From contig CAYFYU010000019.1 of assembly GCA_964347455.1 (NCBI GenBank), forward strand, positions 3,646 through 44,433: 40,788 nucleotides of DNA, written 5' to 3'. The notes beneath the pieces are model-generated. The model saw only the letters and a list, made by a program, of their open reading frames with translations. It searched no databases and had not been told where the DNA came from. Both the position numbers and the translations under genes were made by a program. Each line of letters starts with the position of its first letter. The first letter of the stretch is position 1. Positions 1 through 40,788 of this stretch are shown here, piece after piece. The stretch is from an uncultured Spirochaetota bacterium. Lineage in GTDB: Bacteria; Spirochaetota; B62-G9; DRHN01.

Positions 1-50
1 AATTTAATAATTGTCAAGTTCCATTAACACCAAACAGGAAGCTTGACCCA

Positions 51-926
51 ATGAATCATGAATCTGATATTGCTTCGTATCCATATTTCTCAGAATTGAC
101 TTTTGAAATGCGGCCGATTCTCCATCCTCTCTTTCAGAATTTAAAGGAGGGAATTTCCGAGTTTACGTTCGCAAATATTTATCTATTTCGAAAGACCCAT
201 TCCTACAGAATATCTTCTCTCTCATCAGACCAATTCATTATTGCTGGAACAGAAGGAGAAGAGAATTTTTTCATGGCTCCATTTTCGGTACCAGAAAAGA
301 AGATTCTCGAAGTACTTTTCAAGAATTACGGTTCAATGAAGGTTGTAAGCGAGGAGCAGGCCCGGGTGCTCGAAAACATGGGATACGAAGTTGAGGAGGA
401 TCGGGATAATTTCGATTATCTCTACAATACAGCTGAGCTTGCTGCACTGCAGGGGAGAAAGTTTCATCGGAAAAAGAACCTGGCAAATGCCTTTATCCGC
501 AATTTTAACTATAAGGGGAAGCCTCTGTTGGAGGAATATATCGAGGATGCAATCATTATTCTCGAGAAATGGAGGAAACAGAGAAGAGATGATGGAGATT
601 ATGAGGCTGCAAAGGAAGCGCTCCTTCGATCGGAAGAGCTTGTTCTATGTGGAGGAATCTATTATGTTAACGGTGATCCAGCAGGATATACCCTCGGTGA
701 GGAGATTGCCGGAGGTACCACCTATGTAATTCATTTTGAGAAAGCCCTCAGTCAATTCAGAGGATTATATCAATTTATTAATATGAGCTTTGCCACGATT
801 CTTCCAGAAAAGTACGCTTACATAAATCGTGAACAGGATCTCGGCGATGAAGGATTGAGACAGGCGAAAATGAGCTACAGGCCAACCAGTTTTGTGAAGA
901 AATACCGGGTTCATAAAAAGAAATAG
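51..926 (+). CDS. DUF2156-family protein (MprF/LysX C-terminal-like acyltransferase-fold domain)
   Basis: 291-aa ORF; ATG at 51 follows an AGGAA. Segments FTFANIYLFR, GRKFHRKKN and C-terminal REQDLGDEGLRQAKMSYRP match my recollection of the DUF2156 family. Recall-based; no search run. Confidence 0.55.
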   Translation: MNHESDIASYPYFSELTFEMRPILHPLFQNLKEGISEFTFANIYLFRKTHSYRISSLSSDQFIIAGTEGEENFFMAPFSVPEKKILEVLFKNYGSMKVVSEEQARVLENMGYEVEEDRDNFDYLYNTAELAALQGRKFHRKKNLANAFIRNFNYKGKPLLEEYIEDAIIILEKWRKQRRDDGDYEAAKEALLRSEELVLCGGIYYVNGDPAGYTLGEEIAGGTTYVIHFEKALSQFRGLYQFINMSFATILPEKYAYINREQDLGDEGLRQAKMSYRPTSFVKKYRVHKKK

Positions 927-948
927 GCATCTTTTTTATATTCTATAG

Positions 949-2754
949 ATGGGGAATCCAGTGGGTTCGATTATCACACTGCCAAAAGAAGTTTCTATGA
1001 AGATCGCTGCCGGTGAGGTTATTGAAGGTCCCTTTTCAGTGGTAAGAGAGCTCATCGACAATTCCATCGATGCTGGAGCTACAGATATTCGTATAATCAT
1101 TAAAAGTGGCGGCAAAGAATCTATCGCAATATCAGATAATGGCGCAGGTATGTCCGAGGAGGATGCAGTCGTTTCAGTCCTGAAACACACAACCAGCAAG
1201 ATAAAGAGTATAGAGGATTTACATAGCATCACGAGCATGGGTTTTAGAGGAGAGGCCCTTGCCAGTATCTGCACAGTGAGCGATTTTACTCTCATTACGA
1301 AGAGAACTGTTGATCTGCAGGGGACAAAGGTAACTTGTAATGCAGGGGAAGCGCCCCATACCGAACCAGCTGCAGCGAATGCTGGAACGGTTGTTACGGT
1401 TCAAAATCTGTTTCGAAATCTTCCTGCCAGAAAGAAGTTTCTAAGAAGCAACCGGGCAGAAGCAGCAAGGGTCAAGGATGAGATCGTCAAGAAGGCCATA
1501 CATTTTTTCGATAGGGGATTCTTTTATAAGGTTGACGACCGGGTTGTTTACAGTTTAGATAAGGGGACGGATTACCGGCAGAGGCTCGAAGGTATTTTTG
1601 GAAGTAATTTCGGCGAGAATCTCCTTGAGATTCATCACGAGGAATCTTCTTTCTCAATCCAGGGTTATATATCAGGCAGAAACATTTCTCTGCCAAATCG
1701 GAGCGGTCAGTACATATTCATTAACGGGCGGCCTGTTATGGATCGGTCACTGCTGTATGCGCTCAACAGCCCTGCCCGGGGTATCGTTCCTGCGGGCAGA
1801 TTTTTATACGCATTTGTTTTCATTATGATGGAATCTTCTCTGTTGGATGTCAATGTGCATCCTGCAAAAAAGGAGGTGAAGATCAAACCAGCCGATCAGC
1901 TCTATTCCGCACTGTACAGAGCTGTAGAAAACACCCTCAGACAGCGATACTATGATTTTCGTACGGTTACCGGCTTGGGGGGAACCTTAGTGAGTGAAAC
2001 ATCGGAGAATGGAGCGACTGTCCGTGAATCTGCAGGTAGAGATAGAAAAGAAGTGAAAAAACTACAACCTATGGGTATTGACGATGAGGTGACGGGCATG
2101 AGCGGAATCGCCTCTGTGTTTCCTGATGTAATAAGGGGAGAGTCGACACCTGAGCAGAGCAAGCTCTTCGGTCTTACAACCCTTGGGCTTCGGTACAGGG
2201 GAAGTCTATTTCGGACTTTCATCTTCTTCGAAGGAACCGATTTTGCTTTAATTGTTGACCAACATGCTGCCCATGAGAGGGTTCTCTATGAACGATACAG
2301 GAAAGAATCAGAAAAAGCGGGTTTACAAAAGATCCTCCTTATCCCTATCAATTTTACCCCTCCTGCAGACAAATATGGAGATATTTTTGAGGGGAGGGAG
2401 TTTTTTCGCAGGGCTGGGATTGAAATAGAACCCTTTGGTGATGAGAGTTTCAATATCCTATCCCTGCCGGGTTTTATACCTGAGAAGCGGGAAGAAGAGA
2501 CCATTTCAATTCTCTTTGAAGAATACTACGCAGGCAAGATACCGCTGGATGAAGATGCCATTAGAGAGAATTTTATCAAGCTTGCTGCCTGCAGAAGCGC
2601 AATTAAGGAGGGTGAAGTACTGGGCCAGGAGGCGGCGCTGTCTTTACTGAACGATCTTTTAGCTGCGGATGTTCCCTATGTGTGTCCTCATGGGAGACCC
2701 ACCGTGCTTCGATACGGAAGGGGATATTTTGAAAAGCTTTTTAAAAGGAGGTGA
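949..2754 (+). CDS. mutL: DNA mismatch repair protein MutL (endonuclease-type)
   Basis: 601-aa ORF. GHKL ATPase motifs are present: IAAGEVIEGP, ELIDNSIDAG, DNGAGM, GFRGEAL. The C-terminal domain has DQHAAHERVLYE, fitting the DQHA(X)2E(X)4E endonuclease motif, plus ACRSAIK and CPHGRP. An alternative GTG start lies at 961. Confidence 0.93.
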   Translation: MGNPVGSIITLPKEVSMKIAAGEVIEGPFSVVRELIDNSIDAGATDIRIIIKSGGKESIAISDNGAGMSEEDAVVSVLKHTTSKIKSIEDLHSITSMGFRGEALASICTVSDFTLITKRTVDLQGTKVTCNAGEAPHTEPAAANAGTVVTVQNLFRNLPARKKFLRSNRAEAARVKDEIVKKAIHFFDRGFFYKVDDRVVYSLDKGTDYRQRLEGIFGSNFGENLLEIHHEESSFSIQGYISGRNISLPNRSGQYIFINGRPVMDRSLLYALNSPARGIVPAGRFLYAFVFIMMESSLLDVNVHPAKKEVKIKPADQLYSALYRAVENTLRQRYYDFRTVTGLGGTLVSETSENGATVRESAGRDRKEVKKLQPMGIDDEVTGMSGIASVFPDVIRGESTPEQSKLFGLTTLGLRYRGSLFRTFIFFEGTDFALIVDQHAAHERVLYERYRKESEKAGLQKILLIPINFTPPADKYGDIFEGREFFRRAGIEIEPFGDESFNILSLPGFIPEKREEETISILFEEYYAGKIPLDEDAIRENFIKLAACRSAIKEGEVLGQEAALSLLNDLLAADVPYVCPHGRPTVLRYGRGYFEKLFKRR

Positions 2755-2758
2755 GTCC

Positions 2759-3511
2759 GTGGTATCGCGACAGAAGCTTGAAGAATGGCTCAATGAGTAC
2801 CTTTCGGTAAAAACGATATCGGATTCTATCCCCAACGGACTTCAGATTGAAGGCAGGGAAAGCATTGAGAGGATTGTAACGGCGGTGAGTATAAACCTGG
2901 AGGTTATTGAAAAGGCATTGCGGAAGAAAGCCGATGCCATTATCGTGCATCACGGGCTGTTTTGGAAAAGTGACCAAGCGACGGTAAGGGGGTACCGGAA
3001 GGAGAGGTTGAAGCTCATACTGGAAAATAATATCAATCTCTTTAACTACCATCTGCCGCTCGATTTTCATACGGAGATAGGGCATAACAGGGTCATACTG
3101 AGCGCTCTGGGTGCCGATGAGATTGAAAATAGTAGGGAAGAACGGTCGATCGGACTGCGTGGTGTGTTCAATAAGCCTGTTTTATTTAAAGAGCTTGTCC
3201 ATAGAATAAACAGAGTACTCGACACTGAGGCGCGTTACTTTCAGTATGGGAAAGAGCGCATCAGCGTTTTATACGTAGTGAGTGGAGCAGGGAGAAACGA
3301 ACTGGAGGAGATACTTGACCTCAATGTAGATGCATTTTTGACCGGCGATGCGAAGGAGAGCACAAAGTATATTGCAGCAGAGGGTAGAATAAACTATATA
3401 TATGCCGGGCACTACAACACCGAGAAACTGGGCATAATCGAACTTGGTAAAAGAATTGAAAAGGAGTTTCAGGTTGACGTTTCCTTTGTAGATATAGAGA
3501 ACCCCTTATAA
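2759..3511 (+). CDS. NIF3-like dinuclear metal centre protein (YbgI / GTP cyclohydrolase 1 type 2 homologue)
   Basis: The track ORF starts at 2669 inside mutL. An in-frame GTG at 2759 lies 7 nt after AAGGAGG (2745-2751) and just past the mutL stop. IIVHHGLFW, LPLD and C-terminal GHYNTEK...VDIENP are typical of NIF3 proteins. Confidence 0.85.
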   Translation: MVSRQKLEEWLNEYLSVKTISDSIPNGLQIEGRESIERIVTAVSINLEVIEKALRKKADAIIVHHGLFWKSDQATVRGYRKERLKLILENNINLFNYHLPLDFHTEIGHNRVILSALGADEIENSREERSIGLRGVFNKPVLFKELVHRINRVLDTEARYFQYGKERISVLYVVSGAGRNELEEILDLNVDAFLTGDAKESTKYIAAEGRINYIYAGHYNTEKLGIIELGKRIEKEFQVDVSFVDIENPL

Positions 3512-3737
3512 CATCATAAGTGGTTCTCCATTTTTGGACTATTCTTGAATATGGACGCAGTTCCACTGTTTTTCCGGTGATATAACCATCCCATGAATCC
3601 ATTTTTCCCTCCAATGCTAAATTTCGTTTAAAGAGAACTATGTCGAATAAATTTAATGACTCAACTTTAAATCTACACATAGTTAATACTTTACTTTTGC
3701 ATGGTGTATACTCATTATTTCCATTTATAATCTTCAT
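3512..3737 (-). pseudogene. Possible decayed remnant of an SRPBCC / Aha1-domain gene
   Basis: The first 75 codons of the 3321..3737 minus ORF lie in an otherwise empty 272-nt gap. They read EGKMDSWDGYITGKTVELRPYSRIVQKWRTT, resembling the Aha1-domain pattern GGKF...G.(I/V)SG....L.P...IV.KWR. The rest of the ORF is antisense to the genuine NIF3 C-terminus. The N-terminal part looks shortened relative to family members. Confidence 0.3.
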
Positions 3738-3783
3738 GATACTGACCGTGAGAATGTGAATTCCCTATGGACAAGGAAGTAAA

Positions 3784-4392
3784 TTGAAAGAAATTCTAGC
3801 ACCATTTTTGGCATATGTATTTGTTACTACCTTTACTCCCGGACCAAACAACATGACAGCCGCATCAATGGGTATGAATTACGGATACGCTACTGCATTG
3901 AAATGCATTTTAGGAATTGTCTCGGGATTTTTTTGCGTAGCGTTCATCTGTGGTTTATTAACCCAAACGGTAATACTCCTCTTCCCTAAAATTGAAAACA
4001 TTCTCAGGATTGCGGGCACAGGTTATATGGTCTGGCTAGCCTTTACAATATTGACAGCACATAAAATATCTGAAAGTGGAATCAAACCGACTGCTGCCTA
4101 TAGGAGAGGCTTGATATTGCAGTTGCTCAATCCAAAAGGGATAATATATGCTATTACAGTTTTTTCAAATTTCCTCGTTTCGATAATTGATTCGAATATC
4201 GAACTTATCGCGGCATCCATGTTTCTAGCTTTTATTGCATATTTATCAACATCGCTGTGGGCATTGTTCGGTTCGACCATAAAAAACTATCTTCAAAACA
4301 AAAGAATTCGTCTTATTTTTAATGTATCTATGGCTGTACTTCTACTCTATTCTGCGGCCTCTATTGCGGGAGTACAAAAACTATTCACCTAA
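3784..4392 (+). CDS. LysE/RhtB-family amino-acid exporter
   Basis: 202 aa, TTG start after AAGGAAG. It has the N-terminal FTPGPNN motif, LLNPKG, and about six hydrophobic segments typical of LysE-type translocators. Confidence 0.8.
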   Translation: MKEILAPFLAYVFVTTFTPGPNNMTAASMGMNYGYATALKCILGIVSGFFCVAFICGLLTQTVILLFPKIENILRIAGTGYMVWLAFTILTAHKISESGIKPTAAYRRGLILQLLNPKGIIYAITVFSNFLVSIIDSNIELIAASMFLAFIAYLSTSLWALFGSTIKNYLQNKRIRLIFNVSMAVLLLYSAASIAGVQKLFT

Positions 4393-4404
4393 AGTTCGTG
4401 ATTG

Positions 4405-5322
4405 TTAAGCGCCTACGGCCTCTCTTAAGGCGAGTATATTTTCCGGAGGGGTATTATTGAAAAAGGTGCAACCCGGCGCAAGGATAATCCCCCTGCCATT
4501 GACTTCCTCAATGGCCTCTCTTCCTTGTTTTACTATTTCCGCGGGTGAACATTTTACAGCGGCATAATGATCGATACCACCAACAATACATTTATCTGTC
4601 TTTTCTCGTGCCTCTCCTATGGATGGTCCAGCCACCCGATCCTCCCAGCTGATTGCATCGCAGTTGTAATCTTTCAACAGATTAAAGTGAGTATCCTTTT
4701 CACCATGGATATGGAGGATGAGAATTGGGGCATGTCGTAGAGTCTTTAGGATGTGTTTATCCGTCGGTGTTACCATCTCCTTGTACTGTGCCTCATCCAT
4801 CCAGGAGTTTTCACAGCCGAATGCAGCAAAGAAGAAGCCATCTATTCCTGCCTCCTGTATGCACATATCTGCAAAGCGTATGTAGTTTGCTGCAATTGTA
4901 TTCAAACCATTCATTACTGCCTCCCGGTCTTCTTTCAAGTCTTGTAGTATTCTTTGATGAGCAAGCCGGTGACCCACATGAAATGCTGAGAAAATTGTTT
5001 GAATGACCGGTACATCCTTGCCAACAGCATCCTTTATTCGTTTTAAAGCCTCCAACTGCCTCCCGAATGCTCCAATATGGGAATCGAACTCCTCCAAGAG
5101 GTTCCAGACTCTGATTTCAGTAATGAATTCAAAGGGAACTGGCGTGTCGTAGTTTTCGTCATACATTACCTTTACATAATCGGGATCATATCTTTTAAAG
5201 AAATTAAGGGTGAATTGAACAAATTTTTCTATAGTCCGTTCATGCACCGTACTATGCATATATGCGGAGAATGGTGGTCTATCGGTTTCCTGCTTTTTTA
5301 AGGTTGCCAATATTCTTTGCAT
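4405..5322 (-). CDS. Uroporphyrinogen-decarboxylase (URO-D) family protein
   Basis: Start trimmed to ATG at 5322 (MQRILATLKKQETDRPPF). The longer track start would overlap the upstream gene. Length and general sequence pattern fit the URO-D/MtaA-like fold. No H-x-C Zn motif was seen, so the function is open. Confidence 0.65.
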   Translation of the reverse strand: MQRILATLKKQETDRPPFSAYMHSTVHERTIEKFVQFTLNFFKRYDPDYVKVMYDENYDTPVPFEFITEIRVWNLLEEFDSHIGAFGRQLEALKRIKDAVGKDVPVIQTIFSAFHVGHRLAHQRILQDLKEDREAVMNGLNTIAANYIRFADMCIQEAGIDGFFFAAFGCENSWMDEAQYKEMVTPTDKHILKTLRHAPILILHIHGEKDTHFNLLKDYNCDAISWEDRVAGPSIGEAREKTDKCIVGGIDHYAAVKCSPAEIVKQGREAIEEVNGRGIILAPGCTFFNNTPPENILALREAVGA

Positions 5323-5362
5323 CTTCGTCACGGTTCTGAAATACCATACTTTCCGATGCGCA

Positions 5363-6349
5363 TTATCTGCGCACAATAATTTTTAAAACCGGCCAGTCGT
5401 TGTTACCGTCGTAATGAATCGGGTCTTCCTCCTGTTGAACATTTCCGTGTATATCAGTTGCCCTGGAGTTTATCCGATACGTACCTGTTTTATCGAACCG
5501 AAGGGTTGTATTCCAGAAAACCCATACGTAATCTACATCGATTTTTTGTACAATGTCCGCTTCTCTCCAGGTCAGTCCCTGATCTGTGGTAACCTCCACC
5601 TTAGTGATTCGGGTGCCGCCGAATGCAGCACCCATGATTTCGATTCTCCGTTTTGCCTTTATTGTTGTGGTTCTTTTAGGGGTAAAGATGACATTGTCAG
5701 CAGCCATAGGAGGTGAACAGTCCCAACCGCGTACCTCCCAGTAGTCCTTGATCGGAGAATCGATAACCTCCATCTCAGTAACCCATTGGGGTTGTTTCAC
5801 ACCATAGAATCCTGGATTCAGTATTCTGATAGGAAAACCATGTTCAGCCGGCAGCACCTCGCCGTTCATATAGAGCGCTCCGATTACGTTGTTGTTCTTT
5901 ATCTGATCCATTGTGTGAGAGGCAAAGTACCCATCCGCTGCCCTGTATACTACACCTTTGGCTTTTTCACTCAGACCCAGTGCGGTTAAAAAATCATAGA
6001 GCTTGAAACCCTCCCAAATAGCGGTGGAAAGCAACTGGCCATCGGGACTATTGCCTATACATTCCATAGTAAGCGGTAGCTCCACTCTTGGGAGTGCACG
6101 AAGCTCCTCAATCGTGAAACTTCGGGAATTTTTGACAAGCCCTTTGACTTCGAGACGGTACTCATTGGCATCGATTTTCGGAACTTTACCGATTCTGGTA
6201 ATAAAATAATCCTCATTTTTTGTGAAGAAGTCGGGGAATTCACTCCCTAAAACAAGTGCAGGCGATAAAAGCGTCAACGGAGCAGCTAAAGCAATAGCTG
6301 AAGCTGCTGTGGTTTTTCCTAGGTTTTTCAGAAATTCCCTGCGCTTCAT
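5363..6349 (-). CDS. Sulfite-oxidase-family molybdopterin oxidoreductase with TAT signal
   Basis: Start trimmed to ATG at 6349, giving MKRREFLKNLGKTTAASAIALAAP, a twin-arginine signal. The TMECIGNS segment matches the Mo-ligand Cys context (C.GN) of the sulfite oxidase family. A C-terminal beta-rich part is consistent with the Mo-co dimerisation domain. Confidence 0.8.
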   Translation of the reverse strand: MKRREFLKNLGKTTAASAIALAAPLTLLSPALVLGSEFPDFFTKNEDYFITRIGKVPKIDANEYRLEVKGLVKNSRSFTIEELRALPRVELPLTMECIGNSPDGQLLSTAIWEGFKLYDFLTALGLSEKAKGVVYRAADGYFASHTMDQIKNNNVIGALYMNGEVLPAEHGFPIRILNPGFYGVKQPQWVTEMEVIDSPIKDYWEVRGWDCSPPMAADNVIFTPKRTTTIKAKRRIEIMGAAFGGTRITKVEVTTDQGLTWREADIVQKIDVDYVWVFWNTTLRFDKTGTYRINSRATDIHGNVQQEEDPIHYDGNNDWPVLKIIVRR

Positions 6350-6491
6350 GGAATTGTCTTTCTCTATAAAATTTTGCAGTTCAAATAGTGTTTCAAAATT
6401 AGGTTTACCACTGAACATATACATTCTCCCTACTTATTGAAAAATTATATAAAGACTATCAACCTCTGATCTAAGTTTTGCTATTCTTTGT

Positions 6492-6586
6492 ACCTTCCAT
6501 GATGTTTTTTTTCAAGCTCTTTTTGACCTTCCCATGAATTACGTTATGGAACGGTTGCTTCAAGCAACTGAATCTTTATGGAATCG
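6492..6586. repeat. Four copies of a ~11-nt motif in head-to-head arrangement in the divergent control region
   Basis: ACCTTCCATGA (6492-6502) and ACCTTCCCATGA (6526-6537) are followed by the near-reverse-complement TTATGGAACGGT (6544-6555) and TTATGGAATCG (6576-6586). The core is TTCC(C)AT / ATGGAA. Confidence 0.35.
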
Positions 6587-6604
6587 AGAATTAAATGTTT
6601 TCTA

Positions 6605-6633
6605 TTGACTTTTCGTTAAAATAATTCTACTAA
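6605..6633 (+). promoter_or_regulatory. Putative sigma70-type promoter of the arsR-rhodanese gene
   Basis: TTGACT (6605-6610), a 17-nt spacer, then TACTAA (6628-6633). The -10 element overlaps the left arm of the 6624-6659 palindrome. Confidence 0.35.
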
Positions 6634-6659
6634 TCAACTAATAATTAGATTAGTAGAAT
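6624..6659. promoter_or_regulatory. Perfect 12-bp inverted repeat, putative ArsR-type operator
   Basis: ATTCTACTAATC (6624-6635), a 12-nt spacer, then GATTAGTAGAAT (6648-6659). The arms are exact reverse complements. It lies 17 nt upstream of the arsR-rhodanese ATG and overlaps the predicted -10. Confidence 0.5.
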
Positions 6660-6675
6660 AATGTAGGGGATTTTT

Positions 6676-7338
6676 ATGAGGGGAAGAGAATATAAGGATA
6701 CGGTATTTCAACTTTTTGCTATGATTGCACAGGGATTTTGCAGTCCGAAGCGTCTTGAGATCATTGATGTGCTAATACAGGGTGAGCGCGATGTTGAAAC
6801 ACTGTCGAAAGAAGTAAACATGAAAATAGCAAATACTTCAAAACATCTTCAGATATTAAAAAACGTGAGAATAGTGGAGAGCCGCAAGGATGGCGTAAAA
6901 GTATTGTATAGAATTGCGGATGATTCGGTTTTTACCTGTTATAAACATCTCCAGGCGCTCACTGAAAATAGGTTGTATGAACTCAAGGAGATAGTTCGAA
7001 TGTATTATCAGGATCGGGATAAACTTGAGACTATCACAAGAAAAAGTCTGTTGAGCCGCATTAAAAATGGAGATGTTCTCGTGCTCGATGTCAGGCCATT
7101 CGAAGAGTATAAAAGTGGCCATATCACCGAGGCACTTTCATTTCCCCTTTCAGAATTAAGAAGCCGTATTGCTGAGATTCCTAAAAATATGGATGTTGTT
7201 GCGTACTGTCGGGGTCCTTACTGCATCCTAGCGGCAGATGCAGTTACCTTTTTGAGGAAAGCGGGTGTTAAAGCAATTCGGATGAAGGATGGTTTTCCTG
7301 AATGGAAAGATGCTGGACTACCTGTTGAGATTGGTTAG
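6676..7338 (+). CDS. ArsR/SmtB-family transcriptional regulator fused to a rhodanese domain
   Basis: 220 aa; ATG preceded by TAGGGGA. The N-terminal wHTH reads RLEIIDVL...ETLSKEVNMKIANTSKHLQILKNVRIVESRKDG. The C-terminal rhodanese reads LVLDVRPFEEYKSGHI...VVAYCRGPYC, an active-site loop. Confidence 0.85.
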   Translation: MRGREYKDTVFQLFAMIAQGFCSPKRLEIIDVLIQGERDVETLSKEVNMKIANTSKHLQILKNVRIVESRKDGVKVLYRIADDSVFTCYKHLQALTENRLYELKEIVRMYYQDRDKLETITRKSLLSRIKNGDVLVLDVRPFEEYKSGHITEALSFPLSELRSRIAEIPKNMDVVAYCRGPYCILAADAVTFLRKAGVKAIRMKDGFPEWKDAGLPVEIG

Positions 7339-7371
7339 GAAACACCAATTTATAATTTGATCAGGTGCTAT

Positions 7372-7400
7372 TTGGAGGGGGTGATAGTAATGCTTATAAT
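7372..7400 (+). promoter_or_regulatory. Putative internal promoter ahead of the cysteine desulfurase gene
   Basis: TTGGAG (7372-7377), a 17-nt spacer, then consensus TATAAT (7395-7400), 36 nt upstream of the ATG at 7437. Confidence 0.3.
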
Positions 7401-7436
7401 CTTGCCATTTTTACCTTTTTATAGGGGAAGAATTTT

Positions 7437-8585
7437 ATGAAAACACCAATTTATATAGATTATAATGCAACTACTCCCCATGACCCTGAAGTAATTGCTG
7501 AAATGAAACCTTTTTTGACCGACTATTTTGGCAATCCTTCCAGCTCATATCTGTACGGTGTGCAAACAAAAAAAGCAGTAGCGAACGCACGTCAGCAGAT
7601 TTCTTCATTATTACATTGTGATCCTTCAGAGATACTCTTTACCAGTGGTGGGACAGAATCGAACAATTATGCTATCAAAGGGACCGCTTTTCATAATAAA
7701 CACAAGGGAAACCATATTATAACCACACAGATAGAACACCCATCAGTTTTAGAAGTATGCAAATTCCTAGAAATGAATGGATTCCGAATTTCCTATCTCC
7801 CGGTAGACGAATTCGGAATCGTTCGTATAGCTGATGTTGAGAACGCAATTACCTTAAAAACGATCTTAATCACGGTGATGCATGCCAATAATGAAGTGGG
7901 ATCGATTCAGCCCATTAGGGAAATTTCCAACCTTGCAAGAAAGAGAAAGGTACTTGTTCATACCGATGCTGCTCAGTCTATTGGGAAGATCCCAACTACT
8001 GTACAGCAGCTCGGTGTCGATCTGTTGTCGATTGCAGGTCACAAGGTGTATGCTCCAAAGGGTATTGGCGTTCTTTATGTGCGGCGAGGGGTTCAACTTA
8101 CATCTATCATTCACGGTGCCGGGCAGGAGAAAGGTATGAGACCTGGAACAGAAAACGTGTTGGAAATTGTTGGGCTTGGTAAGGCTTGTGAGATAGCGCA
8201 AAGGGATTTACAAAAGAACATGCTGCACATGAAAAAAATGCGGGAAAGATTATTTGTCGGTATAAAATCGAAAATCAAAAATGTAAAACGTAATGGACAT
8301 CCTGATAAACAACTTCCCAATACTCTAAGTGTAAGCTTCAAGGATCTGAATGCACATACAATTCTCTCAGAAATTCAGGATCGGGTGGCAGTCTCAGCAG
8401 GAGCTGCATGCCATTCAGACCTGTTTGAAATTTCCCATGTTCTCAGGGCAATAAACCTACCAGAAGAATGGGCGCATGGAACACTCCGCTTTTCGACTGG
8501 GAAAATGAGTACCGAGGAAGAGATGATGTATGCCTCAGAAATAATCTCTGAAGCCGTTGTTAAACTTTTAATTAAAAAAACCTGA
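7437..8585 (+). CDS. Cysteine desulfurase, NifS/IscS class V aminotransferase family
   Basis: 382 aa with RBS AGGGGAAG. It has IYIDYNATTP, FTSGGTESNN, HANNEVG, the PLP-lysine context SIAGHKVYAPKGIG and the catalytic-Cys loop SAGAACHS. Confidence 0.9.
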   Translation: MKTPIYIDYNATTPHDPEVIAEMKPFLTDYFGNPSSSYLYGVQTKKAVANARQQISSLLHCDPSEILFTSGGTESNNYAIKGTAFHNKHKGNHIITTQIEHPSVLEVCKFLEMNGFRISYLPVDEFGIVRIADVENAITLKTILITVMHANNEVGSIQPIREISNLARKRKVLVHTDAAQSIGKIPTTVQQLGVDLLSIAGHKVYAPKGIGVLYVRRGVQLTSIIHGAGQEKGMRPGTENVLEIVGLGKACEIAQRDLQKNMLHMKKMRERLFVGIKSKIKNVKRNGHPDKQLPNTLSVSFKDLNAHTILSEIQDRVAVSAGAACHSDLFEISHVLRAINLPEEWAHGTLRFSTGKMSTEEEMMYASEIISEAVVKLLIKKT

Positions 8586-8679
8586 TGGATAAATACTTTT
8601 AGATTTAAGTATTGGTTTCTTGTCGAACGAAGTATCTGTTAATGATGATCTAATAATTGCTGTCAGAGAGATATAGTTA

Positions 8680-9501
8680 ATGAGTAAAAATTTTCACCCA
8701 AAAGATATTCCTCTAATAAATAATAAATACTTTAACCACCGTACTGTATTTACTCCTGAAAGCTTACTCCGTGAAGCAAGAAGACAAAAATCTATACCTG
8801 TGGGTAAAGTGCCTGAAATATGCATTTTGGACCCTGATGGAGATATCGTCCGTAATCTTTTAGCCCAAAAAAAAGCATGGCAAAACCCTTACTGGGCATG
8901 CTACCATACCGAGCTTTTAAATTTTTCACAAGAAGGAATGGAGTTTGGCATAATTGGTTGTGCTGTTGGGGCTCCCTTTGCGGTTCTCGTTGCAGAAGAG
9001 CTGTTTGCCTCGGAGTGTAGTCTGTTGATTAGCATCACATCTGCAGGTCAGATAATACCGGTACGAAATCCACCATATTTTATATTAATTGATAGGGCTT
9101 TGCGCGACGAAGGAACGAGCTATCATTATCTTCCCCCATCTAAATATTCAAAAATAAGCGAAGGACTTAAACATATGATGGAAGAGGTGATTGAAAGCTC
9201 AGGTACGATAATCGAGCAGGGAGCCAGTTGGACTACCGATGCTCCGTTCCGGGAGATAGAGAAGGCTGTTGGTTATTGCAAGGCTGAAGGAATATTAGCT
9301 GTAGAAATGGAAGCTGCAGCACTCTACGCCTTTGGAGAGGCGCGGAGGAAACCTGTCGTTTGTATTGCGCATGTCACCAATCAGATGGGAAATGCGACAG
9401 GAGATTTTGAAAAAGGGGATGCTGATGGGAGTACAGAAGCACTTAAATTAATTTCAACCATAGCTCGTAGCTGGAAAAAGAATAAAGGGAAAGGCAGTTA
9501 A
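8680..9501 (+). CDS. Nucleoside phosphorylase-fold (PNP/UDP-1 family) protein
   Basis: 273 aa. GCAVGAPFAVLVAEEL, SAGQI and especially AVEMEAAALYAFG match the PNP_UDP_1 phosphorylase/nucleosidase fold. The substrate is unknown. Confidence 0.65.
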   Translation: MSKNFHPKDIPLINNKYFNHRTVFTPESLLREARRQKSIPVGKVPEICILDPDGDIVRNLLAQKKAWQNPYWACYHTELLNFSQEGMEFGIIGCAVGAPFAVLVAEELFASECSLLISITSAGQIIPVRNPPYFILIDRALRDEGTSYHYLPPSKYSKISEGLKHMMEEVIESSGTIIEQGASWTTDAPFREIEKAVGYCKAEGILAVEMEAAALYAFGEARRKPVVCIAHVTNQMGNATGDFEKGDADGSTEALKLISTIARSWKKNKGKGS

Positions 9502-9504
9502 GGC

Positions 9505-9858
9505 ATGAAAATATTGTTTATTATTAATGATGCACCTTATGGGACAGAAAAAGCATACAATGCATTGCGCCTTGCACTGGCTATGCAGAAAGAGCAGTCT
9601 GACGTGGTAATCTATATTTTTCTCATGGCAGATGCTGTAACCGGCGCTGTGCCTGCCCAATCAACACTACGAGGCTACTACAGCATAGAAAAAATGATAA
9701 AGGCGCTTATTAAAAAGGGAGCACAGGTAAAGGCATGCGGTTCATGTTGTTCGTCTAGAGGTATTAACAATATACAATCAATAGATGGAGTTGAAATAAG
9801 CACAATAACCCAATTGGCAAAATGGTCTTTTGAAGCCGATAAAATTTCAACGTTTTGA
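9505..9858 (+). CDS. DsrE/DsrF-like sulfur-relay family protein
   Basis: 117 aa, starting 3 nt after the preceding stop. MKILFIINDAPYGTEKAYNALRLA and the Cys-containing KACGSCCSSRGI are typical of DsrE-like proteins. Confidence 0.7.
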   Translation: MKILFIINDAPYGTEKAYNALRLALAMQKEQSDVVIYIFLMADAVTGAVPAQSTLRGYYSIEKMIKALIKKGAQVKACGSCCSSRGINNIQSIDGVEISTITQLAKWSFEADKISTF

Positions 9859-9930
9859 TATATCTTTCCCTACGAAAAGCACACTTCATAGATAGGGGGT
9901 ATTTAAGTTTACTATAAAGGAGTTTTAGTT

Positions 9931-11076
9931 ATGGGTAAAAAAATCGTCATATTGGGCGGAGGAACAGGCGGATTGGTTGTTGCCAATAGGTTGAGCAAAT
10001 CACTGTCCAGTGTTCACGAGATTGTCCTTATTGATAGAGAGGAAAATCATCTGTTTAATCCATCTCTTCTCTGGGTAATGGTGGGTTGGAGGGACCAGAA
10101 GCAGGTTCAAAAACCGCTTTCTCTATTGCAAAGGAAGGGAATCAGATTTATTAACGGGGAAGTCTCAAAGATAGATTTCGAAAGAAGGGTAGTGGTTACT
10201 TCAAAAGAAGAATTAGGATTTGATTATTTGGTTATTTCACTTGGAGCAAGTACCTTCCCTGAAAGAGCTAATGGTTTCCAAAAAGCCGCTCGCAATCTTT
10301 ACGATTTATCCGGTGCGGTAAGAATAAGGGATGAGATTGAGAATTTTGAAAAGGGCAAGATAGTGATACTCATAACATCAAAACCATTCAAATGTCCCGC
10401 AGCACCTTACGAGGCGGCCTTACTGCTATCTGCATATTTTAAAAAGAGAAAAAGGGATGTAGAGATTGAGGTGGTGACTCCTGAAACTTTGCCAATGGGT
10501 GTGGCCGGAAAAGAAGTTGGAAATATGGTGGTTTCTCTTCTTCAAAGCAGAGGAATACGTTTTGTACCACAACATCAGATGGAGGCCATTGATTCAGAGA
10601 AGAGAGAAATACATTTTCAATCTGGCGAAATCGTCAACTATGATTTTCTCATTGGTATTCCCCCTCATGGAGCACCTACTGTTTTAAAGGGCTCACCGAT
10701 ATTAGGTGAAACTGGTTGGGTAAAGGTGAATTCAGGCACACTTGAGACAGATTTCGAGAATGTTTATGCACTTGGTGATGTAATAGCTATCCTGCTTCCT
10801 GTGGGATTGCCTCTTCCAAAGGCGGGAGTCTTCGCACATTTTCAGGCTGACATTGTATCTCGAAACATAGCAGCAAGTGCTAAGGGTGTTTCTTCAAAGT
10901 ATGAATTCGAAGGTGACGGATATTGTTTTATTGAACTTGGCGATAGCAGGGCAGGGTATGCAAAGGGAAACTTTTATGTTAAGCCAGCCCCTGTTGTAAA
11001 GTTAAAAAAACCGAGTCGGTATCGGCACTGGGGGAAGGTTATTTTTGAAAAGTGGTGGCTGTGGAAATGGTTTTGA
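9931..11076 (+). CDS. Sulfide:quinone oxidoreductase-like FAD-dependent oxidoreductase
   Basis: 381 aa with RBS AAGGAG. The FAD fold starts KIVILGGGTGG. FKCPAAPYE gives an SQR-type Cys context, followed by ALGDV and a second Cys in GDGYCF. The C-terminal tail is Trp-rich and amphipathic (FEKWWLWKWF). Confidence 0.7.
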   Translation: MGKKIVILGGGTGGLVVANRLSKSLSSVHEIVLIDREENHLFNPSLLWVMVGWRDQKQVQKPLSLLQRKGIRFINGEVSKIDFERRVVVTSKEELGFDYLVISLGASTFPERANGFQKAARNLYDLSGAVRIRDEIENFEKGKIVILITSKPFKCPAAPYEAALLLSAYFKKRKRDVEIEVVTPETLPMGVAGKEVGNMVVSLLQSRGIRFVPQHQMEAIDSEKREIHFQSGEIVNYDFLIGIPPHGAPTVLKGSPILGETGWVKVNSGTLETDFENVYALGDVIAILLPVGLPLPKAGVFAHFQADIVSRNIAASAKGVSSKYEFEGDGYCFIELGDSRAGYAKGNFYVKPAPVVKLKKPSRYRHWGKVIFEKWWLWKWF

Positions 11077-11175
11077 AAAATTTAGTTGAATAGATAAAAA
11101 TAACAAAACGTGGTTCCAGTTATGGCTTATTATGACAAGGCGACGAATTAAACTCTAAACGAATTAAAAAAATGT

Positions 11176-11204
11176 TTGACAGATTAACGTAATTTGTCTA
11201 ATAA
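11176..11204 (+). promoter_or_regulatory. Putative sigma70-type promoter of the second arsR gene
   Basis: Consensus TTGACA (11176-11181), a 17-nt spacer, then TAATAA (11199-11204). The -10 overlaps the left arm of the 11202-11231 palindrome. Confidence 0.45.
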
Positions 11205-11231
11205 TTAAGTATTAACTAAAATACTTAATTA
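11202..11231. promoter_or_regulatory. Perfect 11-bp inverted repeat, putative operator of the second ArsR
   Basis: TAATTAAGTAT (11202-11212), an 8-nt spacer, then ATACTTAATTA (11221-11231). The arms are exact reverse complements, placed between the promoter and the ATG at 11247. Confidence 0.5.
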
Positions 11232-11246
11232 GTGGATTGCAGTAAT

Positions 11247-11660
11247 ATGAATATAGAGCCTTCCGAGATGTTCAAAGTATTGGGCGTGGAGACACGGGTA
11301 AAAATTATTAACCTTTTAAAATCGGGCGGACCACTTGAAGTGAAATATATTGCGGATAAAATTGGTGTTACATCTGCTGCCGTGTCCCAGCATCTAAAAA
11401 TTTTGAGACAAGCGGGACTTGTCCGAAATGAAAGGAGGGGATACTGGATTCCATATTCGATTGACGAAGAAGCGTTGGAAAGATGTCGACAGGTGTTGAC
11501 CGAGGTCTGCACCTGTGGGTGTGGAGGAACTGGCAACTTCAAACAGAAACAGCTGAGGGATACAAGTTTAGAATCTTTAAGAGAGTATGTAAAGGAATTG
11601 GCTAAAGAGCTCAGAATAGTCAGGGAAAGGGTGAGAGAAAGAGAACGGATGGAGAAGTAG
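11247..11660 (+). CDS. ArsR/SmtB-family transcriptional regulator with a C-terminal Cys cluster
   Basis: I chose ATG at 11247; the track GTG at 11232 abuts the palindrome. The wHTH reads RVKIINLL...VKYIADKIGVTSAAVSQHLKILRQAGLV. It is followed by C80 and CTCGCGG (C88/C90/C92, 11508-11522) and a charged helical tail. Confidence 0.8.
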   Translation: MNIEPSEMFKVLGVETRVKIINLLKSGGPLEVKYIADKIGVTSAAVSQHLKILRQAGLVRNERRGYWIPYSIDEEALERCRQVLTEVCTCGCGGTGNFKQKQLRDTSLESLREYVKELAKELRIVRERVRERERMEK

Positions 11661-11679
11661 AAAATTTTTTTAACTATGT

Positions 11680-11709
11680 TGTTAAGTAATAATTTAAATG
11701 CTTAATTAC
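11680..11709. promoter_or_regulatory. Degenerate second copy of the 11202-11231 palindrome
   Basis: TTAAGTAA-TAATTTAA-ATGCTTAA (11683-11706) aligns with TTAAGTAT-TAACTAAA-ATACTTAA, keeping identical arm and spacer lengths. Each 8-nt arm matches 7/8. The right arm extended to 11 nt matches 10/11. Confidence 0.35.
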
Positions 11710-12022
11710 ATTCAATTGGCTACACTTGGTTATAGAACGAGATGTGTTCATGAACTGCAATACAAAAATGAGGAGAGGGTAGAGGCAAAAAAACATCCGG
11801 CAGTACAAAAGAAAAAGAGGATGTCAAGGCCAGAAAGGGGTCTAAGTACTCACGATAGACCGGAATGTGTTTGGGGCAGAGGATTAAACTGATCCCCTGC
11901 CCACCATTGTGGCTTCGTCAGTACAATGCAAAAGCGGTACTGAACATATAATCTGTTTACATCACCGATATTCCCATGTATCTTTAAGATTCGATAGACA
12001 GGTTGTAAATTTCATTGAACAA

Positions 12023-13255
12023 ATGAAAAAGAGAAACATTCCCTACATTGTCTGGATCCTCATAGCCAGCCTCTTTTTTCTGCTTTTTTTCACCCTAATC
12101 GGTGGAGCTGATACGTCAGGAACGAACAAGGTAGAACAAACTGTAAATCCCATCACCATATTCCTTGGCGGTGACGTAATGGTGGGACGGGGAATTGATC
12201 AGGTGTTGCCAAACCCAAGCGATCCGATTATTTATGAGCCTTTAATGAAAAGCGCTAAAGGGTATGTCGATATCGCAGAGGCGTTGCACGGTCCCATTCC
12301 GAAGCCCGTTGACTATTCCTATATATGGGGCGATGCCCTCGAAGAGCTGGCATCGGTTGCACCGGATCTGAGTTTAGTTAATCTGGAGACCAGTGTTACA
12401 AAGAGCGAGGACTACTGGAAAAATAAATCAATACACTACCGGATACACCCGAAAAATATTTCAGTCATAAAAACAGCCGGTATAGATATTTGTGCTCTGG
12501 CGAACAACCACATACTTGATTGGGGTTATGGGGGTCTTAGAGAAACATTGAATTCACTGAAAGAGATAGATGTGAACTTTGCAGGAGCGGGACTTAGCCT
12601 TGAAGAAGCAGAATCCCCTGCAATTATGGAGCTTGAGGGAAGGGGAAGGGTGATCGTTTTCTCTTTTGGTACAGTGACGAGTGGGGTTCACCGAAGCTGG
12701 GCAGCTTCTGCCGATAGCCCAGGCGTAAATTTTTTGAGAAACTTTTCCGATAGAACTCTTCGGCGTATCAGAGAACAGGTGGTGAAAGTAAAAAGAGAAG
12801 GTGATATCGTTATTGCCTCTATTCACTGGGGAAGCAATTGGGGCTATGCGATTCCAGTTGAACAGATAGAGTTTGCCCATAATCTGATCGATCAGGCTGA
12901 GGTTGATGTGATACATGGCCATTCATCACATCATGCGAGACCAATTGAGGTGTACAGAGATAAGCTTATTCTCTATGGCTGCGGCGACTTCATAAATGAC
13001 TACGAGGGGATTGGGGGCTATGAAGAATTTAGATACGATCTTGTACTGATGTACATTGTGCATATCGCCCCAAACTCGGGAAATCTCATCGGCATGCAGA
13101 TGGTCCCATTTCAGATTCAACACTTTCGTTTGAATCGTGCAAAGAGAGAAGATGCCTTATGGCTGCAAAACACTTTAAACAGGGAAGGGCAAAAGTTTGG
13201 AACTGGGGTGGTAATAAATGATGATGGAACTCTAAACCTCCAATGGGAGGGATAG
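12023..13255 (+). CDS. CapA-family (PGA_cap, metallophosphatase-fold) membrane-anchored protein
   Basis: Start trimmed to ATG 12023, giving MKKRNIPYIVWILIASLFFLLFF, an N-terminal anchor. FLGGDVMVGRGID, NLETS, ANNH and HWG are typical of CapA-like proteins. Confidence 0.75.
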   Translation: MKKRNIPYIVWILIASLFFLLFFTLIGGADTSGTNKVEQTVNPITIFLGGDVMVGRGIDQVLPNPSDPIIYEPLMKSAKGYVDIAEALHGPIPKPVDYSYIWGDALEELASVAPDLSLVNLETSVTKSEDYWKNKSIHYRIHPKNISVIKTAGIDICALANNHILDWGYGGLRETLNSLKEIDVNFAGAGLSLEEAESPAIMELEGRGRVIVFSFGTVTSGVHRSWAASADSPGVNFLRNFSDRTLRRIREQVVKVKREGDIVIASIHWGSNWGYAIPVEQIEFAHNLIDQAEVDVIHGHSSHHARPIEVYRDKLILYGCGDFINDYEGIGGYEEFRYDLVLMYIVHIAPNSGNLIGMQMVPFQIQHFRLNRAKREDALWLQNTLNREGQKFGTGVVINDDGTLNLQWEG

Positions 13256-13299
13256 CGGGTTTTGTTGCGCTGCATTCCTATAACTTTTAAAATAGATCA

Positions 13300-13974
13300 A
13301 TGAGAAAGATCGTTTCGTTTATTTTAGCTCTTCTTGTCAGTACGATGGGCATATGTCTTATCGGTGAGATTCTTTACGGTCAGACTCTTCAACGGCACAT
13401 CGACCGGTATGTGCAGAGTGGTTTAGAATTATCAAAAGGTATGTTTTTAGTTGCAGGTCGGAATCTAGTTGATCCAAACTTCTCCCAGACCGTTATTCTT
13501 CTGATTGATTATAGCGAGAGGGGCGCTGTGGGTCTTGTTATTAACAGACCTACTAAGGTAGGACTTGACGAAGTTTTTCCCGATCTAAAGGGTGAGGGTA
13601 TTCGGAAAAGCAAGGTCTTCAGGGGAGGACCTGTTGGTGTTAACGAGCTGTTTTTTATGATACTGTCAGAGGAACGACCTGACGAGTCTTCTCATGTATT
13701 CGATAAAGTATATGTGAGCTCAAACCTGGAACTGCTTGAGCAAATTGCAATGGATGATGATGGTAAAGATAGATTTCGTGTTTATGCTGGTTACGCTGGT
13801 TGGGCACCGAACCAGCTCGAGTTGGAGGTATCCTTAGATGGTTGGCACGTTATGCATTCTGACGTGGAAAGTATTTTCTTCAAAGAGCCATCGGATGTCT
13901 GGCCGGAGCTCATATACAAAAGTGCCGCGCAGTGGACCAAATTAGACCGACTCACCATTTATGATTCTCTGTGA
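13300..13974 (+). CDS. YqgE/AlgH-family protein with N-terminal signal/anchor sequence
   Basis: 224 aa. DPNFSQTVILLIDYSERGAVGLVINRPT and YAGYAGWAPNQLE are hallmarks of the YqgE/AlgH family. The first ~25 residues (MRKIVSFILALLVSTMGICLIG) are hydrophobic. Confidence 0.8.
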   Translation: MRKIVSFILALLVSTMGICLIGEILYGQTLQRHIDRYVQSGLELSKGMFLVAGRNLVDPNFSQTVILLIDYSERGAVGLVINRPTKVGLDEVFPDLKGEGIRKSKVFRGGPVGVNELFFMILSEERPDESSHVFDKVYVSSNLELLEQIAMDDDGKDRFRVYAGYAGWAPNQLELEVSLDGWHVMHSDVESIFFKEPSDVWPELIYKSAAQWTKLDRLTIYDSL

Positions 13975-13987
13975 TGGCGGTGGTCTG

Positions 13988-14470
13988 TCAGTCATGGGCT
14001 TCTCCGAGAAGTATTTCAACCTCCCTTATCGATAAACCGTCCTCTTTGTAATGATCCAGCTCGAGCTTTTCTGAATACCTGAGAAACTGGAGTAGATCTC
14101 TCCCGAAGCCTCTCAGAATGACCTCAATATCGGAGTTTCTCTCATCGAGGGTTTTGTACCTCGCGGATATTCGATAGGCAAGCCAATCTCCCGTTACAAA
14201 TCTATGTCCTATCGATTTATCCATGATAATGTGTGCGCATTCATGTGCAATACCCCCAATGAGCACTCCCTTGGTTGCGTCACGTAGGGTTTCATCCACC
14301 TCGATATAGTATCCCTCGTGGGTCAACTCACCATACTGCAGAAGAGAATCACGGAGCTTTGCAAACTCGATGTGAACATCCTCTCTGAGAAGCTCTGGAA
14401 AACCCTTTCTAATTACGAGGTTCAGGAGGTCTGTTAATTTGTTCACAGTCATACTGCCATCTGATTCCAA
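13988..14470 (-). CDS. Hypothetical protein with HExxH zinc-metallopeptidase-like motif
   Basis: 160 aa; last gene of the minus-strand operon. The only recognisable element is GIAHECAHIIMD (HExxH). The start is uncertain: TTG at 14470 or ATG at 14452. Confidence 0.4.
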   Translation of the reverse strand: MESDGSMTVNKLTDLLNLVIRKGFPELLREDVHIEFAKLRDSLLQYGELTHEGYYIEVDETLRDATKGVLIGGIAHECAHIIMDKSIGHRFVTGDWLAYRISARYKTLDERNSDIEVILRGFGRDLLQFLRYSEKLELDHYKEDGLSIREVEILLGEAHD

Positions 14471-14489
14471 TATTAATTATTTTCGTGTC

Positions 14490-15293
14490 TCAAATATTGT
14501 TGCTATCATACTTTTTTAACCGTTGGGACAAAAGAAGTGTCTTGTCACCTGCTCTTAGAAATATAAGCGTTATGACGATCAGCAGCATTATATCGGTTCT
14601 ATTAATCAAAATAAAAAAAATCGGGTAGAGGTATCGTTCACCTAATCCCATGTTTAAATAAAAAAAGGCTATGTTGAGTGTTTTCAGTAGTAAATCATTT
14701 TTCAGTAATCTTTTCCCTACAATCTTTTTACTCTTTGCCTGCTCGTGAGATTTACCTTTTCGCTCTGATGTACTTATAAGCTTTCCATAATTATTTCGTA
14801 TCTCTTCATAAACAACGCTGTCCTTTAGCGAAAATATTATTGTGTAGTATGTAAAGAGAAATCCAGTACCTAACCCAATAATCAAGTATATGAAATGGCC
14901 ATGAATCTTCCATGTAACATATCCAATAGTCGTATAGAGTACCATTTCCCCAATTCTATCAAGATATACATCGAGCCATGCGCCAAATAATGAAGTTTTA
15001 TTTAGTATTCTTGCCAGTTGACCATCAGATGCGTCAAAAATAAACGATATTTCAATTAAGAGTACGACTATTATCCTGTTCATTAGATGAAATTGTGGAG
15101 GTTTTAATAGAAGAGCAGAGGCGGCAATGAGTAACAGAAAGGAAATCACCGTAACTGAATTCGGGTTTCTTAATCCAAGTTTAATAAACAGAGGAATGAG
15201 TGGTTTTGAAATATACTTCGACGTTATGTATTCGTAAAAGGAATCAGGACGACTCTTTTTTTTGAAAGCTTGGGTTTCCGATATACTACTCAT
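14490..15293 (-). CDS. CDP-alcohol phosphatidyltransferase-family membrane protein (copy 1)
   Basis: 267 aa. DASDGQLARILNKTSLFGAWLDVYLDRIGE fits D(x)2DG(x)2AR(x)8G(x)3D(x)3D. It has multiple TM segments and a Lys/Glu-rich loop. Confidence 0.85.
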   Translation of the reverse strand: MSSISETQAFKKKSRPDSFYEYITSKYISKPLIPLFIKLGLRNPNSVTVISFLLLIAASALLLKPPQFHLMNRIIVVLLIEISFIFDASDGQLARILNKTSLFGAWLDVYLDRIGEMVLYTTIGYVTWKIHGHFIYLIIGLGTGFLFTYYTIIFSLKDSVVYEEIRNNYGKLISTSERKGKSHEQAKSKKIVGKRLLKNDLLLKTLNIAFFYLNMGLGERYLYPIFFILINRTDIMLLIVITLIFLRAGDKTLLLSQRLKKYDSNNI

Positions 15294-16080
15294 GTTGTCC
15301 TCGTATTAATGTATCATATTTTCTTAATATCCTGCCGACATAACGCGATATACCGAGAAACCTTAGGGTAGTTAAAAAGGCTGTGATGTACAACATAATG
15401 TCAATACGGTTGATAAGCACAAAGAAGCTGAGATATAGGTATCTTTCACCAATACCAAAATTAAGAAAGAAAAATATTTTTTTTACAATCGAGTAGAATT
15501 GTTTCTTTTTCTCATTGTGCGCATTTGTATTATCAGATGATTCTCTCGCAGTATTTCTTTCCTGCAGAGTTTCAAGAGTATCTAGATTCTCATACTGAAC
15601 TCTGTCAGAAAGGCTCAATGCCATGGTAAATATTGAAAGCCCGTATCCCGTGATAAGTCCAAGAAAGAGAAATCGCAGGGCACCATACTGCTGCCACGCA
15701 GTGAAGCCATAGCATATGAAAATAAGGAAATCCCCTATTCTGTCTAAAATTTTGTCCAACCAAGCACCATGTTTTGACGTTTTTCCAATAATCCTTGCGA
15801 GCTGGCCATCGGAACAGTCAAGGGCAAAGGATACTTGTATGAGTAAAGCGATCCCTATTCTAAAGAATATTGAATCAAGTAATGTGTAAAAGATTACCAT
15901 TATGGAAGGGATGATCATTAAGGCGAAGGAGTAAAAAGTTACTGTGTTTGGATTTTTCGTGCCGATTTTCTTGAAAAAAAGAGTGAAAAACGGAGCGATA
16001 TATCTTGATATCAAGTAATCGTAATAGGACTCAGTGTTAGTACCATATTTTGTAATCAGAGAATCAGCGATCTTGCCCAA
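15286..16080 (-). CDS. CDP-alcohol phosphatidyltransferase-family membrane protein (copy 2)
   Basis: 264 aa, TTG start. DCSDGQLARIIGKTSKHGAWLDKILDRIGD fits the same signature. It overlaps copy 1 by 8 nt and shares the conserved C-terminal GERYLY...INR block. Confidence 0.85.
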   Translation of the reverse strand: MGKIADSLITKYGTNTESYYDYLISRYIAPFFTLFFKKIGTKNPNTVTFYSFALMIIPSIMVIFYTLLDSIFFRIGIALLIQVSFALDCSDGQLARIIGKTSKHGAWLDKILDRIGDFLIFICYGFTAWQQYGALRFLFLGLITGYGLSIFTMALSLSDRVQYENLDTLETLQERNTARESSDNTNAHNEKKKQFYSIVKKIFFFLNFGIGERYLYLSFFVLINRIDIMLYITAFLTTLRFLGISRYVGRILRKYDTLIRGQHE

Positions 16081-16111
16081 AGCACAAACCTATCTAAGAA
16101 ATTAACGTGAA

Positions 16112-17224
16112 CTAATAGTAATTTTCAGTGTATGTAAACTTATTACGATACTTTTCCAGTACTTTGTCTCTATTTATTAATTTGTTCTCAGATAATTTAT
16201 CCACAATAAAACTGCAGGCTCTATCCATAGCATGGCCATCATTATAGTAAAAACTTTTCGAAATAAGCTCGCCTGTCTTTTTTTTATATACTGGATTACA
16301 GAAAGCTTCTTCAATTTTCTCAATGATGTTGTCTTTTTCTGGATCGTACATAGGACCGCACAATTTAATGTCAAATTCAGCCGGGGGTTTAAATACATCC
16401 TTATCATCTGTTTTTACAAAGATCATCGGCCTTTTTGTGAGAACAAATTCATAGTTGACAGCGGAATTGTCACCTATAAAGAGGTCGGCAATATAGATAA
16501 AATCCATGATATCTTCATATTGTTTATGGAAGATATAAAGGTTTTTTTGTTTGTATTTTCTCTGCCACCTCAGAATATATTTAAGATTTACTCGGTCATT
16601 GTAATGGGGTCTGATTATTAGTGTGTATTTCTTTGTAATTTTTTCGGCAAATGTTTGAAAACATCTACCAAGTGTTCCTCCACCCCATTGCCAGGTAGGC
16701 GCATATAAAATTATTTTTTTGTCTCTCTGCTTTATATTATACTTGTCTAAAATTTTTGCTTTGTCATAACTCCTGCTGAATATTGGATCCGACCGGAACA
16801 TACCAATCTTCACGACTTTGTCATCTATTCCTTCATCATTGTGGGTGAAGTTTTTCAGTTTATAAAGATCCTTTTGTCCTGTGATAAAATAGTATTCAAA
16901 TAAATTCCCATCCAGTTTTCCATCGGGATAATCAAATACCTTATCGCTTGTTCCATGATAGACAAAGACGCGTTCAAAATTTTTTCCCTGAGGAACTGAA
17001 TCGTCTGCGCTGTGGCAGAGAATTAGACCTTTCGCCTCCTTATCCAATCGTCGCAAAGATCTGTCCATTATCTTCACTTTAAATGGCCCATACCTGAATA
17101 CAAAGTAGAGAAAGGTCAACGGAAATTCCCATTGGACAATTATCTTGCCATGTAATCTTTCAAATACACCTTTTGATTGTGAAAATTGGGCAATTCGCTT
17201 GGTAAAGTAGTACAATCCTTTCAT
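16112..17224 (-). CDS. TagB/TagF-type CDP-glycerol glycerophosphotransferase-family protein, subfamily A (A1)
   Basis: Start trimmed to ATG 17224 (MKGLYYF), matching the paralog at 27009. It has VYHGTSDK, ILYAPTWQWGGG, IIRPHYN and ADLFIGDNSAVNYEFVLTKRPMIF. Confidence 0.8.
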   Translation of the reverse strand: MKGLYYFTKRIAQFSQSKGVFERLHGKIIVQWEFPLTFLYFVFRYGPFKVKIMDRSLRRLDKEAKGLILCHSADDSVPQGKNFERVFVYHGTSDKVFDYPDGKLDGNLFEYYFITGQKDLYKLKNFTHNDEGIDDKVVKIGMFRSDPIFSRSYDKAKILDKYNIKQRDKKIILYAPTWQWGGGTLGRCFQTFAEKITKKYTLIIRPHYNDRVNLKYILRWQRKYKQKNLYIFHKQYEDIMDFIYIADLFIGDNSAVNYEFVLTKRPMIFVKTDDKDVFKPPAEFDIKLCGPMYDPEKDNIIEKIEEAFCNPVYKKKTGELISKSFYYNDGHAMDRACSFIVDKLSENKLINRDKVLEKYRNKFTYTENYY

Positions 17225-17334
17225 ACAGGAGTCCCGGTTTTTATAATTTTGTGTACCCACAATACACCATTCTTTGACACATGGTCAAGATTATGTTGAA
17301 TGTCTTGAGTATGCTGCAACCAGATTCATTCACA

Positions 17335-17363
17335 TTGACAAACATAATGAGGAACCATAATTT
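17335..17363 (+). promoter_or_regulatory. Possible promoter of the 17398 operon
   Basis: Consensus TTGACA (17335-17340), a 17-nt spacer, then a weak -10 TAATTT (17358-17363). CATAAT at 15-nt spacing is an alternative. Confidence 0.25.
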
Positions 17364-17397
17364 TTGTTAATCATCATCTACATTAAAAAGGATTAAA

Positions 17398-18510
17398 ATG
17401 AAGCACAAGAAACGAGTGTTGTTTCTCTACAGACCTGGAATTCATCATCTCTTCCACTCATTATTCATAGCAATTGAGTTATCAAAAATACAGGATGAGT
17501 TTGAGGTTTGTATTTTAAATACCGGATTGGACATGCATAAGATAATAAAACCCGAAATAGTAAAGTATGGAGCAAAAATAAATTATATCAATCGTTCGGT
17601 ATTATTCTCGTTTTTAAAGAAAACCTACACCAATATTATAAAACTTAATAAAAAAATTATACGAGAATCAGATGCGATTCTAACAGCTTCATATAATATA
17701 CCAAGGTATTTACAGCAATACAATATACACGATAAAACCGTAATCTTTACGAGGCACGGTGCAAATATTGGTGACAATGAATTTGATAAAGGTCTTACTG
17801 AATTCGACTGTGTATTTATTACCAGCAAACAGATGTATGAACAACTGAGAGAATTGTCTCTACTGCAGAAATTAAAAAGTTATCTCATGACCGATTATTG
17901 CAAATTCGATTATCTGTTTGATAATCCAGGATTAAAATCGAAACTTTTTGACAACAATCTTCCTGTCATACTCTATAATCCCCACTTCATGAATCACAGG
18001 TCTTCTCTATATAGCGATGGTGAAAAGATTGTAAAGGCAATAGTAAAATCCAATAAATACAACATCATTCTTTCTCCGCACCCCCTTGTAAATAAATGGT
18101 ATTTTTTCCGTAGGATAAAATTACAATTTCCTAAATCCGATAGACTTATAAAAGATTGGTCTAGCATACATAAAGTGAATTTCGATTACATGAGAGCAGC
18201 AGATATATATCTGGGAGATACAAGTAGCAGTGCCTACGAATGGCTGTTTTTTGATAAGCCTATGATATTTTACGATTCTCACAATGTTGATTGGAAAAGC
18301 ATACCCTTTTACCAGTTATGGAACTGGGGCTATGTAGTAAACAATACAGAGGATCTGCTGGACCGTCTGGATAAAACAATACATGATTCTGATCCTTTTG
18401 AGAATATAAGAATGACGACAAAAAATGAAATATTTGGTGACATCGACGGGAAAGCCTCTTATCGAACAGCTTTGAAATTATATAAATTTCTTAAAGAAAG
18501 AAACGTATAA
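17398..18510 (+). CDS. Divergent TagB/TagF-type phosphotransferase-family protein, subfamily B (B1)
   Basis: 370 aa. TRHGANIGD, ILYNPHF, ILSPHPL and ADIYLGDTSSSAYEWLFFDKPMIFYD follow the Glyphos_transf pattern. It is a paralog of 35449..36564. Confidence 0.7.
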   Translation: MKHKKRVLFLYRPGIHHLFHSLFIAIELSKIQDEFEVCILNTGLDMHKIIKPEIVKYGAKINYINRSVLFSFLKKTYTNIIKLNKKIIRESDAILTASYNIPRYLQQYNIHDKTVIFTRHGANIGDNEFDKGLTEFDCVFITSKQMYEQLRELSLLQKLKSYLMTDYCKFDYLFDNPGLKSKLFDNNLPVILYNPHFMNHRSSLYSDGEKIVKAIVKSNKYNIILSPHPLVNKWYFFRRIKLQFPKSDRLIKDWSSIHKVNFDYMRAADIYLGDTSSSAYEWLFFDKPMIFYDSHNVDWKSIPFYQLWNWGYVVNNTEDLLDRLDKTIHDSDPFENIRMTTKNEIFGDIDGKASYRTALKLYKFLKERNV

Positions 18511-18593
18511 TCAGTTTTTACATAAAATTATGGTAAAGCATTTCCGAATATACTACAATGGTATTATCTATGAGCGATCGATGGGAGTGTTAA

Positions 18594-19469
18594 ATGGACA
18601 AAGAGTATACGCTTAGGCATCCTATCGTAAGTGGTCTATTCTATCCCGACCGGAGAGACGAGTTGAAAGGGGTCATTGAAAATAATCTAAAAAAAATAGA
18701 CAAGGGCCAGCTCTTCCATTCAATTGCTGAGCAGACGAATCTGAAAAGCCCTGAAAAGGAAAAGCCTCTTGTGATTATCGTTCCCCACGCCGGTTTTATC
18801 TTTTCAGGTTCCCTTCAGGCACATTCGTACGTACTCTTAGATTCATTTAAAATCGATACGGTTATAATCATTGGACCTGCCCATCAGGCGAGTTTCAAGG
18901 GAATATCCATTAACCTGGATAATGCATACCAGACGCCACTTGGAGATGTGAACGTCGATCTCGAATTCTCAGGTAGACTCATACAATATGATAGGGTATT
19001 TCAACATCACGAGGATGCTCATCTCGGTGAACATTCCATTGAGGTGCAGCTTCCCTATGTACAGCAAATTCAACCGGACGCAAAGATAGTTCCAATTCTG
19101 TTTGGAGAACAGAGCTGGGACTACTCTTTGTTATTAAAGAATGCACTAGTTTCACTATTGAGAGATAAACGTAAGAGTTATATTATTGTCGCAAGCACAG
19201 ACCTCTCTCACTATCATTCACACGTTGATGCTCAAACAATGGATAATATGATAATCGAGGACATCCGTAAACTGGATCCTGACCTTTTTTATAGTCATAT
19301 ACATGATGGCCAGGCTGAGGCATGCGGATGGGGAGGTATTTTAACCGGATTGCTCCTGGTCAAGGAGATCGGGAAGGGGGAATCGGCCATACTTCGATAC
19401 ATGGATTCAGGTGATGTTTCTGGTGACCGGAGAAAGGTAGTCGGCTATCTTTCAGCAGTACTGTACTAG
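18594..19469 (+). CDS. AmmeMemoRadiSam system protein B (Memo-like)
   Basis: 291 aa. RHPIVSGLFYP, VPHAGFIFSG, IIGPAH and STDLSHYH are typical of Memo-family proteins. Confidence 0.85.
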   Translation: MDKEYTLRHPIVSGLFYPDRRDELKGVIENNLKKIDKGQLFHSIAEQTNLKSPEKEKPLVIIVPHAGFIFSGSLQAHSYVLLDSFKIDTVIIIGPAHQASFKGISINLDNAYQTPLGDVNVDLEFSGRLIQYDRVFQHHEDAHLGEHSIEVQLPYVQQIQPDAKIVPILFGEQSWDYSLLLKNALVSLLRDKRKSYIIVASTDLSHYHSHVDAQTMDNMIIEDIRKLDPDLFYSHIHDGQAEACGWGGILTGLLLVKEIGKGESAILRYMDSGDVSGDRRKVVGYLSAVLY

Positions 19470-19554
19470 AGGTCGTCAGATCTTTGCGAACCCTTCTAAA
19501 TATCTTCTCAGATATCGAATAGGCTGTATCATTTCGAGTATAAAGAGGGGAATA

Positions 19555-20103
19555 ATGCTCAACGAAGAAGAGAGAGTTTCACTGCTGAAATTAGCCAGAA
19601 ATACGATAAACGCAAAGCTACATAAGCAACCAGAGCCTGATTTTAAACCCTTAAGCAATGTGCTCGAGCAGCCCTGCGGTGCATTTGTAACCCTTCACAA
19701 AAAGGGTGCGCTGAGAGGATGTATAGGCCTCGTACAGGCTGTAAAACCACTCTACCAAACAGTGCGGGAGATGGCTGTAGCATCTGCTTTCGATGATCCA
19801 CGTTTTCCACCACTGAGAAAGGAGGAATTTGACGACATCGAACTAGAGATATCGGTCATGTCACCTCCAAGACGCATAACCGATGTAAATGAGATAGAGG
19901 TTGGAAGACATGGTATTATTATTAAGCGAGGATATCATCAGGGTCTGTTATTACCTCAAGTGGCAACAGAGCAGGGCTGGGATAGGGATACTTTTATCGA
20001 ACATACCTGTTATAAGGCAGGTCTGAACAATGACAGCTGGAAACAGGATGGCACTGAGATTCAAATTTTTTCAGCAGAGGTATTTTCAGAGAAAGAGTTG
20101 TAG
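19555..20103 (+). CDS. AmmeMemoRadiSam system protein A (AMMECR1 domain)
   Basis: 182 aa. CGAFVTLHKKGALRGCIG, FDDPRFPPL, GRHGIII and LLPQVA are AMMECR1 hallmarks. Confidence 0.85.
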   Translation: MLNEEERVSLLKLARNTINAKLHKQPEPDFKPLSNVLEQPCGAFVTLHKKGALRGCIGLVQAVKPLYQTVREMAVASAFDDPRFPPLRKEEFDDIELEISVMSPPRRITDVNEIEVGRHGIIIKRGYHQGLLLPQVATEQGWDRDTFIEHTCYKAGLNNDSWKQDGTEIQIFSAEVFSEKEL

Positions 20104-21143
20104 AGGTGTGATTTAATCGCTTTGATGATTCTATCGGCAGTCTTGCCATCGGTATAGCTATAGATCTCTTCGAGCATCTTTTTTTGAATTTCCCTATAAT
20201 ACCCCGGTTCCTCGAGATTTTTTCGTATTATTTCCGGAAGTTTATGAATGTCGCTTACTACGTCACCGGTCTTCCAAATTCGTTTCCTCTTTCTTCCATA
20301 AAAAAAACGGATAGGGCTTTTATTATCTAGGAATATCATTGGCCGCTGGAAAGCGATATATTCGTAGGATACTCCTGATACGTCGGTGATGAGTGAATCC
20401 GCCGCTGCCATGACAGGAACAATATCGTATATTTTATTGCTGGTTTCCAGAAGAACGATATTCTTTTTTTCTGCTATATTCTCCTTTAATATTCTAACCA
20501 GTGAGTCCTGATATTTGAATAAGTTTGGATGCAGCTTTATGGTGAGCTGATATTCTTCGGGAAAGTAGAGGGGCAGCAACACTCCGAATTTCTTAAACGA
20601 GGAGTTGCCCATTTTATCCATCCACGTTGGAGCATAGAGAACATTTTTTTTAGAGGGGTCCAGCCCCAGTTTCAGAATTTCTGCATCTCTCGTATAGAAA
20701 TTGTTGAAAATCCTGTCCGTCTTTAGATTGCCGGTGATAACGCAATTATTGTTTTTATTGAGACCCTTTCTGTTGAAGTCATCGAGCATTTTTTTACCTG
20801 CAAGGCAAACCAGATCGTATTGCAGGCTCTCACGATTAAAGTTGTATGACTTGTCACTTGTGCCATGAAATACTTGAACAAATTTTACACCTTGCTCCTT
20901 AAGTGGTCGGAATGTTTTGTAGTGGAAATCCTGCAGAATCAGAATCTTTATCCCGTCATTCCTCATCGAATTGATAACGTCGGAAATCGTCTTACAGTAG
21001 CTGACGTTTATGGAGTGAAAATCCTCCTTTATGAGGCTGAGTGATAATTGCGAATTTGTATACAGAGTACCGTTCAATCTCTGGAGTAATTCCGTTATAA
21101 ATCCGATTTGATGAATTGAGCTGTCGATGTAAAAACCAAACAC
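20061..21143 (-). CDS. TagB/TagF-type glycerophosphotransferase-family protein, subfamily C (C1)
   Basis: 360 aa; GTG start with GGAG 7 nt upstream. It has VQVFHGTSDK, LYAPTWMD, IKLHPN and ADSLITDVSGVSYEYIAFQRPMIFLD. The 3' end overlaps the AMMECR1 gene by 43 nt. Confidence 0.8.
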   Translation of the reverse strand: MFGFYIDSSIHQIGFITELLQRLNGTLYTNSQLSLSLIKEDFHSINVSYCKTISDVINSMRNDGIKILILQDFHYKTFRPLKEQGVKFVQVFHGTSDKSYNFNRESLQYDLVCLAGKKMLDDFNRKGLNKNNNCVITGNLKTDRIFNNFYTRDAEILKLGLDPSKKNVLYAPTWMDKMGNSSFKKFGVLLPLYFPEEYQLTIKLHPNLFKYQDSLVRILKENIAEKKNIVLLETSNKIYDIVPVMAAADSLITDVSGVSYEYIAFQRPMIFLDNKSPIRFFYGRKRKRIWKTGDVVSDIHKLPEIIRKNLEEPGYYREIQKKMLEEIYSYTDGKTADRIIKAIKSHLYNSFSENTSAEKI

Positions 21144-21156
21144 CTCTTTTCTCCGT

Positions 21157-21185
21157 TTGAAGAATTAAAAGGTAGATGTTATATT
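21157..21185 (+). promoter_or_regulatory. Putative promoter of the 21235-28136 plus-strand operon
   Basis: TTGAAG (21157-21162), a 17-nt spacer, then TATATT (21180-21185), about 50 nt upstream of the ATG at 21235. Confidence 0.35.
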
Positions 21186-21234
21186 ATAACGCGGATGTCG
21201 ATGTATATGATATAGATAACAGGTTTTATGAAAT

Positions 21235-22038
21235 ATGTCAAAAGAATGGCCTCTTGTAAGTGTTTGTATTTTAAGTTTTAACAGGCTTGATTATCTTAAA
21301 AAATGTTTGGATTCATTTAGAGAAACCTGTACCTATCCGAATTTGCAATATGTAGCAATTGATAACGGTTCAATTCCAGAGGTTGTCGGGTATCTTCAAT
21401 CACTCGAATTCATTGATAAGTTGATCTTAAACATTGAAAACATGGGAATGGGATATGCTATGAATCAGGCGAGACAGGAAGCAGAGGGTGATTACTTCTT
21501 CAACCTTGAAAACGATTGGTTCTTTTTTTACAGATCTGATTGGATGGAGAGGGGGGTCGAACTTTTTGAAAAGGATAAAAGAGGAGAATATATCCATAAG
21601 AAGCCGGAACAACTCCCCCTCGGTCTTGTAAAGTACAAGGTTGGTGCCGGAGTCGGCAATTACACAAATAACCCTTCCCTCATGTCCCGAACTGCTTACA
21701 TGAACGTTGGACCTTTTCCTCAGTATGGATTCGAATACCGGTTCGTTTCTGAGGATGCACATAAAATTGAGCCCCACTACATTAAGAGATTTAAACAAAA
21801 ATATGCCTGTACTTTGTCTGAAACCCCCTGCGCCATACATATCGGTGGGAATACCACAAATCCGAACTATGGGAATAGGAGGCGTAAGAAATACGAGGAA
21901 CTCGATGAGTTGTTGAAGGGTAAATGGAAGGAGGGTAAGTGGCACATTACCTATCATTATATGAGGCTCGGAAATCGTCTTAAAATCAGAAGGGCACTTA
22001 AAAAATATGAAAAGTTTGAAAGCATTAGGAATGGGTAG
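21235..22038 (+). CDS. Glycosyltransferase family 2 protein
   Basis: 267 aa. VSVCILSFNRLDYLKKCLDS...AIDNGS and NLENDW fit a GT-A fold with a DxD-like element. Confidence 0.75.
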   Translation: MSKEWPLVSVCILSFNRLDYLKKCLDSFRETCTYPNLQYVAIDNGSIPEVVGYLQSLEFIDKLILNIENMGMGYAMNQARQEAEGDYFFNLENDWFFFYRSDWMERGVELFEKDKRGEYIHKKPEQLPLGLVKYKVGAGVGNYTNNPSLMSRTAYMNVGPFPQYGFEYRFVSEDAHKIEPHYIKRFKQKYACTLSETPCAIHIGGNTTNPNYGNRRRKKYEELDELLKGKWKEGKWHITYHYMRLGNRLKIRRALKKYEKFESIRNG

Positions 22039-22934
22039 TGCAGGGAAGCTCAGTGGGTAAAACAATAAATTGTGTCATTGTAACCTATAACAACAGGGAT
22101 CTTCTGAATAAGTGCATTGCCTCAGTTTCAAAATCAATTAAAGAATCTATACTAGATGGAAAAATTACCGTGGTGGATAATGCATCTACGGACGGTACAA
22201 AAGAACTCATAGACAAAAACTACCCATTCGTAAACCACATCGTAAATAGTCGAAACCTTGGACTATCGAAGTCCCTCAATATCGGGATAAAGGAAGGGAT
22301 TGATTGCGACTATACACTCCTTCTCAACGATGATGTTGAGCTCTTCCCCGATACAGTACCACGGATGCTTGAAACATTGAATACCTTTAACGAAGCAAAG
22401 GGAATTCCGGCTGGCTTGATGTATCCGAATGGACGACCACAGCGCGTTAAACTCAAGATTATGGGTGTTGAAAAAAAAACGAAAAAGAATACTCGCTATA
22501 TTGAGTTTGGCGGCACTACGGCTTGTTTATATCATACAGAAGTATTCAAGAAAGTCGGAATGTTTGACGAATTTTATTTCTTTTACAATGAAGATCTCGA
22601 TTTTTCCCTGAGAGCTAAGCGAAATAGAATAAGGTTTGTGTTTAATCCCGACATAAGGGTAATTCATTACCGAAAACAAGGGAGGAGCAAAGCGGCACAA
22701 ACAATAAAACCTTTCTATTATGCGACCAACTACTACTTTTATAGAAAAAATTATGGACTGTTCTTAGCACTACTCTATCTTCTATACGCACGGTTCCATA
22801 TACGGGTACAGGTAAAAAGAATAAAAGGATATAATGGAAATGAAAAGCTCGTTCTGCTGCAAAAGGGAAGGGAGAAGCTGAAGGATACGGTAAGAAATTA
22901 TAAAAAAATCAGAAGTGGGAAAATTGCTGTATAA
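22038..22934 (+). CDS. Glycosyltransferase family 2 protein
   Basis: 298 aa. CVIVTYNNRDLL...VVDNASTDGT and LLLNDDVE are present. The GTG start overlaps the upstream TAG by 1 nt (TAGTG). Confidence 0.8.
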   Translation: MQGSSVGKTINCVIVTYNNRDLLNKCIASVSKSIKESILDGKITVVDNASTDGTKELIDKNYPFVNHIVNSRNLGLSKSLNIGIKEGIDCDYTLLLNDDVELFPDTVPRMLETLNTFNEAKGIPAGLMYPNGRPQRVKLKIMGVEKKTKKNTRYIEFGGTTACLYHTEVFKKVGMFDEFYFFYNEDLDFSLRAKRNRIRFVFNPDIRVIHYRKQGRSKAAQTIKPFYYATNYYFYRKNYGLFLALLYLLYARFHIRVQVKRIKGYNGNEKLVLLQKGREKLKDTVRNYKKIRSGKIAV

Positions 22935-23472
22935 ACTGAATACAAAGAGACTGATAGATAAATGCGTTGACTTAGGAAATAAAAATTCTCTTTCAATTGT
23001 TACGAAAATAAATAAAATCTTGCTCCGAAATAGAAATTGTGTAATAGCGGTTGCAGGTAGTCCCGGAAGCGGGAAGTCAACCGTTGCACGGTGGATCAAG
23101 GATAGAGGTTTTTTATCATTTTCACGGGAAAAATTATTTGTTGTTGACGATCTAAGAGGACCGAACGGAGAGCGGTACAGCAGAAGGGATGTTAGGTCCC
23201 TTGGAGGTGCGCTGCGTGACAGGATCATCATGATCTTTGATTACAGAGCAGCTCTTTATCTGAAAAATGCTGATCTGTGCTTTGTACTGCAGCTTAATGA
23301 GGATGAGCGAAAACGGAATTTACAGCTCAGAACATCGAGAGCATTTAAAAAGTACAGCGGGAAATTCTTTCGTTTCCCACCAGTTCCCTTTACGTTTACT
23401 AGACAGAATATTTATAGTTGTTCAAAAAATTTTTTAAAGTTGATTGGATTGAATAATGAGAGTATGCATTGA
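22915..23472 (+). CDS. Small P-loop NTPase / kinase-like protein
   Basis: 185 aa with Walker A VAGSPGSGKST and a possible Walker B LFVVDD. Nothing else is recognisable. It overlaps neighbours at both ends (20 and 17 nt). Confidence 0.5.
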   Translation: MGKLLYKLNTKRLIDKCVDLGNKNSLSIVTKINKILLRNRNCVIAVAGSPGSGKSTVARWIKDRGFLSFSREKLFVVDDLRGPNGERYSRRDVRSLGGALRDRIIMIFDYRAALYLKNADLCFVLQLNEDERKRNLQLRTSRAFKKYSGKFFRFPPVPFTFTRQNIYSCSKNFLKLIGLNNESMH

Positions 23473-24127
23473 TCTCGATGATTATCACACATTTCCTAAA
23501 TGGGACTGTACCGACGTTCTTCAGAAACTTATCGTGCAGTATCCGAATATACGGTTTACCCTATTTATGACTCCCTTCATGAGAAAAAAGTCGATTTATG
23601 ACTATCCTCAGGCACTGGAACGGTTGCTATCATTAGTTACGCAGGGTAATGTGGAAATCTTTTTACATGGATTGAAACATAAGAAATTCATTAACGGAGA
23701 GTTTGGCTTCATCAGTAAGAGGATGGCGAAGAAAAAAATGGAGAAAGCAATAAGGTTCTTTGAGAAGGGAGGCATTCCATACAAGGAAGGGATCAAATTT
23801 CCGTGGAATATGTACAGCAGGGGCTCTCTGAAGGCTGTCGAAGAGCTTGGATTTATACTATTTTCAAATAAATATGAAAAACATTTCGGCGGTAAACAGA
23901 TAGTCTGGAAGAATCACGACGGTATACAGAAACGATATCTCAACGGTAAATGTTATAAAAAAGGTATACCCGACTTTCCGGAAAAGGGAGGTACAGTGTA
24001 CTATCATGGACATTCACAGAACGCTGGAAACACCGGTATTCGTGAATCATACGATTATTTCTTGAGCGAGTTGAAGAAACTTGAAATGGAAGATGGTATA
24101 AAGTTTATTTTCTGTTCGGAACTATAA
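23456..24127 (+). CDS. Putative polysaccharide deacetylase-superfamily protein (DUF2334-like)
   Basis: 223 aa. N-terminal MRVCIDLDDY, FTLFMTP and FLHGLKHKK...GEF resemble the DD...TLF..P...HG..H..EF pattern of DUF2334/NodB-like proteins. Recall-based. Confidence 0.4.
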   Translation: MRVCIDLDDYHTFPKWDCTDVLQKLIVQYPNIRFTLFMTPFMRKKSIYDYPQALERLLSLVTQGNVEIFLHGLKHKKFINGEFGFISKRMAKKKMEKAIRFFEKGGIPYKEGIKFPWNMYSRGSLKAVEELGFILFSNKYEKHFGGKQIVWKNHDGIQKRYLNGKCYKKGIPDFPEKGGTVYYHGHSQNAGNTGIRESYDYFLSELKKLEMEDGIKFIFCSEL

Positions 24128-24153
24128 TTTATGCCTGCACTCTATGGAAGGTA

Positions 24154-25185
24154 TTGGACCTTATGTGCATTTGCTATTTTGTCAGTACTTCATTGCATTA
24201 CATGCCTACTATTCTGCCACTCATACGGCATACCAAAGGCACCCTCCTTACTTTTAGCAGAAAAGTCGCAAAATATGCAACAACCCGTGAACAGGACAGG
24301 GATTTAAAAGTCTACTATGCAAAGGATCGTAATGAGCTTGTTGCGTATATATACGACAATCGGATCAGAGTCGTTATTCACCCCGGATTCACAATACATC
24401 ATTTCAAGAACGTTGAAAAAGTCCGGCATGTCCAGATTTTTCACGGCACCTCAGACAAACCCTTCAATTTTCATAAAAGCCTCGACCAATACGATTTAAT
24501 CTTAGTACCCGGTAAAAAAATGGTGAGGGATATTGTACAAAGGGAGTTGGCTTCTCAAAGCAAGATAATTCCCATCGGATACCCAAAGATTGACGATTTT
24601 CTCCTCTCAAATTTCAATAACTCTGCGTATAAAAAGAAAGAGGGGATGGATGAAAATAAAAAAACTGTACTCTATTCGCCGACCTGGAACGATCCCGATC
24701 GGTATTCTTCGTTTTCAAAGTTTGTTGGGGTGATTCTTAAAAATTTACAAGATTTCAATGTGATCGTGAAACCACATACCAATATATTGCGATACAGACC
24801 ATGTCAGATAGTAAAAGCATACATGGTTAAACGGAAAAACTGTTTTATTTATCCGAATAGCCCTGATATATTACCCTTTATGTCGATTTCCGATATAATG
24901 TTGACCGATATTTCATCCGTATCGCATGAGTATATATCCTTTGGCAAACCCATGGTTTTTCTCTGCCCGAAACCGATTGACTCTATCCCACCTGAGCACC
25001 GGTGGATATGGCACTGTGGTGATGTGGTTATCGATAAACGAGAGTTGCATTCGACAGTAGTTAAAAATATTCAGAACCCCGATTTGTACAGAGAAAAACG
25101 TCAAAAGGCTTTGGAGCAGATATTTCTCGACTTTGACGGTAAATCCCCTGCGCGTTTCGAAAAAGCAGTTGGAAAATTACTGTAG
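24154..25185 (+). CDS. TagB/TagF-type glycerophosphotransferase-family protein, subfamily C (C2)
   Basis: 343 aa; TTG at 24154, with an alternative ATG at 24163. It has VQIFHGTSDK, LYSPTWND, VKPHTN and SDIMLTDISSVSHEYISFGKPMVFL. Confidence 0.8.
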   Translation: MDLMCICYFVSTSLHYMPTILPLIRHTKGTLLTFSRKVAKYATTREQDRDLKVYYAKDRNELVAYIYDNRIRVVIHPGFTIHHFKNVEKVRHVQIFHGTSDKPFNFHKSLDQYDLILVPGKKMVRDIVQRELASQSKIIPIGYPKIDDFLLSNFNNSAYKKKEGMDENKKTVLYSPTWNDPDRYSSFSKFVGVILKNLQDFNVIVKPHTNILRYRPCQIVKAYMVKRKNCFIYPNSPDILPFMSISDIMLTDISSVSHEYISFGKPMVFLCPKPIDSIPPEHRWIWHCGDVVIDKRELHSTVVKNIQNPDLYREKRQKALEQIFLDFDGKSPARFEKAVGKLL

Positions 25186-25199
25186 AAGAGGAACTTTAA

Positions 25200-26936
25200 T
25201 TGAAAAAAACACTGATCCGAGAGGATTTCAGATGGGCCTTTTCGTTTTTAAGACCTTTTGTATGGGGATTCATTGGTGTTTTTATTCTGAACCTCTCTGA
25301 GAAGCTTTCCTATCTCTTTCTTCCATCGGTCAGTACAAAGTTTCTGTTTGAATTGATTGAATTAAAACAGATTGATCTCCTCATGAGATATTTCTTCATA
25401 GCAGTCGCGCTAATTATTTCGAAATCGATATTCGATTTCCTCAAGCGATACTCGATGCGCATAATTACCCATACTATTGTGAAATCCATACGAGACTCAT
25501 TTTTCAGTCATCTCATAACTCTAGATATTAATTATTTCAGGGAAAATAAAACGGGCAATATACTCTCTATCGGTATAAATGATATTGAAAAGGTTAGGGT
25601 TGATTTTTACCAGGGGTTGAACAATTTTTTTAGTTACGTGGTTATGCTGATCATTCTGATGGTAAAACTATTCCTCCTCAACTGGATGTTGACATTGATC
25701 AGTTTTGGTGTCATACCTGCACTCTATCTCGTTGTGCGGACCATTGGGAATAAAATGAGAGCTACCAATAAAACGGTGAGACAAATACTTGCAGATCTAT
25801 CGACCAATTTACATGAAACTCTCACCGGTATTGACGTTGTTAAATCCTTCGCTCAGGAAGAGTATGAAATAGGTAATTTTAAAAATACCACAGGAAAATA
25901 TCGAAAGACCTATTTAAAGTTAATGAAGCTGTCGAATATTTTCGGCCCTCTTACGGATGTGATAATTTATTTTTGTGGTGTTGCATTGATAGGTGTGGGA
26001 AGTTTTATGATTATCAGGGGAATGTGGGATGCAAAGGGGCTTACAGAATACCTGTTGCTTCTTGGCATTGCGACAACTCCGATAACGCGAATTCCAAAAT
26101 TTATCGGCAATATAAAAATAGCCACTGCCTCCCTAGAGCGGGTATACGATATTATGACTACCGAGCCTAAGATCAAGAAACCACTAAATCCGGTAAGCAG
26201 AACTATTAGCGGTAAAGTGGAGTTCAAGAATGTACAATTCAGCTACGAGCCAAAGAAAAGGGTTCTTAATGGAATAAGCTTTAAAGCGGAGAAGGGGGAA
26301 GTAATAGCGCTCGTCGGTCCTTCAGGAGGTGGAAAAACAACGATAATCAACTTGATTCCGAGGTTCTATGATTGTGACGAAGGTGAAATATTGATAGATA
26401 ATATAAATGTAAAAAATTTTGACCTTAAGAGCTTACGAACACAGATAGGAATCGTCTCTCAAAATGTTATACTGTTTAATACGAGTATTTATGAGAACAT
26501 ACGCTACTCCAATAGGGATGCAACTGAAGAGGAGATCGTCACTGCTGCAAAAAAATCTTACGCATTCGATTTCATCATGGACCTCCCAAATAAATTCGAA
26601 ACACGGGTGGGTGAGAAGGGGGTCAAGCTGTCGGGAGGACAGAAACAGCGGATCTCGATTGCCAGAACGGTTCTCATGAACCCACAGCTCTTGATCCTCG
26701 ACGAGGCTACCTCCTCACTTGATTCTGAATCAGAGCACTATATACAGCTGGCTATCAATAATCTCATGGAGGGAAGGACATCCATTACAATTGCACACCG
26801 GCTTTCAACCATTTCACATGCGACGAAAATTTTAGTTATCGATCGAGGCAACATAGTAGATACAGGTTCCCATGAAGAGTTACTGAAGCGATGCAAGCTT
26901 TACAGTCGTATTTATAATCTTCAGTACTTCCGCTAA
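25200..26936 (+). CDS. ABC transporter, fused permease/ATPase (MsbA/PglK-type exporter)
   Basis: 578 aa; TTG start 7 nt after GAGGA. An N-terminal six-helix TMD is followed by Walker A GPSGGGKTT, signature LSGGQKQR and Walker B LLILDEATS. Confidence 0.9.
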   Translation: MKKTLIREDFRWAFSFLRPFVWGFIGVFILNLSEKLSYLFLPSVSTKFLFELIELKQIDLLMRYFFIAVALIISKSIFDFLKRYSMRIITHTIVKSIRDSFFSHLITLDINYFRENKTGNILSIGINDIEKVRVDFYQGLNNFFSYVVMLIILMVKLFLLNWMLTLISFGVIPALYLVVRTIGNKMRATNKTVRQILADLSTNLHETLTGIDVVKSFAQEEYEIGNFKNTTGKYRKTYLKLMKLSNIFGPLTDVIIYFCGVALIGVGSFMIIRGMWDAKGLTEYLLLLGIATTPITRIPKFIGNIKIATASLERVYDIMTTEPKIKKPLNPVSRTISGKVEFKNVQFSYEPKKRVLNGISFKAEKGEVIALVGPSGGGKTTIINLIPRFYDCDEGEILIDNINVKNFDLKSLRTQIGIVSQNVILFNTSIYENIRYSNRDATEEEIVTAAKKSYAFDFIMDLPNKFETRVGEKGVKLSGGQKQRISIARTVLMNPQLLILDEATSSLDSESEHYIQLAINNLMEGRTSITIAHRLSTISHATKILVIDRGNIVDTGSHEELLKRCKLYSRIYNLQYFR

Positions 26937-27008
26937 ATTGAGTAGATTCTTTTCATTTTTAAAAGATTTATCGAGCACTATTGGATTGTACCAATTGAAG
27001 GATCACCC

Positions 27009-28136
27009 ATGAAGGGACTCTATTACTTTGTAAAAAAGATATACCAGCTTTCGCAGTCAAAACCGATATTTAACAGGCTGGGAGGAAAAATATTCACATA
27101 CTGGGAGTTTCCGGTTACATATGTCTACCATTTTCTCCGATATGGTCCGTTCAGAGCGGGTATTCTGGGTAAAGATTTGAAGAGGCTCGATCATAGAGCC
27201 AAGGGGCTAATCCTATGCCATAGCGCAGGAGGCAGGGTACCACCAGGAATGAACTATAAAAGGGTGTTTGTCTACCATGGTACTTGCGATACCATTTATA
27301 AAGCTGATGGTCCGGATAACAAACTTTTATCTGAATGGTTTGAATACTACTTCGTGACTGGAGCCAAGGACCTCGACAAACTTAAACGGTATACATACGA
27401 TCCAGAAAATCTTGACGCTAAGATAGTCAAGATAGGGATGTTCAGATCGGATCCTATTTTTAACAATACTTATAACAGGTATGCAATACTACGAAAGTAT
27501 GGGATTAAATCGAATGGAAAAAAGATAATTCTATACGCTCCGACTTGGGCTTGGGGAGCGGGAACTCTGAAAGAGTGTTTTGAACATTTTATGAGTAGGA
27601 TTCCCGAGAAGTACGTATTCATCATTCGTCCACATTACAATGATAGAAAAAACATTCGTCATATTTTCCAGTGGCAAAAAAAGCATAGGTTGAATGATTT
27701 CTATTTTTTTCCAAAGCAGCATCAGGATGTTATGGACCTAATTTATATCTCAGATCTGCTCATAGGTGACAACTCATCAGTCAACTATGACTTTTCACTC
27801 ACACAAAAACCCATAGTACTGGTCAAATCAGAGGAACATGAGAACCTGTTCATACCACCAGATGAATATAATATAAAATTGTGCTGCCCCGTGTATGATC
27901 CGAATGGAAATAATGATATACTCGACAAGATTGAAGAGGCATTTTCGAACCAGACCTATCGGGAACGTCTCGATAGTCTTGTCAAGAGTAGTTTTTACTA
28001 CAATGACGGTCATGCAATTGACAGAGCGTCCAGCTTTATCGTCGATACCCTCAGCGAAATGAACATCATTGATCGGACGAAAACGCTGAAAAAATATGAA
28101 AAGGTCTTTCAGTATAACGATGGATATAAGTTGTAA
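27009..28136 (+). CDS. TagB/TagF-type glycerophosphotransferase-family protein, subfamily A (A2)
   Basis: 375 aa. By my count, 36 of the first 61 residues are identical to A1. It has VYHGTCD, ILYAPTWAWGAG, IIRPHYN and SDLLIGDNSSVNYDFSLTQKPIV. Confidence 0.8.
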   Translation: MKGLYYFVKKIYQLSQSKPIFNRLGGKIFTYWEFPVTYVYHFLRYGPFRAGILGKDLKRLDHRAKGLILCHSAGGRVPPGMNYKRVFVYHGTCDTIYKADGPDNKLLSEWFEYYFVTGAKDLDKLKRYTYDPENLDAKIVKIGMFRSDPIFNNTYNRYAILRKYGIKSNGKKIILYAPTWAWGAGTLKECFEHFMSRIPEKYVFIIRPHYNDRKNIRHIFQWQKKHRLNDFYFFPKQHQDVMDLIYISDLLIGDNSSVNYDFSLTQKPIVLVKSEEHENLFIPPDEYNIKLCCPVYDPNGNNDILDKIEEAFSNQTYRERLDSLVKSSFYYNDGHAIDRASSFIVDTLSEMNIIDRTKTLKKYEKVFQYNDGYKL

Positions 28137-28138
28137 TG

Positions 28139-29263
28139 CTATGTAATGAGGATGTTACATGAAGTTAAGTAATCTTTCAGCACTTCGAGGAATCGGTAGA
28201 TATCATCCTTGTCAATTGCTCCAATGTTTGCTATACGGAACGTGTTCTTCTTTGCCCCCTTGCCTGGATAGATGGTAAAGCCTCTTTTCAAGAGATAATC
28301 ATGCATTTCGTTGAAATCATACCGATCATCTTCTGGTTCAATAACTGCCGTGAGAAGTCCTGATTGAAATTTTCGGGGTACGAGGAAATCGAAATTCAGA
28401 TCTTCAAGCCCTCTCACCAATGTTTTCCATGATTCACGGTAGCGTTTAAAGCGGTGTTCTCCCGTTTCTTCGAAAAATTCGTCGAGTGCTTGATTCAAGG
28501 CATAGGCTGTTTGAACTGGCGGTGTAAATTGCATTTGTTTCTTTTCTTCAAAATATCTGTACTGTTGCCAGAGATTGAAATAGTAGTTTCGCGGTTCGAT
28601 GTGCCTGGTTTTTTGTAGATTCTCCTTTTTACAAATTACAAAGCTGATACCGGCCATCCCCTGTATGCATTTATTGGCAGATGATGTTATGTAATCATAG
28701 TCATCTTCTCGTAGGTCAATGGGAATTCCTGCATATGAAGATATTGTATCGATAACTACCTCAGCCCCGTGCTGGTGCGCGATTTTGTTTATCTCTTGTA
28801 CTGGATTAAGCATACCGGTCGTGGTCTCATGGTGTACTGCTGCGACTACACCCACAGCTCGCTCATTATCGATTATCCTTTCTATTTCACTCATATCGGG
28901 GTAGTCACCCCACGGAATCTGATACTTGATTATTCTGTCCAGTTCATAGAAACGTTCTGCGATATCGATCATCCTTCTTCCATAGGCACCGTTATCGATG
29001 ATGAGGATCTTTTTTCCATCCGGTAAAATAGAGCTGATACAGGCTTCAACGACACCTGTTCCAGACGCGGCAAAGGGAATTGCAGTATACTGACCGTTAC
29101 CATGAACAACTCTAACAAGTTTTGTTCTGATAACATCCATTAAATGGCCGAACTCTTTTTCACGCGGGCAGATGTCGGGGACTACCTGTGCATATTTAAC
29201 AGAATCTGTTGTTGTTGCAGGACCAGGATTCAAAAGGATATTTCTTTTCACAGCCTTAATCAT
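28139..29263 (-). CDS. phnW: 2-aminoethylphosphonate:pyruvate aminotransferase
   Basis: 374 aa. LLNPGPATTT at the N-terminus and the PLP-lysine block SSANKCIQGMAGISF match PhnW/AepZ. It is the last gene of the pepM-ppd operon. Confidence 0.8.
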   Translation of the reverse strand: MIKAVKRNILLNPGPATTTDSVKYAQVVPDICPREKEFGHLMDVIRTKLVRVVHGNGQYTAIPFAASGTGVVEACISSILPDGKKILIIDNGAYGRRMIDIAERFYELDRIIKYQIPWGDYPDMSEIERIIDNERAVGVVAAVHHETTTGMLNPVQEINKIAHQHGAEVVIDTISSYAGIPIDLREDDYDYITSSANKCIQGMAGISFVICKKENLQKTRHIEPRNYYFNLWQQYRYFEEKKQMQFTPPVQTAYALNQALDEFFEETGEHRFKRYRESWKTLVRGLEDLNFDFLVPRKFQSGLLTAVIEPEDDRYDFNEMHDYLLKRGFTIYPGKGAKKNTFRIANIGAIDKDDIYRFLEVLKDYLTSCNILIT

Positions 29264-29993
29264 TTTTACTCTCTCTTATTTTTGGATAAATAATATTCGT
29301 GGCCCTTTGCAGGTGGTCGAGATTATCGATCTCTACCCACAGGAGATCATCGATCTTTTTAATCGCAATGGGGATTTTCTTGGCAATACAGCTGAAAACA
29401 TATTCGTAATCTCGTTTGAATGCAGCTTGACTATTTATCTGTGCCCATTTACAGAGCTCCTTGAAAGCGTACAATGATATTTTTGAGATGCCCACAAGCT
29501 CTCCGTAGCTATTCTTTAAATCCTGTTCATTTTTCGACATATTCACAAGATTTCTATGTTTATCAACCTCTATATAAAACTCATCGCCCGAATTCGTCCA
29601 GCCACTTGCAAGTATTATGTTCTCTCTTTCATCATTTTTGATGAGAGAAATGGCTCTCTCTTCAAACAACAGATCTGACTCCAGCAATAGAAAGTCCTCG
29701 TGGATATGATCCCGCATATTGTAGAGCGTATAGAAACTCCCTGATAGTTCGTACTCGCCGTTCTTTACGCATCGAACCTGGTTGTACTTTTTTTCTAGCA
29801 ATTCGTAGAATTTCGATTCGTACCCTGTTCCTATTAGGATCTTTTCAATACTGTTGGATATGAGGATTTGAATGGATCTTTCTATGATAGATTTATCCCC
29901 GATGGATATGAACCCTTTCGGTTTCAGGTCAAAATGATCTTTTAATCTGCTTCCTACACCGGCCGCCATGAATACCGCTGTGCTCACATTCAT
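29256..29993 (-). CDS. LicC/PntC-like nucleotidyltransferase (candidate AEP or phosphoalcohol cytidylyltransferase)
   Basis: 245 aa with a canonical AAGVGSRL...KPK N-terminal loop and C-terminal WVEIDNLDHL. It sits between ppd and phnW, overlapping phnW by 8 nt. Confidence 0.7.
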   Translation of the reverse strand: MNVSTAVFMAAGVGSRLKDHFDLKPKGFISIGDKSIIERSIQILISNSIEKILIGTGYESKFYELLEKKYNQVRCVKNGEYELSGSFYTLYNMRDHIHEDFLLLESDLLFEERAISLIKNDERENIILASGWTNSGDEFYIEVDKHRNLVNMSKNEQDLKNSYGELVGISKISLYAFKELCKWAQINSQAAFKRDYEYVFSCIAKKIPIAIKKIDDLLWVEIDNLDHLQRATNIIYPKIRESKND

Positions 29994-30049
29994 CCCACTG
30001 CCTTTATTTTTGATGAATCAACGCATTTATTTGGATTCCTCAACCAAGC

Positions 30050-31180
30050 TCACCCCTTCAATAGAGCCATAAATCTTTTTTTTACCTCATGGGGTAGAAT
30101 CGTCGGTCTACCAAGATTTTTTTTCGAACCCTTTCTAATCTCCACATGCATGAAAGTGAGGACTGGCTTTTGTTTCCATTGCTCGATTAAGCTTCCAATT
30201 TCCTCTACATTGTTGATCAATATGGATTTTTCATACCCTGATGCCCTGGCAATCGCTGTGAAATGTATATTTCCCGATACTGTGTTCTGCCCGCCGGTTG
30301 AGTCATGAGATTTATTGTCAAGCAGAATGTGGAGCAGGTTTTTTGGCCTGTAAAATCCGTTTGTGGCCAGAGAGCCTGTCCTCATGAGGAGGGCTCCATC
30401 GCCATCGAGGACGATTACCCGTTTTTCAGGCCTTGCAAGACAGATCCCAAGCCCAATTGAGCTCGCACACCCCATAGAACCGATCATATACAGGTTGTGG
30501 GCCGAATCATCTATTTCGAAAAGTTCTCTACCGCATTTTCCCGTTGAAGCCAGAAGCATAGTTTCATCGTCTTTATATCGTGATACCTTTTCAAGAACCT
30601 GAAGACGGGTCGGTTTGTGTTCACAGGTTGTTCTCTGGATAATCTCTTTATGGTAGCTGGTTATCTTTATTTCTCTCTGCAGGGGTTCGTGGGAAAATGT
30701 GTCCTTTTTAATAATAAAGAAAAATGGTTTATTGTTGTTGAAGTATTCGAGTGCATCATCCAGCTGACTTTCTGCTTCAGCAATATCTGTCGACAGTATT
30801 GCATTTGGCACTTTGCAGAGCTTCATTAGGGATTCAGTTATCTCCCCCATTAGCCAGTGCTCCGGCTCGTCCTTTATCCCCGGCTCACCTCTCCAGCCAA
30901 CAAACCCGAGTACTGGAATCTGAAAGGGATTGTTTAGTGAGGTAAGCGGGTTTAATGCGTTGGTCAATCCGGAATTCTGCATAAGCACATAAGATTTTTT
31001 TCCTGCCAGATATGCGCCAGAAGAAATTGCGACAGCCTCGCCTTCATTTGTCGCTATTACATAGAGTAAATTATTGATTGAGTAATTAATAAAATCTTTC
31101 AATAATGAGCAGGGAACGCCCGAAGCGAAGCTGAATCCTCTTTCTTGCAGTAGAGCGCCGAATACGTGCGTGTCTAACAC
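30050..31180 (-). CDS. ppd: Phosphonopyruvate decarboxylase (ThDP-dependent)
   Basis: 376 aa. The N-terminus GFSFASGVPCSLLKDFINY and the ThDP-binding region VLDGDGALLM...NKSHDSTGGQ are present. The GTG start overlaps the pepM TAG by 1 nt (TAGTG). Confidence 0.85.
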   Translation of the reverse strand: MLDTHVFGALLQERGFSFASGVPCSLLKDFINYSINNLLYVIATNEGEAVAISSGAYLAGKKSYVLMQNSGLTNALNPLTSLNNPFQIPVLGFVGWRGEPGIKDEPEHWLMGEITESLMKLCKVPNAILSTDIAEAESQLDDALEYFNNNKPFFFIIKKDTFSHEPLQREIKITSYHKEIIQRTTCEHKPTRLQVLEKVSRYKDDETMLLASTGKCGRELFEIDDSAHNLYMIGSMGCASSIGLGICLARPEKRVIVLDGDGALLMRTGSLATNGFYRPKNLLHILLDNKSHDSTGGQNTVSGNIHFTAIARASGYEKSILINNVEEIGSLIEQWKQKPVLTFMHVEIRKGSKKNLGRPTILPHEVKKRFMALLKG

Positions 31181-32781
31181 TAGAAGCCCCCCGCTTCGGT
31201 GTAATCGGCGATGTCATCGATATCTAGCCATCCGCCCAGTGTATAGACAACGGCTATTTGTGTCTTTTCGATCAATGGTTTCAGAAGATCAGGAATCGAT
31301 AGTTGCTTGAAGTTCGCTCTACGCGATAATTTCTCAAGGGTCAGCTTTAATAGTGCCGTTCCTCGGGATTCTGCAGCCAGAAGGCCCGCCCATTCTCCAT
31401 CGGCGGAGCCGTGACTTTCACTATCAAGAACACTGGTAAGGTAGATGTTTTCATTGAAAAAGTCATTCGCATAGGGTCTCGAACACTGTACGAGGTCCTG
31501 AGGTTTTGATTTTCGCTTTAGATCTGCATCCACTACTATCTTTATCTCTCCGTCCTTGTCGAGCAAATCGGTGATCAGATGTTTTTTATACAAACAGTCG
31601 CCATAGGAGATGATACAGTCACCCTCAAGACATTTTCTGGCTACATACAGAGAGTAGAGGTCCTTTGTGGACTTGTAGTTGTCATTGTCGATCGTCTTAA
31701 AATTCGGTCCAGAGATTATCTCCTTTTTGTAGCCTCTAACGACGGTAATATCTTTTATCTCCATGCCATTCAGAATATCGATGAATGATGTTAGAACAGG
31801 TTGTTTATTTATTTCGAGCATCGCCTTTGGCCGCTCTCTGGTTATTTCAGATAGCTCTTTACCTCTACTTGCTGCGAGAATGATTGAGCTATACTTCTTA
31901 CCCTGGGTGCCGAGGTATCTCCTTTCTGCTCTTTGCAATTCTTCAGATCCCTGTAGCCTGAAAATTTCTGAAACTGAGGCAATTTGGTCCTCGATGTTCA
32001 TGAGGGTTTCTGAGGAATGGATTTGTTTTGCTATTTCCTCCATGAACCTTATCGAAGCTCTCATAAGATGATTAGCCCAGATAATGAGGCTGATTCCCAG
32101 TTCCCTGAATCGATTGGTTGGTGTTGAGTAGTATTTCGTGGGGACGATGACAACGGGATGCCTGTTTCCCCATTCCTTCATAAAAGCCTCGATATCAGAA
32201 GGATTGTTCTTTTTGCTATGAACGAGGATGGCATCGGCTCCTGCCTTTCTGTAAGCTTCGGCTCTCGTAAGAGCTTCCTTTAAACCCCAGCCTGCAATGA
32301 ACGCCTCAACACGTGCAATAATTGAAAAATTATCGTCCCTCTGTATATCTTTTCCTGCCTTTATTTTTCCGGAAAATTCATCAATATCAGCCAATGGCTG
32401 TTTTTCACTATCAATAAATGAATTTGTTTTGGGAAAGAGTTTATCTTCGATACATACCCCGGCTATACCTCGCTGTTCCAGCTTCATAACCAGTCTTCGC
32501 ATGTTATTGAAATTCCCATATCCGGTATCGCCATCCAGTAGAATCGGTATACTGGTAACATCACTCATGAATTCTAGAACTTCCAATATCTGTGTCCATG
32601 AAGCTTCGTTACTATCTCGCACTCCCATTGATGCGGAAAGGGTCAAACCACTTGCCCATATTCCATTAAAACCAGCCTCTTCCACTATCTTGGCACTGAC
32701 ACCGTTGTGGGCCTCGCAGATAAACTCAAGCTGCGGAGAGTAGAGCATTTTTCTGAGTTTTGCAGTTTTTTTCATATTCAT
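31180..32781 (-). CDS. pepM: Phosphoenolpyruvate mutase fused to a C-terminal nucleotidyltransferase-like domain
   Basis: 533 aa. Residues 1-~290 form an ICL/PEP-mutase fold with the diagnostic [10 protein letters not shown] (EDKxxxxxNS; 32419-32448). Residues ~296-533 form a LicC-like fold ending in [12 protein letters not shown], but with an atypical N-terminal loop, AASRGKEL. Confidence 0.85.
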
Positions 32782-32801
32782 TCAATTAAAGCGAACGTTT
32801 C

Positions 32802-33524
32802 TCAGGGTGTTCTCCTACTATAGTATCTCTTAATTCGTTTTATTTTAACTAAATTTATTATTCCTTCCCAAAAAATTCCCCCGGACATTTTTGATTTTCC
32901 CAGCTGTCGATCGGTGAATGTGATGGGAATTTCAACGCAATTGAAATTTGCCAAAAGTGTTCTGTATAAAATCTCTACCTGAAAAAAATAGCCCTCTGAG
33001 ATTATCGAGTCTAGATCTAAAGTTTGAAGCACATTCTGTCTGTAGCAGCGATAGCCACTTGTCATGTCCTTTATAGGGCTCCTCAGTATGATTCTGGATA
33101 GTATGTTACCTCCGCGGCTTATACTATAGCGTACAGGGTTCCACCCGACTATTTTTCCACCCTTTATGTATCTTGATCCAACGACAAAATCGTGATTTTG
33201 TATCTCACGGATAAAGTCTTTCAGAAAAACAGGTGAGTGTGAGAAGTCCGCATCCATTTCAAAGATATAGTCATAACTGTTTTCCAGCGCATAATGAAAT
33301 CCCCTTATATAAGCAGAGCCCAGTCCTTTCTTCCCGTTGCGACTGATGAGTTTGATTCTCTCATTTTTCTTTGTGATTTTATTCACTATCTCACCCGTTC
33401 CATCCGGGGAGTTATCATCTATGACGAGTATATCCGGGTGAATTTCGTTTTCAAGAAGTGTATGGATAAGTTTGTAAATATTCTCCCTTTCATTGTACGT
33501 CGGAACTATTATCAGGGTTCTCAT
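32802..33524 (-). CDS. Polyprenol-phosphate glycosyltransferase (GT2; GtrB/DPM1/ArnC-like)
   Basis: Start trimmed to ATG 33524 (MRTLIIVPTYNEREN). It has VIDDNSPDGT and EMDADFSH, and is a short single-domain GT2 typical of lipid-carrier charging enzymes. Confidence 0.8.
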   Translation of the reverse strand: MRTLIIVPTYNERENIYKLIHTLLENEIHPDILVIDDNSPDGTGEIVNKITKKNERIKLISRNGKKGLGSAYIRGFHYALENSYDYIFEMDADFSHSPVFLKDFIREIQNHDFVVGSRYIKGGKIVGWNPVRYSISRGGNILSRIILRSPIKDMTSGYRCYRQNVLQTLDLDSIISEGYFFQVEILYRTLLANFNCVEIPITFTDRQLGKSKMSGGIFWEGIINLVKIKRIKRYYSRRTP

Positions 33525-33936
33525 CACTCTCTTTCCGGAAAATGAATTTTTCACAAATGAAAAAATTAAAGAGCATGCCAACGATTATTGCAATCATATT
33601 TGAGATAATACCTTCTATTCGAAGAAATCGAAAAAGCTGTACATAGACGAGCATTCTAACAATGAAAGGTATAAAAGTTGTACCATTGTAATATACTAGT
33701 TTCCTCATGAAGTATTTGTTTTTTTCCCTCCGGTCCCTCCACACCCAATAATAACTCAAGACATAATTATTAAACATCGCTATTTCGTAGGATACGAAGG
33801 GAATGATAAAGGTAAGGGCAAAGAGATTCTCGAACAATCTGGAGAGTGAAAAAAAGATAGAATTGTCGATTATATACCCAATACCCCCCACGACACCGAA
33901 TTTCGAGAATCTGATAGTAAGTGTTTTTAATTTCAT
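33490..33936 (-). CDS. GtrA-family membrane protein
   Basis: 148 aa. FSKFGVVGGIGYIIDNSIFF and four hydrophobic segments are typical of GtrA-like proteins. Its 3' end overlaps the next gene by 35 nt. Confidence 0.75.
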   Translation of the reverse strand: MKLKTLTIRFSKFGVVGGIGYIIDNSIFFSLSRLFENLFALTFIIPFVSYEIAMFNNYVLSYYWVWRDRREKNKYFMRKLVYYNGTTFIPFIVRMLVYVQLFRFLRIEGIISNMIAIIVGMLFNFFICEKFIFRKESDENPDNSSDVQ

Positions 33937-33939
33937 AAG

Positions 33940-35448
33940 TTATTCTTTAAGGTAAACTTCTTTACCAGGTTTACTGTATATCAATCTATAATGCTCCCTT
34001 ATATAATTATAGTACTCTTCCAGCAATACAAGTTTCTGTGCCCAGAAAATAACGAGTTTCGCATCTTTTGTGTTTGAAATTACGAAACTGTCTAGCAGAT
34101 TCCCCGTTTTGATTCTTTTTGCAGAGGTGTCCACAAGTTCCGGGAGTGTCAATCGATTAGTCAGAAATGTTGCCATTTGAACGTCCGAAACAATGAGATC
34201 CTCCATTGTCGTATGATTTGTAACTATATCGACGAGTTCTTTTTCCTCAGGCGTGTATCCCCCAAAAACGTAATTTTTCATATATCGTGTGCTGTTATAG
34301 ATGTTTTGCATTGGAATAAGGATCACGGAAATTGCTATTATTATACGAACGAAAAGGTGCTTCAGCTGTTTTCTAACGGGAACAGTTCCAATTTGTGATT
34401 TTTCACTTATATCGAGCAATGATCGATTTAAACGTGCTGCTGATATTATCGAAAAAACTGGTATTAGGGATAGAAGATGATTTGCCCACAACCAGCTTGA
34501 CATTAAAATGTGAAACATTAATTGTGTGGTAATCCAGATTATGAAGAGTAGAAATATGGCCCTTTTATCAGTGTACAATCGGATTAATCCTAATACAGTT
34601 AATAGAAATAAACCGATTTCCTTGGTAAGGTATACTTCCCCAATTCGACTTCCAATTTTATACAGAGAGATATTAAAAAGCTGTTGAGTACCAAGTCCGA
34701 ACACCTGTGACTTTAGGGAAGGCAAATCGTAATGAATAAAGATAACTATGCTTGTTGCCATTAATACGATTAAATAGAAAAGAAACGCTCTGATAATAGA
34801 GGCGAATTTGAATTCATCAAGAACGATCTTATTTTTCGTGATAGGCGGCGCTGAAAATAGAAACAATACAGGGAAGATTAAAAAAGGCTGTGTGAGTTTG
34901 AAACCATTCATTAAGGTGAAAGCACAGGCTGAAACAATTACCCATTTTAGCTGTCGTGTTTTGTTATATCTTATTGCGGCATATATAGTACATAAGGCCA
35001 GTGCAACAGAGGGAATGATTGTCGGATGCTCTCTCATCCATCTCATAAAATAGTAATTCAATCCCAGAATGATCAACGATAACAATGCTGAGCTCCGATC
35101 GAACAATTCATTGGCTACAAAAAAGGTTCCAAGTACGATTAACAATCCGAAAGTTATCGAAACAGAGCGCATGAGAACAACAGAGTTTCCGAATAGGTTG
35201 ATCAATAAACTGAGTAACTCTATAAGCAGAGGCGGTTGTGAGAGAAATAGTGCAGAATAGAGCCGTTGGCCATGTGCGTGTTGCAATGCTGTTTGATAAT
35301 AGACACCTTCATCGTAATCGAAGCTGAAGGTGCTTTTAATCCCGATTATTTCAAAAAAGAGAAGGTACACGCAGGTTGCTATTAAAATGATAATTATATG
35401 TTTATTGAAGGTGTGAATATTTCGTTCGTTCTTTTCTGCAGTGACCAT
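33940..35448 (-). CDS. GT-C fold membrane glycosyltransferase (family 39 / ArnT-PMT_2-like)
   Basis: 502 aa, polytopic. The first-loop acidic motif FDYDEGVYYQ and SQPPL are typical of lipid-carrier-dependent GT-C enzymes. Confidence 0.75.
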   Translation of the reverse strand: MVTAEKNERNIHTFNKHIIIILIATCVYLLFFEIIGIKSTFSFDYDEGVYYQTALQHAHGQRLYSALFLSQPPLLIELLSLLINLFGNSVVLMRSVSITFGLLIVLGTFFVANELFDRSSALLSLIILGLNYYFMRWMREHPTIIPSVALALCTIYAAIRYNKTRQLKWVIVSACAFTLMNGFKLTQPFLIFPVLFLFSAPPITKNKIVLDEFKFASIIRAFLFYLIVLMATSIVIFIHYDLPSLKSQVFGLGTQQLFNISLYKIGSRIGEVYLTKEIGLFLLTVLGLIRLYTDKRAIFLLFIIWITTQLMFHILMSSWLWANHLLSLIPVFSIISAARLNRSLLDISEKSQIGTVPVRKQLKHLFVRIIIAISVILIPMQNIYNSTRYMKNYVFGGYTPEEKELVDIVTNHTTMEDLIVSDVQMATFLTNRLTLPELVDTSAKRIKTGNLLDSFVISNTKDAKLVIFWAQKLVLLEEYYNYIREHYRLIYSKPGKEVYLKE

Positions 35449-36564
35449 TTAGATTTTATTGAGTTCAAGATACTTGTAAAGCTTGGCCGCATTCCGGCTT
35501 GAGGCCTTTCCATCGATAGTACCAAAAGTGTATGTCATCATTTTTTCTCTTTTACCTTTGTACCTGTCGGGTACCCTAAAAGTTCTTTCGAGGCTATCGA
35601 TGAGCTGATATTGATCGGTTACTACTTCACCCAATTCCCAAAATTTGTAATATGGATTGTTTTTCCAATCGATGTCATGGGAGTTGTAGAATATTATCGG
35701 TTTATTGAAGTACAGCCATTCGTATACGCTGCTGCTGACATCTCCCAGGTATAGATCCGCAATCTTCATATAATCGAAATTTATCTTATGGATACTCGAC
35801 CAGTCCTTGTGCAGTCTCACTGACCTCGGATATCTCTTTTTAATCCGATCAAATAAAAACCAGGTGTTTACAAGTGGGTGGGGTGAGAGAATTACGTTGT
35901 ATTTTTTAGTTTGGACAATCGTTGACACTATCTTCTCACTGTCCTTGTAGAAGGAGGACAACTTTTTATCATAATGAGGATTGTAAAATATCACTGGAAG
36001 ATCGTTGTTGAAAATATATAGGGGAGGGTTTTCCTTATTGTAGAATAGATAGTCAAATTTTGAATAATCAACCAGGAGATAATCCTTTAATTTTTCAAGG
36101 ATGTTGAGTTCCTTAAACTGGTCATACATCTTTTTGCTTGGAATGAAAACGAGGTCGAAATCATAAAGATCTTTTTTGAAAGTATATTCCCTATCGCCAG
36201 TACCATGCCTGGTAAATACGACGAAGCGATTCCTCAGACCAAATTTTTCAAGAACACGAGGAACTTCATAGGAGCCCGACAGTATAACGTCTGACCCGCG
36301 AATTATTTTTTTATTGTACCTAATTATGTTCGAATATGTCTGATTGAGGCGTACGGGTAGTTTAAATCTATTATATAGATAGGTGACATCGGCTTTCTGA
36401 TTTTTTAATTCGTGTTTAATAATCCGGTGCAGTTCCTCACTGGAGTTGAGAATACAAATCTCATATTTATCCTGAATTTTTGACAGTTCAATTGCGATAT
36501 AGAGTGAGTGAAAAATATGATGTAAACCCTGCCGGTAAAAAAAGGTTATCCTCTTGTTACTCAT
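35449..36564 (-). CDS. Divergent TagB/TagF-type phosphotransferase-family protein, subfamily B (B2)
   Basis: 371 aa. By my count, 32 of 50 aligned N-terminal residues are identical to B1. It has TRHGTGD, IFYNPHY, ILSPHPL and ADLYLGDVSSSVYEWLYFNKPIIFYN. Confidence 0.7.
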   Translation of the reverse strand: MSNKRITFFYRQGLHHIFHSLYIAIELSKIQDKYEICILNSSEELHRIIKHELKNQKADVTYLYNRFKLPVRLNQTYSNIIRYNKKIIRGSDVILSGSYEVPRVLEKFGLRNRFVVFTRHGTGDREYTFKKDLYDFDLVFIPSKKMYDQFKELNILEKLKDYLLVDYSKFDYLFYNKENPPLYIFNNDLPVIFYNPHYDKKLSSFYKDSEKIVSTIVQTKKYNVILSPHPLVNTWFLFDRIKKRYPRSVRLHKDWSSIHKINFDYMKIADLYLGDVSSSVYEWLYFNKPIIFYNSHDIDWKNNPYYKFWELGEVVTDQYQLIDSLERTFRVPDRYKGKREKMMTYTFGTIDGKASSRNAAKLYKYLELNKI

Positions 36565-36603
36565 TTCGATGTTGTCCTGATAGCGCTTCAGAGCATAATA
36601 AAT

Positions 36604-37641
36604 TTACAACAGGTTTAATATAGCCTCTTTAGCCCGGCTTGCTGCATAACCGTCGGGTTTATAAAAGGTTTTTTGAAGATGAGAGATAATCCGATCCATA
36701 TATTCTTCTGGGTTCTTGAGTGTTTGCAAAATCGCCACCCAGAGCCTGTCAGGATTAGTAACGACTTTTCCACATTCCCATAGTGTCGTTTTTTGTTTAC
36801 TCCAGAACCATTTCGGCTTATTACTCAGAAAAATAAACGGTCTCTTAAATGCGAGATATTCCCTCGTTACTGCTGAAACATCGCTTAACAGTACATCGGA
36901 GGCCGCCATAACGGGGACAATGTCCGGTGATTTGTCGATTAAGAGAGTATCTTTATGTGGTTGGAGCTGCTTCCGCATCTCCTCAACCTCATTTTTTCTG
37001 TATCGTATCAGATTCGGATGCAATTTCACAATAAGATTGATATTGTCGGGCTTGTCCGTTATGAGTGTGCTATGAAATTTCTTCCAAGACGAATTAGACG
37101 CCCGGTCCACCCAGGTTGGCGCATAGAGAACGGTTTTCTTATTTGGGTTCATCCTCAGTTTGGCCAGTTCATCGTTTCTTGAGAGTTCGCCTCTGAACAC
37201 CCTGTCAAGCTTGGGATAACCGATTATTACTCCATTGTTTTTTTTCAACAAACCTTTCTTTCTATATCTTTCAAGAGCATGTTCTCCGGGTATGAAAAAT
37301 AGGTCGTATTCAAGAACGTCCCTCCTGTAATCGTATACCTTATCGGATGTGCCATGAAAAACCTGTACGTGCCTAACACCCTCAAGGTCCTTGAAATGTC
37401 TAATGTGATAGTCAGGATATATGATGACCCTCACCCCTGAAGTTTTCATTTGATTTCTAATGTCAGCTATTGTTTTGTAATATACAAATTTCAAGTTTGG
37501 ATGATACTTGTTGAGATTATTAAATGTCAAAGCAGAGTCTGTGTATATAGTTCCACCTGTCTCAGAGGCAATGCAGGATATACTGGGAATTTCCTGGATT
37601 GAATAATCTATGTAATAGGCGATTTTATTTTGGATGTTCAT
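36604..37641 (-). CDS. TagB/TagF-type glycerophosphotransferase-family protein, subfamily C (C3)
   Basis: I chose ATG 37641 by alignment to C1/C2 N-termini; alternatives are 37656 and 37662. It has VQVFHGTSDK, LYAPTWVD, VKLHPN and SDVLLSDVSAVTREYLAFKRPFIFL. Confidence 0.8.
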   Translation of the reverse strand: MNIQNKIAYYIDYSIQEIPSISCIASETGGTIYTDSALTFNNLNKYHPNLKFVYYKTIADIRNQMKTSGVRVIIYPDYHIRHFKDLEGVRHVQVFHGTSDKVYDYRRDVLEYDLFFIPGEHALERYRKKGLLKKNNGVIIGYPKLDRVFRGELSRNDELAKLRMNPNKKTVLYAPTWVDRASNSSWKKFHSTLITDKPDNINLIVKLHPNLIRYRKNEVEEMRKQLQPHKDTLLIDKSPDIVPVMAASDVLLSDVSAVTREYLAFKRPFIFLSNKPKWFWSKQKTTLWECGKVVTNPDRLWVAILQTLKNPEEYMDRIISHLQKTFYKPDGYAASRAKEAILNLL

Positions 37642-38386
37642 ACATGGATTGTTCATAGGCAATAATTGCGGGGTAGACGAGCTCTTCCGCCTTTTTTAAA
37701 TCTTCCGGAAAATCGATCTCTATATTTGGAATTTGAGAAACATCGAGTGGATAAAATGGAGCCTCGTCGAGGATGTCCTCTACTGCCTTCTCAAAAAAGA
37801 GGTTTTTATCACCTCTTTTGATGTAATAGTTAAGAGCATCGATAAAGTGGCCCGTTATTTCCTTGCCGAATTTGGCAACACCGATAAACTCACCCTTAGC
37901 TTCATCAAGTGTAATATCTTTACCGAGCTTTATTATACGGTTATCTGAATTGCTTGTGAACTTGACCTCCTCATCACCGCAGGTAATATGGTTGACGGCA
38001 AGTACATTTTGACCTTTATGCTGGATGAGAAATTTGACAATGTCGCTATGCATAAATACATCGGCGTTAAAATATATGAAATCCTGATCTCTGAACTCGT
38101 TGCGGGTAAGAAAGAGGGAGTATATTGTGTTGGTCGTATTAAATTCAGGGTTTTCAACATAGGTTATCTTGACCTTATCCCTATAGAGAGGTCCGATAAA
38201 ATCACGGATCTTTTTTTTCAAATAACCGATTACAATTATGGCCTTTGCGATTCCAACCGCGAGCACCGCATCAAGCTGATGCTCAAGGATGGTTTTTCCA
38301 CCTATTCGAAGGAGGCATTTGGGTACGTCTTTTGTAAGAGGCATAAGCCTTCGAGATGCACCTGCTGCAAGTAATATCGCTTTCAT
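37625..38386 (-). CDS. LicC/IspD-like nucleotidyltransferase (candidate CDP-alcohol-forming cytidylyltransferase)
   Basis: Start trimmed to ATG 38386 (MKAILLAAGASRRL...VPKCLL). The C-terminal IEIDFPEDL block matches the other two LicC-like domains in the island. Confidence 0.75.
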   Translation of the reverse strand: MKAILLAAGASRRLMPLTKDVPKCLLRIGGKTILEHQLDAVLAVGIAKAIIVIGYLKKKIRDFIGPLYRDKVKITYVENPEFNTTNTIYSLFLTRNEFRDQDFIYFNADVFMHSDIVKFLIQHKGQNVLAVNHITCGDEEVKFTSNSDNRIIKLGKDITLDEAKGEFIGVAKFGKEITGHFIDALNYYIKRGDKNLFFEKAVEDILDEAPFYPLDVSQIPNIEIDFPEDLKKAEELVYPAIIAYEQSMYEHPK

Positions 38387-38432
38387 AACTTCATTCGGAT
38401 GATTAATTAAAGAATAAACAATCTTATCTTTT

Positions 38433-39377
38433 TTAAGAATGCTCCTCGGGAGGACCAAGAATTGCAGGATTAACCGGAGGAGCCATCTTTTCAAAAGGAA
38501 GGTCCTTATATGTGTCTTCCAATAACCGATCATACTCTTCTGATGGTATCTTTAACTCAAGATATCCAGCATAGAATTCTCCCTTATTTTTTGCACTGTA
38601 CGTTGCATCCTCGAAAGACATTCCGTATGGTGGCTTTCCATTCTTGAATGTTCTCAGCCGTAAATGTTTAAACCTCATATTTTTAAGGAGCGCTTTTCCC
38701 AGGTGAATAACATAGCCATCTAGAAAAAAGTCAAAATTACACGTTTTATATCCCTTTTTAAATATCGATTTTGTAAAATATAAATGGGCCCATCCCTTAT
38801 TAGAGAAATAGCTCAGATCATGTTTTTTCCATGCATCCATCCTGACGAGCATACAGCAGGCGTTGGTATAGCCATAGTGGAAAGGTTTCTTTCGTGTATA
38901 ATCGGTGATAAATTCCGGATCACTGCGTTCTTTATCCCCAATAACTTTGATACCTCTCACACCCCCTACTACTTGGCCAACAGACATAACCAATGGGTCC
39001 AAATCGAAACAGGGAAGGGAGTTTTTCAGAACATCATCCCGTAGTATTATACAATCCGAATCCAAGATAAAAACATAATCAGCAGTTACATATTTCAGAC
39101 CAATAGTGAGCGACTCACCATGTCCCTTGCTTTTAAGAAAAGATATAGGTATACCTGTCTTATATGAGGGGAGTGGCATTCCATTTCGTACGAGTGTGAT
39201 CGATCCCCTTTCATGTAAATATCTGGTATATTCTCTCAGTAATTTTTCCGGGGAATGATCATCAACGACGATAATTTGCCCAATTTCTTCATCAGGAATA
39301 TGCGATCGTATCGACTCATATAACTGTCTGAAGAGTAAGTACTGGTTTCTCACAGGTATCAGTATATCCACAGGCAT
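38433..39377 (-). CDS. Glycosyltransferase family 2 protein
   Basis: 314 aa; first gene of the 11-gene minus-strand operon. It has VDILIPVRNQ, IVVDDHSPE and ILDSDCI (DxD). Confidence 0.75.
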   Translation of the reverse strand: MPVDILIPVRNQYLLFRQLYESIRSHIPDEEIGQIIVVDDHSPEKLLREYTRYLHERGSITLVRNGMPLPSYKTGIPISFLKSKGHGESLTIGLKYVTADYVFILDSDCIILRDDVLKNSLPCFDLDPLVMSVGQVVGGVRGIKVIGDKERSDPEFITDYTRKKPFHYGYTNACCMLVRMDAWKKHDLSYFSNKGWAHLYFTKSIFKKGYKTCNFDFFLDGYVIHLGKALLKNMRFKHLRLRTFKNGKPPYGMSFEDATYSAKNKGEFYAGYLELKIPSEEYDRLLEDTYKDLPFEKMAPPVNPAILGPPEEHS

Positions 39378-39383
39378 GGCCTA

Positions 39384-39412
39384 ATAATAAAAGGGCCCTC
39401 ATAGATAGTCAA
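39384..39412 (-). promoter_or_regulatory. Near-consensus promoter abutting the operon start codon (possible leaderless transcript)
   Basis: On the minus strand: TTGACT (39407-39412), a 17-nt spacer, TATTAT (39384-39389), then only TAGGCC before the ATG at 39377. No Shine-Dalgarno sequence is present. Confidence 0.4.
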
Positions 39413-39759
39413 CCGTATTCATAGTGGATCCTATACGTTATGTGGAAATTGCTAAAAACATAATTACTTTGTCAATAATAAGTTAGAAACTGATTGTTGG
39501 GCCGGTCTTTTTTGCATAGTACAATAGAGAATTGTTCACCTGCGACTCATTATATTGCTTTTGTATAGCACATATACCATTTATGTGGTAACTTTGAATT
39601 GAAGATACCATTCGATGAACAGGGTAGGCTGCGAGAAGATAGTACGAAGATCTTGCCTTTGATGAGACCACGCCTCCTTTTGATGTTTCAATTTTTGGTG
39701 CCCACAGAGGTGGAAGAGTGAAAGATGCCGATATTTAAGAAATATAGAAGAGGATTTTA

Positions 39760-40731
39760 ATGATGAATATAGTCATCGTCGGTGCTGGTTCGTTCGGAAC
39801 CTCATTAGGCAACATCATTGCTAAAAAGAGAGATCTCAAGGTTACGGTTCTCGCACGAAGCAGTGCGGTTGTACGCTCGATCAATGATTTTCATATCAAC
39901 AACAAATACTTTCCCAACTTTTATCTGGATCCTAGTTTAGTAGCATCAAATAATAAGAAGCTATTAACAAAGGCTGACATCATTTTTCTAGCGCTACCAT
40001 CAACTCAGGTTTTAAATTATGTTGTTAAGAATAAAAATATTTTTTGCGAAAACGCTGAAGTTGTCGTTTTATCAAAAGGATTTGGAAAAGGAGACAAGAC
40101 CATTGTCCAGAGTGTTGGTGCATTGATTGAAAACCAGCTCGTTTCTTTCAAGGGACCTACCTTTGCGGCAGATCTTATTCATAATAACCCTACCGGGTTT
40201 ACCGTTGCTTGTAAGGATCAATCGTTGTTCGACCTTTTTCAAAAAATTTTTCAGGACACAAACATCTATCTTGATTTTTCCACAGACGTCTTAGGGGTTG
40301 AAATTACCAGTGCACTTAAAAACATCTATGCAATCCTCCTCGGTATCATCGACGCCTATTTCAATTCTGCTAATACGAGGTTTCTGATTCTGACGAAGGC
40401 CTTCAATGAATTGAAGAATGCCGTTACTGTTCTCGGGGGCTCAGAGGATACTCTATACAAATTCTGCGGGTTTGGTGATTTTGGACTTACCGCACTAAAT
40501 GATCTGAGCAGGAATCGAACTTTGGGGCTGTTAATGGGAAAGGGATTTCTTGATAATAATATTTCAAACAGCGTTATTTTAGAGGGAAAACGAACGCTGA
40601 ATATTACATACAATGCTGTTCGAACCCGCGGGGATTTTTATTTGATGGGGGAGCTTCATACATTATTCAACAGCAATTATAAAGTGCATGAGTTTATCAG
40701 CAATGTATTTCAAAAGATAAGGGAGGATTAA
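39760..40731 (+). CDS. gpsA: NAD(P)H-dependent glycerol-3-phosphate dehydrogenase
   Basis: 323 aa with RBS GAAGAGGA. It has IVIVGAGSFGTSLG, NNKYFPNFYL, KGPTFAADL, LKNIYAILLGI and LSRNRTLGLLMGKG. It matches the GpsA pattern but diverges from the canonical motifs. Confidence 0.85.
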   Translation: MMNIVIVGAGSFGTSLGNIIAKKRDLKVTVLARSSAVVRSINDFHINNKYFPNFYLDPSLVASNNKKLLTKADIIFLALPSTQVLNYVVKNKNIFCENAEVVVLSKGFGKGDKTIVQSVGALIENQLVSFKGPTFAADLIHNNPTGFTVACKDQSLFDLFQKIFQDTNIYLDFSTDVLGVEITSALKNIYAILLGIIDAYFNSANTRFLILTKAFNELKNAVTVLGGSEDTLYKFCGFGDFGLTALNDLSRNRTLGLLMGKGFLDNNISNSVILEGKRTLNITYNAVRTRGDFYLMGELHTLFNSNYKVHEFISNVFQKIRED

Positions 40732-40788
40732 GTTATATCCAATGCCACGATACGGCATATGCATGATTCCATCTCAACAGCCCGCCAC

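Follow-up and report, generated by a model that had tools for sequence, protein, structure and literature searches.

Treponema denticola makes CMP-2-aminoethylphosphonate (CMP-AEP), and whole cells give phosphonate NMR signals; the activity of its Tde1415 protein has been demonstrated biochemically, and about 33% of Ppm proteins are of the PepM-nucleotidyltransferase (PepM-NT) fusion type (PMC6697681). The outer-membrane glycolipid of this organism has a diacylglycerol anchor and lacks Kdo and heptose (PMC3776326). TagF-family polymerases have an extra N-terminal domain, and TarL binds its donor polyol through the loop following the catalytic His (PMC10901376). TagF-like capsule polymerases are established in Gram-negatives (PMC5974469, PMC10299916). 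A phosphonolipid has been predicted for the "Burkholderiales_CDP-OH" group-1 clusters, whose signature consists of PepM-NT, Ppd, AEPT, a second PntC, and CDP-OH-type lipid genes (PMC8942020).

We analyzed a 40,788-nucleotide stretch of DNA (the window) from an uncultured Spirochaetota bacterium (GCA_964347455.1, contig CAYFYU010000019.1, positions 3,646 to 44,433, forward strand). ORF listing and translation confirmed the 26 consecutive genes that an earlier note had counted between 14490 and 40731 (~26 kb), and the products were examined with Pfam profiles at curated cutoffs and NCBIfam models at equivalog cutoffs (Table 1). The TagF, CDP-OH, phosphonate, GT2, GtrA, GT-C, ABC, and GpsA families listed there exceeded curated cutoffs or retained signature motifs. 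Every family assignment of the earlier note stood: seven TagB/TagF-type ORFs, two tandem CDP-alcohol phosphotransferases, PepM-Ppd-PhnW, three LicC-type NT domains, four GT2 enzymes, a trio of GtrA, polyprenol-phosphate GT, and GT-C, and GpsA. Its list of functions omitted 4 of the 26 ORFs (Memo, AMMECR1, the P-loop protein, and DUF2334), and gene orientation gives six strand blocks (3+3+1+7+11+1 genes) rather than its five transcription units. The most likely product of the cluster is a surface molecule of phosphate-linked sugars that bears AEP. T. denticola, where CMP-AEP and a diacylglycerol-anchored glycolipid were observed, is a precedent.

Table 1. Genes of the island, in window coordinates, with the profile evidence for each.
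Feature	Coordinates	Strand	Evidence
CDP-alcohol phosphotransferase, second of tandem pair, integral membrane	14490-15293	-	PF01066, 54.8 bits
CDP-alcohol phosphotransferase, first of tandem pair	15286-16080	-	PF01066, 48 bits
TagF-like clade A2, core copy	16112-17260	-	PF04464, 85 bits
TagF-like type B, copy 2	17398-18510	+	PF04464, 37.8 bits over C-terminal half
Memo-like	18594-19469	+	PF01875, 204 bits
AMMECR1	19555-20103	+	PF01871, 208 bits
TagF-like type C, copy 1	20061-21143	-	PF04464, 80 bits
GT2 pair, core	21235-22038 and 22038-22934	+	PF00535, 56 and 72 bits
Small P-loop protein	22915-23472	+	AAA_18 and Zeta_toxin, sub-threshold only
DUF2334 protein	23456-24127	+	44.5 bits
TagF-like type C, copy 2	24154-25185	+	PF04464, 70.9 bits
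ABC half-transporter, fused TMD-NBD	25200-26936	+	PF00664, 128 bits; PF00005, 115 bits
TagF-like clade A1	27009-28136	+	PF04464, 87.6 bits
PhnW/AepZ, AEP:pyruvate aminotransferase	28139-29263	-	TIGR03301, 422 bits (cutoff 361)
PntC, AEP cytidylyltransferase (to CMP-AEP)	29256-29993	-	Tde1415 PntC domain match; PF12804/PF00483 NT domain
Ppd, phosphonopyruvate decarboxylase	30050-31180	-	TIGR03297, 409 bits (cutoff 313)
PEP mutase fused to C-terminal LicC/MobA-type NT domain	31180-32781	-	TIGR02320, 389 bits (cutoff 320); PF13714 + PF12804
Polyprenyl-phosphate-type GT2	32802-33581	-	PF00535, 107 bits
GtrA	33490-33936	-	PF04138, 67 bits
GT-C, PMT_2/ArnT type	33940-35448	-	PF13231, 50.5 bits
TagF-like type B, copy 1	35449-36564	-	PF04464, 39.8 bits; motifs retained
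TagF-like type C, copy 3	36604-37662	-	PF04464, 83.7 bits
LicC-like nucleotidyltransferase	37625-38533	-	PF00483, 59.5 bits
GT2	38433-39377	-	PF00535, 47 bits
GpsA, NAD(P)H-dependent glycerol-3-phosphate dehydrogenase	39760-40731	+	PF01210 + PF07479, 96 bits each; right-hand boundary

The AEP branch is well supported, and the profile matches demonstrate, at the family level, a predicted capacity to make CMP-AEP. PepM, Ppd, and PhnW all exceeded their equivalog cutoffs, and the EDKxxxxxNS motif of PepM was present in the translation. PntC matched the PntC domain of Tde1415 (6PD1/6PD2) with 219.5 bits (E=5.6e-64) and retained the equivalents of R15, K25, and K153. These enzymes would take PEP to phosphonopyruvate (PepM), phosphonoacetaldehyde (Ppd), AEP (PhnW), and finally CMP-AEP (PntC). 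The three NT domains (PF12804/PF00483) lie in PntC, in the C-terminal half of the PEP mutase fusion, and in the LicC-like protein.

A check for syntenic loci found that the locus recurs in uncultured Spirochaetota (related loci carry L numbers). The core conserved among relatives consists of two GT2 genes, the P-loop protein, DUF2334, TagF-C, ABC, TagF-A2, two CDP-OH genes, and an NT. L006 is collinear with the window from 20061 to 36564, with protein identities of 74 to 96%. In L004 and L008, the ABC gene, CDP-OH pair, AEP cassette, TagF-like genes, and NT plus GT2 or GpsA are contiguous, which supports a single functional system. The earlier proposal of one or two AEP-decorated phosphodiester polymers keeps its AEP branch but is better read as one system rearranged here.

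The head-group genes differ among relatives. Besides AEP, we found a nonorthologous HEP cassette with LicD (L019), an NT plus methyltransferase (L010), and a CDP-ribitol-type fusion (IspD-SDR, with two further TagF-like genes, in L012). L019 matches the window in GpsA (75%), ABC (85%), and a cyclase gene (90%, compared through L007), but its PepM is only 31% identical and is accompanied by Fe-ADH, NT, and LicD. This gene content points to cassette exchange at one chromosomal site. AEP is not intrinsic to the system, as four or more head-group cassettes can replace one another. We read the island as the local form of a modular locus for an envelope glycoconjugate in an uncultured Spirochaetota lineage.

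Seven PF04464 paralogues within 26 kb, each over the curated threshold (gathering score, 22.1 bits), is far beyond chance. At the family and motif level, all seven appear catalytically intact. The A1 and A2 genes are 57% identical and were assigned to clades from a simple neighbor-joining tree without support values; the A2 gene lies upstream of the CDP-OH pair in every case. The two type B copies are 55% identical; copy 2 retained both invariant His residues and the D-x-S and DG motifs, and copy 1, which had no PDB sequence match, has orthologues in L004 and L006. For type C, copy 1 has orthologues in L006, L012, and L018 (61 to 88%), and copy 2 orthologues have the ABC gene directly downstream in every case. 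Copy 3, whose His215 aligns with TarL catalytic H433, is always paired with the LicC-like NT, with orthologues in L004, L008, L010, L012, and L019.

All seven proteins are GT-B cores only (343 to 382 amino acids). Because they are short and lack a polymerase-type N-terminal domain, enzymes that add one unit at a time, yielding a complex phospho-oligosaccharide or glycolipid, would be no less likely than a long polymer of the teichoic-acid type. A teichoic-acid-like capsule of the group-2 type, built by TagF-like polymerases as in Actinobacillus pleuropneumoniae, Neisseria meningitidis, and Haemophilus influenzae b, would agree with the Gram-negative polymerases cited above and with sequence and fold matches that include Cps3D (8QOY) and Bcs3 (8A0C). 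We consider it very improbable, as the window's enzymes have a single domain of ~350 amino acids where such polymerases have several, its exporter belongs to the type-IV (MsbA-fold) half-transporters, and neither the window nor the relatives contained a KpsM/T-type ABC-2 transporter, KpsE/D, or KpsS/C gene.

Both CDP-alcohol phosphotransferases have an intact D-x2-D-G-x2-A-R-x8-G-x3-D-x3-D motif in translation (DASDGQLARILNKTSLFGAWLDVYLD in the second), and the second gene follows the first in all of L004, L008, L010, L012, L017, and L018. The best PDB match of the first was AF2299 (4O6M; E=1.2e-11), followed by IPCT/DIPPS (4MND), and none of its 43 family matches had a domain fusion. The LicC-like NT, a putative synthase of CDP-glycerol or another CDP-alcohol, best matched LicC (1JYK; E=8.5e-18) and sits beside GpsA in the window, L008, and L019. 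Its true start is probably the Met at ~38386, giving 253 amino acids; homologues have 248 to 264.

In structure, CMP-AEP is analogous to CDP-ethanolamine, which ethanolamine phosphotransferases of the CDP-alcohol family use as donor. This argues for two unrelated products, with the AEP cassette and CDP-alcohol phosphotransferases making a phosphonolipid beside a separate phosphate-linked glycan from the TagF-like and GT2 enzymes. In L004, the CDP-OH pair and the AEP cassette are immediate neighbors, and PepM-NT, Ppd, AEPT, and a second PntC together with CDP-OH-type genes fit the group-1 phosphonolipid signature (PMC8942020). However, the pair also occurs where there is no phosphonate cassette (L010, L012, and L017), again with TagF-A2 as its partner, is missing from the AEP loci L001, L002, and L020, and lies 12 kb from the cassette in the window. 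The nearest relatives with solved structures, AF2299 and DIPPS, are not lipid choline/ethanolamine phosphotransferases, and we judge two products to be improbable.

Comparison with relatives also gave a lead on the so far unknown phosphonate-attaching step, for which TagF-A1 is a candidate as a CMP-AEP-dependent aminoethylphosphonyl transferase. A1-clade genes adjoin the AEP cassette on 9 of 10 informative contigs (window, L001, L002, L004/5, L006, L008, and L020/21). In L001, L002, and L020/21 (four contigs, three distinct loci), the neighborhood of the cassette contains no other gene of phosphotransferase type. L009 stops just past its A1 gene, with 28 codons of the following ORF visible. 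Counting against this reading, the 12-kb contig L017 has an A1-clade gene (P0008) and no AEP cassette on that contig. The AlphaFold2 model of A1 (pLDDT 93.9) best matched TagF (3L7K; TM 0.68). The A1 clade has a 2-residue insertion after His90 and a K95T change replacing a Lys invariant in 28 of 28 A2/A3 sequences compared, and four of its eight clade-specific positions fall at residues 95 to 107, directly past the first invariant His. His90 would correspond to TarL H300 and Lys95 to a donor-contacting residue, as judged from motif position and whole-fold superposition rather than residue-level structural alignment. Since the HEP-type cassette of L019 is accompanied by LicD as well as TagF-A, the TagF-A copy beside a cassette could instead prepare the acceptor.

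Our preferred reading, to which we give a probability of about 0.55, is a noncanonical, ABC-exported teichoic-acid-like glycolipid or glycan carrying AEP, in which A1 and the cassette form a swappable, serotype-like head-group module. As the earlier note had reported, profile searches of the window found no family match to TagO/WecA, TagD, TagGH, LCP, Wzx, or Wzy; TagO/WecA or Wzx-type genes may lie elsewhere in the genome. We infer the product, the lipid that serves as acceptor, and all donors other than CMP-AEP. GpsA and the LicC-like NT would provide CDP-glycerol or a related CDP-alcohol. At the cytoplasmic face of the inner membrane, GT2 and the short, primase-sized TagF-like enzymes would extend a sugar/alcohol-phosphate chain stepwise on a diacylglycerol glycolipid, a lipid A-core-like molecule, or a polyprenol, with the tandem CDP-alcohol phosphotransferases substituting for TagO to form the membrane-proximal phosphodiester. 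TagF-A1 would then use CMP-AEP rather than a CDP-alcohol, joining AEP via a phosphonate ester. The ABC exporter would flip the completed lipid-linked product, and at the outer face the GtrA/GT2/GT-C trio would add a sugar from a polyprenyl-phosphate donor.

All related loci, even the minimal L020, carry an orthologue of the exporter (63 to 93%). The exporter is an ABC_membrane plus ABC_tran half-transporter and is predicted to be an MsbA-like exporter or flippase only at the family level because its TIGR02203 score (451 bits) is below the equivalog cutoff (602). That score counts against a further alternative, in which TagF-like enzymes place single glycerol-phosphate, AEP, or other phospho-alcohols on lipid A-core (or equivalent outer-membrane glycolipid) sugars before MsbA flips the molecule, giving a phosphodiester-rich lipooligosaccharide without a teichoic chain. 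Distant TagF-A relatives (31 to 33% identity) do occur in loci resembling LPS-core loci: L016 has an LpxL-type acyltransferase (PF03279), TagD, two TagF-like genes, a GT9 heptosyltransferase, GT4, GT2, and an MsbA-like ABC gene, and L014/15 has an MsbA-like ABC gene, GT4, GT9, inositol-1-phosphate synthase, two TagF-like genes, and two NTs. A Wzy_C/O-antigen-ligase-family gene lies at the edge of L012, and polymerase-type N-terminal domains (PMC10901376) are missing from 7 of 7 TagF-like enzymes in the window. Still, no lpx, kdo, heptosyltransferase, or Lpt gene was found in the window or close spirochaetal loci. We hold core decoration to be possible but doubtful.

Among the remaining genes, the adjacent GT2 pair is kept in L006, L008, L010, L012, and L018, and the P-loop and DUF2334 pair in these and L019. 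The GT2 at 38433-39377 travels with A1 or the phosphonate cassette: L004 and L019 carry 67% orthologues, and in L020 it lies directly upstream of A1. The trio is accessory: it is present in L006, and L020 has a GT2-GtrA fusion with no GT-C called. Its GT2 had AglJ, PgfS, PpgS, and ArnC as best NCBIfam matches, all sub-threshold.

The earlier suggestion that the island runs beyond the right window edge did not hold, and it ends at GpsA. The metagenome contig L007, 99.5% identical in nucleotides to the window over 40381-40788, continues past GpsA into unrelated genes, namely a cyclase (the counterpart of the L019 PF04199 gene) and DUF1116-like, FdrA-like, MocA-like, and XdhC-like genes, labeled by eye from translations rather than by profile search. 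In L012, Memo and AMMECR1 together mark the outer edge of the locus, and in the window these two genes are a conserved flank of the ancestral locus outside the pathway.

Profile searches placed the island ORFs in the families that the earlier note had named, and the ORF listing and translation gave 26 consecutive ORFs between 14490 and 40731, as claimed, in six strand blocks by orientation rather than five. The observation itself is confirmed; its interpretation, one or two teichoic-acid-like glycopolymers decorated with 2-aminoethylphosphonate (AEP), is supported in part and refined. Besides seven TagF-like (PF04464, Glyphos_transf) proteins and two tandem CDP-alcohol phosphotransferases (CDP-OH, PF01066), profile matches cover three LicC/MobA-type nucleotidyltransferase (NT) domains, four GT2 enzymes, GtrA, a PMT_2-type GT-C, a fused TMD-NBD ABC exporter, and GpsA. 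Memo, AMMECR1, a small P-loop protein, and a DUF2334 protein also lie within the interval. The Memo-like and AMMECR1 genes have no radical-SAM partner nearby; the usual trio, AmmeMemoRadiSam, includes one. As the note had stated, no window ORF, flank included, matched the TagO/WecA, TagD (PF01467), TagGH (ABC-2), LCP, Wzx, or Wzy families, and on the first four of these we rejected a canonical wall teichoic acid (WTA) locus. The longest-ORF starts of the LicC-like NT and of the GT2 at 32802-33581 are probably too far upstream, with homologue-based starts near 38386 (~253 aa) and 33524, respectively, so the listed gene overlaps are partly ORF-calling artifacts.

Features of the island and its left flank, with strand where assigned
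Feature	Coordinates	Strand	Profile match or remark
LPG_synthase_C (MprF C-terminal-like) protein	51-926		stand-alone domain
Sulfur-metabolism cluster	5363-11660		
PGA_cap (CapA-like) protein	11909-13255		N-terminal membrane segment
160-aa ORF	13988-14470	-	no Pfam match; HExxH motif (AHECAHI)
CDP-OH, second of the pair	14490-15293	-	PF01066, 48-55 bits for the pair (GA 22)
CDP-OH, second	15286-16080	-	
TagF-A2	16112-17260	-	PF04464, 37.8-87.6 bits for all seven TagF-like ORFs (GA 22.1)
TagF-B	17398	+	
Memo-like and AMMECR1	18594-20103		
TagF-C	20061	-	
P-loop and DUF2334 pair	22915-24127		P-loop: weak AAA_18 and Zeta_toxin similarity
TagF-C	24154	+	
ABC exporter	25200-26936	+	
TagF-A1	27009-28136	+	
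PhnW/AepZ	28139-29263	-	TIGR03301, over equivalog cut-off
PntC	29256-29993	-	
Ppd	30050-31180	-	TIGR03297, over equivalog cut-off
PepM-NT	31180-32781	-	TIGR02320, over equivalog cut-off
GT2, GtrA, and GT-C, adjacent	32802-35448		PF00535, 107 bits; PF04138, 67 bits; PF13231, 50.5 bits
TagF-B	35449	-	
TagF-C	36604-37662	-	
LicC-like NT	37625-38533	-	
GpsA	39760-40731	+	

Sequence comparison sorted the seven TagF-like proteins into type A (two members, 57% identical), type B (two, 55%), and type C (three, 33-40%). Two invariant histidines and the Y-x-P, D-x-S, DG, and R motifs are kept in all seven, and H90 and H209 (A1 numbering) are invariant both in these paralogues and in 39 A-family sequences. 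The two invariant catalytic histidines of TarL are H300 and H433, whose roles have been shown (Schertzer 2005, via PMC10901376). His215 of the type C protein at 36604-37662 aligns with H433, and the equivalence of H90 to H300 was set by motif position. The GT-B fold was checked for A1 among the seven: its AlphaFold (AF2) model (pLDDT 93.9) had TagF (3L7K/3L7J) as the best Foldseek match (TM 0.65-0.69, prob 1.0), followed by Cps3D, TarL, and Bcs3. TagF-B gave no PDB sequence match and is assigned by Pfam and the conserved motifs only. We consider all seven ORFs TagF-like family members with putative alcohol-phosphate transfer from a CDP-alcohol. Polymerizing PF04464 members have an extra N-terminal domain (PMC10901376). 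Since the window proteins are 343-382 aa and consist of the GT-B core only, without that domain, they resemble single-addition enzymes of the TagB/TarF size class, and a long homopolymer is not implied.

The neighboring cassette would provide a different donor. PepM, Ppd, and PhnW/AepZ all score over their NCBIfam equivalog cut-offs, and the 10-residue EDKxxxxxNS motif is present in PepM, the PEP mutase. Fusions of PepM to an NT are common, at ~33% of Ppm proteins (PMC6697681). The separate PntC matched the PntC domain of Treponema denticola Tde1415 (6PD1) at 219.5 bits (E=5.6e-64), and its R16, K26, and K154 align with the catalytic Arg/Lys/Lys of that enzyme (R15, K25, and K153). Tde1415 makes CMP-AEP and prefers AEP, and mutants at the three residues have been described (PMC6697681). 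By these matches, the window encodes the enzymes of an AEP/Pnt pathway, with CMP-AEP and a phosphonylated surface product as the predicted outcome. We rejected a diffusible phosphonate natural product, as the cassette is of the plain AEP/PntC type and is set among envelope genes. Cell-surface decoration is the presumed role of about half of the phosphonate gene clusters in bacteria.

TagF-A homologues are rare (43 matches at at least 54% identity, nearly all from metagenomes or MAGs), and the contigs that carry them, given L numbers here, revealed a recurring locus. Memo and AMMECR1 stand at the outer edge, followed by a TagF-C on the opposite strand. Next come GT2, GT2, P-loop, DUF2334, sometimes a methyltransferase, TagF-C, the ABC exporter, TagF-A2, and two CDP-OH genes, and after these a variable cassette. 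At the end of the locus, TagF-C and the LicC-like NT lie in the opposite orientation, followed by GpsA or carAB. One relative, L006, is collinear with window positions 20061-36564 at 74-96% protein identity. The window differs from the recurring order in that the TagF-A2/CDP-OH/CDP-OH block, with one TagF-B copy, is inverted beyond Memo/AMMECR1; because of this, we read the two-part look of the island as one locus rearranged, with Memo/AMMECR1 as flank markers. At the L012 locus, the Memo/AMMECR1 pair likewise forms the outer edge and is followed by a Wzy_C/O-antigen-ligase-family gene. The P-loop/DUF2334 pair is strictly conserved in the core of every full-size locus; a kinase acting on sugars or lipids, together with a deacetylase-like enzyme, is one possibility.

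At least four forms of the variable cassette occur. The window, L004/5, L006, and L008 share TagF-A1, PhnW, PntC, Ppd, and PepM-NT. L019 (JGI 3300041080, cassette region 4493-12361) occupies the same chromosomal site as the window (cyclase 90%, GpsA 75%, and ABC exporter 85% identical) and carries a non-orthologous PepM-NT (31% identity) and Ppd (37%) with an Fe-alcohol dehydrogenase, an NT, and LicD, a gene content that implies a 2-hydroxyethylphosphonate (HEP) head group instead of AEP. The third form, in L010/11, is an NT with a SAM methyltransferase and a further TagF-A copy, and the fourth, in L012/13, is an IspD-SDR fusion (CDP-ribitol type) with two further TagF-like genes. Judged by gene content, the locus follows the pattern of surface-antigen loci whose head-group modules can be exchanged. 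We found no description in the open literature of cassette-style exchange of phosphonate and polyol-phosphate head groups in such a locus. Two gene calls in L006, an 84%-identical relative, were irregular: its ABC exporter (5018-6707) was called as two ORFs of 333 and 224 aa, and its GT-C (13704-15212) was called at 368 aa though a 502-aa ORF exists. Frameshifts, assembly errors, and phase variation are all possible causes.

The step that follows CMP-AEP formation has been described as unknown (PMC6697681, PMC8942020). A neighbor-joining tree split the A family into three clades, each with its own surroundings. The A2 clade is always followed by the CDP-OH pair, and the A3 clade adjoins the NT plus methyltransferase or the HEP cassette. 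Members of the A1 clade, which contains the protein at 27009-28136, adjoin the AEP cassette in the window, L001, L002, L004/5, L006, L008, and L020/21. The exception is L017, where unrelated genes follow A1 on the contig. L009 has the gene order of L008 and stops 204 bp past A1, with 28 codons of the next ORF; the L018 contig stops right after A1 and is uninformative for linkage. At L001 and L002, the cassette genes are the only window-island orthologues near A1. The reduced L020/21 locus consists of a GT2-GtrA fusion, a GT2 of the 38433 type, A1, PepM-NT, Ppd, a fusion of PntC to the AEP transaminase (AEPT), and an ABC exporter; LicD, CDP-OH, and further TagF-like genes are absent from it.

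Eight clade-specific positions set A1 apart from A2 and A3. Four of these fall at residues 95-107, directly past the first invariant His, where the otherwise invariant Lys95 is replaced by Thr and two residues are inserted. In TarL, the donor polyol is bound by the loop that follows the catalytic His (PMC10901376). With residue equivalence taken from motif position, an ammonium-ended donor would be in keeping with a missing Lys close to the head-group site. We propose, at a probability of roughly one in three, that A1 is the missing Pnt “phosphonyl transferase,” which would use CMP-AEP and not a CDP-alcohol to form a phosphonate ester on a glycolipid or glycan, and that the locus makes a spirochetal, MsbA-type-exported, lipoteichoic-acid-like outer-membrane glycolipid whose head group (AEP, HEP, ribitol-phosphate, or a methylated amino-alcohol) is swapped among strains like a serotype determinant. 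As a hypothesis, the assignment of A1 as a CMP-AEP transferase is specific, testable, and potentially significant. The locus family offers a concrete, cloneable candidate in this 375-aa soluble or peripheral TagF-type enzyme, and L020 offers a minimal module of five to seven genes that could be expressed heterologously. Our literature search found no characterized AEP/CMP-AEP transferase and no characterized TagF-like genes in spirochetes, no later open-access report of a post-CMP-AEP transferase, and no description in the open literature of any TagF clade with a specific link to AEP biosynthesis. A scan of a genome collection with TagF-A1 returned only three loci, two in Spirochaetes/Spirochaetota MAGs and one in an “uncultured bacterium” MAG; all are MAGs, and therefore no cultured or characterized relative was present there.

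The acceptor could be of another kind. Because distant relatives of the A family (31-33% identity) are encoded in LPS-core-like loci with MsbA-like exporters, a lipid A-core type of acceptor, flipped by the ABC exporter, is a serious alternative. Another alternative is a diacylglycerol-anchored glycolipid, for which T. denticola provides a precedent (PMC3776326). If the product is an ordinary decorated lipooligosaccharide, what remains of the finding is that known enzyme families are newly combined. The exporter, called MsbA-type in the earlier note, is a fused TMD-NBD ABC protein and shares only this architecture with MsbA; it scored 451 bits against TIGR02203 (cut-off, 602) and 442 against TIGR02204 (cut-off, 780). 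The loci of the distant A-family relatives, L014/L015 and L016, carry an LpxL-type acyltransferase, an MsbA-like ABC, a GT9 heptosyltransferase, and GT4, together with TagD or with inositol-1-phosphate synthase plus NT genes, a content that suggests glycerol-phosphate or inositol-phosphate on LPS cores in other phyla.

Both CDP-OH proteins have the complete D(x)2DG(x)2AR(x)8G(x)3D(x)3D motif and are closest to AF2299 and IPCT/DIPPS. We assigned them no specific function because they score far under every NCBIfam equivalog cut-off. Their narrow distribution matches that of TagF-A. L010, L012, and L017 have the pair but no phosphonate genes, and the AEP loci L001, L002, and L020 lack it. On this distribution, we take the pair to be core enzymes, and dedicated phosphonolipid synthases were rejected. 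With low confidence, they might form a membrane-proximal phosphodiester. The LicC-like NT, with LicC as its best PDB match (E=8.5e-18), is always paired with TagF-C and neighbors GpsA in the window, L008, and L019; it may supply CDP-glycerol or a related CDP-alcohol, replacing TagD. The GtrA/GT2/GT-C trio is accessory, being found in the window and L006, while L020 has the GT2-GtrA fusion with no GT-C called.

The Gram-positive WTA pathway comprises TagO/TagA/TagB/TagD/TagF/TagGH and LCP, with TarL and TarK. The window shares with it the PF04464 GT-B phosphotransferases with two invariant histidines, the logic of cytidylyl-activated alcohol-phosphate donors, a glycerol-3-phosphate supply gene, and, presumably, assembly on a lipid at the cytoplasmic face before ABC export. 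However, the window lacks TagA in addition to the TagO/WecA, TagD, TagGH, and LCP genes, has an MsbA-fold half-transporter and short paralogues in place of polymerases with the N-terminal domain, adds the tandem CDP-OH pair and the phosphonate cassette, and belongs to a diderm spirochete. Three-component extracytoplasmic glycosylation is known from GtrA/GtrB/GtrX, CsbB/GtcA/YfhO (lipoteichoic acid), and ArnC/ArnT. The window set likewise joins a GT2 of the polyprenyl-phosphate-sugar-synthase type, a small GtrA-family membrane protein, and a GT-C, but its GT-C belongs to the PMT_2/ArnT type rather than to YfhO or GtrX.

Phosphonyl tailoring (Pnt) clusters include T. denticola Tde1413-1415 and one from Atopobium rimae (Rice et al. 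2019, PMC6697681). The window resembles them in its PepM-NT fusion, Ppd, AEPT, PntC, spirochete host, and predicted cell-surface destination. Its PntC and AEPT are separate genes, whereas they are fused in Tde1415 and in L020. Pnt neighborhoods contain LicD-like transferases or glycosyltransferases, whereas the transferase candidate that is consistently linked here is of the TagF family and lies in a far larger phosphotransferase locus. The predicted “Burkholderiales_CDP-OH” group-1 phosphonolipid clusters (Li & Horsman 2022, PMC8942020) also have Ppm-NT, Ppd, AEPT, a second PntC, and CDP-OH-type genes. The window does not match this group: it has no alpha-ketoglutarate dioxygenase, its CDP-OH core set is independent of the cassette, and it adds the seven TagF-like genes, GT2 genes, and the ABC exporter. 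TagF-like enzymes that make teichoic-acid-like polymers are established in diderms (PMC5974469). Cps3D, Cps7D, and Bcs3 of Gram-negative group-2 capsules belong to this type, and the window shares with them TagF-type catalysis in a diderm and, presumably, a teichoic-acid-like surface product, but they are large multi-domain polymerases in kps loci, whereas the window enzymes are single-domain and have no kps export or linker genes beside them. We rejected a group-2 capsule, with no KpsMT, KpsED, or KpsSC in the window or any related locus and no multi-domain polymerase.

Every component family is already known. We found no description of a locus with multiple TagF genes, a CDP-OH pair, and an MsbA-type exporter in Spirochaetota in the open literature. 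The locus family brings teichoic-acid-type phosphotransferases and head-group cassette variation to an uncultured diderm lineage of phylum level, outside the kps capsule and Gram-positive WTA frameworks, and is relevant to how LPS-poor spirochetes build their outer surface.

All named MutL relatives above 40% identity are Spirochaetota MAGs (46-50%), and the closest relative of all is 80% identical. Spirochaetes/Spirochaetota MAGs and metagenomes are likewise the source of the relatives of the island genes, and together these matches identify the host as an uncultured spirochete without a close cultured relative. A short contig with TagF-A and CDP-OH homologues (P0041/P0224) is labeled Thermodesulfovibrionales and not Spirochaetota, which may reflect horizontal transfer or mis-binning.

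The earlier note had allowed that the island might run past the right edge of the window. Window positions 40381-40788 recur at 99.5% identity in metagenome contig L007 (JABAOF010058481.1), which extends 6.5 kb beyond, into cyclase, DUF1116-like, FdrA-like, MocA-like, and XdhC-like genes (named from by-eye reading of translations), so the island ends at GpsA. The L007 cyclase is 90% identical to the PF04199 gene of L019. The window GpsA had no exact-sequence match on record. The left flank holds housekeeping and sulfur-metabolism genes, and GC is lower in the island (0.34-0.42) than in this flank (0.39-0.46). Despite the lower GC, we rejected a mobile genomic island: the window has no tRNA, its Pfam matches include no integrase or transposase, and the chromosomal site is conserved in relatives.

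Several flank genes deserve mention. The 160-aa ORF that abuts the left end of the island may encode a small metallopeptidase-like protein. The LPG_synthase_C and PGA_cap proteins are both envelope-related. The sulfur-metabolism cluster comprises a molybdopterin oxidoreductase with a Tat-like signal, an ArsR-rhodanese fusion, a cysteine desulfurase, a DsrE-like protein, an SQR/FCSD-like flavoprotein, and a second ArsR. The AEP module of the MAG locus L002 likewise has cysteine desulfurase and DsrE gene fragments near it.

Follow-up and report, generated by a model that had tools for sequence, protein, structure and literature searches.

The window, a stretch of 40,788 nucleotides from an uncultured Spirochaetota bacterium, contains at 28139-32781 on the minus strand four ORFs that constitute a cassette for making 2-aminoethylphosphonate (AEP) and activating it with CTP. 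Sequence comparisons point, with a probability of about 85%, to a portable phosphonyl tailoring (Pnt) cassette in which AEP would be both made and CTP-activated, and in which the nucleotidyltransferase unit fused to the PEP mutase would be distinct from the stand-alone cytidylyltransferase PntC. The first gene (31180-32781) encodes a 533-residue PepM-PF12804 fusion, with the PEP mutase (PepM/Ppm) domain in residues 1-292 (31906-32781) and the PF12804 nucleotidyltransferase domain (fNT) in residues 293-533 (31180-31905). It is followed, all on the minus strand, by genes for a phosphonopyruvate decarboxylase (Ppd/AepY; 30050-31180, 376 residues, GTG start), the stand-alone phosphonate cytidylyltransferase (PntC; 29256-29993, 245 residues) and a 2-aminoethylphosphonate transaminase of the PhnW/AepZ type (28139-29263, 374 residues). 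These four are the last, at the 3' end, of 11 genes in a minus-strand run beginning at 39377. The extents of these ORFs agreed exactly with the initial annotation, but its description of them as tightly coupled applied to two junctions only. Reading the sequence directly, the PepM stop codon and the Ppd start codon have one base in common (TAGTG) and the PntC and PhnW genes overlap by 8 nt (ATGATTAA), whereas a 56-nt spacer (29994-30049) separates the Ppd and PntC genes.

The family matches of the four proteins lay well outside what chance would produce, and PepM, Ppd and the AepZ-type transaminase all cleared the NCBIfam equivalog cut-offs. PepM scored 389.3 bits against TIGR02320 (cut-off 319.55), matched PF13714 through its PEP mutase domain (E 2.9e-62) and aligned with the Mytilus PEP mutase (PDB 1m1b) with an E value of 4e-133. 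Scores for the sister families were below their cut-offs (prpB, 138 against 354 bits; Pphn hydrolase, 236 against 374; CPEP mutase, 91 against 420). The EDKxxxxxNS motif, which tells PepM from other isocitrate-lyase superfamily proteins (PMC6697681), was present at residues 112-121 (32419-32448). Given the prpB score and the Mytilus match, a methylisocitrate lyase is a very unlikely identity for this protein. Ppd has TPP_enzyme_N and TPP_enzyme_C domains, contained the thiamine-diphosphate motif GDGALLM...N and scored 409.4 bits against TIGR03297 (cut-off 312.5). The transaminase scored 422.4 bits against TIGR03301 (PhnW-AepZ; cut-off 360.8) and fell below the cut-off of the catabolic-type TIGR02326 (333 against 400.8 bits); its PLP-lysine motif is SSANKCIQG. 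This motif, the PepM motif and AAGVGSRL in the stand-alone nucleotidyltransferase had all been quoted previously, and each was found in the protein to which it had been assigned.

Orthologous to the crystallised AEP cytidylyltransferase Tde-PntC, the stand-alone enzyme is predicted to make CMP-AEP. It aligned with Treponema denticola Tde1415 (PDB 6pd1) over residues 4-242 with no gap (E 5.6e-64). Residues R15, K25, E104, K153 and E196 of Tde-PntC are functional by mutagenesis or structure, and Arg15 stabilises pyrophosphate, an alanine mutant keeping less than 10% of the activity (PMC6697681). All five have identical counterparts in the stand-alone enzyme (R16, K26, E105, K154 and E197), and the GxG(T/S)Rx4-8PK signature was found as G12-V-G-S-R16, eight residues and P25-K26. 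A transaminase fusion like that of Tde1415 occurred in 32 of 38 homologues of this unit; the stand-alone PntC and PhnW are a split form of the bifunctional PntC-AEPT protein. Together with the equivalog-level scores, the close match to Tde-PntC bore out the initial assignment of a route from PepM through Ppd and PhnW to CMP-AEP.

The domain fused to PepM has a different signature. The two units scored 27.3 (fused domain) and 29.9 bits against PF12804 (cut-off 27). The best match of the fused domain to a protein of solved structure, limited to its N-terminal half, was LicC (1jyk; E 5.8e-11), and Tde-PntC was matched with an E value no better than 0.013. Its AlphaFold model (pLDDT 92.4) nevertheless retrieved 6pd2 and 1jyl as the top Foldseek matches (TM about 0.76-0.81). 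The domain retains the fold of LicC and PntC along with the metal-binding aspartates, the catalytic lysine, the Asn of (V/I)xN and the (F/L)Y(S/T)LY motif, the last two being common to LicC and PntC. At 31852-31875, however, it carries the non-canonical loop AASRGKEL. Comparison of 110 fusions indicated that the GxG(T/S)R pyrophosphate loop with its arginine is absent from the fused domain and that A-S-R-G-K-E stands there instead; in the pattern L-A-A-S-R-G-x-E-L, S was kept in 97% of the fusions, R in 86% and G in 100%. Other positions were conserved as well: K319, G394-D395, G462, G466 and W518 were found in 100%, E463 in 99%, and D520 and D522 in 91-92%. In profile alignments, E309 falls at the position of Tde R15 (Glu in 68% of fusions) and Y393 (Tyr in 96%) at the amine-binding E104, and variable residues align with K153 and with E196, the other ligand of the AEP amine, the alignment near E196 being of modest reliability.

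As the AASRG signature is kept in 110 fusions, it is a trait of a clade and not a sign of decay. Measured against relatives of the window, the fused domain is as conserved as the cassette enzymes: identity to L002 was 64% for the fused domain, for Ppd and for PhnW, and 60% for PntC. The domain forms part of a clade that is distinct and strongly conserved, and it is not a LicC-like equivalent of the stand-alone unit. The initial description of two LicC-like units needs correction in that the units are not equivalent: the stand-alone one is a Tde-type PntC, and the fused one has neither the arginine of GxG(S/T)R nor the ligands of the AEP amine. Experimental data on any PepM-fused PF12804 domain were not found in the searchable literature. 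Roughly one PEP mutase in three carries an AASRG-type domain.

The presence of two nucleotidyltransferase units, initially left unexplained, is not peculiar to this locus and turned out to be a common and already published layout. Rice et al. 2019 remarked on two units per cluster (PMC6697681, Fig. 3c text), and AEP families with two PntCs, one of them fused to Ppm, are often observed (Li and Horsman 2022, PMC8942020); the cassette is real but ordinary. The T. denticola Pnt cluster, also from a Spirochaetota host, contains the same set of PepM-PF12804 fusion, Ppd, Tde-type PntC and AEPT. There, PntC and AEPT are one 624-residue protein (Tde1415, PDB 6PD1/6PD2) instead of the products of two overlapping genes, and the host is not, as here, of an environmental uncultured lineage; the published clusters have LicD-like transferases (PMC6697681), whereas the neighbours here are TagF-like. 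Families such as the Burkholderiales CDP-OH group (PMC8942020) also combine the AEP core (Ppm, Ppd and AEPT) with fused and separate PF12804 units. Unlike that group, the window has no 2-oxoglutarate oxygenase, and its CDP-alcohol transferases, which are of the phospholipid type, are placed outside the core, at a distance of 12 kb. Streptococcus pneumoniae LicC, a CTP:phosphocholine cytidylyltransferase (1JYK/1JYL), resembles the fused domain in its (F/L)Y(S/T)LY motif and PK lysine, but its loop is the canonical AAGLGTRL and it acts in the choline pathway as a free-standing protein.

At least five phyla have the gene order PepM-fNT, Ppd, PntC, PhnW, which was seen in genomes of Spirochaetota-like bacteria, Desulfobacteraceae, Methylobacter, Bacillota and Oligoflexia; within the host's own taxonomic order, a single genus has the cassette. 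Among loci picked by PepM similarity, which are mostly from Bacillaceae and Paenibacillaceae and so not independent, 36 besides the window had both units, in the same order, 31 had neither and 6 were mixed (5 with the fused unit only, 1 with PntC only). In two hydroxyethylphosphonate-type loci (L017 and L058) the fused unit stays, but a different type of second nucleotidyltransferase is present and adjoins an Fe-alcohol dehydrogenase, not a transaminase. Because the units co-occur and the second one changes while the fused one stays, the two units of the cassette are not redundant, and the fused one is no spare copy. Two other arrangements were observed: in several Bacteroidales loci (L009, L012 and L015) the fused unit is the sole nucleotidyltransferase within 8 kb, and on a metagenome contig (P0280) an AASRG-type unit is fused to a transaminase, again with a canonical PntC-like gene after it.

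Family membership and orthology lead us to infer a pathway in which PepM would convert PEP to phosphonopyruvate, Ppd would drive that unfavourable step onward by decarboxylating its product to phosphonoacetaldehyde, and the AepZ-type transaminase would form AEP. The stand-alone PntC orthologue, split from PhnW but translationally coupled to it, would join AEP and CTP into CMP-AEP, the probable donor for decorating a teichoic-acid-like surface polymer. The earlier suggestion that CMP-AEP is supplied to transferases of the island is plausible and can be narrowed to a TagF-like (Glyphos_transf) gene at 27009-28136 on the plus strand (PF04464, E 1.1e-24), which is convergent with the cassette, its stop lying 2 nt from that of PhnW. 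In a same-genus genome, where it travels with the cassette, this gene is 67% identical and occupies the same convergent position, and the cassette has no other conserved neighbour from the island; a TagF-like gene also sits immediately downstream of the cassette in L008, an unrelated Bacillota genome. This synteny, in one genus and one unrelated case, makes it the best candidate for a transferase using CMP-AEP.

The fused unit lacks the loop arginine and the AEP-amine residues, which suggests a role independent of the head group. Most likely it would either control PepM as a module that binds a cytidine nucleotide or CMP-phosphonate, or act as a cytidylyltransferase whose loop is rearranged and whose substrate differs. 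That it is a non-catalytic paralogue sensing CTP or a CMP-phosphonate and tuning PepM is a possible but tentative reading of its sequence. Loss of the canonical arginine with retention of the (V/I)xN Asn, the (F/L)Y(S/T)LY motif, the lysine and the metal ligands would fit binding, as would the fusion to the first committed enzyme, the indifference to head group and an occurrence essentially restricted to loci that also have a catalytic nucleotidyltransferase. GMPPA is an example of such an inactive regulatory paralogue, among the sugar-nucleotide pyrophosphorylases. The argument is purely inferential, however, and fits poorly with the Bacteroidales loci devoid of a second nucleotidyltransferase nearby and with the P0280 unit, which is joined to a transaminase and not to PepM.

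An active cytidylyltransferase for another substrate (an early or shared phosphonate such as phosphonopyruvate or phosphonoacetaldehyde, or a non-phosphonate component of the acceptor polymer or lipid), giving two activated donors, is likewise conceivable without being favoured. The fused-domain pocket is distinct yet strongly conserved, the unit is independent of the end-product type, the shifted R306 could stand in for the missing arginine, and the Bacteroidales loci would suit an active CMP-phosphonate synthase. According to the authors of PMC6697681, a variety of phosphonates can be expected as substrates for activation by PntC enzymes, and Fom1 of Streptomyces wedmorensis, as cited there, is a PepM-fused cytidylyltransferase that makes CMP-HEP, a precedent for action on an intermediate several steps downstream. 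The Fom1 nucleotidyltransferase is N-terminal and of the unrelated PF01467 fold, unlike the fused domain here, and its pathway leads to an antibiotic instead of surface decoration. Against such an activity stand the frequent Glu at the pyrophosphate-stabilising Arg15 position, a sequence that points to no nameable substrate, and a window in which nothing requires a second CMP-phosphonate.

That both units make CMP-AEP, the fused one being a redundant or differently regulated isozyme with its loop arginine moved three positions to R306, is unlikely: the shared fold, the retained lysine and metal ligands, the Bacteroidales loci and the P0280 unit in the PntC position before a transaminase would agree with it, but the units are gained or lost together and not swapped, a conserved Tyr takes the place of the amine ligand Glu104 and neither K153 nor E196 is retained, the fused unit does not change in the hydroxyethylphosphonate-type loci, whose end product lacks an amine, and a canonical PntC-like gene comes after the fusion even in P0280.

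A broader proposal, which we consider rather doubtful, is that the fused AASRG domain does not serve AEP activation as an enzyme but is a conserved pseudo-nucleotidyltransferase that would sense a cytidine nucleotide or CMP-phosphonate and exert feedback on PepM, and that TagF-family proteins would be CMP-AEP-dependent phosphonyl transferases. If its sensor part were true, it would account for the presence of an AASRG domain in so many PEP mutases, about one in three, and for its occurring alongside a separate catalytic PntC irrespective of head group.

The four genes proposed in the initial annotation were found on the minus strand at the coordinates it gave, and Pfam and NCBIfam matches identified them as a PEP mutase carrying a PF12804 nucleotidyltransferase domain (PepM, 31180-32781), a phosphonopyruvate decarboxylase (Ppd, 30050-31180), a stand-alone PF12804 nucleotidyltransferase (29256-29993) and an AepZ-type 2-aminoethylphosphonate (AEP) transaminase (PhnW, 28139-29263). 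The PepM motif, the loop of the stand-alone enzyme and the SSANKCIQG motif were all read in the sequence, and both gene overlaps described earlier, TAGTG and ATGATTAA, were present; a 56-nt spacer lies between the genes for Ppd and the stand-alone nucleotidyltransferase. The pathway assigned to the cassette was right: PEP mutase, Ppd and AEP transaminase exceeded the NCBIfam equivalog cut-offs with 389, 409 and 422 bits, respectively. The alternative that PepM is a methylisocitrate lyase is very unlikely, since the Mytilus PEP mutase matched the PepM domain with an E value of 4e-133 and the score against the methylisocitrate lyase model was far under the cut-off. The cassette is real.

The stand-alone protein aligned without gaps over 239 residues to the phosphonate cytidylyltransferase (PntC) domain of Treponema denticola Tde1415 (PDB 6PD1; E 5.6e-64). 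Tde-PntC and Ari-PntC have both been shown to synthesise CMP-AEP (KM 12-16 µM); the R15A, K25A and K153A substitutions leave Tde-PntC with less than 10% activity, and its E104 and E196 are the residues in contact with the AEP amine (Rice et al., PMC6697681). R16, K26, K154, E105 and E197 of the stand-alone protein occupy the positions of Tde R15, K25, K153, E104 and E196. Unlike Tde1415, in which PntC is fused to the transaminase, the window encodes the two as split, translationally coupled genes. Transaminase fusions accounted for 32 of 38 PntC homologues from other genomes, and separate genes of 239-249 aa for the remaining 6. With these six at hand and the same overlapping ORF pair in a genome of the same genus (L002), a frameshift is unnecessary as the source of separate PntC and PhnW genes.

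The domain fused to PepM (31180-31905) had a different profile. LicC matched it with an E value of 5.8e-11, but Tde-PntC with only 0.013; its predicted model (pLDDT 92.4) had PntC and LicC as best structural matches. The loop reads AASRGKEL in place of the family consensus GxG(T/S)R. The loop recurs across 110 aligned PepM fusions as a signature of their clade (S 97%, R 86%, G 100%), with Glu at the canonical-arginine position in 68%; in the same fusions K319, G394-D395, G462, G466 and W518 are invariant, E463 reaches 99% conservation and D520 and D522 reach 91-92%. Profile-profile alignment (probability 99.4%) placed a 96%-conserved Tyr at the position of Tde E104, and the positions of Tde K153 and E196 were variable. 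Between the window and its relatives, conservation of the fused domain equals that of true enzymes. Decay of the domain in this genome was ruled out, the unusual loop being a clade-wide signature. Because of this loop, the altered AEP-site positions and the enzyme-like conservation, the fused domain is neither a decayed copy nor a PntC, and appears to be a working module of another sort. What it does is a question general to the family and not peculiar to the window. PepM-fused PF12804 domains are present in about one third of known PEP mutases (PMC6697681). The literature searched, which included PMC6697681 and PMC8942020, yielded neither an assay of any fused PF12804 domain nor a paper giving a function to those fused to PepM, and papers in subscription journals may exist.

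A comparative scan, taking one genome per species, gave 80 PepM loci. The order of fused PepM, Ppd, PntC and PhnW, with or without a PntC-PhnW fusion, was also found in a Spirochaetota-like genome, in Desulfobacteraceae, Methylobacter and Oligoflexia, and in many Bacillota. Among loci with enough flanking sequence, 36 had both nucleotidyltransferase units, 31 neither, 5 the fused unit only and 1 PntC only; these figures are given as counts with no statistical test because the loci are phylogenetically clustered. The pattern indicates that the fused unit accompanies a catalytic nucleotidyltransferase and does not substitute for it. Two of the five fused-only loci, L058 (Bacteroidota; 9596-14937) and L017 (Marinamargulisbacteria; 6970-9912), form a hydroxyethylphosphonate-type variant, in which fused PepM and Ppd occur with an Fe-alcohol dehydrogenase and with a canonical nucleotidyltransferase of another kind; the second unit therefore varies with the enzyme making the final phosphonate, and the fused unit is constant. 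The canonical nucleotidyltransferases of the two loci are 59% identical across two phyla, and L058 additionally encodes a 428-aa CDP-alcohol phosphotransferase.

A search of 1.8 billion representatives showed that AASRG-type domains are nearly always PepM fusions or fragments thereof. One 611-aa protein carries such a domain fused to an AEP transaminase, and a canonical PntC-like gene comes after it, a context known from a single 2.5-kb contig in one metagenome scan. In all, three architectures retain both kinds of unit side by side. We give a probability of roughly one in three to each of two readings of the fused domain: an enzyme acting on a different substrate, and a non-catalytic sensor or regulator. 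That it is a redundant CMP-AEP synthase seems doubtful, as joint retention in three architectures argues against simple redundancy. A role other than these three is improbable.

Some PepM fusions were found in other settings. Around the Bacteroidales fusion of L015 (8001-9596), Ppd, transaminase and a second nucleotidyltransferase were absent within 8 kb each way; the same three were absent around that of L009 (537-2120), over 8 kb downstream and the only 536 nt available upstream. The partner enzymes are located elsewhere, or another route from phosphonopyruvate is used. In P0255, a 1004-aa protein from the representative library, the PepM-AASRG nucleotidyltransferase fusion is preceded on its N-terminal side by a weak AMP-binding (adenylation-like) region, a three-part architecture that is unreported.

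The cassette is the end of an 11-gene minus-strand run, which upstream includes a GT2 gene, a third nucleotidyltransferase, two TagF-like genes and a GT-C/GtrA/GT2 trio. The wider window contains seven TagF-like genes, two CDP-alcohol phosphotransferases and an ABC exporter, and is, on this gene content, a teichoic-acid-like surface-polymer island. The third nucleotidyltransferase (37625-38386, minus strand) is LicC/IspD-like with an AAGASRRL loop, lies upstream of two TagF-like genes, and likely starts at the MKAILL methionine and not at the start of the 302-aa ORF. A gene for a GpsA-like glycerol-3-phosphate dehydrogenase (39760-40731, plus strand) runs divergently from it. The third nucleotidyltransferase may supply a CDP-polyol donor; no TagD-type (PF01467) cytidylyltransferase was found among the window ORFs of at least 120 aa scanned against Pfam. 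Memo-like and AMMECR1 genes (18594-20103, plus strand) lie inside the island amid the TagF-like genes, and the window ORFs scanned against Pfam gave no match to any radical SAM family. Besides these two, the window has a URO-D-like gene and archaeal-looking NCBIfam matches. The archaeal origin that such genes suggested was rejected, since MutL and PepM both have their best named relatives in metagenome-assembled Spirochaetota genomes. PepM was present in 3/3 genomes of the host genus and 0/17 other genomes of the order, of varying completeness, a distribution which points to lineage-specific acquisition.

What the L002 genome has in common with the window is limited to the cassette and the convergent TagF-like gene (27009-28136, plus strand; 67% identity), and the remaining island differs. 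In the window just 2 nt separate the stop of this gene from that of PhnW (28136-28139), with no terminator-like hairpin in the gap; in L002 the separation is 6 nt (12644/12651). None of the other island genes was conserved beside the cassette in any other locus examined, so that synteny pointed to no particular partner of the fused domain. Elsewhere the cassette neighbours LicD (L004), another TagF-like gene (L008), Mur-ligase/ATP-grasp genes (Bacillaceae) or methyltransferases. The cassette is a portable module, and we infer that the convergent TagF-like protein is the best candidate here for a CMP-AEP-dependent transferase. In Neobacillus, Aeribacillus and Priestia (L014, L019 and L030, about 5100-8000), the cassette immediately follows ORFs of 465-476 aa, which were Mur-ligase-like in the two loci scanned (L014 and L030); the Priestia locus also encodes an 873-aa COOH-NH2 ligase/ATP-grasp protein. 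The adjoining Mur-ligase-like and ATP-grasp genes suggest that the AEP acceptor there is peptide-like or peptidoglycan-related, and not a teichoic acid.

Alone, the locus changes little, as an environmental Spirochaetota instance of well-described surface-tailoring phosphonate clusters. It matters more for the comparison to which it led, which proposes TagF-like proteins as candidate transferases for AEP attachment to polymers and poses a concrete biochemical question: whether the fused domain has a regulatory role or acts as an enzyme on a new substrate.
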